In this document: positions 1 to 64,000 of the stretch, piece by piece | Position numbering within the stretch: the stretch's first letter is position 1 | How the letters are laid out: every line of letters begins with the position of its first letter | IMG/VR virus record: IMGVR_UViG_3300049427_000004 | Coordinates: 1-64,000 of that record | From: a virus | Strand: one strand, 5' to 3' | DNA: 64,000 nucleotides | Notes under the pieces: model-generated | The model's input: only the letters and a program-made list of their open reading frames with translations | Database searches by the model: none | What the model was told of the DNA's origin: nothing | Program-made: the position numbers and the translations under genes

Positions 1-528
1 CCAAACGAAGCGGTTGTGATGACAGGTGGCGCACTAGCTGCTTCTGGCATTTTATTGCCTATACCTGCATTTATCATGACCTTCCTCGGTATTTGCTCAG
101 CAATGACATTTGGTTACAGCATCGGAAGATTTGCGGGAAGCAAGCTCTCTGATTGGTTTAAAAGAAAAAAGAATATCGGCAAATTTGTTGCCAAGTCTGA
201 ACAGCTGAGCGAACGCTACGGCGGATATGCAATCAGCCTAAGCCTTTGCCTTCCTTTCTTGAGACATGTCACGCCTTATGTGATGGGCATGAACCGAATG
301 CCTTACAAACGTTTTGTCCTTTTTGCATATCCATCAGCATTTATCTGGACGCTCATATACTTCATTATCGGTTCCATAGTTGGAGATCAAGTGCAGGATC
401 TATCCGATCACATTTACCGCTACGGCATGTGGATCATATACGTTCTCGCTGCAGTCGTTGTTGGCTTTATCGCTTATAAATACATTAAAGGCAAGAACAA
501 AGAGGATCAGATCGAACGGCCGATGTAG
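1..528 (+). CDS. DedA family membrane protein (5' partial, host)
   Basis: Frame is open from base 1 (PNEAVVMTGG); DedA-like motifs FGYSIGRFAG and LPFLRHVTPYVMG..MPYKRF. Confidence 0.85.
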   Translation, partial: PNEAVVMTGGALAASGILLPIPAFIMTFLGICSAMTFGYSIGRFAGSKLSDWFKRKKNIGKFVAKSEQLSERYGGYAISLSLCLPFLRHVTPYVMGMNRMPYKRFVLFAYPSAFIWTLIYFIIGSIVGDQVQDLSDHIYRYGMWIIYVLAAVVVGFIAYKYIKGKNKEDQIERPM

Positions 529-541
529 CCGCTCCCTATCC

Positions 542-572
542 AGAACCATCGCAAACAGCGATGGTTCTTTTT
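542..572 (+). terminator. Rho-independent terminator after dedA
   Basis: 11-bp stem AGAACCATCGC/GCGATGGTTCT, 5-nt loop, T-run. Confidence 0.85.
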
Positions 573-798
573 GATTTTCACAACATTTTATCCAATGTGA
601 AGCTATCTAGCGATAGAGGGTGAAATGAGATGATGTAAGCGCATAACCGGACGTTCGATCTAAAATATCACATCTTTATTTGTTGTATAATTACGCACAG
701 TGTGCATCGGCCCCGACTTTCCTGAGAGTGGAACGTCAACGTAAGAAATAACATCAACTAAAGCTTTTCAAACTACTATCCAAGGAGGCTTTTTTGCT

Positions 799-2250
799 TT
801 GCTCTTACAGCTAAAAAAATCATGGTTTTCTAACGTGCGCGGCGACGTATTGGCTGGAATTACGGTTGCCTTAGCACTCATTCCCGAATCGATCTCATTC
901 TCGCTAATGGTCGGCGTGGGTCCGATGGTTGGATTATACGCTTCGTTCTGCATCGCAGTCATTATCTCGATTGTTGGCGGAAGGCCCGGCATGATCTCAG
1001 CTGCAACAGGCGCGATGGCATTGCTCATGGTTTCGCTTGTCAAAGACCATGGTATCGAGTACCTTTTTGCCGCTACGATTTTGGCTGGCGTACTGCAATA
1101 TGTGATGGGTGTTTTAAAGCTCGGGCAGCTTATTCAATTCGTGCCGCAATCCGTCATGCTCGGCTTTGTGAATGCGCTTGGCATTCTCATCTTCACTACG
1201 CAGCTCGTTCATTTTGTAGGGGCGAGCTGGATCATGTACGCGCTCGTTGCACTAACACTCGTCATCATCTATACGCTGCCAAAGTTCACAAAGATCATCC
1301 CGTCACCGCTCGCTGCAATTATTATCGTATCTCTCATTGCAGTTGCGATAGGCGCCGATCTTAAAACCGTTGGGGATAGAGGCTTAATCGAGAGTACATT
1401 GCCCTTGTTTCACATTCCAGATGTGCTGTTCTCGTTCAAAACGTTGTGGATCATTTTGCCATACTCGTTCTCCCTTTCGATCGTCGGCATTTTGGAGTCG
1501 CTGTTAACGGCCTCGGTGCTTGATGAAATGACGGATACGACTAGCAATAAAAATAAAGAGGTTCGGGGTCAAGGCATCGCGAATATCGCAACAGGCTTCT
1601 TTGGCGGTATGGCAGGCTGCGCTTTGATTGGACAATCGGTCATTAACACGAAATCCGGAGGCCGTTCAAGACTATCCACTTTTGTTGCCGGCTCCTTCCT
1701 GCTCTTTCTCATTATGGCTTTAAGTGATGTCGTCAACAAAATCCCGATGGCTGCTCTGGTGGGCGTTATGATTATGGTCGCCATCAGCACCTTCGACTGG
1801 AAATCTGTTTATCAAATTCACAAGGTACCGCGAACGGATGCATTGATTATGATCGTTACGGTCGTAATCGTGCTGATCACGCATGATTTGTCCAAAGGCG
1901 TTTTTGCCGGCGTCGTGCTGAGCGCATTTGTTTTTGTTGGGAAAATGGCAAAAATACGTGTCTCTACTGCTGTCGACAAATCAAATACACTTACGTATCG
2001 AATTTCCGGCCAGTTGTTTTTTGGAACGACAAGCCGCTTCGTATCCCTTTTCGATTATCAAGAAGACCCTAGTAAGGTCACCCTTGATTTCAGCGGCTCG
2101 CATGTTTGGGATCAATCCGCAGTAACAGCAATTGCAAAGGTTAAGAGCAAGTACGAGCAATTAAATAAACAAGTAACGTTCATCGGTCTTAATGAAGAGA
2201 GCAAGCTCATTATCCGCAATCTTGGCCTAACCTCTTCAAGCGGCCATTAA
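799..2250 (+). CDS. SulP family inorganic anion transporter with C-terminal STAS domain (host)
   Basis: GDVLAGITVALALIPESI, GGRPGMISAATGAM, GQSVINTKSGGRSRLS and STAS-like LFFG...DFSGSHVWDQSA; AAGGAGG RBS at 782-788. Confidence 0.93.
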   Translation: MLLQLKKSWFSNVRGDVLAGITVALALIPESISFSLMVGVGPMVGLYASFCIAVIISIVGGRPGMISAATGAMALLMVSLVKDHGIEYLFAATILAGVLQYVMGVLKLGQLIQFVPQSVMLGFVNALGILIFTTQLVHFVGASWIMYALVALTLVIIYTLPKFTKIIPSPLAAIIIVSLIAVAIGADLKTVGDRGLIESTLPLFHIPDVLFSFKTLWIILPYSFSLSIVGILESLLTASVLDEMTDTTSNKNKEVRGQGIANIATGFFGGMAGCALIGQSVINTKSGGRSRLSTFVAGSFLLFLIMALSDVVNKIPMAALVGVMIMVAISTFDWKSVYQIHKVPRTDALIMIVTVVIVLITHDLSKGVFAGVVLSAFVFVGKMAKIRVSTAVDKSNTLTYRISGQLFFGTTSRFVSLFDYQEDPSKVTLDFSGSHVWDQSAVTAIAKVKSKYEQLNKQVTFIGLNEESKLIIRNLGLTSSSGH

Positions 2251-2254
2251 GCTC

Positions 2255-2305
2255 AAAAAAAGCTCATGCTAGTACACCTTTAAGGTGTACTGGCATGAGC
2301 TTTTT
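2255..2305. terminator. Bidirectional terminator between convergent host genes
   Basis: Long inverted repeat AAAAAGCTCATGCTAGTACACC / GGTGTACTGGCATGAGCTTTTT with A- and T-runs at both ends. Confidence 0.9.
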
Positions 2306-2316
2306 CTCACGGCGTC

Positions 2317-2592
2317 TTATTCGGCTTTAACTAGCTTCTCTTTCGCTGTTTCAACGAGGAAGTCAAACAGCTCGTCATCCTCTTCCAGCAGATCCTCTAA
2401 TGCAAGCAGTTGTTCCTCTTTGCCTGATTCATGCAAGAAAAACAAGCCATAACCCCACTCTTTGCCTTTCTTGCTGTGCAAGGCGATTTCGTATTCATTT
2501 ACATGTCCTTCTACTCCAAAATGAACCTTGCCCACATAACCGTCTTCCTTCGAATACGTCATGGATGCCTCTAATACATTGATGTTAATCAC
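2317..2592 (-). CDS. Hypothetical protein (host)
   Basis: 91-aa ORF with AGGAAG RBS, host-like GC. Confidence 0.75.
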   Translation of the reverse strand: MININVLEASMTYSKEDGYVGKVHFGVEGHVNEYEIALHSKKGKEWGYGLFFLHESGKEEQLLALEDLLEEDDELFDFLVETAKEKLVKAE

Positions 2593-2618
2593 TGCTATTC
2601 TTCCTTCCTATCTGTTCG

Positions 2619-3059
2619 TTACGGCGTGAGCTGGTTGATTTGGCCTAACAGCTCGTTAATTTTGTTAATCGTATCCGGAATACCCGTTGATTCAAATGCA
2701 GCTCTTCCTTGCTCTATATTCGTGAGAGCTTGATCGAGACCCTTCTGAAGCGTCGTATTGTATTCGGCAATCGAATGGTGAAGATCCTTGGCGTAGTCTG
2801 GCACCTGGAGCCCCTCATAATTCACGACCTGCTCCTTCAGTGCGAGCAGCCGCTCCTTCAGATCGGTTCTTGCATCCAGGTCAGTCATCGCTTTCTCTGC
2901 AAGTGCATTCATATCTTGTCCGAAGTCCGTTAACGATTGTAAGTAATCCGTCGTTTCTGTTGCAAAATTTACCGTTTGACCTACTTCATTCATAATACCA
3001 CAGCCGGCTGTAAGAAGCATTATAGAGAGCATAAGCAACGTTACACTTCGTTTAATCAT
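2619..3059 (-). CDS. Lipoprotein (host)
   Basis: GGAGG RBS before ATG at 3059; signal peptide with lipobox LTAGC; helical acidic body. Confidence 0.8.
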   Translation of the reverse strand: MIKRSVTLLMLSIMLLTAGCGIMNEVGQTVNFATETTDYLQSLTDFGQDMNALAEKAMTDLDARTDLKERLLALKEQVVNYEGLQVPDYAKDLHHSIAEYNTTLQKGLDQALTNIEQGRAAFESTGIPDTINKINELLGQINQLTP

Positions 3060-3100
3060 CCGAACCCTCCTCATTATCTAGTGGCGCCGCCGCAGGGCGA

Positions 3101-3128
3101 ACGCCTATCCCTGTTCATGCATACATTA
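3101..3128 (+). promoter_or_regulatory. Putative sigmaK (mother-cell) promoter of the disrupted membrane-protein gene
   Basis: AC (3101-3102) - 17 nt - CATACATTA (3120-3128) matches the sigmaK consensus AC-N17-CATANNNTA; AAGGAG RBS at 3168-3173. Confidence 0.55.
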
Positions 3129-3182
3129 CAGTACGAAATTTGCTTACTCTGGTTTCGTGTATGTCACAAGGAGATGATCGGG

Positions 3183-4481
3183 ATGGTAATTCAATTATCG
3201 GCGCTTCACTGGGTTTATTTAGGCTTTATTATCGCCATTATTGGATTTATGCTGATGCGGCGCGATACTACGCTTATATGTATTGCGGGGATTTTAGGAA
3301 TCGGCATTCTTGCAACCACATCGGCAAGCGGTTCTGTAAGCGGTATTTTTAACAGCTTTATTTTTGCGATAAAAGAATTGCTAGGCACGATCTTAATCAT
3401 ATCTATCATCGTTGCCATGAGCCGCGTGCTCATTCGAACCGGCATAAACGAGATTATGATATCACCCTTCACCCGTTTCCTCCGCACCCCTACACTTGCC
3501 TTCTGGGGAATTGGGCTCATTATGATGGTAACCTCGTTCTTCTTCTGGCCTTCTCCAGCGGTTGCCCTCATAGGAGCTGTGCTGCTGCCCGTTGCCATAA
3601 GAGTCGGCTTGCCGGCGCTTGGAGCCGCGGTAGCGATGAACCTGTTCGGTCACGGCATTGCCCTGTCGGGCGATTATATCATTCAGGGAGCGCCAAAACT
3701 CACAGCGGATGCCGCTGGAATACCTGTTAGCTCGGTTATGCAAGCCAGCATTCCATTAGTCATAGTGATGGGTGCTGTTACGACGGTAGCTGCTTTCTGG
3801 TTTATGCGGCGGGATCAAAAACTAGGAACGTGGCGTGATGGGCTTATTGCCGCGACGGATGTCAAAACGAGTGTCTCAGACATGAGTGAAGAGTCCGACC
3901 GCAATGCATTGTCTTTGGGAACCAAACGCTTGCTAGCAGCCATTATTCCCCTCCTGTTTGCTCTTGATGTGGTTGCCATGTTCGTGCTTAATCTTCAAGG
4001 CGGTGATGCAACGGCTCTTATCGGCGGAACTGCCATTTTAATTATGCTTCTTATTACGATGATGACGCATAAGGGCAAAGGCTTCGAGAAAACGACCAGC
4101 TATTTAATAGAAGGTTTCGTATTCGGCTTTAAAGTGTTTGGCCCCGTTATTCCGATTGCGGCATTCTTCTATTTGGGCGACTCCGGGTTTCTCGCCCTAT
4201 TCGGCGAGAAGCTGCCCGAAGCATCGCATGGTATCGTCAATGACTTGGGTGTAGCGCTTGCTCATGTCGTGCCGGTAAACGGTGTCGTCGGCTCAATCAC
4301 CTTAACGATCGTTGGCGCTGTCACGGGCCTTGACGGCTCAGGCTTCTCCGGCATATCGCTGGCGGGCTCCATCGCTCAGTTATTCGGGCATGCCATTGGA
4401 TCAGGCCTAGCTACATTAACGGCTCTTGGGCAGGTTGCGGCCATTTGGGTGGGCGGCGGTACCATTATACCTTGGGCGCTT
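3183..4481 (+). pseudogene. Polytopic membrane protein (permease-like) 5' part, interrupted by the prophage; reads on into a 38-aa phage-derived tail ending at 4595
   Basis: Hydrophobic host-like sequence runs to GGGTIIPWAL, then switches to AT-rich, non-membrane HIIHRIMHKVND...; start ATG 3183 lies 9 nt after AAGGAG. Confidence 0.8.
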
Positions 4482-4510
4482 CATATAATACATCGCATTA
4501 TGCACAAGGT
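4455..4510. other. Left prophage attachment junction (att), crossover near 4479-4482
   Basis: Abrupt GC drop at TGGGCGCTT|CATATAATAC, about 100 bp from the integrase stop; exact core cannot be fixed without the other att. Confidence 0.65.
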
Positions 4511-4577
4511 TAATGACCAATATACACATACAAATCAGCTTCTAGCAAAGATCGCTAGTATTTTACACATTATACCC

Positions 4578-6083
4578 CTAAAGAAAATTTACTGATATTG
4601 TTGGTTGCTCATCCATACTAATTCTTCGCCACTCTATCCTGTTTATAATACTTTTAAGTGCTCGATTTTTTTCCTTGATGTCTACTTTATGATTACGCAT
4701 TATCTTGAGTACATCTTCAATATTTAAAAGTAAATCCTCATTCTTTGTATCAGCGGCTCTTTCTATTTGGACTGCCATTAAAGTATACTCGTCTTCTAAA
4801 ATTTTAAGTTCAGCTTTAGCTTTTTTTAGTCTGTCTCTAAATATAGAATCATTTTCGTCTTCATCTTCTGAATACAGCAAATTCTCTTGATTACGATAAA
4901 TTTTCTCGATTCTCTTTTCATGTAGTTTTATGTCTTTTAATTTTGTGTTTGCTATTTTTTGCAGTTCATTGATCTCTTCTCCTGACACACCTTCAGAGAT
5001 AGCTTTCATTATATGCTCTTTTTTTCTGACTAATGCTCCGCTTATTACTTCAGCAATAGCTGTAGAACTTCCACCTAAGTTTAAACACCTAACTCCAAAA
5101 GCATCATGAGTTTTACAAGAACGGATAGAATCATTCGGTCTAGATTTTTGTTTCTGAATTTGCAGTGTTTTACTGCATAATGAACAATAGAGTAATCCAG
5201 AATATATGTGTTTTCCTGCTCTACTTGCTTTACTACTTCTCTTGGATCTATTGGCTAAGAAAACAATTTTATCATGTTCTTCCTGTGTTTTCACTGCCTC
5301 ATGACAATTTTTGTATACAATCCATTTTTCTTTTTCTTTAAAAACCTTGTCTCCATTCACAGTCTTAGAAGACTTACCAACTACCATGTGTCCTAGATGA
5401 ACTTCGTCTTGAAGCAAATTGCCAACCACAACATGACTCCATAGCACACCTTTAGGAGATGGAATAGTTAATTTATTGAGTTCCCATGCAATATCTGTAA
5501 AAGTCCACCCTTGTAAGCACAATTCTACCATCATTCTGTACACTGATTTGTGTTCTGGATTTGGTACGGCTATTTTCTTTTCTTTGTCACGAAAGTAGGG
5601 GTAAGGTGGTATTCCATTTGACCAAAACCCAAGTTTTGCGTTTCTGGCTTTTCCTTGCTTAAAGCGTCTTGAAATTTGTTTATACTCCATACGAGACATT
5701 AAACCTTCAAACTCTGCCATTAACAAATCTGTTTCATTAGTGAAATCATATACCTTTTGAGGAGTTACTAACAGTGTTTCTGTTCTTCCTAATGCTTTTT
5801 GAATTCTTGCTCTATCTACTGCATCACCACGACTTAGCCTATCTATGTGTACAGCACATATGGCATCAAACATGCCGAGTTCTACATCAGATAATAATTC
5901 TGTCATAACAGGCCTTAATTCAATGGAGTCTGCTGTTCCAATCTCACTATAAACTGTATATGTCCAGTTATTTTCTTCGCATAATTTAACTAACTCACCA
6001 AGATGTTTTTCTAGGTCATGCTCGACATCACCTCTAGATTTCCTTACGTAAATTGCTACATATTTTACATTATATTGCGTCAC
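4578..6083 (-). CDS. Large serine recombinase (integrase, SprA/SpoIVCA-like)
   Basis: AIYVRKS catalytic motif, DRLSR, recombinase domain, Zn-ribbon YSGLLYCSLC, coiled coil; likely GTG start at 6083 after AAAGGAG. Confidence 0.95.
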   Translation of the reverse strand: MTQYNVKYVAIYVRKSRGDVEHDLEKHLGELVKLCEENNWTYTVYSEIGTADSIELRPVMTELLSDVELGMFDAICAVHIDRLSRGDAVDRARIQKALGRTETLLVTPQKVYDFTNETDLLMAEFEGLMSRMEYKQISRRFKQGKARNAKLGFWSNGIPPYPYFRDKEKKIAVPNPEHKSVYRMMVELCLQGWTFTDIAWELNKLTIPSPKGVLWSHVVVGNLLQDEVHLGHMVVGKSSKTVNGDKVFKEKEKWIVYKNCHEAVKTQEEHDKIVFLANRSKRSSKASRAGKHIYSGLLYCSLCSKTLQIQKQKSRPNDSIRSCKTHDAFGVRCLNLGGSSTAIAEVISGALVRKKEHIMKAISEGVSGEEINELQKIANTKLKDIKLHEKRIEKIYRNQENLLYSEDEDENDSIFRDRLKKAKAELKILEDEYTLMAVQIERAADTKNEDLLLNIEDVLKIMRNHKVDIKEKNRALKSIINRIEWRRISMDEQPTISVNFL

Positions 6084-6130
6084 GTTGAAAGTAACTCCTT
6101 TCGTTGTCATTTACGAAACTATTAGATTGA

Positions 6131-6159
6131 ATTATACAACATCCAGTATCTATGTTCAA
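6131..6159 (-). promoter_or_regulatory. sigmaA promoter of the integrase
   Basis: TTGAAC-17-TATAAT on the minus strand. Confidence 0.75.
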
Positions 6160-6183
6160 TGATATGTCATCATATGCATAAAG

Positions 6184-6212
6184 TGAAAAGCACATATAAT
6201 TATGTGCTTTCA
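6184..6212 (-). terminator. Stem-loop at the end of the 54-aa ORF, separating it from the integrase
   Basis: 10-bp stem AAAGCACATA/TATGTGCTTT, 4-nt loop, followed by T-rich sequence on the minus strand. Confidence 0.6.
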
Positions 6213-6364
6213 TGTTTGGCTTTACTATTTGCTTTTAGCAATATTTTTATGAATTCTTTACAATTTTCAATACTAGGAGTTCCATTAATAATCATTTTCA
6301 CACCTGAAGGTAGTACCTCGATAATTTGGTCTACGTCTTGTTGTAAATTAGCTTCGTCCATCAT
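6200..6364 (-). CDS. 54-aa protein, candidate recombination directionality factor (SprB-like)
   Basis: Not in the ORF track; AGGAGG RBS; MMDEANLQQDVDQIIEVLPSGVKMIINGTPSIENCKEFIKILLKANSKAKHEST; directly upstream of the integrase. RDF role inferred from size and position only. Confidence 0.55.
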   Translation of the reverse strand: MMDEANLQQDVDQIIEVLPSGVKMIINGTPSIENCKEFIKILLKANSKAKHEST

Positions 6365-6465
6365 CCATACACAACCTCCTGCACGGTGTTAGTTGTGTAT
6401 GGATATGATGAAAGCAGTATTTTTTTGTCTGTCCAACTAAAATAATGTTTATTCTTCTCTATCAT
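6361..6465 (-). CDS. 34-aa leader ORF overlapping the start of the candidate RDF
   Basis: AAGGG RBS 8 nt before ATG 6465; its TGA (6363-6361) overlaps ATGATG of the next ORF. Confidence 0.4.
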   Translation of the reverse strand: MIEKNKHYFSWTDKKILLSSYPYTTNTVQEVVYG

Positions 6466-6575
6466 TTAATAATCCCTTCTTTATAGGATAAAAATGTTTT
6501 AAACACACTCTTCTCGAATTAATAAATGTATTTTCATATTTCACACTTTAATGGGTTTCTTTTAAAAGATCTGTC

Positions 6576-7211
6576 TTATGTTACTAACTCATTAATCCAA
6601 TCTCGTGTCTGAATCAAACTTTCTTTGTTTATGTATCCTCTATGTAGATATAATTTTGGAGATTCTAAACTAAATCCATCAATATCATATTTATAGTTTG
6701 TTCTTAATAATTTACTTTTAATTTCTATTCCAATCATTTCACAGTCTTCTCTACTTAGGCTAGATTTGTCATAGGCTTCAGCAAACTTGATAAAATCATT
6801 TATATGTATAAAGTAAGTTATATTTGGATAGTTCTTCTTCTTAGTATTTCGTTCTCTGAAATTGACCACAAATCCACCAATGACTCCATGTACTTCAACT
6901 GCGTTCATCAATTCTTCAACCTGTTTAGCCTTAATCATTACTTGAGTTTTTTTGTTCTCTGGTTTTTCATATGGTTTCTTTGGATTAAAGCTCACACCTG
7001 TTCCCTTAGTACTTTTTAGTTCAAGCACCCAAATGAATGGCGATTTGAACTGTAGTGAATCAAAAGGGTTTTCGGGAGTAAAGGTTGAACCTTCACCCCT
7101 TTGCCATTTAGCAGCATCTTTTAATCTTAAATAGTAAATGGGTAATTTCCCATAGCTATTCTTCCAACATGTTTCAAATATTTTACCTGCGTTTGTTTTA
7201 CTATTACTCAC
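6576..7211 (-). CDS. RecU-like Holliday junction resolvase
   Basis: GKIFE...FDSLQF...LELKSTKG nuclease motif; GTG start after GAGGTGG. Confidence 0.8.
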   Translation of the reverse strand: MSNSKTNAGKIFETCWKNSYGKLPIYYLRLKDAAKWQRGEGSTFTPENPFDSLQFKSPFIWVLELKSTKGTGVSFNPKKPYEKPENKKTQVMIKAKQVEELMNAVEVHGVIGGFVVNFRERNTKKKNYPNITYFIHINDFIKFAEAYDKSSLSREDCEMIGIEIKSKLLRTNYKYDIDGFSLESPKLYLHRGYINKESLIQTRDWINELVT

Positions 7212-7407
7212 CTTCCACCTCTTCTCCTGCCACTCTCCGTACCAGACCATACTTTTCTATTAGCGCTTCAATGTCATCCTTAACCACATCTCCATCTGGT
7301 GTTTCGAGATAGAAATTCCCTTCATAGATTTCCTCACCTGTGACTGCACAATTATGTATTACCTCGGCTTCCTGCAAATCCTTAATGCCAAACGAAAATC
7401 GATCCAT
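7204..7407 (-). CDS. Small phage protein (YqaI-like)
   Basis: CAVTGEEIYEG motif; GGAGG RBS. Confidence 0.6.
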   Translation of the reverse strand: MDRFSFGIKDLQEAEVIHNCAVTGEEIYEGNFYLETPDGDVVKDDIEALIEKYGLVRRVAGEEVEGE

Positions 7408-7408
7408 T

Positions 7409-7669
7409 TTATGCTCCTCCGATACTTCTTTTTGTCGTGTGAAAAAAATTCACATTACTCTTAATACCATTCCCAAAAGATCCCAAAGTATAAGCGTTTC
7501 TTGGTCTAATATATGATTTATATATGATTCTATCTTTTGATATTTTACTGTTTAAAATATGTTTGTCGAATGATTTTTCATTTCTAAATGAAAGTGTGAT
7601 TTTATCACCTTTTAGATCTAAATACTGAATATAAAACTTAGTGTTATCAAGGGTTTTAAGCTTGCTCAT
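7409..7669 (-). CDS. Hypothetical phage protein
   Basis: 86-aa ORF with GAGGAG RBS. Confidence 0.65.
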   Translation of the reverse strand: MSKLKTLDNTKFYIQYLDLKGDKITLSFRNEKSFDKHILNSKISKDRIIYKSYIRPRNAYTLGSFGNGIKSNVNFFHTTKRSIGGA

Positions 7670-7683
7670 TCCAACATCTCCTC

Positions 7684-10600
7684 TTATATTTTTGTTCGTT
7701 CGGATTTTGTCTTGAATGAACCATCTATTAAGACATCAGTAATCAGCATTGTTGTATGTTCAATTTTTTTATCATTTATCTTTGTGTCTTTATAAACTTT
7801 TGGAACAAATTGTGATCCTCTACGATATCCGAAAATGACTAACTTGTTCCCTCGTGTAAACCAACTTTTTTCCAATATTTCTTTTTTATCCTGAGTGATA
7901 GGTTTAGATACTTGCTTGTTGTATTGTGCAAATGCTCCATCATAATACTTGACTGTAACAACTCCATCAGGAGTGAGCAGAGTAACAGTATGCTTGTTCT
8001 TATCTCTATCCAATACTGTTCCGACGATTGCACTTATCTTAAACTTCGGTCTTGTTCCACCATCACGGAATTGAAAATAATCAACTATTTCAACTTCTTC
8101 AGGTAAATTCGAAAAACTACTAATACCTAACATTTCATTCTTGATGTTTAAAAGTTCATGCTCACCATAATAAAAAGACAATGAATCCATTTCCCATTTA
8201 CTTGTTGAACCTGATGCATTTGAGTTCCATTCTTCATTGAATAAATGTCTGTTAACAAGTTCAAGTGTTTGTGGATTTGTTAACCAATCTTTAATTCCAT
8301 CCATCTTTTTATCATACTCTTTTTTAAATAACTTCTCTGAAATAAGCGCATAACCTCGAAGATAATCAACTACTGATCCATCAGAGAAGTGTTCATCAAA
8401 ATAAGGTTGTGACTTTGAATCTAGAAGATACTGCTTATCTTTCTTATCAGTGGTGCTATGTATTTTCTTTATTACATACTTTCTAAATTTGTATAGACTT
8501 GCGTATGACTTTAACTCATCAGGAATCAAATTATTCTCAACAAGCATATTAAAATTTTGCATGTTCAACTTTTCTTTAGGTGAGAATATTTTATTAATGA
8601 ATTTTCTCATCACTGCAAAACGATCATCGAAAGAGTCAAAGCAACCTGCTTTAATCAATTGTATAACATGAGATTTCTTTACTGTGGATGTATCGTACAA
8701 TCTAATTAAGAAGTCTTCGAAAGATGAATATGGTCTTTTTGAAACAATATGCTGTACAATATCATCACCAATTCCAACCACGCCCTTTAATCCATAAACA
8801 ATTTCGTTTGCTTCGGTGTCAGGTTTGAAACCAAAAGCAGCTTTATTGATATCAGGTAAACCAATGTTAACATTATGTGATTTTAACATTCCGATTGCTG
8901 AGGCCACTTTTCCATAATCAGTGGATTTATTTTTTCGATCCTCTTCATCAATATCCTCTTGTTCATCACTACTTGAGGAGTTGACTGTTAAAACAGCTGT
9001 ATTCCAATATAGCGGATTGTATTTGTTAAATAAATTAACCTCTTGTATTCCGATGATGGTATACACAATATTATGTAAATCAGAGAAAGAGTATCCAATT
9101 TGCCGTTTAACTTGAACGTTCCAAACGTAGTTGAGCAAATGAATTGATGTTCCAGCCTTTTCTCCACTACTGTAAAACAAATCCTTAGCAGTTTCCAAAT
9201 AGTCTTTATCCTTTTTAGCTATAGCTTTTCTTAGAACGTTGGCATCAGCTACAGAACAATTGCCTATCTTTACATCCATTACAATAATCATAATAGACTC
9301 TTGTGAATCAGCTACACCATACTTAGCAAGCAAATGTTTTTCCATAATGGTGATTTCATCGACTGTTAAATTTGCTTCTCGCATTTCTTCATACCAGAAC
9401 TCAATATTTTCTTTGTGTTTTACATATAGATCAACTGGTTGAATTGCTCCACTTTCAGCCATCAGCCTCATTAGTGAATTGGCTACAGACATTTCTAGTA
9501 CGTTTGTTGGTTTGGTTTTTCGTATTGTCTCAATTCCAATTTGAGTATTAAACTGAAATAAATCGATTACTTCATTATTACCTATTCTATTCCACACTTC
9601 AGGACTCTTATAGTCTAGTGTGTCAGGATGGATATACTTTTTATAGGTTTGCTTAAGACTTCCTTGCCATTCAATTTCATTGTATTCTACTAGTAAGTTT
9701 AATGTTTCTCGCATTTTATCCATACCTTCAACCGTAAGGAAATCATACTTTATTCCACCCATATACTCACTATCTGACATAGAAAATTGAGTTGTCCACT
9801 GACCACTAGGTGCTCTCATCATGGCATTCTTTTTTGTGAAGTCTTCATTATACACAAATACACCACTAGCATGAATACTTCGTTTATTGACTAAACCTTC
9901 TATTTTTAATGCAGTTTCCTTTAATCTGTCGTGTTTTTCTATTTCGTTTATAAATTCAACAACAGGCTTCCTGTTTTCATTTTCATCCCCATATAAGCAA
10001 TCTGATAAACTCCAATTTTGACCCCTTTCCCATGGAATTAGTGAAGCAATATGAGCAGCAGTATCGCTATCTATGCCCAACCCCCTACAAGACGTTAGAA
10101 CAGCACTCTTAGACTTTTCAGTTCCGAATGTCGCTATATTCAATACCTTTCTCTCTCCAAAACGATCCTTTAAAGCCTTGAGTATCGTTTGACGCTTTGA
10201 CGCTTCACTATCTATATCAATATCAGGAAAGTCAGGTCTACTCTTATGTAAATGTCTCCAGTGTGGCAAATCGTATTTCATAGGATCTACTTGTGTAATA
10301 TCTAACAGGTAGTTGATGTAGAAACCAGCTGCCGAACCACGACCTGCACCAACTATAGAGTTTCCTCCACAATCGTCCCATATGATATTTATGATTTCAC
10401 GGATGGTTACATAGTAAGCTGACATCGCTTGGTTCATAGACAGTGATATGTGCCACAACTCTTCTAGTTCAATGTTGATTCGACTTAATATTTTATAAAA
10501 GTATTCTTTGGAAAGTGTATTTCTTGGTACTTTCTCGTCAAATCCATCTTCAATCAATTTCACCAGAAAACGGTCTTGATCTTCTTTAGAGTTTGACATT

Positions 10601-11658
10601 TTTTCTATGTATTCAAATTTCTTATATGCTGGTTTGAATAGGTGACGAACTGTAAATTCAGGTAGCTCGATTTTTGGAATCGAAACATCCTGCTTCAAGT
10701 CATAATCCTCCACCATTTCACCGATAAGCATTGTGTTTGCAATGGCTTCATTAATCTGCACTTCTGTCAGGTTGTCATTTATGCTTAATCGTTCTACAAT
10801 CTCTTCTGTTTTTTGAACAAAACAGGCTTCATAGAAACTCTCTGTTTCACGATCTCCATCTTTTGAGTTTAAGTATGCTTTATGTACTAACAAATCTTCA
10901 GGTCTTAAAAAGTGAGCATCAGTTGCAACAATTGTTTTTATATTATAAAAAGAAGCAATGCTAACTGCTCTTTTGTTAAACGCGATTTGCTCAGCTGATA
11001 ATGCTGGCTGCAATTCAACAAAGAACTTATCTTTTCCAAATACGTCTATACACCATTTCATAAACACATCAATCTCTATCTTTAACTTACTAATTTTCTC
11101 ATTGTCACCTTCATTTTCAGCATCAATCAGTTTTAATGTATTAATTGCCAGCTCTGATCCTAAACATGCTGTAGTAGCAATCAGATGACCTTTATTACTC
11201 CCTATCACTTCTTTTAGAATGTGCTTCTCAGTTGGAACACGCTCCATTAATCCAGTTACAAACCTATTCTCCCATGCGATTGATGACAATTCTTTCAATT
11301 GTTCATATCCAATTTCATCACAGGCCAATAAAATGAAATGAGGGAATTTTGTAATACCCCCCTTTTGATAATTATCTCTTACATCAATCAAACTATTTAC
11401 AAGATAAATTTCATTTCCAAGAATAAGTTTAAAATCTTGAGGCATAATTTTATCTTTTTTCATACTCTTAACTGTTTTTAGAGCTTCTACATGTGATGAT
11501 AAGCACTCATGATCCGTCACTGCGATGCCCTTATAGCCCAAATCCACGGCAGTTTTTATCAAGTCGTTTGTTTTATTTATCGAGTCAAGTAGCCTGATAT
11601 TTGAACCCTTCGCTGTATGACAGTGACATCCAATAAATTGATGTTCCAGTCTCACCAC
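7684..11658 (-). CDS. dnaE: DNA polymerase III alpha subunit (SPbeta YorL-like)
   Basis: PHP domain (HCHT, AVTDH), GAGRGSAAG, PDIDID catalytic motif, YSFSDLH, OB fold. Confidence 0.95.
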   Translation of the reverse strand: MVRLEHQFIGCHCHTAKGSNIRLLDSINKTNDLIKTAVDLGYKGIAVTDHECLSSHVEALKTVKSMKKDKIMPQDFKLILGNEIYLVNSLIDVRDNYQKGGITKFPHFILLACDEIGYEQLKELSSIAWENRFVTGLMERVPTEKHILKEVIGSNKGHLIATTACLGSELAINTLKLIDAENEGDNEKISKLKIEIDVFMKWCIDVFGKDKFFVELQPALSAEQIAFNKRAVSIASFYNIKTIVATDAHFLRPEDLLVHKAYLNSKDGDRETESFYEACFVQKTEEIVERLSINDNLTEVQINEAIANTMLIGEMVEDYDLKQDVSIPKIELPEFTVRHLFKPAYKKFEYIEKMSNSKEDQDRFLVKLIEDGFDEKVPRNTLSKEYFYKILSRINIELEELWHISLSMNQAMSAYYVTIREIINIIWDDCGGNSIVGAGRGSAAGFYINYLLDITQVDPMKYDLPHWRHLHKSRPDFPDIDIDSEASKRQTILKALKDRFGERKVLNIATFGTEKSKSAVLTSCRGLGIDSDTAAHIASLIPWERGQNWSLSDCLYGDENENRKPVVEFINEIEKHDRLKETALKIEGLVNKRSIHASGVFVYNEDFTKKNAMMRAPSGQWTTQFSMSDSEYMGGIKYDFLTVEGMDKMRETLNLLVEYNEIEWQGSLKQTYKKYIHPDTLDYKSPEVWNRIGNNEVIDLFQFNTQIGIETIRKTKPTNVLEMSVANSLMRLMAESGAIQPVDLYVKHKENIEFWYEEMREANLTVDEITIMEKHLLAKYGVADSQESIMIIVMDVKIGNCSVADANVLRKAIAKKDKDYLETAKDLFYSSGEKAGTSIHLLNYVWNVQVKRQIGYSFSDLHNIVYTIIGIQEVNLFNKYNPLYWNTAVLTVNSSSSDEQEDIDEEDRKNKSTDYGKVASAIGMLKSHNVNIGLPDINKAAFGFKPDTEANEIVYGLKGVVGIGDDIVQHIVSKRPYSSFEDFLIRLYDTSTVKKSHVIQLIKAGCFDSFDDRFAVMRKFINKIFSPKEKLNMQNFNMLVENNLIPDELKSYASLYKFRKYVIKKIHSTTDKKDKQYLLDSKSQPYFDEHFSDGSVVDYLRGYALISEKLFKKEYDKKMDGIKDWLTNPQTLELVNRHLFNEEWNSNASGSTSKWEMDSLSFYYGEHELLNIKNEMLGISSFSNLPEEVEIVDYFQFRDGGTRPKFKISAIVGTVLDRDKNKHTVTLLTPDGVVTVKYYDGAFAQYNKQVSKPITQDKKEILEKSWFTRGNKLVIFGYRRGSQFVPKVYKDTKINDKKIEHTTMLITDVLIDGSFKTKSERTKI

Positions 11659-11694
11659 TCCTTCCCTTTTAAATCTATCATTTCAATCTTTGTA

Positions 11695-11952
11695 TTAACT
11701 CGTTAAACTGACGATATGTCCCAAAGTCTCCCTAATTATTCTCTCTGTAATTTCTTCACCTTTTTCGAAATATCTGTTACCGTGTTTTCGTTCATAGTCG
11801 ATCCAAGTTTCCAAACGGAATGTATCATAGCGGTCTGACTCTTTTTGCACCTCAGATAAGGATACTGCTTTTAGTATGGTGTCTCCTAAACTACTACTTT
11901 CAGAAATTAACTCCTCATCAAGTCCTAATTGAAACAACTTATATTTTGTCAT
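11695..11952 (-). CDS. Hypothetical phage protein
   Basis: 85-aa ORF with GAAAGGA RBS. Confidence 0.65.
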   Translation of the reverse strand: MTKYKLFQLGLDEELISESSSLGDTILKAVSLSEVQKESDRYDTFRLETWIDYERKHGNRYFEKGEEITERIIRETLGHIVSLTS

Positions 11953-12024
11953 GTCATATTTCCTTTCGAATAATCAGAATGTATAATTAGCTCGTATGTA
12001 ATGTAATAGTAAAGGTGTGATGCT

Positions 12025-12609
12025 ATGCTAAATGTAAAAATCACAATAGACGATGGAAAAGGTAAGAAAGCTGAACTTGAATTAAACGAAGATGAACAAC
12101 TACCAAAGTTAGTGATTATTCAAAATGTATTCAAACTGTTTGGAATCGATAATGATTTGTTAGATCAAATTAAAACATTTGACAATGCATCGAAGGCATA
12201 TTCTTCATTCTTCAGTGAAACAATTCCAGTTGAACCTGAATGGATAAAAGAGAAAGCTACGGATACTGACATTAGACAGAAGCTAATTGAATCATATGAA
12301 CAGAACAGAATTGAATTACAGAATACATATAAAGAAACTAAAGATCAACAACCTGAATTTGTGAGAACAGGAATTAAAATTAATAACGATGGCACAAAAA
12401 GATATAAGCTATATTACATATGTTCGAAATGTGACCATACTGGAAATCATTATATTTACGATTTTTCAAAGCATACATGGTGTCACAGTTGTAAGTTTGA
12501 AATGTTAGTCTATCCTGCAACACCTGATTACTTAACCAGAGATACAAAAGGTAATTTCTTTAGAGCTGGAGAGTATAAGGATATAAATTTAGCATGGACA
12601 ATTGGATAA
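12025..12609 (+). CDS. Zinc-ribbon protein of unknown function; only substantial plus-strand gene in the prophage segment
   Basis: AAAGGTGTGA RBS; CSKC...CHSC pairs; own divergent intergenic gap. Confidence 0.8.
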   Translation: MLNVKITIDDGKGKKAELELNEDEQLPKLVIIQNVFKLFGIDNDLLDQIKTFDNASKAYSSFFSETIPVEPEWIKEKATDTDIRQKLIESYEQNRIELQNTYKETKDQQPEFVRTGIKINNDGTKRYKLYYICSKCDHTGNHYIYDFSKHTWCHSCKFEMLVYPATPDYLTRDTKGNFFRAGEYKDINLAWTIG

Positions 12610-12654
12610 TCCCAATTGTCTTTTTTTGTAATGAAAGTGTTCTTATATTTCCAT

Positions 12655-13641
12655 TTAAAAATCATAGTGCGAAGCATCTTCAACATTATCCATTTCACCA
12701 TCATTGAATTGATATTTATTAATATTTATCAATAATTTTGATTGTTCATGCTTCTGTATTTTCCAACCACTTTCAATAAGCTTTGCCATTCTATATGCTG
12801 AAGTTATTGGTGTTGTTGATGTGATATTGTAGATCAAAATTTTTCTCTCAGCCGAGATTTTTGTATCCAGTGTTACATTTAACTCATTGTTGCTTGGAAA
12901 GTAATATCCCATACAATGAACATAATCAAATCTGCTGCACACTTCCTCTGGATCTCCATAATCTTTGAGTATTATTTGAAAATCTTCACACAGGCTAATT
13001 GCTCTATCCGTATAGAACATTGGCACATCATCATATCCATTTAAAAGAGTAATTGGACGATGATTTTCTCGCTGATACATTTGACTAATCTCATACCTCT
13101 TCTTAAAGTATTCTTGGATAGCGTCCAGTGCTTCTTTATTTGAAACGAAGTAATCAATGTCTTTTGGTTTTTCATCACGGATAATTGAAGATAGCGATCC
13201 TCCAGCTATGTAACAGTTCTTATTGATGATATCTTTAATTTCATCACTTTCAATAAGATTGATAAATTCTTTGTGCTTCATTGATAATTTACTCTTTAGA
13301 TTAGCTTCCCATGATTCTTCTACAATATCTTCATCATCATATACAGGTTCGATTGGTTGAAAATTATATGGATTTATCCAGCCAATAATATATGTATTAT
13401 TGTCACTTTCAAATTTGGTTGCCTTCTCATGAAGATATAAAAAATACTCATATGCTGTTTCCTTCTCAAATGGAAAACTTTTAGTATATTTAAATATCTG
13501 CTTATTGGATGGATATGTGTTGATGCTCGTGTCATAACCAATAACTGCTTGACTAAAAGGATCATATACGAAGGAGAAGTTTTTCCTTGTTCCTATATCT
13601 TCAACCTCAAAACCTTGCTTGTAAAATTGATTCTTAAGCAA
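12655..13641 (-). CDS. Pol-beta superfamily nucleotidyltransferase (CCA/poly(A)-polymerase head-like) with extra N-terminal domain
   Basis: YIAGGSLSS...KDIDYF (GG plus DxD), DRAISL, SRFDYVHC. Confidence 0.7.
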   Translation of the reverse strand: MLKNQFYKQGFEVEDIGTRKNFSFVYDPFSQAVIGYDTSINTYPSNKQIFKYTKSFPFEKETAYEYFLYLHEKATKFESDNNTYIIGWINPYNFQPIEPVYDDEDIVEESWEANLKSKLSMKHKEFINLIESDEIKDIINKNCYIAGGSLSSIIRDEKPKDIDYFVSNKEALDAIQEYFKKRYEISQMYQRENHRPITLLNGYDDVPMFYTDRAISLCEDFQIILKDYGDPEEVCSRFDYVHCMGYYFPSNNELNVTLDTKISAERKILIYNITSTTPITSAYRMAKLIESGWKIQKHEQSKLLININKYQFNDGEMDNVEDASHYDF

Positions 13642-13655
13642 TAGTCAACCTCCTT

Positions 13656-14717
13656 TTATCTATTTACTCTATTTTCGTATTTCTCCACACTCAGAATATG
13701 CAAGGCATGTGACCATCCAAGCGGATTGTTAGGACATGGTTTCCCATCAGCCATATACCCTTCAGGTAAATATCCGTTTTCATCAAACAATTCTTCAGTC
13801 ATATCTATGTATTCTTTTGCCTTTTCAATATTACCTAATTCAAGGTGACATATCGCTAACCAAGGAATAAACATAGTCCATTGCATTTCAGTCTGATCGT
13901 AAAATTCCTTATGATGGTTTCTACCATGATCCTTTTCTAGAGTCGAGTAGTAGGAGTCGAATTTATAGCGTAGACATCCTTTATCTCGAACAAGTTCGGA
14001 TTCAACGTTCTTGATGATGGTTTCTGCCATATTCCGATCTACAATCTGAAACGGATAAATCAACGATAGTTGAGCTGCATCAACTGTCTTTGAGATGCTT
14101 TCATTAGTAAGTAGTTGTGAGAGAGCATCGATACCTTTTTGAATTAGCTCATCTGGAACATTGACGATATCTTTGACTTTAATTAATGATGAGACACATG
14201 CTCCAATTGAAGAAGCATGGATTTCAAGATCTTCTTCCCATAGCGAGTTGTCATGGTCATGCCAATATTCAATACAGTATAAATAGTCTACCAACATTTG
14301 AATAATTTCTAAATCTTCATCATTTCTAATGAGATTCATATCACGAGAAATTGCTTCCCCAAACATCCATAGGATAGCTGCTGTTGAATCATTTTGAGCA
14401 TTTCCCCACTCTACATCTACTTCGTATCCTTCAATTGTATAACGAGGATGAAGATATTCATAAGTGTAGATAGGTTTCTGGTATGTATGTATTTTCAATT
14501 TACTTTTATACCGTTTTAGAATATCTAAGATGGCGTGACAAGTTTTCAAATATCGACCACACGATTTATCAAGGTAAGGCATCACCTCGTAAAATGTATC
14601 ACGGAGCCAGATGAAATTGTATGTTGAGGAGAATGACGCCTTATACATATTGTTTGATAGTCTCAACTTATCCAAAATTACATAGCTTTGCTCAATACGA
14701 TCATCCACTTTAATCAT
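13656..14717 (-). CDS. Glycoside hydrolase family 15 protein (glucoamylase-like)
   Basis: WLRD, QNDS, LWEE...HASSIGA, DAAQLSL, PLGWSHA motifs. Confidence 0.8.
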   Translation of the reverse strand: MIKVDDRIEQSYVILDKLRLSNNMYKASFSSTYNFIWLRDTFYEVMPYLDKSCGRYLKTCHAILDILKRYKSKLKIHTYQKPIYTYEYLHPRYTIEGYEVDVEWGNAQNDSTAAILWMFGEAISRDMNLIRNDEDLEIIQMLVDYLYCIEYWHDHDNSLWEEDLEIHASSIGACVSSLIKVKDIVNVPDELIQKGIDALSQLLTNESISKTVDAAQLSLIYPFQIVDRNMAETIIKNVESELVRDKGCLRYKFDSYYSTLEKDHGRNHHKEFYDQTEMQWTMFIPWLAICHLELGNIEKAKEYIDMTEELFDENGYLPEGYMADGKPCPNNPLGWSHALHILSVEKYENRVNR

Positions 14718-15912
14718 TAAAATCACATCCTTTTTTCATATTTTAGTCTACTACAACAGTGTCTTTAATAACAGTAATTGCATCGATTGACCAATTTAAA
14801 AGTGATTCGTATGCTGATATATGTATGTATTCGTTGCCAACCTTAAGTTCGTTCAATTGTAGGCCTAAATTATGTAGATTGAAAATAGCTTCCTCCATCG
14901 AGAGCTTTTCCCTATTCATTTTTTCACCTCTTTGAGATCTAGATTTCATCAACCTTTATTACTTCAACATTGATAATCTGACCGAAATCTGGAACTTCGT
15001 TAGCCTCAACTAAAAATTCATTGAAAAGAGTGTTTAGTTTAGCATTATATTTCTCTAGCACTTCTTTTGATATGTATTTAAAATTCAACCAAGATTCCGA
15101 TATTTCACCACAATCGTCATATGCTTGCTCGGCAGCATTCTCAATTGTAATATCTAAGTATACACTTGGCTCATATTTAGACAACTGACCAATTTGGAAT
15201 TCTTCTCTATCCAATTCATTTTCTAAAATCTCATCTTTAGCTGCTTGAATAGCTTCCTCTCTTGAATCAAACCAACTACATTGCCAAACATCATAATTAT
15301 TAATATTGTATCCCCATTGCATATTCTTCATCTCCCTTATGAAATTTAACATTTATCGTCTGTGTTCTCAAAATTATATAATTTTCTGCCAGTTGGTTTT
15401 GATAGTTTATTTATAACCTCAGTATGTATTTCGATTTCTTCATCTGTAAAACTGCGCATCTCAGGAAAGAGATGTAAAGCATTACTACAATATTGAAAAT
15501 CTAATGCATTCCCACACGTTGGACAAATAATTTTGTTATCTCTGATACTTATTCCCTCCAATAAACATCACATTTCATCGCAATTCTGAAAAATCAATTG
15601 ACCATACTGGAAAACTTCCTTTGGAATCTTTTTTGCAATAGGTGTAACATCCACCTTCTCCGTCATAGCCACAGTATTCAGGTACTTTGATAAAGTACTT
15701 CACTGTTCTTTCATCGATGTCTGAAATAGTAGGCGTCCTCAACCCACCATCCTCAAATCGATAATCATTTTCGCCAATACAAAGCTCTATGGTTTGCTCC
15801 TTGCTATACTTCTTCGCATGTGCAACAAACTCCGTATCATTCCCTCCACTAAAACTCATGTAATCAAATTTTGACACTCTCTCACTCCCTTTCTTTTTAA
15901 ATTGCATCGAAA

Positions 15913-16097
15913 TTAATGTTTCAATTGCTCTAGCATATTTGTATAAGTAACAAATCCAGCACAAAAGCAAAAGATTGCTATGGCTACAATGCTGCCTATT
16001 TTTTCAACTCTTGTTTTTGCTTTATAATTCATTGTGGCAAACATAATGACGAAGATAATTAGCACTTCATAGCTGGCACTTCAATAGGAATATTCAT
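15913..16097 (-). pseudogene. Frameshifted small membrane-protein gene
   Basis: ATG after AGGTG reads MNIPIEVPAMKC*; the hydrophobic body SYEVLIIFVIMF...LEQLKH* is in another frame with no RBS. Confidence 0.45.
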
Positions 16098-16826
16098 ACT
16101 TCACCTACACTTTAAAATGGGTTTCTATAAACTGTTCTTTAACAAACTCCGCATAAACCAATAAGCAGGCCAAGCAAACAATGCAATGAGCATTACGACG
16201 ATCATCTGATAATCAAATCCATTTTCCTTTGTCTCTTCAAAAACAAAATCTTTTATATAGAAAATCAACGACCAAGTCCCAGCAGCTAAGTATAAAATTC
16301 CTATGGCAGCCAATGAAGTTATAAGCATTTATTATCTCCCCCTTCCCCATCAAATGGAGTTTTTATTTACTCTTTCCAATTAATAAACATATCTTTTGGA
16401 AAATATCCTATCGGAGTATCATTTACATATCTGCTTCCCTCAAAAGCTTTTAATAGCTTCAGCATTTCTTGACCATCTCTTTGACTTAGATTGAAGAATT
16501 TCACTACATTATACTTACCTTCAACACATACGACTGCCCAACTCTGGCCTCTGTTGGAGAGAGTGTCTATATCACTCCCTAGAGAAACGACATTACTAAT
16601 CGTAGTGTGTAGCGCTTCAATTTTATAATCGTGATTATTTAATATTTGAGCATGTGATTGAGATTTAGTTTCGCAAGATGAAACTCGACTATTGCTATCA
16701 AATATGTATTTTTGAAAATCAATTTGCATCTTATCTAATTCCAAGAAGGTTCGAAGCATATTCTTAAGTTTTCGTTTTAACTTTTTTATCATTTTCCAAT
16801 CATCGCCTCTCTATGTATGTCGCCTT

Positions 16827-17090
16827 TCATCGTCTTAAAAAACCATCACAGTACTGTCCAAGACCACACCATATATTGTGCTTATTACATTTACCACTTG
16901 GGTAACTCATCATGTTAGTTGTAAAGAACTCACAGATATCACAATCAATTTTCGATCTGACAGAATGAGATGTTAGTGATTTATTACAAGTATCGCAGTG
17001 AGGTTTATTGTCCTCGCCAAATATCTGATAAGGGATTTCTAAATCACAAGTTGGACATACAGCTAGACTAGTTGAATTTTTAAGCTCAAT
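16827..17090 (-). CDS. 87-aa Cys-rich protein with probable ATT start
   Basis: AAAGGAGG 8 nt before ATT; CPTC, CDTC, CDIC pairs plus further Cys; missed by the ORF track. Confidence 0.65.
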   Translation of the reverse strand: MELKNSTSLAVCPTCDLEIPYQIFGEDNKPHCDTCNKSLTSHSVRSKIDCDICEFFTTNMMSYPSGKCNKHNIWCGLGQYCDGFLRR

Positions 17091-20000
17091 AACAATTCCC
17101 TCCTTTGAAATACATCTTTTATCACCTTTTTACATTTAAAAAACGTAGCATTAACGAGCATTCGAGAGTATTTGGAAGGTTATTTTTGAATAGATTTCCA
17201 TTTATCAATTGGGCATTCTGGAAAATTCCCAAAATTATTAATTGCCCAATTAAGATCACTGAAAATTAATTTGTCATTTTGTAGATTACAGTGATAGTCA
17301 ATACAATCTATAGTCCCTGTTTCATAAACCTTTGCATTTGCGAATTGACAATTATAACATGAATAAGATTTAGTATAATCTTCGCACGGCGTTTCATCTG
17401 GAATAAGTTTATTATGTTTCTTACAATGCGAACGAATATCCCAAACTTCATTCTGTTCACAGTATGTATCAATTAAATATCTACATTCTTTATCAGAACA
17501 TGTACTCATTTTTTCTCCTCTTTCTTACCGATTATTGATGAACACTACGTTCCCATGCGCTTTCTCGTATAGCGCCATTTTCTCTTTCAGTTTTTCGTTT
17601 TCACTTTTCAAATTCTGAAGCTCTTCGTCTGTGTTGTCATATGCAAGATCAAACGCTGCTATATCCTCTACGATGTCAAGTTGTTCTTGTGTTCCAGTGT
17701 CAAGTAGCATTTCAGACAATCGATCAAGTTTTTCGAGAATAGATGATTTGGTATTTTTATTCATTATAAGCCTCCGTTTTTGTTTTCTAGATAATTATTT
17801 TGGACTACTGGAACTATATCATAGCCATTTCCATCTACGCCTTCAATGTTTTTAATTTCGATAATCTGAATTCTTCTTCCATGCATTTTCACTCTAAATT
17901 CATCTTCAAAAAATTCGGGAAATTGAAGAGCTATCTGTTCCTCATTTTCAGCAATAAAAAACTCTTCATGCGGAGAGAACTCAGGGTCATAGATATCTGT
18001 AATAAAATTACACTTGAATAATTTCATTTTTTTCACTCCTTATAAAATTTAATTTAACTGTTGTTGATTAAGGACACCCACCACTGTCATCTCCTCCAAA
18101 ATAATCTGGATAAGACACGTTAATATCAATCTCCTCATCAATTCGGAACACTCTAAAGTTTTTACAATTCATCTCTTTCATATATGCAACAAAATTCGAG
18201 ATGACTTTTACCCCATTTTCTTCATGATAAATGGCGCGCTCTTTCTCTTCTTCGTCCGTATAGGTGAGAATCCATTTCATAACCTCTATTCCTCCTCATA
18301 AATTGTATATTTTATTTATATATCGTTACTGCAATAATAGTTATCAAACTACATATAATCGTTATGATGCTGCATGTGTTAATAATGACAAATTGCTTCT
18401 TACTCATTCAATCACTCCTTTTGATTGTCTATGATTACTCATTAACTCTCTCATGCGCTGCATTCCCTCCGACTGATCTTTTTCAGTTGATGTTACATAT
18501 TTAATAAAATCATCATATTCCTCATCAGTTTCAAATTCGATTACAGTTGGTCGAATAGGTTTTACTTCTTCCTTTATATCAAATTTCCCTTTTTCAATTT
18601 GATATGCAACCCATTTCATTGCTGCACGATATCCTTGTGAATTATCTTCCATTTCGTCTTCAAGCCATTCCAGTAATTTTTTCTTGTCGAGTTTCACTTC
18701 AATCCTCCATCTTTGTTAAGTTTCCATTAGCATCCATTTTGAATCGTGGTCGAAACTTTTCTTCATTCAATCTCTCTGCATATTCATCAAATCTACCTTG
18801 ATCGTAAGCTGCTTTATAATGTTTTGCTCTGATGACTTTCATTTCTTCTGAGTAAAACAAATCATGCAATTGTTTTTGATTAAGGACATCCACCACTATC
18901 ATCTCCTCCAAAATACCTCAAATGAATTTATAATCCAAGAATTTCTTTAATCTCATTGAATGTTTCATCGTCAACATCAAAACGTATCTCACCATCTTTA
19001 ACATAATAACTATCTGGCTCAAATATTAAGATTGGAGTTCCATCATCTTGATTGTAAATTGTGATGTTCGAATCACCTACTGGAGCAACCGTAAATTTCA
19101 TTTATTCTTCCCCCTCCTATGAAATCTGAATTTCATTTCATTTTGTTAGTGTTGTAATCATCTGCCAGACAATATTTGAAATCACACCAATGCCAATACT
19201 AATGATAATAGGTTTAAGAATTTTCAAAGAATGTTTTAGCTTTATCTTCAAATCATTCATCTTAGTGCTTTTGCCTTGTAGCTGTCTAACCATACAATTA
19301 ATACAAGGCATGTATGCTTTATAGTCTCCATTCCTAATCTTATAAATCTCCCCACACGCACATGCAACATTGACTAATGTGTTCTTGCTAGGTTTTTTAT
19401 TACCTATTATTCTTCTATCTTCGAAGAATACATTCATATCAACTCACCTCCTCAATAAATTAGATATCTCATAACCTCAATGCTCTACCTTTCTCCATTC
19501 ACCTGAAATCTCAAAATCATAGCCGTCATCATCAGTTCTACTTATGTCTAGTAAATAGAAGCCATCTTCAGCTGCACGAACTACATACTTCTCATCCTGT
19601 AGTTCATTCCAAGAGATTAGTCGATTTTCTTCACTATCCCAAAATCCATATTTCATGTTTACCCTCCCCTATTTTATGAATTTAATCTCTTTAATATCTT
19701 TCGACCTAACATCATACATATCTGCTTCAATTACCTCTTTTTCTCCATTAATCCAATCCGCTACTATGATCGCTGCATCTAAAGAATCAATTTCTGTTCC
19801 GAATGTTGCACCATCATGAAACTCAAACAATACTTTCACAGAATCCTGCAAATTCATTGCCCCCTTTCCTCATTTAATCATTCAAATCCAATTCTTCCGT
19901 ATTAACATACAACAACTTCTCAGAGAATTTTCCGTTTATTTTTGTTCCGATTACAACCAATCCTTCATATTCTGCTAAAACTTCAACTTCGAGTTTAATT

Positions 20001-20268
20001 TTAATCTTATCGAACTTAGAACTACTCATTGCCTTCCCCCTCATGAAACGTGTCTTTCATCTAGAACTTTTTGTATCTTCTGTGCCAGCCACAGCTCCTA
20101 CAAGTCGCTGATACTCTTCTCGAATATGTAGTTATATTATTATAATCAGCCCATATCGTACCAACTTCTTTTTCTTCATAATTCCACTCATGTTTACAGA
20201 ACCAGCTTCTTATTGACCAGACTATCCAACTCATACCAAGTACTCCTCACCATAAAATAATACATTTA

Positions 20269-20910
20269 TCAAACGACCATTCTTCTATCACTTAGAATTT
20301 TACTAATACATCTTTTGTAAATAAGATGTGCTCCTTGCCTTGTCATCTTCAAATCTCTGCCGATATCTGATATGGCCTTTCCTTTGAAAAAATAATCACG
20401 AACTACTTTTCTTTCATTTTTATTAAATTGATTGCTGTTTCGTATGTACTTTTTGAATTTATTTTCATATATTTCATTTTCTACTTCTATGTATTCATTA
20501 GTTGTATTATTATCAGCAAGTACTTCATGCCAAGACGATGCATCCGATTCTTCTGGTAATGGCTCATCAATGCTAAACGAATAATACTTACTCCTACATT
20601 TCATGCTATTCGCTCTAGCTACTTTAATAAATTCTTGCCAAACTAGTCTTCCTGCATATGTAGTAAATTTAGTGTTTTTAGAGCTATCAAAATTGTTGTA
20701 TGCTAATGTTAATCCAATGTACCCTATACTCATTAAGTCTTCAATACTTTCATGTGAACCGTTTGATTTCCACTTATGTGCTAACTTCCTGATAAGCGCT
20801 ATGTTGTTTTCGAATAAAATAGTTTTAGAGACATTGCAGCCCAATTTAGCTAAAGTCATCATTTCTTCATTGTTTATACTTTTATCATATTTTTTGTTAT
20901 AAAGATCCAC
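20269..20910 (-). CDS. Phage sigma70-family factor, sporulation type (sigmaE/K/F-like)
   Basis: Region 2 EDLMSIGYIGLTLAYNNFD...KFTTYA; region 4 HTH ISDIGRDLKMTRQGA. Confidence 0.85.
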   Translation of the reverse strand: MDLYNKKYDKSINNEEMMTLAKLGCNVSKTILFENNIALIRKLAHKWKSNGSHESIEDLMSIGYIGLTLAYNNFDSSKNTKFTTYAGRLVWQEFIKVARANSMKCRSKYYSFSIDEPLPEESDASSWHEVLADNNTTNEYIEVENEIYENKFKKYIRNSNQFNKNERKVVRDYFFKGKAISDIGRDLKMTRQGAHLIYKRCISKILSDRRMVV

Positions 20911-21126
20911 CTAGCGACCTCCAATCCCATGTATGTCTACTTGTCTATCAGTTTGATTTGACACTTTAACCAATTTTGATTGAATTATCTCTTCTAAAAT
21001 TCCTTCAGAAAATTTCACTTTGTCTTGACCAAATTGATATTCCATTTTAAATATTGGACGACATCCAACAGGTAATCCGTTTTTGTAACAATGATTAATG
21101 AAATGCATTGCTTCCTTTGAAATCAT
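20911..21126 (-). CDS. Hypothetical protein
   Basis: 71-aa ORF with GGAGG RBS, coupled to the sigma gene. Confidence 0.65.
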   Translation of the reverse strand: MISKEAMHFINHCYKNGLPVGCRPIFKMEYQFGQDKVKFSEGILEEIIQSKLVKVSNQTDRQVDIHGIGGR

Positions 21127-21132
21127 TATGAT

Positions 21133-21741
21133 TTAACCTCCGAATGTCATATAAATCGATTGTGAGAATAAGGCAAAAAAATTAAGAAACATGTGAGCCA
21201 AGATTACAACATGTAGTCTCCTAGTTTTGAAGTAGAAGTAGCATAACACAAACCCTACTGCAAAGTAACCTAATATGTATGGTAAATTCATGTGTGAGGA
21301 TGCGAATAATAATGAACTTATGGTTGCTGCTAAGATTGAAAACTTTTCGTTGTCTCGCTGCAACCAACCAAAGATAATCTTTCGGAAGATTAGTTCCTCT
21401 AGGATCGGAGCAAATAATACAGTGTATATTGGTACTATAGGAATCAATGTCGTGATTGTGATTTGCTGATTTGGAACGAATATCCGAATTCCAACTAAGT
21501 TAAAAATTGCTTGCACGATGATGCAAATGAAGAATGCTGAGAAAGCTAAGTTGGTGTTTTCGTTGTTTAATGCTTCTGAATCATATGTAATTTCATTTCT
21601 GAGAAGCAGGTATGAGATGATTAGGTTGACTGGAGTGGCGAACAATTGGATGTATGCGATTGGGATAGTCAGTGACGAAATTATGGTCAAGGTGAATATT
21701 GCTGTTATTAATATGTATTTTTGATTTATTGTTTTAATCAT
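21133..21741 (-). CDS. CPBP (CAAX/Abi) family intramembrane glutamic metalloprotease
   Basis: APILEELIFRK, SSLLFASSH, ILAHMFLN motifs; multiple TM segments. Confidence 0.9.
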   Translation of the reverse strand: MIKTINQKYILITAIFTLTIISSLTIPIAYIQLFATPVNLIISYLLLRNEITYDSEALNNENTNLAFSAFFICIIVQAIFNLVGIRIFVPNQQITITTLIPIVPIYTVLFAPILEELIFRKIIFGWLQRDNEKFSILAATISSLLFASSHMNLPYILGYFAVGFVLCYFYFKTRRLHVVILAHMFLNFFALFSQSIYMTFGG

Positions 21742-22068
21742 TTATTGATATATATACTCCTTATAAATTTCGTTATCAGGGAAATACTTTTTCTCGTTTG
21801 AATCTAGCTTTTGTTTTACGTTATGTAGACTGTGTAATATTGGATCTATTTGAAATGCTTCGAATTTCAGCTTTCTTCTGTAACGTACAATTTTTTGAAG
21901 TTCTTTTGTAAACTTAAATGCTGCTTCCTTATTCATTTCTTCAATCTCTAGTCTGTGATAGGCTTCACTCATCAATTTATCCTGAGTTGAAATGTCCTTC
22001 CACAGTTCTTCTTTTTTGATTTTTAGTTTAGTTATTTCCTCATCAACATACTGCAATGAAAAGTACAT
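21742..22068 (-). CDS. Hypothetical coiled-coil protein
   Basis: 108-aa ORF with GAGGAG RBS. Confidence 0.7.
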   Translation of the reverse strand: MYFSLQYVDEEITKLKIKKEELWKDISTQDKLMSEAYHRLEIEEMNKEAAFKFTKELQKIVRYRRKLKFEAFQIDPILHSLHNVKQKLDSNEKKYFPDNEIYKEYIYQ

Positions 22069-22123
22069 TGTATTCTCCTCCTTTAATATAAAAAATGGGA
22101 TAACTTATTTCTAATTTATCCTC

Positions 22124-22152
22124 ATGATATCATGGTAATTTTTATGTGTCAA
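22124..22152 (-). promoter_or_regulatory. Strong sigmaA promoter for the 108-aa/CPBP/71-aa/sigma operon
   Basis: TTGACA-17-TATCAT with TG extension. Confidence 0.8.
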
Positions 22153-22181
22153 TTGCAATATTTTCGTTTAGAGAAAAGTGA

Positions 22182-23054
22182 CTAAATAGCCACTTCCATT
22201 TCAATCTTCGGATGGTATTTATAGTCGATCAATTTGAAATCTTCAATAGTGAAGTCATCAAATTTCTTGACTTCAGGATTAATCCACAGCTCAGGCGCCT
22301 CAAACGGTTCTCTGCCGATCTGTTCTGTTAGTGGATCAATATGACGCTCATACACATGTGAATCGTTTATATTGAATGTGAGAGTACCTAGTTCATATCC
22401 TGTGACTTGTGCTATCATTCGCTGCAATACGTAGTATTGGAATACATTAAAGGGATTGCCTAATCCAATGTCATTTGAGCGCACTCCTACAATCAAGTGT
22501 AACTTACCCTCTTTAACTAACCATTGATTGTGCCAAACGCAAGGATATAGGCTCATGTCGTGTAAATCATCAATGTTCCATAGAGAAATGATATGCCGAC
22601 GAGATGATGGATTATTTTTCAGGTTGTTAATAAGCAAATTCACCTGATTATCTTGAAGGTAAGCTCTTGAATTATTGTGATGTGAAACAATAGTTGCTTC
22701 ACCATAGTTAATATTCTTTCCTAATTGATACCCATATGCCTTACCAATATCTCCAGTAGGCCGTGTCCACTCCTCCCAAATTTTCACTTTGTTCTCACGA
22801 AGGTACGAGACATCACTAGTTCGTTTAATGTAAAACCAGATAAGTTCATGAATAGCCGATTTCCAAGCGACACGTTTTGATGTAAGAATAGGAACTTCTG
22901 ATGTATCAATAGACAATTGTTTCGAGATTAATGATTTTGTGTATGCTGGAGTTCCATCGATCCATTGAGTCCGAACATTTTGGTCTTTATCCCATACCCC
23001 ATTTGAAATGATGTCTGAAACAAGCTGATTGTACTGAATATCGAATTTACTCAT
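22182..23054 (-). CDS. thyA: Thymidylate synthase
   Basis: ELIWF, IGKAYG, PSSRRHI, LYPCVW, RSNDIGLGNPFN, HVYERH. Confidence 0.95.
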   Translation of the reverse strand: MSKFDIQYNQLVSDIISNGVWDKDQNVRTQWIDGTPAYTKSLISKQLSIDTSEVPILTSKRVAWKSAIHELIWFYIKRTSDVSYLRENKVKIWEEWTRPTGDIGKAYGYQLGKNINYGEATIVSHHNNSRAYLQDNQVNLLINNLKNNPSSRRHIISLWNIDDLHDMSLYPCVWHNQWLVKEGKLHLIVGVRSNDIGLGNPFNVFQYYVLQRMIAQVTGYELGTLTFNINDSHVYERHIDPLTEQIGREPFEAPELWINPEVKKFDDFTIEDFKLIDYKYHPKIEMEVAI

Positions 23055-23115
23055 TGTATTCTCCCTTATAATAAGTTCAGAGGACTATTGGTTAGATAGT
23101 CCTCTGTGATATGTA

Positions 23116-23637
23116 TCATTGCTGTGCTGCTTCGATTTGACGTTGAATTTCTTTTTTAATCAGTGGTTCAGGAGCAAAATCTTTCACCCAATTATCAGGT
23201 TTAATTATTTTCCCTACCTCATTGTATCTCGGTTTACCATCCTCATGCAATTTCCCCATATTGGCATTGTGTACGATTGAAAAAATAGGATCAGGTTCAA
23301 CTTTGATCAGTGTAAAGTCACCGTTATTGAAATATCTTAAATCAGTTAGGGCATCTACTTGATTAATCAAAACCTCTTCTTGAGTTTCAGGATATTTTTT
23401 ATCCATTTGTTTAATGTATGTGCTATTCATTCGCTTCAACAAACTCAAATATGCATCATAAAATTCAGCTTCAGAATATGAAGTACCATGAAGCGCTTCA
23501 ATCATTTCCTCTGCTGAAAAACTCATTCGAGTAACTAATGCATCTAGTGAAAGGGGTGTAGGAGAAGATGGCATTAAAACTCCAAAAGCCTCGTGAAATT
23601 CTTCTACCTGCTCATAATTTGTTTTTTTGATATTCAC
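23116..23637 (-). CDS. MazG-like / PRA-PH nucleoside triphosphate pyrophosphohydrolase
   Basis: VEEFHEAF, EEMIE, DALTDL, VHNANMGK...GKIIKP; GTG start after AAAGGAG. Confidence 0.8.
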   Translation of the reverse strand: MNIKKTNYEQVEEFHEAFGVLMPSSPTPLSLDALVTRMSFSAEEMIEALHGTSYSEAEFYDAYLSLLKRMNSTYIKQMDKKYPETQEEVLINQVDALTDLRYFNNGDFTLIKVEPDPIFSIVHNANMGKLHEDGKPRYNEVGKIIKPDNWVKDFAPEPLIKKEIQRQIEAAQQ

Positions 23638-23724
23638 TTGAAACTCTCCTTTCATGGTAAACCTCACACTATATGCGACCGCTACATGTGTGAGGTTTTG
23701 TCTAAATTAAATTATTATAGCTTA

Positions 23725-25395
23725 TTACGCTTCACAGTTTGTGCAGAGTTTATCCTTACTAAATTGTTGCGCAGCGTTTGTACTGTGTTGGTAGTATAGT
23801 GTTTTAATGTTGTTTTCCCAAGCAAATAAATACAATTCGTTGATCTTTTTGGCAGACATTTTTGGATTAATCATTAAATTTAATGACTGACTTTGATCTA
23901 AGAATAGTTGTCTAGTGGAAGCTTGATCTAGAACAACATACTGATCAATTTCACTAAATGTCTTAAATACTTCTCTTTCTTTATCTGTTAAGAAATTAAG
24001 ATGTTGAACAGATCCATCATTGTCACGAATACTATTCCAAACTTCTCTAGTATCTTTATCATAAGACCCAAGAACTTTCTTTAAGTAGGGATTTCGGATG
24101 GTCACTTTGGCTTTAGCTACATCTTTTACGTATATATTTGACCAAATAGGCTCAATGCTTTGTGAAACTTGTTCTAGAATAAAAGCAGAGCTTGTTGTTG
24201 GTGCAATAGCTGTCAAGGTTGTATTACGTCTTCCATAACCCTTCAAAACCTCTGGTTCTCCATATAATTTCGCCAAATCTTCCGATGCTTTATATGCTTG
24301 TTTCTGAATAAAGCTAAACATTCTAGCATTTAATTTGATTGCATCCATGCTTTCAAATGGAATCATATTAGATTGCAAGTAAGAATGCCATCCTAAAGCA
24401 CCTAATCCTAAAGCGCGATTTTCTTTTGCGAAACTATAGGCCCTTTCCATAAAAAAGAAGGCTAAATTATCTTCATTGTCTTTAGAATCACGAAACTTTT
24501 CAAGTTTTGATATGAATTCAGTCATAACCGCATCTAGGAAAAACACCATTGTTTCGACAGCATCTGTTTCTTTCCATTCGTCATAATACAATAGATTCAT
24601 TGATGACAAATTACAAACAAACGACCACTTTTCATTGTTCGGCAATGCAATTTCTTGGCACATGTTGGAATGATTGATTTTTAAATTTTTATCCTTATAA
24701 ACATCTACTGTATTTTTATTAACTGTATCAGTAAAGAAAATATATGGGTATCCGATTTCAGAGCGAGACTTTATAATCTTAGCCCATACTGTGCGTTTTT
24801 CTTTATCTCCATCAACCATTTCTTTCATCCATTGATTGGTAACAGTTACACCATGAATTAATTTTTGAATTTCGTTTCCCTCTGTACCAATTTCTAAAAA
24901 TTCTAAAATATCTGGATGCTCTACTGGTAGAGACGGAGAGAACATTCCACGTCTCGAAGATCCTTGGCTGACAACATCGACAATCGAATCAAACAATTTC
25001 ATAAAATGAACTGCTCCAGAAGATTGACCATTGTCCTTAATATCCGCACCTCTATGACGCAAATCACCGAAGTATCCAGATGTTCCTCCACCAAACTTAC
25101 TCATTACCCCAACTTCGGATTGCGAATATAGAATTCCTCCCATATGGTCTGGAAGATAACTACCAAAACATGAGATTGGCAATCCCTTATTATTTCCAAA
25201 ATTCACCCAAACTGGAGTTGACAATGAGTAATATCCTTTTTCCATGTAGTTATAAAATTTATCAGCAAATCCCTTAATTCCAAGAATGGATTCCGCCGTA
25301 TCTGCAATTATGCGGATGCGTTGTTCAGGTGTGACTCCCTCAGTTAAATACCCACGAGATAAAAAGTTTCTGCTGTTTTCATTAAGCCATTTCAT
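23725..25395 (-). CDS. nrdA: Class I ribonucleotide reductase alpha subunit, no ATP cone
   Basis: PISCF, GGGTSG, SQGSSRRG, SNMCQEI (NxCxE), CNLSSMNL, TAIAPT, KTLYY, C-terminal CTNCEA. Confidence 0.93.
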   Translation of the reverse strand: MKWLNENSRNFLSRGYLTEGVTPEQRIRIIADTAESILGIKGFADKFYNYMEKGYYSLSTPVWVNFGNNKGLPISCFGSYLPDHMGGILYSQSEVGVMSKFGGGTSGYFGDLRHRGADIKDNGQSSGAVHFMKLFDSIVDVVSQGSSRRGMFSPSLPVEHPDILEFLEIGTEGNEIQKLIHGVTVTNQWMKEMVDGDKEKRTVWAKIIKSRSEIGYPYIFFTDTVNKNTVDVYKDKNLKINHSNMCQEIALPNNEKWSFVCNLSSMNLLYYDEWKETDAVETMVFFLDAVMTEFISKLEKFRDSKDNEDNLAFFFMERAYSFAKENRALGLGALGWHSYLQSNMIPFESMDAIKLNARMFSFIQKQAYKASEDLAKLYGEPEVLKGYGRRNTTLTAIAPTTSSAFILEQVSQSIEPIWSNIYVKDVAKAKVTIRNPYLKKVLGSYDKDTREVWNSIRDNDGSVQHLNFLTDKEREVFKTFSEIDQYVVLDQASTRQLFLDQSQSLNLMINPKMSAKKINELYLFAWENNIKTLYYQHSTNAAQQFSKDKLCTNCEA

Positions 25396-25410
25396 TATTA
25401 TAAATTCCTC

Positions 25411-26676
25411 CTAAAATAAGTCATCACCAGTGATGCTTTGCATTCTTTTGCTATAGTTAATTTGTCTCTTAACAAAAAAGTCTCCGTGTTTTGTTGCTAT
25501 AATCTCAGTATCAAACCATTCCGTTTGTTCGACAACATCTTCATCAATATTGAAAATCGAATTGTAGCCAATACTACGAAGTGAACTATTAAGGCGATTT
25601 TTAACAAATTCTTTGACAAGAGATTTTGGTAGAAAATCTAAGTCTCCTGATTCGTAAATCCAATCAATAACAATTTCTTCTGATTCATACGCTTCTCTAC
25701 ATGCCTGAATTACCATTTTCTCAGTATGCTCATTAAACCACTCAGGATGTTCATTTCGAATAATCTTGATAAGGTCGATGCCGAACAGTCCATGTATTTG
25801 CTCTTCTTTAGAAGTGGCTTCAATAACATTTGACATACCTTTGAAAATATTTTTATGTTTATTAAATGACATGATAATTAAAAATTGTGAGAATAGTGAT
25901 ACATGCTCGATGAACAATGAGAACAAAAGAATAGACAATGCATAGTCCTTATTTTCTCCAGTACGTGCTAGAGCTACGCCTTTTGTCAAATATTCTACAC
26001 GTTGAAATAATTCAGGGATTTTTTCAATCTTCTTGAATTCGTCATTTAACCCTAAAATTTCAAGCAAATGAGAGTATGCGTCTTGATGTCGAACTTCACT
26101 TTCTGCGAATGTGTATCCAACAGAACCTACCTCTGGTTTTGGAAGGCGATGATATAAATCACCCCAAAAAGATTTAACTGCAACTTCAACTTGGGCAATT
26201 GCAAGCATTGCATTTTTAATTACATTTCTTTCTTTATCCGATACATTAACCTTAAAATCTTGAATGTCCGATGTGTAATTGAACTCAGTATGTAACCAAT
26301 ATGAATGTTGTATGGCTTCTTTATATTGAGAAAGTTCTGGATACTCGTAAGGCTTCAAATTTAAACGATGCTTAAAAATATTAGGTCGCCTTTCTTGGTT
26401 TCGTTTATCGCGGTAGAGGATATATGCTTTTGCTGTAGATTTGTGTTCCGATTTCAGTAGAGCTGTTTCAACTAGATCTTGCACTAACTCAACAGTTAAT
26501 TTTTCATAATCGCTGCACTCTATTAACTCCAATACGTCTTGAGTCAACTTCGCTGCTTCAGTGTCGTTAAATTCTCCTGTTTGTGCTCCTGCTTTCTCAA
26601 TAGCGCTTGTAATCTTCTCAGAATTAAATTCAACTTCTATTCCATTACGCTTCGTAATTATGTTTGACAACCCCAT
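25411..26676 (-). CDS. nrdB: Class I ribonucleotide reductase beta subunit with N-terminal ATP cone
   Basis: ITKRNG..FNSEKI..AI..A / VQDLVE..L / AKAYILYR cone, then EVRHQDAY and KEEQIHG di-metal motifs. Confidence 0.92.
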   Translation of the reverse strand: MGLSNIITKRNGIEVEFNSEKITSAIEKAGAQTGEFNDTEAAKLTQDVLELIECSDYEKLTVELVQDLVETALLKSEHKSTAKAYILYRDKRNQERRPNIFKHRLNLKPYEYPELSQYKEAIQHSYWLHTEFNYTSDIQDFKVNVSDKERNVIKNAMLAIAQVEVAVKSFWGDLYHRLPKPEVGSVGYTFAESEVRHQDAYSHLLEILGLNDEFKKIEKIPELFQRVEYLTKGVALARTGENKDYALSILLFSLFIEHVSLFSQFLIIMSFNKHKNIFKGMSNVIEATSKEEQIHGLFGIDLIKIIRNEHPEWFNEHTEKMVIQACREAYESEEIVIDWIYESGDLDFLPKSLVKEFVKNRLNSSLRSIGYNSIFNIDEDVVEQTEWFDTEIIATKHGDFFVKRQINYSKRMQSITGDDLF

Positions 26677-26945
26677 CTTCCCTTCCAATATCACACTATG
26701 TATTTATTACTCATAAAATAAATATTTGATTGGCTTTCTAAGAAATCAAATTAATAATATCTTCAATGACCCAACCAAAGAATGTCATCATTACAATAAT
26801 CCCGTACATAACCAGAGTAAATTTATCAACCGTCTTATTTTTAATAATATTAACAAAGACATAAACTGATCCAGTGAAAGCTAGCAAGCTAATAATCAAC
26901 CATACGATATCCATCTATTTCCCTCATTTCATAATATTTTATTTC

Positions 26946-27097
26946 CTATTCTTCATCAATTTCTTCATACATCTCGTAAGCATCACTATATCCTTGCCAG
27001 TTATCCACTCCACAAGCCTCAAGACACTCAAGAAAATGCTACTCTATCTAATATCATATTCTTCTTCACTAATTGTCACTGTTAACTGATTGTTCAA
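26946..27097 (-). pseudogene. Frameshifted small phage gene
   Basis: AGGAGG then TTG MNNQLTVTISEEEYD(IR*); conserved-looking LECLEACGVDNWQGYSDAYEM lies in another frame. Confidence 0.55.
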
Positions 27098-27146
27098 TAT
27101 CTCACCTCCTTTCAACACCATTTAAAAGCACAATTTGATTGTGTAT

Positions 27147-27368
27147 TTATTTCCGATCAGTAAGAACTTCTGACACTTGCTGTTGAAGTTCTTCGGTAAC
27201 ATCCGACCATACGCCACTGATCTTGGTAAAAACTTGTTCAACTGTAGTGGCTTCGCCATTAGCGACATCGACTCCAATAAATTCATACACTTGCTGGTTT
27301 TTTAAGTAATCATCGGTAACGACTCTACTTAAGACACTCTTCAGTGCATTTCCAATCACTTCACTCAT
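27147..27368 (-). CDS. Hypothetical protein (73 aa)
   Basis: AAGGGAG RBS before ATG AGT GAA; the longer TTG start in the track has no RBS. Confidence 0.7.
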   Translation of the reverse strand: MSEVIGNALKSVLSRVVTDDYLKNQQVYEFIGVDVANGEATTVEQVFTKISGVWSDVTEELQQQVSEVLTDRK

Positions 27369-27390
27369 ATAAAATATCTCCCTTTTTATA

Positions 27391-27520
27391 TTATTGACCA
27401 CCCTCACCCAATACGAGGTAATTTCGCTCTGGTAGTCGTGTGTACTCCCCACTTATCGTCGTGTTTTCCTCAACTCTATATAGAGCCGACATAGCATTTC
27501 TGAGTACCTTGCCCAATATG
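27391..27520 (-). ncRNA. Candidate structured RNA / leader of unknown class
   Basis: GC-rich island with several stems containing G-U pairs on the minus strand only (see findings). Confidence 0.4.
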
Positions 27521-27522
27521 TA

Positions 27523-29916
27523 TTAATTAACTTTTTTCAAACCACCATGAACATTTAATACATGGCCATCAGGAACCTTATCTATAATATTAAATTGATT
27601 CATTACTTCTTCCTCTGACAACGCGAGCGACTTACCCAATACTTCTCCGTATTCCTCATCATAAAGCCAACTATGAATGCTATAGCCGAATGAAGAGTAT
27701 TCTACAGTTCCGTAATTTTTTGATAATTTATCTTGAACAATTGTACCGAGTGGGATAATTACAATCACCTCCCTACCTCATAAATGAACTGATTTATAGT
27801 CACATGTAATTTTATTAATGAATTAATTGTCAAACCAAAATACAACTCTCACATCATCTGGTCTTACTTGATATTTTGGGATATCATGCTCCTTCAAGTA
27901 GCTCTTTAATTTATTGATAGTTCCTTCATAGAACTCAGAGCACAATTCTTTGATTGAAGTGTGATAATATACTTTATAACCGATACCGCCTTTTTCGGTT
28001 TTAATAAATTTAGCACCAAGTTCACTTCGAACTTTAGCCAACCTGTCTTCATCAAAAGCGAATTCAGTTCCTTCTTCTGGAATATCCCAACCATCATAAT
28101 TAAGGAGTTCTTCTAATGTCAAATAAGTGTGGGAATGACCATCTACTCCATAGTCGTCTGATTCATGCTTTGTTTCAAGGGATACATCATCTGGCAACCC
28201 TTTTGGCTCGCTAATCGGTTTTATATCCCAATAATTCCTTACATTTGCCAAGATAGCAAACAGGCAATAGTTGCGACCTTTATAAATCCTATCTTCATAA
28301 TCTACATGGAATCTTCGGTTGTAATCCTCTGGGTATTTAATGTGGTCTTCATTGACAGTCCATTTATCAGCATTAATCCAAATACCGTTTTCTCGCTTAT
28401 CATCATCATATGTATAGCGTCTTACTTCAAGATGTGCGTGAATATCGCAACCCATATATTCATCTCCCTATTTTTAATTGTCCCATAAAAGGACGATTTC
28501 AATTACTATTTTATTTTTTCAATTCGGATCAAATAGTTTTCCATAACTCCATCAATAAATTCCATTTCTACTACATCGCCAATATGGAAATCGGTGAGAT
28601 CTGTTTTATGTATTTTGCTTACTTTTTTGTTCGAAGTAACTTCATGCCCATCGACATGAATACTGTTTTCTGAGATAGATGTTACAACTCCATAATCTTT
28701 TATCAGTGAATGTTTATTTAAAGCTCTCTGTTCATCTGTATTTGAGATTATCATCCAAGTTGAAATACTAATTATGAACAGTATTAGGAAGAGATAAAAG
28801 AGCTTCCATTCCGCGACAACCAAACACATGAACGTCAGTAAGATAGAAATAATTCCTAATACTAAGGCAATCAACAGTAGAAGATCGTATATGATATACA
28901 TTTTTCACCTCCAGTCATCTATTGAAATGAGCATTTTAATATCTATTACTTCCAGAACTGATACCATTTCTTTGCTGGCGCAACGAATGCTTCCTCAATT
29001 TCAATGCTTTCTTCAGAATTCATTTGCATCTGTTCTTTTCTCTTCTCAAGAACAAGTTTCCTCGCCTCTAAATCAGTCTCGGCTATTCGCTTAGATTCTT
29101 CATCGTTTATCACATTTTTCTTATCTATGCGATAAAATCGAATCTACGCTTAATTTTACAGGCTCAAATCCAAAATAGTTGTAAATGAAGTGTGAGCCAA
29201 GAAAATAATTACGACTTATCTTTTGTTCAAAGACAATTGCCTTCATATGTTCAACTCCTCTTAAAATCTATATTTTATTTTCTTTGTGCTCTGTGATAAT
29301 CTTCTTCCAATCACTATCATCAACTTCTTTATTAATGTATTTTAAAGCAGTTTCTTTGCTAATTAAAACATCCACCTGATTGTCGTAATCGTAATCTTCA
29401 TCAGAGTTGGAGATGTTGTTTATAGCCATGCTAATAAACCAATTTTTCATGAAATTCTCATCGTCTGCATGTTTTTTATCTACCATTCCATCAATATTAA
29501 TTCTCAAAGTTACTGTGCCTTGAACTAAGGACATTTCCACTTTTTCGTTCATATTACACATCTCCCTGTAATGTTATTTTGTATTGAAACTTGTAATTCA
29601 TAACCTATTTAATAATTACCTTTTCACCAAAAGCACCAAATTCCCATCCAGTTTTACCTGTTCCGTAGCAATCAGGGCATCCATAGCCAGTATCACTAGG
29701 ATGATCACGATATGTACCACCGCCACCACACCAAATGCAATTTGGCAGAGCGTCAAACTTCCATCTGTACATATCTTCCTTTGTTGGTTGACCAATTAAA
29801 TCATAAATATCTCTAGCTGCCTTCTTTGTTTTTCTAGATACCTTACTTAGATCATGTTCATGTTTCTCAAGCCATTTCCAATGTCTCCATCTATTCAAAT
29901 AAAATTCACCTCCCAT
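27523..29916 (-). other. Run of short accessory ORFs incl. a 210-aa MGCDIH...VVFWFDN phage protein (27823-28455) and a membrane protein (28506-28901)
   Basis: ORF track, RBSs and palindromic boundary sites. Confidence 0.8.
28946..29246 (-). pseudogene. Frameshifted ~100-aa accessory gene
   Basis: GAGGAG-ATG frame stops at 29121 after 41 aa; an adjacent frame continues IRFYRIDKKN...KKWYQFWK* without its own RBS. Confidence 0.5.
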
Positions 29917-29932
29917 TGAAATTCAAATTTGA

Positions 29933-31624
29933 TTATCTATTAACAACTCTCAGATCTTCGATGAACACTTGATTTGTTTTCTCAATATGATATTTCGGTT
30001 TATAACGTGGGAACAAATTGAGATTAAGTGATCCAACCACATCTATCTTGTCTCCAACCATTACCCCTTCAATAAATGTTTCGTCTGCCTTAAACTTCAT
30101 AATCACCAGTGAAGGCTTAGCAGTCTCCAAGTCTTGCTCATCCACAAACCAAGTATCTGATTCTAACAAGCATCCTAGCTTCAGCGTATCTCCACTACCC
30201 ATTACTTTCTTCTGACTTACAACTAAATCCTTAATCAGAAACTTTGCTTCTTCAAATCCTGTTCCAGACACTCTACAGAAATTTTGAACTTGAGTGATAA
30301 GTTTTTCATTAATTTTATCTGCCTGTAACTCGATATCAAAGTAAGTAATTTGTTCGAATTTTTCATTTTTAAGTTTATTGTTTAGAGTCATTTTGAATAA
30401 TTCGAAGTCATTCTTTAATACGGAAACACCACCAGCTTCTGCGTGACCTCCGCTGTTAGTCACCATATCCAGCTTTGATGCAAATTCTAAGAAGTTAAAT
30501 CCACCATATGAGCGATAACTCCCTACATATTCTGTAGTTGTCTCTCCTTGAATGATTACTGGTCTTTGGTATATTCCTGATAAGTCATTAGCAATAAGAC
30601 CGTTATAGCCCTTTCCAAGTGATGAATCAATTAAGACAATACATTTATCATCTTCATTGACCAATGGCTTAAGCCTTTTAACTGCTTCTTTTTGAGTCTT
30701 TTTCCGAACTTCGTTTAAACTATGTATTTCTTTAGCAAGTTCTAGAGCAATTACAGGATCATCTGTTGTAAGCAGCTCTAGAGGCAACTCAATTTTATCT
30801 AACCTCGTAGGAGCGTTTATAAAAGGTGTTATATTGTATCCTATTGTAGATGAGTATAATTTTTCTTTTTCCTTTTTAATGACCATTAGTATCGATCTCA
30901 AACCCACATTATGTATGTTGTCGAGCATCGTATTTACCATGAATCTGTTTTCTGGTTCTGACATACTCTGCATATCACTATATAACCCAAACGCAGCCAA
31001 ATCAATAAGTGAATCTGAGTAGTCTTCGTGGAAATGATCATCTAATGTCTGACAAACTTTCCATGTAAGTAGTGAGCCTGATGATTGCTTATTAGGATAA
31101 GAACAATCTTCCTGTTGAGGATTAACCAAAATGCAATATTCATTTTTATCTGTGATTTGGTGATGATCAATAATTACAATATCAATCTCACGCTCTGTAA
31201 TGGTTTTGCAAGCTTCCCATTCGTTACTCGATGAGTCAACAATAATTAACAAGTCTGTATCATCTGGAATGTCGTTGACTACATGTTGTACTCCGTGTCC
31301 TACACTCCTCTGTTTGTATAGGTAGGATAACCTATCTGTGTAATTGAGTAAGTATTGATATAACAGTGAGGTGCTGGAAATTCCATCTGGATCTGGATCG
31401 CATAATATTTCAATATTTTGTTTTAGTTCAATTGCTTGAATAATTCGATCTCTTGCCAGTTCTACATTTTTCAAAAGGTAAGGATTATGTAATTCTTCTT
31501 CTGTTGGATAAACGAATCTGAACATGTCTTCAATTCCGTTTATCGCTGCAAGCTTATCGATCACACTGTATGTATCTTCATAAGGAATCTTTGGTGCTCT
31601 TTGTTTCCATTCTCGCTTCACCAT
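29933..31624 (-). CDS. recJ: RecJ-like ssDNA exonuclease, DHH family (YorK-like)
   Basis: DPDPDG, IVDSS, IIDHH, GSYRS, GGHAEAGG. Confidence 0.9.
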   Translation of the reverse strand: MVKREWKQRAPKIPYEDTYSVIDKLAAINGIEDMFRFVYPTEEELHNPYLLKNVELARDRIIQAIELKQNIEILCDPDPDGISSTSLLYQYLLNYTDRLSYLYKQRSVGHGVQHVVNDIPDDTDLLIIVDSSSNEWEACKTITEREIDIVIIDHHQITDKNEYCILVNPQQEDCSYPNKQSSGSLLTWKVCQTLDDHFHEDYSDSLIDLAAFGLYSDMQSMSEPENRFMVNTMLDNIHNVGLRSILMVIKKEKEKLYSSTIGYNITPFINAPTRLDKIELPLELLTTDDPVIALELAKEIHSLNEVRKKTQKEAVKRLKPLVNEDDKCIVLIDSSLGKGYNGLIANDLSGIYQRPVIIQGETTTEYVGSYRSYGGFNFLEFASKLDMVTNSGGHAEAGGVSVLKNDFELFKMTLNNKLKNEKFEQITYFDIELQADKINEKLITQVQNFCRVSGTGFEEAKFLIKDLVVSQKKVMGSGDTLKLGCLLESDTWFVDEQDLETAKPSLVIMKFKADETFIEGVMVGDKIDVVGSLNLNLFPRYKPKYHIEKTNQVFIEDLRVVNR

Positions 31625-31650
31625 TCATCTCCTCTCTTTACCGCTTCATT

Positions 31651-31680
31651 ATCTTATCAAACCTGACTACCAATAGTCAA
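31651..31680 (-). promoter_or_regulatory. sigmaA-like promoter of recJ with palindromic operator over -35
   Basis: TTGACT-18-TAAGAT; perfect TGACTA-N4-TAGTCA at 31664-31679. Confidence 0.6.
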
Positions 31681-31864
31681 CGTTTTTTATTTTGTATTTT
31701 TAATATTTTATATATTTATACTCTTAACTCAACTTTATATTGTGGAGGCAGATTCATCCCCTCAACATCTTCGAATAGTAGATAATCATTATATGCTTTA
31801 GTCCAATTATCATGCACTTTGCCATTCACTCTATCGACAACTAAAAATTCATATATATGTTTAC

Positions 31865-34800
31865 TCATACTTGAAAACCAATCTTATTATTTAAGAGTAT
31901 ATGTATAAGTTCGTCCTTGCTTAAGCTCTGCAAGTGTTCTATGTAACTTTGCTCACCAGTTTCTTTCTTATATGGATTATGTTTATCAGGGAACCGTCTT
32001 GAGATAATTTCACACATTTTTTCATCATCAAAGTTATAATAAAATGCCAAATCTAATATCCGTTCATAATCAACATACTCAAAGATATCTATTCCTTTAT
32101 TGTCCCACATCCACTGCTCCTCTTCATATGTATGTTGTAGCCAACTAAAGTTGTAATAACCTTTCGGTACATATTTGAATGTCTGGATCAATTCATATAT
32201 TTCTCTGCTGGTAAACCATTTATCATGTTGTTTTGTGTAATCATCTCTGTTTAAATTAACGACGATATCTCTTCCTTTGCTCATGAAATCCTTATATTGA
32301 GCTTCACAAAGATAAAATTCAAATTCGTCAGCAACAAAATATTCTGCTTTCTGTCCAAAATCACCATTGATATAAAAACCGAATAAGTTCTCAGTCTCAC
32401 CTGTAACATTGCATCTATCCATATAATTACCTCCGATTGGATAATTTATTTTTAATACGTGTTTCAATTTCTTGCTGTTTATCTATGTATTCGTCATCAC
32501 CAAATGTTTTATATAAGTCTCTATAGTTCCTATACATATCAAGCAGCTCATCATATGTAAAATTACCTTTAACTTCTACGGTATCGGATGTGTCTTTAAG
32601 TCGAACAAGACTGTGATCTACTTGCCATATAAAGCCATCCTTTCGCTTAATGGTATACATTATCGACTCTGCATATGTTCCATCTCGAATCACCGTTTTC
32701 CAGCAATAACCTTCAATCGTAAATTCATCAAAATTGAAACTTTTTACAAGGATCGTCGAACCATTAGGATAAGGTTTTAGGCTCATAATTCACCATCTCA
32801 TCAAACTTCTTTGACAACCGCTTGTAACTTTCGGTTGCTATGTATTTTAGAGCTTTAGCGACTTGCTCACCGTCATTCACACAAGGAAAATCTTCAGTGT
32901 AACTGTTAAATTTATCTCTGTCGAAGTTATGCACATAATCAGAAATATCCCTATTTGTACCTTTAAGAAAATTACTAATCAAGCCTAAGATAATTGCATC
33001 CTTTTCATAGTTTCTCATATGCACCCTCCCTATAAATGAGATCATTTATCTAATAAATTCAACAAAAAGCTAAATACTAACCACAATATAATAAATATCA
33101 ACCACCCTATTTTAGTTTTAGGTGTTCCCTCTCTTACAAACTCCTTGTAAACTTCAGACCACTTTTTCAAAAACTCTCTTCATCTCCTCATTAAAATATC
33201 TTTTATCTGCTATTCCTTCCTCGACAATTTTGGTTGGTTAACTCTAAACCGTTCAATAACTTCATCGATGCTAATTGGCGTGTAGTTAATGTTCTCAACT
33301 GACACACATTGGTATTTCGCTTGATCAAAACCATCAATTTGGGAATGAACATGACCATGAATGTTAAATCTGATTCCAGATGCGTTTAAATGATTCATAT
33401 TGTCTTCCGAAACAGGTTCATGGGTTAGTAGGGCATTATTATATTGCAACATCTTATACGGCTTAAATCCTAGTTTAATGAACTTTCCATTAGTAATATC
33501 TTTATCGTGATTTCCTCGAATCACAATATTTCTTCCTTTGCTTACTCGTTGAGCTATGTATTCCATCCTAGCTGCTTTACAGAAAAACATATCACCCAAC
33601 CAATAAACCGTGTCACCTTCAAAAACAACTTTTTTGTAATTTTCGATGATTACATTGTCCATATGTTCTGTATCAATGAACGGTCTGGATTCATATTTCA
33701 TGATGTTTTTGTGGCTGAAATGTGGATCGGAAATAAACCAATCTTTACTCAAAATAACACCTCCTCACACAAATGGTTTAATAATTTCGTCTTTGTATTC
33801 TGGAAATCTACGTTCAATCGCCTCTTGCACTTTCACGATATCCGAATCAATAAATTTTCCACCATAGTTCATTTTCATTTCTACATAAATAAAATTGTAC
33901 ATCCAATTTAAAAGTCCAACCTGCTTTTCGTCCATTTCTCACACTCCTTATGAATCTGTTATTTCGTTGCCTTATTTATACATTTCCTGAATTTGTTCTT
34001 CATATCTTTTCCAATCATCTTCATCGAAGCAGTTTCTATATGCAAGTAGTTCGTGCCCATCGTTTTCAATAATGTCATTAAGCTCTATTGCAATTGTATT
34101 CTCAAACATTCTTACTTCTAAGCCGCCTTCATCGAATGGGGAACTACCTACAATTTTGACGAAATCACTTAAATCAAAATGCCACACATGAACATAAGTA
34201 TAAACTGTTTTATCTTTTTCATAGTTTTTGGTGTATAGTCCAGTTTCATTGTTTCTTAGAAATTCATATAAATCAGCATCAACTAATTTCAACTGCCCAT
34301 TCTCCCTTCTTCTCTACATCTGTCATTCCAAACGTTTTAAATGACGCATAATGCTCTCCAAACCATTTAGGCTGCAACATATCATATGTATAAGTTCGAC
34401 CTGTACAGGAGACAATTGTGGCTCCCTGAGATAGTTTAGTGATTGCTTTGTTAAGGTTCATTTTGACAGTTCCTCATATTGATTTAGATAAACTGGATCT
34501 ATGTATTGTAAAAACTCTGTTGCAAATGTACCACTAAAACCTTCTAGAAATACTACGCCATGTTCACCATTTCCGCGCTCATATTCATCTGAGCCACAAA
34601 TCCACACTCTGCCGAAGTACTTAGGATTATCATGCTCCATGCATGTGTGCATAACCACAGGATCACCTTTTTTAAGTCGATATTCTCCTCGCCTCAATGA
34701 ACTTACCTCCCAATGAAAATCATGTTTTATTAGCTTACATCCATATGATATTTCCTTCTTTGTGATAGACAATATCGTCGTTTAGCATTTTCATCCACTC

Positions 34801-37123
34801 ATCTTTTGTAGCCATGTAATCAGCAAAAGTTGATACATTATCCGCTGCATACTCACACAATTCATCCAATGTCTCAAAAACTGGAGTCATAGGATGCCCC
34901 TCAGAAGTAGTGCTCCAAATTTGAAATCCTTCTCCCACAGGAGGTTCATAATACCAATGTTTCTTTAATTCTGAATTATTCCATACGCAATATCTTGCTT
35001 CTTCATCACAATTATTAAAAATTCGGTCACATTCTTTGCAAATAATTCCATCATACTGTAAAATTTCAGGAACTTGTTTGGTGATTTCCTTCATATGCTG
35101 GAAATCATCGAGAGTCGGAGCAAATCCCTTCCATACCTCTCCAATCTCATACTCGTAATCCAATGGAACTCTCTTCAATTCTCTTCCCATTTCATTTATC
35201 TCCTTTGCCAATCAAATCATTGTTTTATTACTTCTCACTTCATAAAGAATTCCATGTCATAGAAATTATCAAAGTTATCCATTCGAATATAGTTAACGAA
35301 GCCATCAGGAAATTCAACTTTATATCTAGGAATTGTTTTTGCAGCCACAGATGCATCTAACAAAGTAACTAAGCCGACAATAATTGGTGATCCTCCGTGA
35401 TTGGCATGAAAGTCATTTAGCTCCCACAAGGCATTATTCGCCTCAAACTCTTTTGAATCGTCACGATTTAACATAGGTTTTTTAGCTACTACTTTAATTT
35501 TTCCTTCTCTCATTTTATTTCCTCCTTCGATTTCAGACTATCGGTATCAATCTGTTCTTTATAAAGTTTCTCATAATCCTTAATCATAGCGTCTACATAT
35601 CTCCAGCTGCATTCATCATCACTGTTCCAAAAATCTTTAATTTCGTTATAGTATTTCTGCCTGTATCCATGTTGCAATACATATTCTTGAATCACATAAA
35701 TACTTTCTTCTGGGTCTTCATAAGAGCCGTTATGTCGATAAATTAAAGGGAGCAAAATTTCTGCATCTTCAGTTTTCAACTCTCCAAGATTGTCAATAAT
35801 CTCTAAACTACCGACATCGATTCTTGAATCATTCCAATGGGATTCAATAACTTCGATGATATCTCCTTTCGAATCTGTAATTACTCTTGCAAAACCATCA
35901 ATATTAACCATTAGCGTATCACCTTTCTTTGAAATCGCCGTTTGATTGGCTTATACATTTAAAACTTTCCACTTGCTATCTCTGAGTGTTAAGTAAACCT
36001 TGTCACCGTGTAAGAAGGTTGTAACTGCTCTATTATGCTTTTTAAGTTTTATGTAGATAGAGCCACCATGAACCACAATGATTTCACCCATTCTGCAATA
36101 TGCACCTGAATTAACTTTGATTCCTAATTTAAGAAGAGCCTCGATTTGTATATGTATGTTTTCATTTAAGATACCGTGTTTCTCTAGAAATTCAATAGCC
36201 AATTTATCTTCTTCTTTTCGCTTATTTTCATAGAAATCACTATACATCTTTGATTGAACATCGTTTAACTTATTTTTCAGAACCCTCCCGTCTACAACAA
36301 ATGTGTGACCATCAATATGTAAATTAACCAAACATTGACTCTCATCAATACAATTCTCGCTAAACTCAATATTTTGTATAACAAACTCCTCCTAATGAAA
36401 ACTCAATTTACCCCATTACCAACTACTGACTTTCTCAAGTCTCCCTTTTCTACAGTGAATGCAAGTTGACCTTTTTATTTCTTTACTTGAACCAGTTACT
36501 GTTTTACATGAGAGACAAGCATATCTGTAATCTAGAGATAGTTTTCTAACTTGATCTAATTGCCTCTGGCGACTTGTTCTTTCAGATTTCTCTCTTGCTT
36601 CATTATCAGATACGCACAATTTTCCACTGCGTCCTGCAAAATAGGGCGAATATTTCGCTCTGCCAGCCTCTTGTAACTTCTCATCTAATTCAAAACTAAT
36701 TTCATTTCGTGGAACACGTACTCCGTCCAATTGAACCAATTCGGTTTCTCTTTTTGATTTAACTGTTGCGTAGCCTACTATTTCACGCTCATGCAGATAG
36801 ACAGGAATTACTTGCTCCAACACATATGTATGATTTTGCCCCAAGCAAAAATTCGCAGTACTTAATTGGTTTTTCATTGTATCACTCCTTATAAAACTCT
36901 TTTTGTTCTAATAGTCTGCATTCCAATTCATTAGAGAATCTGTAAACCAACTCACAAATATTCTCCATAGAAGAATTGGTAAACCAATAGGATTTCCTCC
37001 CATTACAGTTATGATAAACAACATTGTAATGAATCCTAAAATCAATGCAATCTGTGTTTCTTGTTTTCTAGTAAACAGAAAAACTAACACTAAAACAGTC
37101 ACTATAGTGTGCCATATATACAT
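31865..37123 (-). other. Run of about 17 short accessory ORFs
   Basis: ORF track plus small unlisted ORFs; RBSs and palindromic boundary sites. Confidence 0.8.
33210..33752 (-). CDS. Calcineurin-like metallophosphoesterase
   Basis: SDPHF, LGDMF, GNHD, THEP, HGHVH motifs. Confidence 0.9.
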   Translation of the reverse strand: MSKDWFISDPHFSHKNIMKYESRPFIDTEHMDNVIIENYKKVVFEGDTVYWLGDMFFCKAARMEYIAQRVSKGRNIVIRGNHDKDITNGKFIKLGFKPYKMLQYNNALLTHEPVSEDNMNHLNASGIRFNIHGHVHSQIDGFDQAKYQCVSVENINYTPISIDEVIERFRVNQPKLSRKE

Positions 37124-37192
37124 CCATACGGTTTCGATAATTCCGTTTAACTCTTCTCCTAATAAAAACTCTCTTTCGTCGTGTCACAGACT

Positions 37193-37588
37193 CTATTTGC
37201 TTGTCTGCAAATCTATGTCTGGAATGATGGATTCAGGACGAAACACCATACGGTAATGAAATGGGTCTGCATTAATTGCATCAGTTTGCTCCACAAGAAA
37301 ACTAACGTTGTCGCTTAATCCCAGATAGTGTTTCTTGTATGAATTTTCCCCCACCTTACAAGTGACGCTCAGTCTCCTTGGATCGTCGTTATTTCCTAAT
37401 GCGCAAAGTCCCTCAACTGTAAGCAAATATTTGTCAGTAATGCCGTTGAAAAATACGATCCTACGTTGTACTTCAAATGAATCAGCAGACTTTGAAAGGT
37501 TTTGTGACACTGTATCTGCTTCTGTTGTACACGCTGCTAATAAAATTACCATAATACTTACAAGAATGATTGCTAGTTTCTTTCTCAT
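37193..37588 (-). CDS. Phage lipoprotein
   Basis: Signal peptide with lipobox LAAC. Confidence 0.8.
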   Translation of the reverse strand: MRKKLAIILVSIMVILLAACTTEADTVSQNLSKSADSFEVQRRIVFFNGITDKYLLTVEGLCALGNNDDPRRLSVTCKVGENSYKKHYLGLSDNVSFLVEQTDAINADPFHYRMVFRPESIIPDIDLQTSK

Positions 37589-37897
37589 TTATTATCTCCC
37601 TTTCTTGGTTCGCAATATATTTTTTAAATGTTGGCGCGTATCTTTTATTCAAAAACAATAAATTTCGTTTTCTGTAACTTATCCCATTCAGTAAACCGCT
37701 TTTCTTTCTCAATTTTCAATAATTTAAAAGCCAATGAATTTGCATCCACCTCATTCATAGCTTCTTCAAATTCGTTCATTTCCAACTTCAATCGATCCAT
37801 TTCCCAATGAATATAATACCCTGAATATGTCTTTTCTTTTTCCATCTCCTTGAACCTCCCCTCCTCTCCCACCCAATAATTCTAATATTTCAAGTGC

Positions 37898-39724
37898 TTA
37901 CGCTACAGCCAAAGTGTTGATAATACATCCATATAAATCATCTGGTTTGTCAAAATTCATCAAATTTAGCTCTCTAACAATCTCTTTTAAATTCAAGAGA
38001 ATAAATTTGTAATCCTCTAGATCTAAATTTTCGTCCAAGTCGATTCGTAGCTTTCCTTTATCGATAGTTGTTCTATCTATGTATATTTTATCGTTTGCAA
38101 AATCATGTATTGCGACAAACTCATCTTCAATTTTTTCGATTGTGTGATTTAACACTTCAACTGACGTTTCCTTAAGAACCATCAAATCTCCTACCGCAAA
38201 TACATTGCGAGTAAATCCAACAATTCTACTAATCATATCGAGCAACATCATAGCACGTTGTTCCTTATTGGAGAGTTCAGTGTTTGATATGGTTGCTTTG
38301 ATTTTAGTTTTTTCTGTTAGTGCTGAGATATGTACAATATTCTGTTCCATTCCTAGCATTTCAAGTACGCTGCTTTCAAACTTGTTGCGAGATACAATAA
38401 TTTTTAATTTATAGTGCTTTGCAATATTGAATTTTGCTTCTTGTTCTATTACCTCATCGAACCCTAACCAGAATACAGGCTCAGAGTCAAAGTCGATTTG
38501 TTTACCTCGTCTCTCATTTAGTCGCTCTTCATCTATCTCGGGTTCTTCATATCCACCAGAACTTCCCCCACTTCTACTCCATGAAGAAATTCCTTCTGCA
38601 TTTGGCGCTCTTTCTTTTACATCATTTTCAATTGACACTTCAGTAAAGTTAGATTCAGTCTGTTTGGACGCACTAGATTTGACAAATACTTCGTAATCAT
38701 TCAATGTTCTCATCTCTTTATTGTCTCGTTTAGCCAACGCAATACCGTTCAGATACTTGGAATCATTCTCTTCCTCTGTATCGAAAATTAGAAATGTCAT
38801 TTCATTTTTTAGTTTATTTTTGTCTGCGTAGTATGAAATCGCATCAATATGGCGGTTAATATCTTTCTGATTTCCTGTTAGAAAACTTGTGTTAGCTAAT
38901 TTCTCAATACACTTTTTCACACTGTTGATGAAGTCAAAATATTTATTGTCTCGAATGATATCCTTGCGATCAGGAGAAGTCAGATTTAATGCTTTGTCAG
39001 TTATATGTATGTCACCTTTTAAATAATACAGATTATCTAGTTTTGTAACCAATCGACCTTTATAGAAAACTTTTAAATCCTGACTAAAACCTGTGTTAAG
39101 CGCAATCCATCCCTTGAATGTCGATCCATCTTCAATCTTAGTCATGAAAACACTATCGTCGCCTTCAGTTAAATCTTTCTTCTGCTGCAACACATCGTCA
39201 CAGTAGATGTCGAGTTCGTGTATATACTTACCTAGAATTTGAACTCTTTCACGGATTAAACCAGATGATACTTGGTCGAAATCAAAATTATTCAGAACTA
39301 ATTTAAATCCTTCACATTTATCCTCTACTTCATATACTTCGATGTTTGTATTATTACTTTGAATCATCTCAGCAACGTTGAATACAATATGCTTGTTTCC
39401 AGAATAAACCTCGATATTGTCACTAACAGTTATATTGCTGAAGAAACCCATTCCAAAAGGTGATTCAGTTCTTTGGATATCTTCATCCCATTTCGATTCT
39501 GCAATTGAAAATAATGCTTGTGGATTCTGAAGTGTTTTACCGTTATTTTCAATGGTCACTCGCTTATTAGAGTAATCGATATTAACATCTACTCTTGATG
39601 ATTTAGCCCTCTGAGCATTCTGAATATCTTCATCTAAAAATGATAGTTTATCTTTGAATGTGCTTTGTCGAAGTAGCTTTAGTTGGTTGATTACATTCAC
39701 CTGAACCTTTACTTGGTTATCCAT
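37898..39724 (-). CDS. GHKL (HATPase_c/MORC/Hsp90-like) ATPase with unknown C-terminal region
   Basis: EDIQNA (motif I), IENNG (motif II), SPFGMGFFS (motif III), GFKLVL (motif IV). Confidence 0.75.
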   Translation of the reverse strand: MDNQVKVQVNVINQLKLLRQSTFKDKLSFLDEDIQNAQRAKSSRVDVNIDYSNKRVTIENNGKTLQNPQALFSIAESKWDEDIQRTESPFGMGFFSNITVSDNIEVYSGNKHIVFNVAEMIQSNNTNIEVYEVEDKCEGFKLVLNNFDFDQVSSGLIRERVQILGKYIHELDIYCDDVLQQKKDLTEGDDSVFMTKIEDGSTFKGWIALNTGFSQDLKVFYKGRLVTKLDNLYYLKGDIHITDKALNLTSPDRKDIIRDNKYFDFINSVKKCIEKLANTSFLTGNQKDINRHIDAISYYADKNKLKNEMTFLIFDTEEENDSKYLNGIALAKRDNKEMRTLNDYEVFVKSSASKQTESNFTEVSIENDVKERAPNAEGISSWSRSGGSSGGYEEPEIDEERLNERRGKQIDFDSEPVFWLGFDEVIEQEAKFNIAKHYKLKIIVSRNKFESSVLEMLGMEQNIVHISALTEKTKIKATISNTELSNKEQRAMMLLDMISRIVGFTRNVFAVGDLMVLKETSVEVLNHTIEKIEDEFVAIHDFANDKIYIDRTTIDKGKLRIDLDENLDLEDYKFILLNLKEIVRELNLMNFDKPDDLYGCIINTLAVA

Positions 39725-39986
39725 ATTGTCCTCCTTTTAATGGTCTTGAATGTGATATTTCATCGGTGTTCATACTTATTAATCATTAATTCCGTCAATT
39801 TCTTCTTTACAGGAGGGGCAAACGTGGGTGGCGCAATCTCTATATTCGGGATCTGATACACTTCCAATCTCACCTTTAAAAACTTCATTCGTCGCTCTGT
39901 CCCATTCTCGATTCCAGTTCTTAACTCCGCATTTTGGACATTTCGCTTTTAGCTTCATTCATTCTCCTCCTTATTTCCTTCAGTAT

Positions 39987-40705
39987 TCATTCAGATACTT
40001 GAGCCAATTTCTCTTCAAGTTCTGATACTGTCGATTCCAACATTTCAATATCTTGAGTCAGTACCTTAATTTTCGACACAAGATGGTTCCATATCTCCTG
40101 TAGTTCTTCGCATTCTTGTTCCATGCCAGCAGAATAGATAATCTCTGTTAAGTTTGCGAATCTTTCTGTCATATCTTTCATTTCTTATCTCCTCCTTTAA
40201 TATAAAAATATCGTATTCAATATTTCTCTTATATCTTTCACTCGGTATATCCTTTGAAATTTAGTTTTTATGAGCCTGTTGGCTTCCATTCTGGATACTG
40301 TTTGTAGAACTCAGCAATGTACTTCTTGAAATATTCATCCATTCCTGTGCGCTTTAAGCAATCAACGGATTGAACATCTGACCCACAAAAATATTCCCAA
40401 TTTAAGTATAAGTCAACTTGTGCAGCCCTAGTACGCTTGATTCGTTTACAGTCATATAATTTTTCGAGAATTTCAATAACCTCTTCTTGATCGATTGAAT
40501 AAGATTGTTCTATTTCAGAACATTCAAATTGAATATATGCACAAATTGCTTCAAATTCATCTGCGTCATAAGGTGCTTCAATATATGACCTTCGCTTAGT
40601 TTCATCGTATGTATGAGTAAGACAATATTGATGATTGAAAGTTGATCTTGGTAATTGATTAACTTCTTTTAGCTTAGCTACAATTTCTTTTTCGTATTTC
40701 CCCAT
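39987..40705 (-). other. Two hypothetical ORFs (64 and 145 aa); an unlisted ~59-aa zinc-finger ORF lies at about 39785-39960
   Basis: ORF track and RBSs; CPKC...CPSC in the unlisted ORF. Confidence 0.7.
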
Positions 40706-40748
40706 TTTTCATTTCTCCTTTTTATTAGGCTTTAAATCCTACATTTCA

Positions 40749-41477
40749 TTACCCAATCCTCTCAAGATTTCCGTTGCGCTCCATCTTAAACTTTGCTACC
40801 TCATCTTTATCTGTACCAGTGAACATCTTACGTGCTTTATTGAACAAGTTCATAATTGTATTGTTTTCATTCATATATTCTTCTTTTTCATTTTTAAGTC
40901 TTTCATTTTCTTTTTTATAGTGAGTAATCATAGCTTCTGATCCATCAAGTTTTTCTTGTAATTTCTTCAATTTACTTTCATGTATTTCCTTTTGGCTTTC
41001 AAGCTTTCGATTCTCTTCTATGTATTTTGTTTGTTCACTCATTGATGTTTCAACTAATGCAGCAAACTGTTCAACCTGATATTCAAGATTCTCTCTGTCA
41101 TTGTTATTTTGAGAAAGCTGGAACTCAAGATCAAAAATCGTTCCTTCCTTTTCCCTAACTAATGTAGTTAACTCTACAACTTGAGCAGTTTTAAATTTAT
41201 TGTCCTCAATAATTTTATTTATTTCTGAGATTACATCATATTCAACTTTAATTTCAGTTGAAGTAGCATCTTCAACAATTGCTTCTATTGATCCTTGAGT
41301 ATCAAAAAAGTTTTCTGGCAAATCCTTTTTCAATACTCTCCAGCGTTCTGCACAAGCTCCCTCCGATCTCTCAATTTTCTTGGACGTGTTTACAAATGCC
41401 TCAATTCTTGTTGCTGCATTTTTAATATTATCAAGTAGAGTATTATCTTCTTTTGTAGTCCACACTTTAACTTTCAT
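40749..41477 (-). CDS. RsfA-like (Myb/SANT) regulator with long coiled coil
   Basis: WTTKEDNTLL...RSEGACAERW matches the RsfA N-terminal pattern W..E.D.LL...R...AC..RW. Confidence 0.7.
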   Translation of the reverse strand: MKVKVWTTKEDNTLLDNIKNAATRIEAFVNTSKKIERSEGACAERWRVLKKDLPENFFDTQGSIEAIVEDATSTEIKVEYDVISEINKIIEDNKFKTAQVVELTTLVREKEGTIFDLEFQLSQNNNDRENLEYQVEQFAALVETSMSEQTKYIEENRKLESQKEIHESKLKKLQEKLDGSEAMITHYKKENERLKNEKEEYMNENNTIMNLFNKARKMFTGTDKDEVAKFKMERNGNLERIG

Positions 41478-41528
41478 AATATCATCTCCCTTTTAATTTT
41501 TACTTTTTATTCATCAATTTTTATGTAT

Positions 41529-41831
41529 TTACCAAGCATTTGCAGCCATTTTTACTTGTTGATTGTATTTTTCTTTAACTGATTCATCTATTTCAACTGT
41601 TTTCTTTTCTCTAAATATTTGCATATTTACGATTACATTCTTATGTACGGTGAAATCAAAATCATAGTACCTCACTACTAATGTATCTCCGCCGTTTTGA
41701 ATATCTGTTACTTGACCAAGAGTAACTGCTCTATGTATTTTAAAATTAACTTCTTCATTATTATTACATTTGGATGCACTAACTGAACAAAACTTTTTGT
41801 ATTGTTCGACAACACATGATTTAATTTTCAT
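41529..41831 (-). CDS. Hypothetical protein
   Basis: 100-aa ORF with AAAGGTG RBS. Confidence 0.65.
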   Translation of the reverse strand: MKIKSCVVEQYKKFCSVSASKCNNNEEVNFKIHRAVTLGQVTDIQNGGDTLVVRYYDFDFTVHKNVIVNMQIFREKKTVEIDESVKEKYNQQVKMAANAW

Positions 41832-42176
41832 TTTTCATTTTCACCTTTTCGTTATGTATTTTTCTTATCTTCTTCCTTGAGACTTTTATGTAAGCAAGCG
41901 CAATGAGCGATAATGTAGTATAGATAATGCAAGAAGATACTAACACACTTATACCAATCAACTCCTTGTTATATTTCCATTTTTTACTTTGTGAGATTAT
42001 GATAGCATGGCTATACAGAAAAACGCAAGTACAATTTTTAATATTTTGCACTTGCGTCTGGATTCTGATCATTTTTACAAATTTCTGAAATTTGACCTTA
42101 AAAAAAGCTAGTGTTTATAAGGGTTTTTTAGTGCCAATTTCCCCATGAAAGGGTAGTTTTATCGGATGGGCGGTTT

Positions 42177-43259
42177 TTAAGTCATACGGTGCTGAAAACA
42201 GGTGTTATAGAGCTTCAGGAACGTCTCTACACCATTATCAACTGGAGACTGCTTTAATTCCTTAGAGAGCAAATTGTGAGTGTCATAAAGCGCATAAACC
42301 TGCCGAGATTGCCCAAACTTCCTCCCCTGTTTCTTGAATTCATCTACTGTCTTATCTTTATCAAGGGCAACGATGATTTTTATTTCGATTCCTAAATCCT
42401 TAATCATCTTTACTTGAAATTCACTTAGATCATCACCACTGATTGCGATGCAATTTAAGAATCCAAATTGAGCAGCCCACCAACAAGATTTTTCCCCTTC
42501 AAAAATGATTACTTCCTTTTTTTCAAGTATGTAATATAGAGCATTATGCCAGTTATAAATCTCAATCATTTTATTAAAGCCATAGAGGTATATGAATTTA
42601 TATATCCTCTTCTCTTTATACATTGGATCAGTAGTTCTACCTTTGACAGAAATGATATCTCCGTATTGATTATGTATAGGATAAATCACTCGCTCTGAAT
42701 GAACATCGAAACCAACTTGAAATTCAACTTGAGTCTGATAATCTAAACCTTGTTCTATGTATTGATAGTAAGGATACATAACAAATTGATTCATAATCGA
42801 ATCAGGAAATATTTCATTTTGACTGAATTCTCGTAGCGACTGCTTATTCCTTTTTTTCTTCAAATCCTTAAGCCATTGCAAAGGGTCTTCTTTCTTTGTC
42901 TCTCTGTTACCATTAGTCACCAAAAATTCAGTATAACCAAGTATCTCACATATCCATTTTTTAGATTTAAATAAATTATTAGTATGTAGTGACTCATCAT
43001 AGATATCAAATACCAAAAAAGACACAAGTCCGTATATGTCTATGTTGGTCATACCCATATTTCTGATTCTGCATGATAAATACTCATTTAGATAAATTTG
43101 TACGGCTCTTGGATTATTCGAGTCAAACTTAACAGGGAGTTGAGCTTCGTATCTGTTAGACTTGGGTTTGACTTGTTGGCAATTCATTGCATTTAATAAA
43201 TCTTCAACTTTTCCTTCTTCAAGAATCTTCTGTTTAATGTCCCACAGGTCATTGCTCAT
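42177..43259 (-). CDS. DNA primase (YorJ-like)
   Basis: TOPRIM FEGEKS and ALDKD; RVIYPIHN...SVKGR. Confidence 0.88.
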   Translation of the reverse strand: MSNDLWDIKQKILEEGKVEDLLNAMNCQQVKPKSNRYEAQLPVKFDSNNPRAVQIYLNEYLSCRIRNMGMTNIDIYGLVSFLVFDIYDESLHTNNLFKSKKWICEILGYTEFLVTNGNRETKKEDPLQWLKDLKKKRNKQSLREFSQNEIFPDSIMNQFVMYPYYQYIEQGLDYQTQVEFQVGFDVHSERVIYPIHNQYGDIISVKGRTTDPMYKEKRIYKFIYLYGFNKMIEIYNWHNALYYILEKKEVIIFEGEKSCWWAAQFGFLNCIAISGDDLSEFQVKMIKDLGIEIKIIVALDKDKTVDEFKKQGRKFGQSRQVYALYDTHNLLSKELKQSPVDNGVETFLKLYNTCFQHRMT

Positions 43260-43276
43260 CTAACCTCCTCTCCTTC

Positions 43277-44809
43277 TTACTTGTTAAAGCCGTTATTTTT
43301 CACCTTGGCATAACAAACTTCTTCCCAAACATTTAAATCAGAAATAACTCTAAAAACAATCTGCTCATCTTCGGAGCCTTCACGGTTTTTTGGTAAGAAG
43401 AGAATCAGATATTTCTTCTCTGGATCTAATTCAAATTCTTTTTTTTGCCATTTCCCATGAGAATCTTTTTCATAGTTAAAGCAAAAAACCTTGTTCTTCC
43501 CTTCGAATTCATCATCGAACATTAATCTTCCTGCCATTACAACAGCTGCTACTTCAACAATTTCCATGGATTTACCAATGCTGTCCAAGTCAAGATAACG
43601 AAACTCTTTACCTATTTTCATTTGAACTGTTGCTAGTGTTGCACAGTTGTAATTTTCGTCCTTAATACAATCATGCAAGTCTTGAGCTGAATTAGAGAAA
43701 GCCAGCCATCTATCTGTTTGTTGAGACAAGTCAGGTTTGAAGGTATCAAAATAAATATGAGCGTAACCAAGTGGTCTATGTAATTCGATATTACTAATAA
43801 CATCCTCGATGCGATACTTTTTTAGAACAACTAATTTAATAAAGTCAGGTTGGTTTTGTTTTAACCATTTAGCTGCTTTAACAAGTGTTTTTCTATGTTC
43901 AGGACTGTATTTTCCTTTATTAACTACATCTCTCGCTATTGGCTCTTTAAGTATTCTTGAAGCAACAGTAGCCAAAAGCCTTGCTTGCCAACGTTTTTTC
44001 CCTTCCTCGTTTACAAAGATAAGTGCCTTTTCAAAATCCAAATCATTATCAGGATCTAATGCCTTTACATTGTGATCAAAAATAGAAAGAACAAATTTTT
44101 CAGTTACGATACTACTTTTACCAACACCTGATGAGAGGACTAAATACATCAGGTTACCTAGTTTCTGACCATTAATCCTCTTGGTTAATCGTGGAGAATC
44201 GAACAGAGGCAAGCCAACTTCTTCCCCTTGATCAAGCTCATCAATCACTTCCTCTATATCTTCAGTAAGATTGTATATAATTACATCGCCTGAATTGATA
44301 TGAGAAAAGGATGTCTTAAACTTATGCTGACAGAAAGTGTGTAATTGTTTTAAGTTCATGTTCGCAAGTTTTTTAATAAATTCTGTGCTATGTATATTCA
44401 ACAAGTTTTCATCCTGTAATATCCGTAAGCTTTCATACTTTTGGACTTCACTAAAATGATAGTCATCATTACTACTGTCTTTAGTACATTCGTTCATTAG
44501 ATCCTGAATCGTTGCAAAGCCGCCAGATTCATCATAAAATTCGAAATATGATTTTTTATTTTGTTCCTTTGGCTTAGTTGTTAAGTATGAATAGACCGAT
44601 GTATCTTCAAAACTTCGGATGCTATTGTCGTACATCTCTTTACCGATATGATAATAAAAGTACCAGATAGGTTTCGTAAATGTGCCTTGCTCAATTTTAT
44701 GAGACTTGTATTTTGAATACAGATTAGGGTTTTTCCACAGGTTCCCTACAAACAAACTTTCGTGAACCTCAGATGGTAACACAAACTCATCAATATATTT
44801 CGTGCTAAT
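43277..44809 (-). CDS. Replicative DnaB-like SF4 helicase (YorI-like), probable ATT start
   Basis: Walker A SSGVGKS, YFDTFK, KNREG; GAGGAG 7 nt before in-frame ATT at 44809. Confidence 0.88.
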   Translation of the reverse strand: MSTKYIDEFVLPSEVHESLFVGNLWKNPNLYSKYKSHKIEQGTFTKPIWYFYYHIGKEMYDNSIRSFEDTSVYSYLTTKPKEQNKKSYFEFYDESGGFATIQDLMNECTKDSSNDDYHFSEVQKYESLRILQDENLLNIHSTEFIKKLANMNLKQLHTFCQHKFKTSFSHINSGDVIIYNLTEDIEEVIDELDQGEEVGLPLFDSPRLTKRINGQKLGNLMYLVLSSGVGKSSIVTEKFVLSIFDHNVKALDPDNDLDFEKALIFVNEEGKKRWQARLLATVASRILKEPIARDVVNKGKYSPEHRKTLVKAAKWLKQNQPDFIKLVVLKKYRIEDVISNIELHRPLGYAHIYFDTFKPDLSQQTDRWLAFSNSAQDLHDCIKDENYNCATLATVQMKIGKEFRYLDLDSIGKSMEIVEVAAVVMAGRLMFDDEFEGKNKVFCFNYEKDSHGKWQKKEFELDPEKKYLILFLPKNREGSEDEQIVFRVISDLNVWEEVCYAKVKNNGFNK

Positions 44810-44821
44810 ATGACCACTCCT

Positions 44822-45400
44822 CTATAGTAGATGCGAAATATCTCCATTGTCTTTTTTTCTTTTAGTTTTAATTGGCTCATCAATTGACATATCGGTGTCA
44901 ATTAATCTAGTCATTTCTTTTTGTAAATGCAGCTCTTGCTTCAATTTAATTTGTCGATTTTGCCATGCAGTATTTAATCCATTTAGCATCATCGAAATAC
45001 ATTTATTAATGTCGCTTGCGTCTTTACCATCATTCAGCACATCTTTAATGAACCATTTAATCTTATCTTCTTGAAGTTTGTAAGCTTCCAGCATCAAGTC
45101 AAACTCTACGCCAATTCGGTAACGCTGATATTTTTTTCCTTCTTTTATGTCAAACCCACCACGCAGCTCTTGAAGTCGTTTAATATTACGTGTAGGAATA
45201 ACAATAATCTCGTGCAGTTCTTTTATGTATTCAAATAAATCAGACCACTTTTTATTCTCTTGCTTTTGGTATTCCTGTTGCTCTATGTATTTTTGATGGC
45301 ATATTTCAATATGGTAGAACTTTTTATCGGTTTCTTGTGTCATTGTGGATTTTATTCCAAATTGCTCACATATCTGACACTTAACTTTCCTTTCAGCCAC
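44822..45400 (-). CDS. Zn-finger replication-associated protein (YorH-like position)
   Basis: CQIC...HIEIC; immediately upstream of helicase and primase as in SPbeta. Confidence 0.6.
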   Translation of the reverse strand: MAERKVKCQICEQFGIKSTMTQETDKKFYHIEICHQKYIEQQEYQKQENKKWSDLFEYIKELHEIIVIPTRNIKRLQELRGGFDIKEGKKYQRYRIGVEFDLMLEAYKLQEDKIKWFIKDVLNDGKDASDINKCISMMLNGLNTAWQNRQIKLKQELHLQKEMTRLIDTDMSIDEPIKTKRKKDNGDISHLL

Positions 45401-45409
45401 TTAATCACC

Positions 45410-47392
45410 TCAAATGTAATCCTGAATAAACCTTGACGGTATAGCAACTTTTCCTCGATATGTATTAACGTAACTCAAATTCAACTGTTCTTCTGCTCTA
45501 GTCATTAATACGTAGGCGAGTCTTCGCTCCTCCTCCAAAGCCTCGTTAACCCCATTTCCTATATTGTCAGAGCATGGTTCTAGAGAAGATTTATGAGGTA
45601 GCAAACCGTCGTTCACAGTCAGTGCAAAAACCACAGGAAACTCCAATCCTTTCGACTTATGAATAGTCATCAGCTTAACACCATTAGAATTGTTTTTACT
45701 TTTATTTTCTTTCTGAATTTTCGCCTGTTTAATAATTCTTTCAATGTGTCGTACATACTCACCAATCTCATTGAACTTTTTCGAACTATTCTCAAGTTCA
45801 TTCAATGTTTCTCTAATAATTTCTCGATGTAAACTTGTCGATTCACTTTCTGCTGCATCACCAATTAAATATGATTCATAATCCTCACGTAATGCACGAA
45901 TAGCCAACATCGGTCTAAGTCCTGCAATACGTTTCATATGATTAATTTTTTCTGCAATTTTTCGTTTCTGGTAAGCACTACTCACTATGTCACTTGCATA
46001 TTCAATCGGATTTGCAATTGGATTCGCTTGTTGTAACTTACCTAATTCTTTCAATTTATCTTTAGCTATGTATAGAGTTGGAAGCACATCTCCCATTGAA
46101 CTAAAGTCATATGGATCAACAATTATACGTAAATATGAAAGTATCGGCTTGACTGTTCCATTGTCGTAGAATACTTCTCCTCCTGAGAAACTTGTGAATG
46201 GAACCTCATTCAAAAGAAGTGACTCAAAGATTGACCTAGAGATTGAGTTTGTTCTATACAGAACAGCAAAATCAGAGTATTTTCGTTTTTCTTGCTTAAC
46301 TTGACTCTTTATGTATTCAACAATTGCCTCTGCTTCATCCTCTGTTGTTTCATATTTATTAATGACAGGATATAAATCAGATTCTTTAATTGCAAATGAT
46401 TCTTTTGGAATTCTCAGTATATTTTTCTTAATTGCATCATTTGCCATGCCTAAAATTGGTGATGTACAACGATAATTAACTTTTAACTCAATAGTTTTCA
46501 CGTTTTCATACTTCTTGGGAAACTCTAAAATATTATTTAGTTTGGCTCCAGAAAAACTGTACACGCACTGGTCAGCATCTCCAATTATACAAATGTTATT
46601 TCTAGGATGGGCTATCATTTCGATGAGTTTAAATTGTAGATCGGAGGTGTCCTGAGCTTCGTCTACCATGATGTAATGCCATCTATCTCTTACAGATTCA
46701 AGCAAATCTTCATCATCGGATAGTTTCTGATATGCAAGAAGTAACATGTCATCAAAATCAATCAATGATTTATCATTCTTGTGGGCCTCATACTGCTGCC
46801 ATATTTCATGAAACTCTTTATCATACTTATCCGAATATCTATAATCAAATACATCGATTGCATTTTGCTTATAATGTGAAATCAACGCAAGAATATCCTC
46901 GGGGCGATGTTTTTTGTCTATTTTCATTGCTCTCAAAATAGTTTTAATAGTAATTTGGCGACCTTTATCGCTTGAGAATACCTCTCTGTCTTCTCCATTT
47001 TCACGTAGAATATCTAAAAACACTTTATGAAATGTTCCTGCTGTAACTTTTTTTAATTTATCTTTACTGGTCATTCCAAGTTTTGATGCTTTAGCCAACA
47101 TCTCTTCCGCTGCTTTACTGGTAAAGGTTATGAGTAGTACTTTTTCAAGGTCTATTTTATGCACTTGGTCTAGATATGACAGTCTCGCCACTACAGAGGA
47201 TGATTTACCTGCTCCTGCTCCGCTGTTAACCTGAGTGGCTCCTTCTTTGTGGCGTACCAAAATAATCTGATCTTCGTTAAGTTTTACCCCTTTCTCTTCG
47301 AGTTTTCTGAAGAAAAAGGAATCACTCATTGAATCTGAAACTAATTCAATTGATGTCAGATTGCTTGCTATTTTAGCTTTAGTGTAATTCAA
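45410..47392 (-). CDS. UvrD/PcrA SF1 helicase
   Basis: SGAGAGKS, TFHKV, VDEAQD, IIGDADQCVYSF, NYRC, LYRTN, MTIHKSKGLEF, EEERRLAYV. Confidence 0.93.
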   Translation of the reverse strand: MNYTKAKIASNLTSIELVSDSMSDSFFFRKLEEKGVKLNEDQIILVRHKEGATQVNSGAGAGKSSSVVARLSYLDQVHKIDLEKVLLITFTSKAAEEMLAKASKLGMTSKDKLKKVTAGTFHKVFLDILRENGEDREVFSSDKGRQITIKTILRAMKIDKKHRPEDILALISHYKQNAIDVFDYRYSDKYDKEFHEIWQQYEAHKNDKSLIDFDDMLLLAYQKLSDDEDLLESVRDRWHYIMVDEAQDTSDLQFKLIEMIAHPRNNICIIGDADQCVYSFSGAKLNNILEFPKKYENVKTIELKVNYRCTSPILGMANDAIKKNILRIPKESFAIKESDLYPVINKYETTEDEAEAIVEYIKSQVKQEKRKYSDFAVLYRTNSISRSIFESLLLNEVPFTSFSGGEVFYDNGTVKPILSYLRIIVDPYDFSSMGDVLPTLYIAKDKLKELGKLQQANPIANPIEYASDIVSSAYQKRKIAEKINHMKRIAGLRPMLAIRALREDYESYLIGDAAESESTSLHREIIRETLNELENSSKKFNEIGEYVRHIERIIKQAKIQKENKSKNNSNGVKLMTIHKSKGLEFPVVFALTVNDGLLPHKSSLEPCSDNIGNGVNEALEEERRLAYVLMTRAEEQLNLSYVNTYRGKVAIPSRFIQDYI

Positions 47393-47617
47393 TTTTAATA
47401 TTTCACCTCTTAAATTTATTTTTATACCCAACGAAATTTAAGTTTCGTTGCCTTTTTCACTCTGTTCGAACCTGCTATTCAATATTTCATTTTGTATGTA
47501 TAGCATCTTAGCATACTCTTGTAGTAGCACTATGTCCTGTGTAAACGTCTTAACGCTCACTTTTGCCCATCCTTTAGGACTTCTGTTTATTAACTCCTGA
47601 ATTCTTGGTAACATATT

Positions 47618-48553
47618 TCACCTCATATTCGTTGCCTTATTTAGAAGTTTTGGCTTATAAATAGATTTATCATACAAAACACACTGGCCTGTTTCCAAAA
47701 TTTCTTCTATGTATGACCAACTACTTACTAAATATTGACTTCCATTCGAATAGTATAGTTTAATACCATCTGTTACATTTCGGATTTTGACACCTTTTAG
47801 TTTTGCAATTTTTCTAATACTCTTTTCTCTCTCATCTAACATTCCAATAATCGTATACATTCTATTGTATCTCCTTTCTAATCAGCCCCTCAATATTCTT
47901 AGGATCATACCAATCAATAACCCAATGCACACCAAAAGGCGATGCAGCATTATGCATAATACCCACTCGTTTGCCTGATTTAGACCACGAATGAAATGAT
48001 GCTTCATGTAGTTTTTTATTTTTATGTTTTACAGATTGTTTTGGATAGTATGTATTATTCATTTATTATCAACCCCTATCTTAAATCCATGTATTTTACA
48101 TATCTAGTAATTGTCTTCGAAACCAGATACCTATTCCCTTTAGAGCTTTTAGGAGCCAACTTCACTTCTGCGATGTCTTGCTCAGTTTTCAAGTCAACTG
48201 CATAAGCAAAATATTCCTCTCCAACATTTAACTCTTTTCTAACTCTTTGTTCCAACTTATCCCATAGATTCATTTACAATTCTCCTCCTCATGAAAGACT
48301 TCTTTTATGACCTATTAATGCTCCAATTCTTGGTATGATCATCTAACCATTCTTTTAATTCGTTCTCATTTTCTATGTACTTCACATCAATCAGTGAAAC
48401 TTTTTCTCCTATATCCCAACTGAATGACTTTATGGATTTGAATTTAATATTTTCTATTTTTGAACTTTTCCCCACTTCTTTAGCATATACCACTTGCTCA
48501 CTTGTTGTTATATTTCTCATAACATAAACTGCATAGTTGCTTGGATATTTCAA
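47618..48553 (-). other. Four short hypothetical ORFs (65-82 aa)
   Basis: ORF track with RBSs. Confidence 0.7.
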
Positions 48554-48564
48554 ATTTTCTCACC

Positions 48565-49020
48565 TCATCCATTATATTTGTATAAAGTTACTTCATAATC
48601 CTCAAACACTTTGTCGATTATTCCATATACTTCATTCCAGTCTGCCCCACCTCTATCACTGCCAATTTTATATGGAAGAGCAACGGAATATTTGTGATCA
48701 ACTGCAAAACTTTTAAGTAAACCAAGAGACTCTTTGATTGCAGTGTAACTTGTGAATTGACCATTATAGCCATAATCGAGTTGACCAAATAAGTTAGCAA
48801 TGATTTTACCATCGACTACAGAAACGAAGAGACATTTGCCCAATGCATACTTACCATAACCATATGTGTTCAAATAGGCTTTATACTCTCTAAATAAGCC
48901 ACCGTACTTATCTCTTAGTTGTTTAGCTACACCAGATCCCATAACACCCTTGCAGTTCACTTGATGACCAATAATGTCTTCTGTTGCATCGAGCAAGTTT
49001 CCTTCAACCACTTTAATCAT
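48565..49020 (-). CDS. Macrodomain protein (Poa1p/DarG-like ADP-ribose hydrolase)
   Basis: EGNLL, IGHQVNCKGVMGSGVA, IANLFGQ, ALPYKIGSDRGGADW; ATG at 49020 after GAGGAG. Confidence 0.88.
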   Translation of the reverse strand: MIKVVEGNLLDATEDIIGHQVNCKGVMGSGVAKQLRDKYGGLFREYKAYLNTYGYGKYALGKCLFVSVVDGKIIANLFGQLDYGYNGQFTSYTAIKESLGLLKSFAVDHKYSVALPYKIGSDRGGADWNEVYGIIDKVFEDYEVTLYKYNG

Positions 49021-49105
49021 ATATTTTCTCCTCTTGTATGCCATTGAAAAGATTGTTTTATTTCCTATTGCTTGGGTAATAGCATATTTCGCATTGTTTC
49101 GACAA

Positions 49106-49987
49106 TTAAGCAGCTTGACGTTCATTCAAAATAGACTTAACAATCACAGGCAACTTCTTTCCAATGCATTTACGAATGTCTTTTTCTTCATATGTATTAA
49201 GTGAATCTGACTCTTCTTTCATGATATCATCATAAACTCGATTGCCAAGATGTTTCAGAATCAATCCCATATCTTCAATCCCAAATTGTTCATCAAGAAT
49301 ATTTTCATCAACCAGCTTATATAGTAATTTTTCTACTCTTGCCTTAGTCATACACTCATTAATAAATGTCATCTCAACTGATTGAAAATTAGGATCTTTA
49401 GGAGCTTTCTGTTTTTGGACTTCTCTGAAACCATCAGAAACTAATTTAACAAAACATTGTTTTTCATATCTATCTTTATAATTTACGTTTTTAACAACTA
49501 CTCCTTCGCCCTCAGAACCTAGAACTGACTGACCGACAAATGATTGCAGATGTTCAAATGATTGATATTTACCCTCGTAGAATAATGGAATCAAGTTCAT
49601 AGAAAGTCGATGCGACTCATCTTTTACCATAGAGAAGTTAACATACTCTCCAATAAATTCATTGTAAATATCGAATAGGTAAAATTGATTCATATTGCTA
49701 CCATAATCCAACTTGTGTTTAACTAGCCATTCTCCATAATAAATTACACCATCAAGCAATTTCGCAGGATTTAGCGTCTGTGTCCATTCGTAAAAACCTC
49801 TGAGATTGTTTTCGGCACTAAGATGAGTATTACGAGAGAATGCCAGAATAGCACCTTCATGCAGCTTAAATGACGCATTGGCTCCATCCAACTTTTCTTG
49901 AATTACAATGTCGTCACCTTCATTTAGTACCCCTACTGTTGTCTTATGGCCTAGACGAATAATATCAGTATACTTCTTCATTTCCAT
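49106..49987 (-). CDS. RNA ligase (Rnl2-like nucleotidyltransferase)
   Basis: Motif I QEKLDGAN, YGEW, FYLFDI, EGVVVK, VKLV. Confidence 0.85.
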   Translation of the reverse strand: MEMKKYTDIIRLGHKTTVGVLNEGDDIVIQEKLDGANASFKLHEGAILAFSRNTHLSAENNLRGFYEWTQTLNPAKLLDGVIYYGEWLVKHKLDYGSNMNQFYLFDIYNEFIGEYVNFSMVKDESHRLSMNLIPLFYEGKYQSFEHLQSFVGQSVLGSEGEGVVVKNVNYKDRYEKQCFVKLVSDGFREVQKQKAPKDPNFQSVEMTFINECMTKARVEKLLYKLVDENILDEQFGIEDMGLILKHLGNRVYDDIMKEESDSLNTYEEKDIRKCIGKKLPVIVKSILNERQAA

Positions 49988-50047
49988 TTTGTATATCTCC
50001 TTTTTATTTTTTTGTTTTATAATCAATGAATTGATGATTTCGCCACC

Positions 50048-50326
50048 TTAAGCAAATAATTCATATTCTTCATCTCGCTCATCTTTTGTTTCATCGACGT
50101 ATTCTACATTTTTATTTTTATCCAGCCACTCTATATGAGCATCACACTGTTCAGGAGTTAAAAACTTCACTTCATCTAGACCGACAACAACCCAACCTTT
50201 ACCTGCACTCACTTTATACATGGATTTTTCTCTGTCGTATTCATGCAACTCACCAATTGTACTAGAGAAAAATCCAACCTCAACACTGACCAATTTACCT
50301 AAATAGTCATCATAATTATTAACTAT
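50048..50326 (-). CDS. Hypothetical protein, probable ATA start
   Basis: AGGAGG 8 nt before in-frame ATA at 50326. Confidence 0.6.
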   Translation of the reverse strand: MVNNYDDYLGKLVSVEVGFFSSTIGELHEYDREKSMYKVSAGKGWVVVGLDEVKFLTPEQCDAHIEWLDKNKNVEYVDETKDERDEEYELFA

Positions 50327-50339
50327 ATTAATCACCTCC

Positions 50340-50723
50340 TTATGGATCAGTTAGTTGATCAGATTCATCTATATTTAAATACAGTCCTACCCTTTTATCT
50401 ATATCTGCTTTCAAGTGCTTAATCAGAATATTCATCTCTTGTTGATATCCTCGACACATAAATGAGATGGTTATTCTGTCTTCAACACGTTTATCTTCAA
50501 TTATTTTAATTCCATTATTCCACATCAATTTTTTATTGTTTGTGAAACTCTCGGATACTTTATTCTGTATGCTTCTAAGATGTCTAGCATAAAGATTTCC
50601 CATTTTCATATCGGATTTCGTCATTATTTTAATGTCATGTTCAATTGTACTATATAAGCAAGGTAGCAATATTGCTTCTCTGACAAGATTGAAATCGTCG
50701 TCTCCAACTGGCTTCGCTGTCAT
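50340..50723 (-). CDS. Hypothetical protein, third gene of the SOS operon
   Basis: Start overlaps the yolD stop (4-nt overlap). Confidence 0.7.
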   Translation of the reverse strand: MTAKPVGDDDFNLVREAILLPCLYSTIEHDIKIMTKSDMKMGNLYARHLRSIQNKVSESFTNNKKLMWNNGIKIIEDKRVEDRITISFMCRGYQQEMNILIKHLKADIDKRVGLYLNIDESDQLTDP

Positions 50724-51055
50724 AGTAATGTCACACTCACAACTTCAGAATAATCCACCCATTCGAACCCATCATCAAACTCAACTTTGAACTTTTTCTG
50801 ATATTGATTGAATGCTGTGACAACGCCAACAACTTCACGAAAATTAAACTTCCCAAACAACTCGACCTTGATTTCATCCTTTTGAATATACGACTGATTC
50901 AAATTGGAAAGCATTATTTCCCATTCATCTTCATGAATCTCTGGTCGTGTTTTTAGTTTATGATCACCCAAATATTTATTGATAGTCTCTTTATGTTCTG
51001 GTAGCATCATTCTGCTGCTCTCCCACAGACCATTTCCAGTTAGCTTTTTACTCAT
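50720..51055 (-). CDS. yolD: YolD-like protein (UmuD-like partner)
   Basis: NGLWESSRMMLPEHKE signature; coupled to the Y-family polymerase. Confidence 0.85.
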   Translation of the reverse strand: MSKKLTGNGLWESSRMMLPEHKETINKYLGDHKLKTRPEIHEDEWEIMLSNLNQSYIQKDEIKVELFGKFNFREVVGVVTAFNQYQKKFKVEFDDGFEWVDYSEVVSVTLL

Positions 51056-52293
51056 TTGTAATGTCCTCCGATTTTAGCGTTTCTGTCTACCGCTTGACCA
51101 GCGCTGGTTAATGAACTTGCTCTCAGTATTGACACTTCTCCGAATCGATCTTTGATGTCATCCATAACCTTATCAACAGCTCTCTTCTTCTCAGTGTCAT
51201 CAAACAAGGAAAGTTGATAAGTGTCAGCACTAGTCAAGTTGGAGATTGCAACGCTTAACCTTCGAACAGGCATTCTATCCCAATGAGTGTAAAAAAGTTT
51301 CTTTACAGCAGCATAGACATCTACCGTAACGTTCGTAGGATCGACTAACTTCATTTGTCTGCTGAATCCAGTAGGATTATCCCAGTCTGCTCCAGACAGC
51401 CCCATTGATACGACAGAACCCATTAAACCCTTTTCTCTCGTCCTTCTACAAATCTGTGAGCATAAATCCAGTAACACCACTTCAATCTCCCATGCTTCCC
51501 TGTAGTCCCTAGGAAGCGTCATACCATTGCCAATTACCTTCTGATGGCTATGAGTGCTTGGAGTCACTGGTGAGTCATCTATGCCGTTCGCAACCCTCCA
51601 GATGACCTGACCATTAACACCCCATTTGCTGAGTCTTTTTATTGGAGTCTTGGCTAAATCACCAATTGTTCTGATTCCCATTCTTAGGAGGTGCTGCTCC
51701 ATCCTTGATCCAATGCCCCACATATCTCGAATCGGATTATCCCAAATATGTTTATCTAGCTCATCTTTCTTCAGATAAAAAAATCCATCAGCATTCTTCT
51801 TAGCTATCATGTCACAGCAAAGTTTTGCAATTACCTTGTTTTCTCCAATTCCAGCTCTTGCATATATTCCAGTTTCGGTCATGATTCTTTTCTGAATGAG
51901 CTTTGCCATTTCAGTTATCGAATTTCCAAACAAATGTAACGAACCAGAGCAGTCAACAAATAATTCATCTATACTATATGGTTCAACCAAATCACTGTAA
52001 GTCTCAAGAATTCGGGTGATTTGCATAGAAACTTTAATGTATTGCTCCATATGTGGTCGAACAATAACCAAATCAGGACACTTTTTCAAAGCTTGCCATA
52101 GAGCTTCAGCTGTAGTAACACCAAACTTTTTTGCAAGTGGGCATGCCGCCAAGACAATTCCACTGCGTCTTTCTGGATCTCCAGCTACTACAAGAGGTTT
52201 GTCTTTATACTCAGGGTAGTTTGCCTTCTCGACAGACGCATAAAAACTTTGCATGTCGATTAGCATAATGGATCGTTTGTTTTTCTGAGTCAC
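51052..52293 (-). CDS. Y-family DNA polymerase IV (UvrX/DinB-like)
   Basis: LIDMQSFYAS, YSIDE, WGIG; GTG start after GGAGG. Confidence 0.93.
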   Translation of the reverse strand: MTQKNKRSIMLIDMQSFYASVEKANYPEYKDKPLVVAGDPERRSGIVLAACPLAKKFGVTTAEALWQALKKCPDLVIVRPHMEQYIKVSMQITRILETYSDLVEPYSIDELFVDCSGSLHLFGNSITEMAKLIQKRIMTETGIYARAGIGENKVIAKLCCDMIAKKNADGFFYLKKDELDKHIWDNPIRDMWGIGSRMEQHLLRMGIRTIGDLAKTPIKRLSKWGVNGQVIWRVANGIDDSPVTPSTHSHQKVIGNGMTLPRDYREAWEIEVVLLDLCSQICRRTREKGLMGSVVSMGLSGADWDNPTGFSRQMKLVDPTNVTVDVYAAVKKLFYTHWDRMPVRRLSVAISNLTSADTYQLSLFDDTEKKRAVDKVMDDIKDRFGEVSILRASSLTSAGQAVDRNAKIGGHYK

Positions 52294-52310
52294 ATTGATT
52301 CCTCCGAATA

Positions 52311-52357
52311 AGAACATTTGTTTGCGTAATAGCTATTATACTACAAACATACGTTCG
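52311..52357 (-). promoter_or_regulatory. Two LexA (Cheo) boxes at the polymerase promoter
   Basis: AGAACATTTGTTTG (52311-52324) and CAAACATACGTTCG (52344-52357) versus CGAAC-N4-GTTCG; TATAAT at 52335-52340 on the minus strand. Confidence 0.8.
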
Positions 52358-53936
52358 TTATGCAAGAGAAATAATTTTACAGCTTCATTTATTTAAATAT
52401 ATATGTATTTTTAATTTTTTTGTTTATAAAATCATGCTTTCGTTGGCTACCATTCGCCTGTTTCATGAAATTCATCAATGCACGGATAGCAATAAATCAT
52501 ATCCTCATTTTCGTCGGATGAATATGGAGCTTTTGATTCCATATTTTTCGGTTCTAAACAATGGTCGCAAATAAAATCATACTTCTTATTCTTCTCATTT
52601 AAGTATTTGTCCTTATTATTTTCGATATAATTCATTGTTTTTTTAATACTCATAACTCGTCACCTCCTCATGAAAGCTATGTTTTATCATCTATAAGTCC
52701 TTCAATTTCAATTATGAAATCATCGGAATATTTTTCGAAAAATGATAATTCATATTTATATCTAGTCCTCTCCCAAAACGGGCATTTAATTACACCAGCA
52801 AAATATGTCCCTCTGTATTGGGCAGCTTCTTTGTTTTTACACCACCAAGTACCAATTCCGCCTTCGCAATGAAGACAATCATAACATGATTTCTTATTGT
52901 TATCTGCCTTGCCATTTACAATCACTTTTTTAAACGTTTTCTTCCCCCTATTAAATTGTGCTAAATATATAATCTGTCTTCAGTTACCATATCAGATAAA
53001 CTAACTCCGTCAACCAACAATTTATCCAATAATGCTCTTGCTTCTTCAATGCGTAAGGATTTAGTCTCTTTGTTTTGTCGGTAAGTATATTTCTTCTGAA
53101 GGTTTTGCTTAGATTGGTTTAGAAATTCAGGTATATTATTCATCATTTCACCGACACTCCATCCTCATGAAACATTCATTTGCTACTTCCAACGATCAAT
53201 CCACTTATAGAAATCCATGATGTTGCAAATTCCTAAAATGTGTCCACCGTCTGGATTCTCAATGTACTTCAAGCTATCAGTTTTGAGTGAGATATCCTCG
53301 ATACGTCTGATTGAAATTCCATCTGTATATGATTCGCCAACTACTAAGTCAAATGGTTCTGTGTATGGCATTTTTTCACCTTCCTAATGAAACAGAGTTT
53401 TTAACCGATGTATTTGTGCCATAGCGCAGCAAATGTTTTTGACCATTTACCATTTTTAAATTCATATCCATCAATGTATATTTTATTATTAATTGTTGTA
53501 ATGCTGAAACCCATCATATTTTCATGAAACGGAATTATCTTATCACCAAACACAACAACTCTTTTGTGCTGATTAACAAAAACTGATCCATTAATAAAAG
53601 CACCCACTTTACACCTCGATCCCAATTAATAAGTTTTTATGATCTCATTTTATCTCAAATGATATTGCTGCTGGCTTATTGCTCTCATACAGTTCCATGT
53701 GTTGCTCAACAAATTTATCCCATACTGTAGCCGTTAGTTCATATTGCCCATCTACTTCTTCTGCATCAGTAACAATACCAATCGCCTTGGAATTATCGTT
53801 AATATCTGCACTGAATCCAAAGCCCTTAACAGTTTTGTCTAGAACAGGAAGATTGATATAATCTCTCAGACTTCCATTTTTATTAACCTTCACTTTAATT
53901 ATCATGTACACTTCCCTCTCTACATGAAACCGATAT

Positions 53937-54587
53937 TTAATATGTTTTTATATATTTTCTTTTTATGTATTTTTTAACATCAAATCTTATCCATTGATAA
54001 ATTGCCAGATATCTTTCTCTAACAAAGAATGATTGGGTTTTATACCATTCGTTGAGTGTGTATTCTCCTTTTGAACTGTTACAACTATTACAAGCAGGAA
54101 TGCAATTTTTCAGGTCGTTCCTACCGTCAAAAACAACATGATCTCTATGTAAATCTTTATTCGTTTCTTTTTTATTTTCTTCCCAAGACTTGCCACAATA
54201 GGCACATCTGAAATTGAAGTACAATCTGCAATCATACCATTCTCTATCGGTTATCTTGTGTACCTTTGGCTTTCTATCTTTTGTATATTGTCTAGTCTTA
54301 TCTCTGTTGTTTTGCTGCCAATTTAAATATTTTCCACTTTTCCTGTGCTCTTCATTTGCTTTTTTATGTATAATTTTATGCCTTGGGTCTTTATTTCTTT
54401 TTGAATAAATCGTTTTCCATTTTTCAGGATTTCTCTCAATCCATTTAGATGCTTTCATGGCGGTACACTTCTTACATTCGGGATGATAATAGATATACTC
54501 GCCTTTAACTGTAGAATTTTTCTTGTAAGAATAAAAGTCTGATAATTTTTTGTGAGTGCCACAAACTGAACAATTTTTTGATTCTAT
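53937..54587 (-). CDS. Free-standing HNH endonuclease with N-terminal zinc finger, probable ATA start
   Basis: CAYCG...HRDH...NCIPACNSCNSSK; frame stays open upstream to ATA 54587 and encodes CSVC...CKKC. Confidence 0.8.
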   Translation of the reverse strand: MESKNCSVCGTHKKLSDFYSYKKNSTVKGEYIYYHPECKKCTAMKASKWIERNPEKWKTIYSKRNKDPRHKIIHKKANEEHRKSGKYLNWQQNNRDKTRQYTKDRKPKVHKITDREWYDCRLYFNFRCAYCGKSWEENKKETNKDLHRDHVVFDGRNDLKNCIPACNSCNSSKGEYTLNEWYKTQSFFVRERYLAIYQWIRFDVKKYIKRKYIKTY

Positions 54588-54867
54588 TTTTCATCTCTCC
54601 TTTCGTGATCCAATAATAGATTTATTTCAACTGAATCCTATCGTCGCATTTATTTATCAAATTGTTAAGTTGTTCTTAATAATTAGTACAATCCCTGTGC
54701 CAGACATCCAATTCTTCATGTGACATTTCAGTATCTGGGTTTTGAAAATATATAAACAAGTGACGTAACCTTCTTAAAGTTGTATCGATTTCAGTAAAAA
54801 ATTTTTCATCTGTGTTTACAGTGAACATCGAACTTACCTCCCTTCTTTACCCCATTAAACACTTGAT

Positions 54868-55101
54868 TTATAGCCTTTCTGTCCACACAAATCGCTTACC
54901 TTTGCATTTTAATGCTTGTCGAATCCATGTCTCCGAATCTCTTCTAGAATAAATATTATGACTATTCTCAAAGATCGCTTCATCACCTTTTAAAATTTCT
55001 AAATCGAATAGATGTTCACTTACTGCTGGAGAATATCTACGATTTAAATTAATGATATAAGTAAGTCCTTTGACAACTATCTCTGATTTCCATCTATCCA
55101 T
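54868..55101 (-). CDS. Hypothetical protein (77 aa)
   Basis: The MDRWKSE... translation is read from the minus strand, although the track labels it +; AAGGAG RBS. Confidence 0.7.
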   Translation of the reverse strand: MDRWKSEIVVKGLTYIINLNRRYSPAVSEHLFDLEILKGDEAIFENSHNIYSRRDSETWIRQALKCKGKRFVWTERL

Positions 55102-56514
55102 GCTCTCACTCCTTTTAAAGTTGTTGTTTCGTTACGAATGATACTTCTCTGTTGGTTCATTTAAAACCCATTCCAGAATGTCGATTTGAAGTCTGATTTC
55201 TTCCATATTAAATTTCTTCTGTAGCTCTTTAAGTTGAATCAGTTTTGTTTTAACTTGATCCGCAGTTCTCATTACTTATTCACCTCATGAATTTATCTTC
55301 TCATTAATAATCCATTTCGATTATTACTAATGCGTATGAATAAATATCCCCATCTTTTATAATCTGATTATATTTGATGTCAATCAATTTGAACTCATTT
55401 TCATTCTCATGGTTACTGAGAAATATGTTAATATCATCATGTATTCCTCTTCCATACTTGCTCACAAATTCCTTAGTCCTAATTCTTTTCATATCATTCT
55501 CTCCTTCATGAAATTAACCATTTATCGCCTCTAGTCTCTTACTAATTCAGATATTTCCCCTAGGTCTGCTCCATTCATAACTGCCTCTATTGCCATTATT
55601 AGTGCATCCCAATCATAATTTCGTTGAACGGTGTCAATAATTAAATCTTGGAACTCACTACCTTCTGTTTCGTCATATGCTTCATGAGTGTAACCCTTTT
55701 TTATAAGATAGTCTTCAAGTTCTTTAACCATTTGATTCGATTTTTGAGCGTGTTCTGTCATTTTGCGAATATGAATTCTCCATGATTCAGGTAGTTGTTT
55801 CATTTAATTATCCTCCTTATAAAACTAGTCTTTCATTGCCTTATTTTCATCCACTATAGCCTTAATTTTTCTTAGCTGTTCTAAAGTGTATTTTGATTTT
55901 CCATAACCACTGAATGCTGTCCTAATGTCTGAATGCAGATCGTTAGATTCATCTTCATCTAAGATGTCTTGTTTTGAAAGATACAAAGTCCAATCGGCAA
56001 TATAGCCACCCATTTCTTGACTAAGGTCTTCAATATGAAACTTCAGAGGCCTATATCCATTCCCAACTTCAAAGTACTTTCGTCCGACTTTTGAAATAGT
56101 TTCTTCTCTGATAAAGACTTCCTTTCGACCTCTGGCATTATTGCCCACTGCTTTTAAAAAAACCTGTTGCCCTACTTCAAGTTTCATATATGTTCACTCC
56201 CTCATAAAATAACCATTTCAAGACCTTTTTTCACCTATATATAGTTAATATTCATATTGATATAACTACATATAGTATGTCTTTTGTTTATTTACTGCTT
56301 ATGTTCTTCTCTAAACTTTCTGATGCACTCCAGCAGCTGACTCTCTTCCATATTCCAAATTTCAGTTCGAGTTTTTCTATTGTTGTATATGAAAATATTG
56401 TCCATCAATTGACCGAATCTCATGTCAGGGAAGTCTCTCCAACACTCTTCAATTGCTTTAGTTACGGCATGAATCCGCTCAGGATCGCGCATATGTATTA
56501 CCTCCAAAAACTGA

Positions 56515-56575
56515 ATGTGCTACAATTTCCCTTATTCGTAAGTTCATTGTAGCACATCGCTGTTTATATGGTCAA
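56515..56575 (-). promoter_or_regulatory. sigmaA-like promoter whose -10 is one arm of a 12-bp inverted repeat
   Basis: TTGACC-18-TACAAT with TG extension; ATGTGCTACAAT-N19-ATTGTAGCACAT. Confidence 0.55.
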
Positions 56576-56607
56576 TAATTATGTATTTGTTTTTGATAAT
56601 TTATTTA

Positions 56608-57231
56608 TTATTCTTTGTTCAATGTCCAGTCACATTTCTCAGGACGTTCAATAAGTTGAATAAATTCTAATGGTTGACCAGCGTCATCCACATAAAACAG
56701 TTTACCATCAATATTAGTCTGTTTCAGAATTTTTTTGTAATCTCCCCATCTAACTTCTTCTTTAATGAAGTCAGGGCTGTTTTCTTTTACAAACTGTACA
56801 AAACTAGGATCGTCTTTAGCTTTGGATACTTCTTTACCGTTAACAAGAATCTCTGGCTGTTGTTTTTTGAACGTTAAGCTGCGAGTGGGTAATTTAATCG
56901 TAGAACTAATTTTCTTAGCTTTATTCGCTTTCTCCTCATCAATGACTCGCAGTTGATAAGCATGAAGGTGCTGTTTGAAAAACTCAATATCATTCACATG
57001 CTTTTTAGCAGCTGACTCTTTCCATAGATCCATCTTTGCTTTAAACGAATCCATACGCTCATTGTAAATTTGCTCAATTTCTTCTACTTTCTTTTCTTTC
57101 TCGACTAGGATTCCATCTACCCAAACAGCCATTCCATAATCATAAACTCCCCATGCTTGATCTTGTTGCAGTTGGTAAACCTCATCGTCCTCAAGTAGTG
57201 CTTCTTCAATTTGTTGATTGTAAGTTGTCAT
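56608..57231 (-). CDS. Mu Gam-like host-nuclease inhibitor
   Basis: Coiled coil followed by TIKLPTRSLTFKKQQP and ...IKEEVRWGDYKK pattern. Confidence 0.75.
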   Translation of the reverse strand: MTTYNQQIEEALLEDDEVYQLQQDQAWGVYDYGMAVWVDGILVEKEKKVEEIEQIYNERMDSFKAKMDLWKESAAKKHVNDIEFFKQHLHAYQLRVIDEEKANKAKKISSTIKLPTRSLTFKKQQPEILVNGKEVSKAKDDPSFVQFVKENSPDFIKEEVRWGDYKKILKQTNIDGKLFYVDDAGQPLEFIQLIERPEKCDWTLNKE

Positions 57232-59432
57232 AATTTATTAATCTCCCTTTTTTTTGTTTTCATCATAATACTCTCGTTTCAAGACCTTTGCGATTCAATA
57301 AATTTCTTGATTTCTGTCAATTCTCTCATATTTCTTTTATAGAGCAGTGCAACGCACGCATCATGTATAGCATTAAGTTGTTCTTCAAAGTCTTTTCTTA
57401 GTGAAGAAGGACAGTCTAATTGATCTGGAGTAGCACAGTGAAATGCTTCTTCACTATCGGTACAACATGTTCCTTCATAATTCCAGTAGCATAAATCATT
57501 AGCGCAATTCATTTATTTTCTCCCTTCGAAATTACAATTTTAAAAGCTCTATCTATTATCTTTCAGTGTAAAAGAATCGCATGTGTCTGCTTCCACTAGT
57601 GTGTTCAATGCAAACTTCAATTCTCCACAGTATGGGACAAATGTATTCTCGTTCCCTGTATTCCTGATTCTTACCCAAGTTGAGTGAATACAATCGGAAC
57701 ATTCTTTCTTTGCAGCTTCATCTGGAAAGTTCTTTGTAAACTCCTGCTGGAGTAATTCCCAATCACTTAACTCTTTCATTTTACATCTCCTAATAAATTC
57801 ACGATTTTAAAGTAACTTTTCTTGTACTATTTCCCATGCTTTAACTCCATCTTCATATGCATTTGGATAATTTTGTGCGTAGAGGGAATTATCTCGTTTA
57901 ATTCCATCGAATCCAGCAGCAAAAGATTGAACGTAATTGTCGGTTAGTTCTTGTTCTAAATAATCTTCGACATAGCGTCCGTCTTCGCACATAAATTGAT
58001 AAACTGCACCCAAAGCACAAGCACATCCTTCCTTTGGAAAGAAATCTCCACGCATTGGTTTTAATCCTGTAGCCCTGTACGCTTCAATCACTAGCTCTGG
58101 ATAGACTTGTTTCATATTTTCATCTCCCTTTGAATTTCTCATTTTATAGGCTTTTCGAAATAGCATTTTTACGTTTTATCAATTCCTCTATTTGACCATC
58201 AATGAAATTGATCTGTTCGAGAATATGTTCATTCTCATTGATGCCAATTTCTTTATTCCATTCTTCTTCTAGTCTCCAAAGGTCTCTTTCTAGACCTAAA
58301 AATGTTCCATGAGCTACATTTTTAGTTTTTGAAACATTAAATGAAGGGGTGTAAGAGTCGCAATGAATCCCACAGCAATTATGGATTGGATTATATTCTT
58401 TATCAGATGAGCTACAATCGCAATAACTACCACTCATATTATTACTTGATAATGAGATATGATAATTGAACCTATCTTGATTTGTGTCCATATAGTAAAT
58501 TGAGACAGTGCCATCACTATACCCTTCTGACTGATCAGGTTCATAATGAAAATAGCAGTCATTTGATTCATATGTATTAATTAATTCCTCTAATTTATCT
58601 ATGTTTTGCTCTATGGTGTAAAAATAAGGATACATATCTACCCTTTCATCTTTCTGAACTTTAATCATAAAAGACTTCAAGTGTGTTAAAAATTTAGTCA
58701 TTCAATCTCTCCTTTGGAATGGAAATTTTTCTTTGCTCTTTCACTAGCTGCAATCCTATTCTTCTCGCTCATTACTCGTTTTTTACCTGATCTGAATGAA
58801 ACTTGACTAAAGTCCAACTCATACTTGTGTTGACCATCACTCAAAATCTCTATAGGCTCAACATTAACTCGCTTCAATTTATTGATAACTTTAGATTGAT
58901 AAGTACTTAATTTCCAAATTCCTGATTCATCGTCTGACTGGAGTACACTTTCACGCTCTGCTGCTGAATATGAAATAATAATCACCATTCCTTTGAAATG
59001 TCGTTTTTATGGCCTATTTGAAAGCCTTAAATCCTAATGTGAAACTCCAGTATAGGAAATTAATATATAGATAAACCTCTTTGTAATGCCCATAGTCCTC
59101 AGATGCTATATTTCCACCAAATGACCATCTATCAAAATTATGATCGCATCTTTGAAAATTAATGATTGGTTCAAATTTCAACTCGTATTACCTCCATTTT
59201 TTATTTATTAAAACTACCTATTTTACGTCTTATTGTAAAATCTCTTTTTTCAAGCAGCTTAAACTCTCAGTTCGTTCCTTAGTTTCTCGATCCAATTAGT
59301 CACCTCGTTTTATATTTTTGGTTTTAATGAATTTGAAGCACCATTTTCCGTTATCTTTGAGAAGTAATGATTTATCTCTTATGTATAGTCCTAATGCTAT
59401 GCAACTTATTCCCACCAAAGTCCAAGCAGCCA

Positions 59433-59777
59433 TTATGATACCTCGATTCCTTCAGCTTTCAGTAACAATTCACAAATGTTTTGAGATGTTGCTTCACTTA
59501 TATAATGCTTTCCATCATATAGCTTATCTAGCTTATCAATTAATTCAGGGTTAATTTCTTTTATAATATTGATCATTTTATAGCAGTCCTTAATATCTGT
59601 TGCCGGATTCCAAAAGTTAACTGGCTCAATGGCGATTCCTTGCTCATCCAACCAATATTCAGCAAAGTAAGGCAGTCCTCTATCATTGTTCTGAATTGTA
59701 GCTTTAGTCCATTTCATTAGCTTTTCACTTAATAAGTTATGAATTAACTTATAGTCGGTTTCCAATTCAATTGTCAT
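59433..59777 (-). CDS. BC1872-like / ABA-sandwich phage protein
   Basis: LMKW...WNPATDIKDCY pattern. Confidence 0.45.
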   Translation of the reverse strand: MTIELETDYKLIHNLLSEKLMKWTKATIQNNDRGLPYFAEYWLDEQGIAIEPVNFWNPATDIKDCYKMINIIKEINPELIDKLDKLYDGKHYISEATSQNICELLLKAEGIEVS

Positions 59778-61581
59778 CTCCTTATGAAAATGTGAATTTA
59801 TTTAGATTTCACTACTTCTAATTCTGAAATTTCTCTTTTGTTTAATGGTAAAACATGCTGTTCATATACGTTTCCGATGTCGTAATCAAATCCATACCTT
59901 TCACCACACACTTTACACTCCATAAAGGTTTCTTGCCCTGTTCCATCGCTGTCATAGTGTTCAAGTGAACCATCATCATTTACGTAATATTGATGTACTA
60001 CGCCATCAACTATGTGTAGCACCAGCCTTATGTCTTCTTCATTATGTTCATGTAGTATTTTACACCTTTCATTTTGACACGAAAATTTACTCATGATTCA
60101 CCTTACTTTCAATATTTATCTTACTATCAAAATATTCTTTTCCAGGGATTTCGTTAGAAGTGGCTTTACCACATTTTAAGCATCTGCTAATCGATCCTGA
60201 TTCAAATATGTCTTCGTTGCATATTATACATTTATCATTCAATTAAATACCACTTCCTCATAAATGTTCTCTTTCATCGAGCACTTTTTAATTTTTCAAT
60301 CTTATTGACCACTGCTTGAATAGATTCTTCTGATTCACGTTTAATTTCATCTAATTCATTTTCCAATTCTTTAATCTGTTTTGCGAAATGGAAATCAGGA
60401 TCAATTGTTACTGTATAGTATTTTTCATTTTCTGGTTTGATTTCTGCAAGAAATTCCAAGTTAGTAGCTCCATATTTAATTTGATTGAAATTTCCAAAAA
60501 GATAAGAATGACTGCTTATATTCTCTTGTTTTCGATCAATAGTTAGAGATGGCTGCTGCATAAAGGGAACGTCTATCGTACAAGGCTCACCGTTCCACAG
60601 TCCTCTAGCCTTAAGCGTGAAACCTTTTCCATCAACTCTTTTAGTGATATGTATTTCTTCAAATCCTACTCCACTATTATCTATGTTCATATGTCATTCT
60701 CCCTTTAAATTCCATCATTTATTTGATACTGTAAAGACTTAATAATTCATATTTAGTTTTAATCTGCATCTCATTTTTCCCTGCTCTATTCCAACTAAGA
60801 GCATCTTCCTCGCTCATTCTATTTCCTTCGCCATTATCCCATTCATGCAATCGTTGTTCTCCGTATTCCCTTTTGTACCATTCGCGATATGCTTCTAATG
60901 GCAAGGCATATGTAATCGGTGCATCAATTACACTTGACCAATGTAAATACAAATCTTCTTTAGTAACATCATCTTTTAAAACAAGTGTATATCTAGGCAT
61001 TTCCTCTTCTCCTTCCTGCCCAATGAATCCCGTATTTCTTCGGGTTAAATTTCCTCAGAATCAATTTCTATTTCGTCATTCTCACTTACCACTATAAGAT
61101 TTATTCCTTTTTCAATATATTGTGACCCTGACTCAGTGAAGCATGGCATTTTTCCATTTTGCATGACGTATCCATATCCTTCATAGAAATCATGACCATA
61201 ATGTGCTCTATTCCATGCAATATTTGCAGCATGGTCTTTTAGCGTTTTTAAATTTGTGAAATCCTCACGATAATCTTGCATCCACTTTTCATTTATTACA
61301 TTTTCATCAATTTCTATAATGTACTCATTAGTAGTAGTTACCACGCATTTAAAATTTTTCATTTAATCCTCCTGATATTTTCTTCTTTAAATCTTTACTC
61401 ATATCCTCAAAATAGTACCGTTGGTAATGAGAGTGGATTGTAATAATATCTTTCAACAATAATTCCTTCTTCATTTCGTCTGGTTCATTTAAGTAATCCT
61501 CACGTATTCTATCTAACATCTCTTGAGCAGTGATGGTCAATTTACCACTCCATTCTCCCTATAAATTCTTCATTTTATCTT

Positions 61582-61935
61582 CTAAATCTCCACAATCTTA
61601 ATTGCTTTTCCTTCAAATTTCATAATAAGAGAAACGGCATCCTCATTTCCAACCATATAGCAGCCGTCATATGCATCATATCGCACCACATTATCATCGG
61701 GATACTCTGGTTCTGTAGGCCATTCATCGTTATGTGATTTGCACTCACAAACTTCATTTTCTGTCTCATTAATAAAATCATAGTGACCGTGAGGAATATG
61801 GTATAATGTACTTTCTGTTGGATTACTGGCATTCATTCCAACAATAGTTCCATCAACAAGAATTCCACAAACATCAATTAATCTGCCTGATGGTAAACCA
61901 GATTGAGGTATAGTTACTTTTACTTGCTTGCTGAT
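61582..61935 (-). CDS. Hypothetical protein, probable ATC start
   Basis: GGAG 8 nt before in-frame ATC AGC AAG; the nearby ATG is out of frame. Confidence 0.55.
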   Translation of the reverse strand: MSKQVKVTIPQSGLPSGRLIDVCGILVDGTIVGMNASNPTESTLYHIPHGHYDFINETENEVCECKSHNDEWPTEPEYPDDNVVRYDAYDGCYMVGNEDAVSLIMKFEGKAIKIVEI

Positions 61936-62853
61936 ATTATCATCTCCATTCCCAATTAAATTTCCATTTCGTTGCCTTATTTAGACTGATTATATTGACT
62001 GATAATTTCTTCTCTAGATTTACCTAGCAGATCAAGGCAATGGTTGAGTAAAGTTAAATCAGAATGCTCTTCTTTTCTACAAAATCCACAACTGGTCTCC
62101 TGACTCCATCGGGAGCCTTCTGGAGTGTATCCCTCTTCCTCTCGTCTATATCCTTCTGATTCAGCACATTTGTCACTACACCAGTGTTCACCACATTCGC
62201 AGCCTACGTAATCACCACAATCAGGAAACGTATCGCTACATTTACTACACGCATACCAATCTACTCCCATTTACCTATCTCCTCTCATATTTACCTAATA
62301 AACTTCCAGTTTCAATGCCTTAATAATTGTACATTTTCCAAATTACATCCATTCTGTTCTTATCATTAATCTCTGAATTATTTAAAACATCTTCAACTTT
62401 TTTATTTTTATTAATAACCAAGAATAGATCTCCAAACTCATTCTCATATGTATTTTGACATTCATTTGAGTAATCCAATTCGCCTTCCCATGGCACATAG
62501 AAATCTTCACTAGTACCATCCTCGTAATGAACACCAACTGAGACAATATCTCTGGATTGTGTTATGCGTTCAAATTTATTCATCTCCCATTCTTCTTGAT
62601 CAAATGGCAGATATGATATATTATCATTCCTATTTATTGAAAGTGAAAAGTGTTCACAGCATCTCATTTTGCTAACTGAATTTACTGCAATCCTTCGAAT
62701 GCTGTCTTTGATTTCATCAATATGCAGATGACCTATTGACTTGCAGTCAATGGACATCACCTCGCAATTTTCAAACCCTAAATCGATATTTTTTATTTGT
62801 TTAAACAATATTTATTAGCCTCCTTTTTCCTCATAAATGTCAAGTTTCATTGC

Positions 62854-63405
62854 TTATTCTTCAAGCTTCTTAAGTACTACTGGAAACATAAAGGTTGCAA
62901 ATTTCTCCGAATATAGCTCTTGAAAATGATACTTATGTTCTGCATTAATTTCCGAATTACCTTTGAATATGATGTCTAGGAAATGATTGTTGATCTCATC
63001 TAATTTTAGAATACTTGCATATTCGCCTGAATCTTGTTTAAATTCCTCATAAAGTAGAATATGCCCTAATTCATGAATGAAATTATAAATAAGTAATGTT
63101 CCATCTGAAAATTCAACATCTATAGCTTTGAAAAATGCTAATACTTCTTCATTTGAGCCTGTGTATATTTCATCTCCAAAATATTCAAACATATTGGAGA
63201 ACAGCATAATTTCGTAAGAAAATGACTTATCTCTTTTAGTTTTAGGCCTCTTGACGGACATTTGAGCAAAAGGAGGATTAGATTTATTACTGTCATACCT
63301 CTGCTCTTTAGGATATTCATAAACGCCATAAGTTATATTTGCTTCCTGAAGGATAGGTTTTATTTCTCTTATTTGCTTTAAGACATTATCTAATACTGGT
63401 GTCAC
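62854..63405 (-). CDS. Zincin-like metallopeptidase (HExxH; ImmA/IrrE-like)
   Basis: FIHELGHILL with downstream ELYSEKFA. Confidence 0.6.
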   Translation of the reverse strand: MTPVLDNVLKQIREIKPILQEANITYGVYEYPKEQRYDSNKSNPPFAQMSVKRPKTKRDKSFSYEIMLFSNMFEYFGDEIYTGSNEEVLAFFKAIDVEFSDGTLLIYNFIHELGHILLYEEFKQDSGEYASILKLDEINNHFLDIIFKGNSEINAEHKYHFQELYSEKFATFMFPVVLKKLEE

Positions 63406-64000
63406 TCGATCCCCTCTTTCTAATCCATATGAAAGACAAATTTTATCACCTAAAAATAAGAAACAATCCTCCTGCTGATATTGCGGTAAAAAGGAATCCT
63501 AAAAACAAACCTTCTAATAATCCCTTGGCATGAGCTTGATGTTCGGTGAAAGTCCAATCTTCTATTTTCTTAATCAAACAAACTCCTCCATTCCACGCCA
63601 TAATACGTGATCATCTTCAACACATCTAAAATACTCATTCAGGGGTGCATGATCATTCAACGAACATGAAATTCGATCTCCCCAATATTCACTTACGTTC
63701 ATGGCAACTAATACATCAGCAATAGATTCTCTGCCATAACTGTCTACACATATAATCTTCATAAGTGCATCTCCTTTTAAAATTGATGATTCAACGCCTC
63801 TTCTTCATACGACCAACATAATCCAAGGCAATAAATACCCAAAAGAAACTCCACAAAATTATCTTATTTCTAATTCCGATATTAAACACTTCTGAGTCGT
63901 CCTTGGTGGTTCGTTTAAAATGCCAACTTAGAATGCTCATAACGATCCAACCAAGGGCAATGTATGCTACTACATTGACTGCAATATTAATTAATATGGA

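Follow-up and report, generated by a model that had tools for sequence, protein, structure and literature searches.

An ordered array of two-armed intergenic sites with private six-base centres in an SPbeta-like prophage

The window analyzed here, a stretch of 64,000 nucleotides (positions 1 to 64,000 of the 179-kb record IMGVR_UViG_3300049427_000004), comes from a large Paenibacillus-type SPbeta-like prophage and carries an array of about 54 two-armed 18-bp sites of the form WTRAAW-N6-WTTYAW, which lie between genes from 11669 to 63794 (no strand assigned) and whose 6-bp centre, or core, is private to each copy. Judging from sequence comparisons with related phages, these sites are probably matched-core crossover points for the in-register replacement of genes between related phages.

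Enrichment of the motif and its placement among genes

A consensus scan of the 6-64 kb region returned 46 matches at a spacer of 6, as opposed to 9-16 at spacers of 2-5 and 7-12. Generic perfect 6-6-6 palindromes show no enrichment (31 versus 16-37 for other spacers), and the family consensus is therefore needed to see the array. When the window was scored with a weight matrix derived from five other prophages, 45 sites reached at least 10, against 7.4 ± 3.0 (maximum 14) in 100 local dinucleotide shuffles; a threshold of 12 left 31 sites, against 2.5. Sites of the latter class occur in the upstream 60 nt of 23 of the 112 genes, while shuffling these same 60-mers yields 0.2. Paenibacillus host DNA has one match in 80 kb, and the sites run on through the rest of the record (94 consensus matches). 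Thus, the estimate of about 50 sites in an earlier sequence-only reading withstands the enrichment check against shuffles and host that it had proposed, and all six sites it quoted are where it placed them.

Our working list comprises 55 sites (score of at least 9, or common with a relative); the match at 61349 is probably due to chance, leaving about 54. These start at 11669, 12631, 15339, 15561, 15907, 16349, 17105, 18298, 19119, 20043, 20252, 22056, 23638, 26713, 27780, 28485, 28922, 29261, 29584, 29916, 33032, 33950, 34713, 35211, 37162, 39746, 40254, 40732, 42145, 47431, 48291, 49044, 52426, 52670, 53387, 53924, 54854, 55508, 55819, 56204, 57265, 57526, 57793, 58130, 58993, 59784, 60260, 60705, 61023, 61561, 62298, 62833, 63429 and 63777. 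No core occurs twice in the window, and none is self-complementary; the inverted arms around an asymmetric 6-bp centre support the recombinase-site geometry to which the earlier reading had likened them. Among sequencing runs, one DNA run, possibly the source of the record, and no RNA run contained this sequence; its contigs showed no alternative joints at the sites, although contigs would lose such joints in any case. A 29-bp second match at 52404-52432, which surfaced in this comparison, was dismissed as a fortuitous A/T-rich match within a gene.

Placement is as stereotyped as had been described: in 51 of the 55 cases the stop of the upstream ORF lies in the site itself or at most 30 nt ahead of it (in 14, a TAA or TGA of the left arm serves as that stop), and a Shine-Dalgarno-like word is 5 nt or less from the right arm in 36 and 20 nt or less in 50. 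The sites do border units, but these hold 1-5 genes (median 705 bp) rather than the 1-4 accessory genes first supposed, and core gene blocks are bracketed too. For instance, the core replication block with UvrD-like, yorH-like, helicase and primase genes (42145..47448, minus strand) is bracketed by sites 47431 and 42145, the latter with a one-mismatch partner in the related Paenibacillus prophage G003, and has no site inside, in line with the site-free stretch seen earlier between yorH, helicase and primase. Likewise, no site lies inside yolD-dinB, as reported for the dinB operon. The claim that the thyA-nrd block is free of sites fails, given the strong site at 23638 between nrdA and a dUTPase-like gene; together with site 26713 it delimits a unit of nrdB (with an ATP cone) and nrdA (23638..26730, minus strand). 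The corresponding claim for RecU to dnaE is left ambiguous by a perfect-scoring match at 7588..7605 (no strand assigned), which lies inside an 86-aa ORF (7409-7669), is identical in the G003 orthologue and could reflect either coding constraint or an intragenic site.

Conserved order of cores and breakpoints of homology

The record shares 50 identical cores with G003, where 7.4 are expected, and 47 of these fall into one collinear chain (11 expected; maximum 16 in 300 permutations). Tolerating one mismatch adds 17 in-register pairs (16 distinct sites) against an expectation of 1.8, and at two mismatches there is no further excess. Within the window, 35 sites are matched in register in G003, 27 with identical and eight with one-mismatch cores; the two perfect sites at 19119..19136 and 20043..20060 (neither with an assigned strand), both singled out in the earlier reading, exemplify the two classes, with an identical core and a core one base different, respectively. 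The core is hence variable within the genome, as first noted, but not between relatives. The variable arm positions and the flanks, on the other hand, are at about the identity of random pairs. The genes follow suit: 22 of the 35 intervals have no gene in common, and of 109 window genes 85 lack a homologue in G003, 22 have one in the matching interval and two have one elsewhere, with the proviso that absence was scored by tblastn at E 1e-4, which can miss fast-evolving small genes. The four consecutive sites 63777, 63429, 62833 and 62298 (62298..63794, minus strand) recur in G003 with cores and order unchanged, yet none of the three intervals among them has a gene in common, and the G003 interval matching the nrd unit holds a non-orthologous pair of 772 and 365 aa with 21-23% identity to the pair here. 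In the interval 28485..28939 (minus strand) the gene is kept at 66% identity, and G003 also shares the left arm of site 28485 and its flank.

Other pairs among six Paenibacillus-type prophages mostly give chains of 11-24, and those involving one of them, G002, are mostly near chance. Across the six phages duplicate cores within a genome number five, against 19.6 expected (Poisson p 1e-4). The cores are near 95% identity, and we infer a selective reason for their conservation.

Megablast against phages and a primase scan of viral contigs found no close relatives of this phage, a thyA scan of metagenomes returned mostly unrelated loci, and the best relative aligns over 22 kb at about 70% DNA identity. 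The fine breakpoint statistics accordingly pertain to Bacillus Spbetavirus loci, which are not close relatives of the phage and whose related genomes are not independent of each other. In these, 110 of 521 distinct homology breakpoints (21%) lie on a site, as against 3.1% of random positions, and they peak at the outer arm edges; the valid controls, spacers 4 and 8, score 1-6 hits versus 54-56, those at spacers 5 and 7 being contaminated by one-base shifts in A/T runs. Among junction breakpoints 57% are at site-bearing junctions, which constitute 33% of all junctions. The core is the same in 98 of 109 breakpoint sites, about two being clearly unlike and the rest mostly differing by single changes. 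Unrelated left and right flanks occur in all four combinations around 10 of 36 cores, and in 137 of 149 flank classes the core stays the same to within one mismatch, the exceptions being mostly neighbouring cores. The earlier expectation that relatives would differ at the sites thus holds for gene gain and loss, but not for reordering, as both cores and genes keep their order.

Certain observations count against a crossover role: 79% of the Spbetavirus breakpoints lie off the sites, the specific information in the arms amounts to only 6 bp, which is short for a lone recombinase, and laboratory SPbeta-phi3T hybrids arose for the most part by recombination within long stretches of homology (10.1101/2020.05.06.055103). 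Neither end of the phi3T 's' fragment coincides with a consensus site.

Candidate enzymes and alternative explanations

As the earlier reading had anticipated, the remainder of the prophage encodes tyrosine recombinases: two intact-looking proteins, one YopP-like (C1:113156-114208) and one in the YomM slot (C1:143430-144500), both outside the window and with catalytic motifs (sought as R-K-H-R-H/W-Y). The best NCBIfam match of both is archaeal XerA, far below cut-off; PDB matches were weak and XerA/XerC-like, and a single-sequence fold of the YopP-like protein (pLDDT 36) was left out of the analysis. Neither gene co-occurs cleanly with the sites: prophage G006 has 121 undecayed sites, yet a Cre-like gene replaces YopP; arm type cannot be predicted from the YomM clade; and the Lactococcus phage LW81 has both genes with no enrichment of the motif. 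Both are candidates, the YopP-like protein being our tentative first choice and the YomM-slot protein a rather unlikely one, while some other phage or host factor is a real possibility. An MrpR-like protein was rejected as catalyst, as H-x-x-R is missing in all aligned copies. So was the large serine recombinase at 4578..6083 (minus strand), the integration enzyme at the prophage border, to the left of which lies host DNA of 46% G+C; it is a single border enzyme of the wrong site type.

The sites might instead be hot spots for annealing or end joining, where a protein marks or cuts the arms and a Sak4-like annealase, a RecJ-like nuclease, RecU or Ku/ligase joins ends that share 18 bp. This scheme predicts the same breakpoints and order, the record has Sak4-like, RecJ-like, RecU-like and ligase genes, and no recombinase gene tracks the presence of the sites. 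However, annealing should work best where the full 18 bp are identical, whereas cores match while arms are at about random-pair identity, and in several of the motif-positive phages a search for Sak4-like and RecU-like genes found none; we regard the scheme as unlikely. Less likely still is a binding code for a regulator or nucleoid protein (a roadblock, antitermination, or replication or packaging mark), with ordinary swaps surviving only if the site is kept. Dyad symmetry, many copies and phage specificity accord with such a code, and among the genes tested only the MrpR/SroF-like one, which is catalytically dead, is present in 12 of 12 motif-positive phages and absent from one negative, although this co-occurrence hangs on that single motif-negative phage. 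The latter presumably has a different lifestyle. But one protein implies one preference, and so the plain version of this idea, already floated in the sequence-only reading, leaves unexplained the copy-specific centres conserved by position between unrelated flanks, as well as the avoidance of duplicate cores. Moreover, the MrpR/SroF monomer acts on a long operator at about ten promoters (PMC10516654; 10.1101/2025.11.27.690993), compared with 34 consensus matches in 50 kb of SPbeta.

Integron-like or Tn916-like cassettes, with units cut out as circles across non-matching cores and inserted again at another place, were the earlier reading's leading idea of capture and shuffling. In a few deletions one site's left arm is indeed joined to the core of the site that follows (SPbeta versus phi3T; two clear cases in 109). 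Against this, the cores are unique, both their letters and their order are conserved between phages, genes keep their address with a changed interval for only two of 24 shared ones, attC-like boxes are absent, and the integron-integrase match is 22.7 bits against a cut-off of 265, making this origin improbable. RNA hairpins at gene junctions, for processing or translational coupling, would fit with the stops and ribosome-binding sites that adjoin the sites, and so would a mere side effect of stop codons next to A/T-rich leaders. This last pair of ideas is largely refuted by the lack of arm co-variation (at the R/Y position, 106 A-C mismatches versus 110 A-T pairs; Fisher p 0.4); shuffled upstream regions speak against it as well, and loops would not be position-specific. 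We give it almost no credence.

Probable matched-core crossover and its place among known systems

As regards the crossover reading itself, we posit that a dimeric or tetrameric protein would bind the two-fold symmetric arms and exchange strands across the 6-bp centre, which would have to match between partners as in tyrosine recombination. The setting would be two related phage genomes in one cell, either a prophage and an incoming phage or a double lysogen, where crossovers at two matched pairs would replace the unit or units between them, whatever their sequence. The left arm and stop codon would move with the upstream gene, and the ribosome-binding site and right arm with the downstream gene, so that the incoming gene would be expressed in the early transcript. 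Unique centres would guard the genome against self-deletion, and a rare crossover between neighbouring unlike centres would delete a unit.

Engineered cassette exchange with heterospecific lox or FRT sites works by the same logic: spacer identity sets the pairing, and a segment between unlike sites is replaced, not excised. That system is artificial, with 13-bp arms, an 8-bp spacer and two sites, whereas the phage array is natural and has about 100 addresses. On the best reading of these analogies, the sites would resemble the dif modules of Acinetobacter plasmids rather than an integron. There, too, accessory genes lie between many sites with 6-bp spacers (PMC13141974, PMC6449649), and matched spacers govern module replacement through two crossovers between near-identical spacers (PMC13141974); comparison of relatives points to partner-matched spacers in the phage sites as well. 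Plasmid dif sites, however, have distinct 11-bp XerC and XerD arms, alternate in orientation, use host XerC/XerD and number a handful per plasmid, in contrast to the short symmetric arms, roughly 100 copies per genome and conserved order seen here. The XerD inner arm is found in none of the 55 sites, and is seen in a dif-like site of host G004; the arms thus argue against host XerC/XerD as the acting enzymes.

Single-recombinase Xer systems (XerH/difH, XerS/difSL, XerA) employ, as the phage system would, one enzyme on both arms around a centre that is not protein-read, and in difH the contacts specific to XerH are confined to the innermost 5 bp of either arm, on both sides of a 6-bp centre (PMC5241119), but these systems serve FtsK-activated dimer resolution at one chromosomal site, as opposed to many sites with different centres. 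The PeSL elements of T4-type phages are repeated intergenic elements at which related phages swapped accessory genes; they consist of a promoter and a terminator, and recombination among them gives rise to mini-circles (PMC2839356), whereas the sites here are 18 bp, unique and devoid of an RNA stem, most sitting directly between stop and ribosome-binding site in gaps mostly too short for a promoter. Integrons share the punctuation of small genes by sites, but the phage array is without attC boxes (RYYYAAC / GTTRRRY: none in 55 sites by a simple box scan), IntI (the 22.7 bits are the YopP-like protein's score against TIGR02249, which the other recombinase does not match) or reordering. Nor is there the routine recombination across non-identical cores of Tn916/Tn1549; the inverted arms around a 6-8-bp asymmetric centre typical of tyrosine-recombinase sites in general are present. 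Finally, SPBRE, the SPbeta operator of the catalytically dead monomer MrpR/YopR (SroF), with about ten promoter-linked copies (PMC10516654), is also a repeated intergenic element of SPbeta-like phages, and its protein has a recombinase fold, but it is a long motif without the 6-6-6 dyad or private centres; the present sites, which differ in copy number, symmetry and position, are not the MrpR operator. We found no description of the motif or system in the literature, SPbeta papers included, with subscription papers and the 1999 SPbeta genome paper lying outside this coverage.

Phage mosaicism is usually ascribed to illegitimate joins that selection then filters, or else to homologous recombination in the DNA on either side; signals dedicated to marking such boundaries have, to our knowledge, been proposed but seldom shown. 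Here the joints are explicit, countable and addressed. A broader proposal, which we hold as quite possible without calling it probable, is that the temperate SPbeta-like phages of Paenibacillus, Bacillus, Geobacillus and Staphylococcus have a natural genome-wide cassette-exchange system, with one YopP/YomM-type tyrosine recombinase acting on about 100 sites whose 6-bp centres are lineage-wide coordinates, such that the right pair of centres allows homology-free slotting of genes. Both SPbeta and phi3T, which serve as model phages, carry the sites, and this puts the question within reach of tests in B. subtilis. If true, the proposal would explain the turnover of most small early genes, and even of nrd pairs, with gene order kept, assign a role to an orphan recombinase that has been conserved, and supply numerous short, mutually orthogonal recombination sites of natural origin.

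The site array and its setting

The element is an SPbeta-like prophage in a virus record of 178,866 bp, whose first 64 kb make up the window. Host DNA of 46% G+C extends up to ~4.5 kb and is followed by a large serine recombinase gene, after which comes a minus-strand early region of 34% G+C; MrpR-like and YopQ-like genes lie past the window's end, elsewhere in the record. The host is probably Paenibacillus, the phage helicase sharing 75-86% identity with its counterparts in Paenibacillus prophages.

The sequence-only reading had described about 50 palindromic sites, and the copies it quoted are exact; ~54 remain, of the 18-bp form WTRAAW-N6-WTTYAW. Between 6 and 64 kb this consensus, with its 6-bp spacer, matches 46 times, compared with 9-16 times for other spacers. 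A weight matrix trained on five other prophages likewise recovers 45 sites as opposed to 7.4 in shuffled sequence, strong sites occur in 23 upstream regions (0.2 after shuffling), and host DNA yields 1 match per 80 kb. Nearly all of the sites occupy the gap that separates a stop codon from a ribosome-binding site; in 14 the stop codon is part of the site. Beyond the 6-bp arms, the single signal is a weak, symmetric A/T tract 5-8 bases outward. Two supposedly site-free stretches had to be revised: a site lies inside the thyA-nrd block (23638), and another between dnaE and recU (7588), but within a coding frame. Sites also occur among the structural genes of the late region (C1:116113-171160 on the full record), at lower density.

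Site-bounded units carry genes for sigma-70 region 2 (20269-20910), CAAX protease-like (21133-21741), macro domain (48565-49020), RNA ligase (49106-49987) and Mu Gam-like (56608-57231) proteins, several of which could counter host defences. The 353-aa product of the gene at 13656-14717 matches glycosyl hydrolase family 15, unusual cargo for an early region. A 45-bp direct repeat, 93% alike in its two copies (18059-18103 and 18871-18915), comprises the ribosome-binding site and start of the gene at 18699-18902 and recurs at the end of the gene at 18068-18280, perhaps left over from the duplication or replacement of a gene start.

Cores shared with the nearest relative

All 55 listed cores are distinct, and duplicates across the six Paenibacillus-type prophages number 5, against 19.6 expected. 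The nearest relative, prophage G003 of Paenibacillus sp. GCM10027627, has ~70% DNA identity over 22 kb only. The two phages share 50 identical cores (7.4 expected), 47 of which form a single collinear chain; between these anchors stand 17 further in-register pairs with one mismatch (1.8 expected), and two-mismatch pairs show no excess. At the arm positions that vary, and in their flanks, paired sites resemble each other about as much as random pairs do. The centre is therefore the most conserved part of the site, with the arms merely obeying the consensus, and the centre is the part that a recombinase does not read.

Thirty-five window sites have a G003 partner, as do three in the late region (129636, 139289 and 144497). 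The genes between them are largely different: of 35 window intervals, 22 have no gene in common with G003, 12 are mixed and one is wholly shared, while 85 of 109 window genes lack a homologue there, 22 have one in the matching interval and 2 elsewhere. The ribonucleotide reductase slot, where the window has a small subunit that carries an ATP cone at its N terminus (25411-26676) upstream of a short large subunit, is taken in G003 by a different, non-orthologous pair between matching sites. On these sequence comparisons, the cores are addresses.

Homology breakpoints among Spbetavirus relatives

As no close relatives of the window's phage were on hand, breakpoints were analyzed in SPbeta, where the same motif is found in a stricter version (34 matches against about 7). 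Likeness between SPbeta and phi3T repeatedly begins or ends at sites, and a methylase takes the place of yorT between two retained cores. Of 521 distinct breakpoints across ~75 Spbetavirus loci, 110 coincide with a site, against 3.1% at random, with a peak at the outer arm edges. When gene junctions alone are considered, site-bearing junctions, 33% of the total, hold 57% of the breakpoints (odds ratio 2.7; the p-value is unreliable, as the genomes are related).

The same core is present at 98 of 109 breakpoint sites; at about two, one site's arm is joined to its neighbor's core and the unit between is deleted. One core is retained by 137 of 149 flank classes. For 10 of 36 cores, two left flanks unrelated to each other and two such right flanks occur in every one of the four possible pairings, a pattern that calls for a crossover within or at the 18-bp site, or else for several independent arrivals. 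Genome comparison establishes the anatomy of the sites, their unique and ordered cores, and the breakpoints and reassortment at them.

Proposed mechanism and candidate enzymes

We propose that the arms would be bound by a protein and that, when two phage genomes meet in one cell, core-matched strand exchange would replace a gene unit through two crossovers. Replacement of a single dif module proceeds via a cointegrate with matched spacers (PMC13141974), and the route proposed here is the same. In XerH-difH, too, short specific arms flank a 6-bp centre that is not read (PMC5241119). By analogy, the sites would behave as dif modules do, or as heterospecific sites do in cassette exchange; they fall outside the pdif, integron and Tn916 families. 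The integron-like reading is unlikely, with no attC boxes at the sites in a simple box scan and no IntI. The sites also lack an XerD arm. Since the arms do not co-vary, an RNA stem is rejected. The motif is not the MrpR operator, which is different, longer, promoter-linked and monomer-bound; nor is the MrpR-like protein the catalyst, as its catalytic residues are missing.

The search for tyrosine recombinases elsewhere in the prophage, suggested by the sequence-only reading, yielded two, both outside the window. The YopP-like one (C1:113156-114208; 28% to SPbeta YopP; R-K-H-R-H-Y present) adjoins tubR-tubZ in the segment C1:109759-114208 (L005:5759-10208), upstream of HTH, HNH-like and RecD2-like helicase genes, the helicase being apparently split into two ORFs. 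This tubZ-YopP layout recurs in locus L179. Given its place beside tubZ, the recombinase might instead serve to resolve dimers. The other, in the YomM slot ahead of the tail genes (C1:143430-144500; 27% to YomM), has its stop codon within a site.

As a dyad the motif ranks first in SPbeta, Geobacillus E3 and Tsamsa, and in one Staphylococcus and one Mammaliicoccus phage. It is weak in Alicyclobacillus phage KKP_3916, which gives the weakest signal among motif-positive phages and whose YomM-like gene (~27.3-27.8 kb) is split across two frames, possibly by sequencing error. G at the R position ranges from 0.25-0.65 in Paenibacillus phages to 0-0.12 in Bacillus, Geobacillus and staphylococcal phages. 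This arm type does not track the YomM tree, in which G003 and G006 group with SPbeta, and G002 and G004 with Tsamsa, whereas the YopPs of the Paenibacillus phages form one clade; the pattern leans toward YopP or another vertically kept factor as the site enzyme. Against YopP, its slot in G006 (P. radicibacter) holds a Cre-like tyrosine recombinase and the sites are still full-strength; Lactococcus LW81 has both recombinase genes and no motif enrichment.

No published description of the motif was found in the literature searched. The comparative evidence for these probable exchange sites, drawn from sequence, is strong, and they are directly testable in a model phage.
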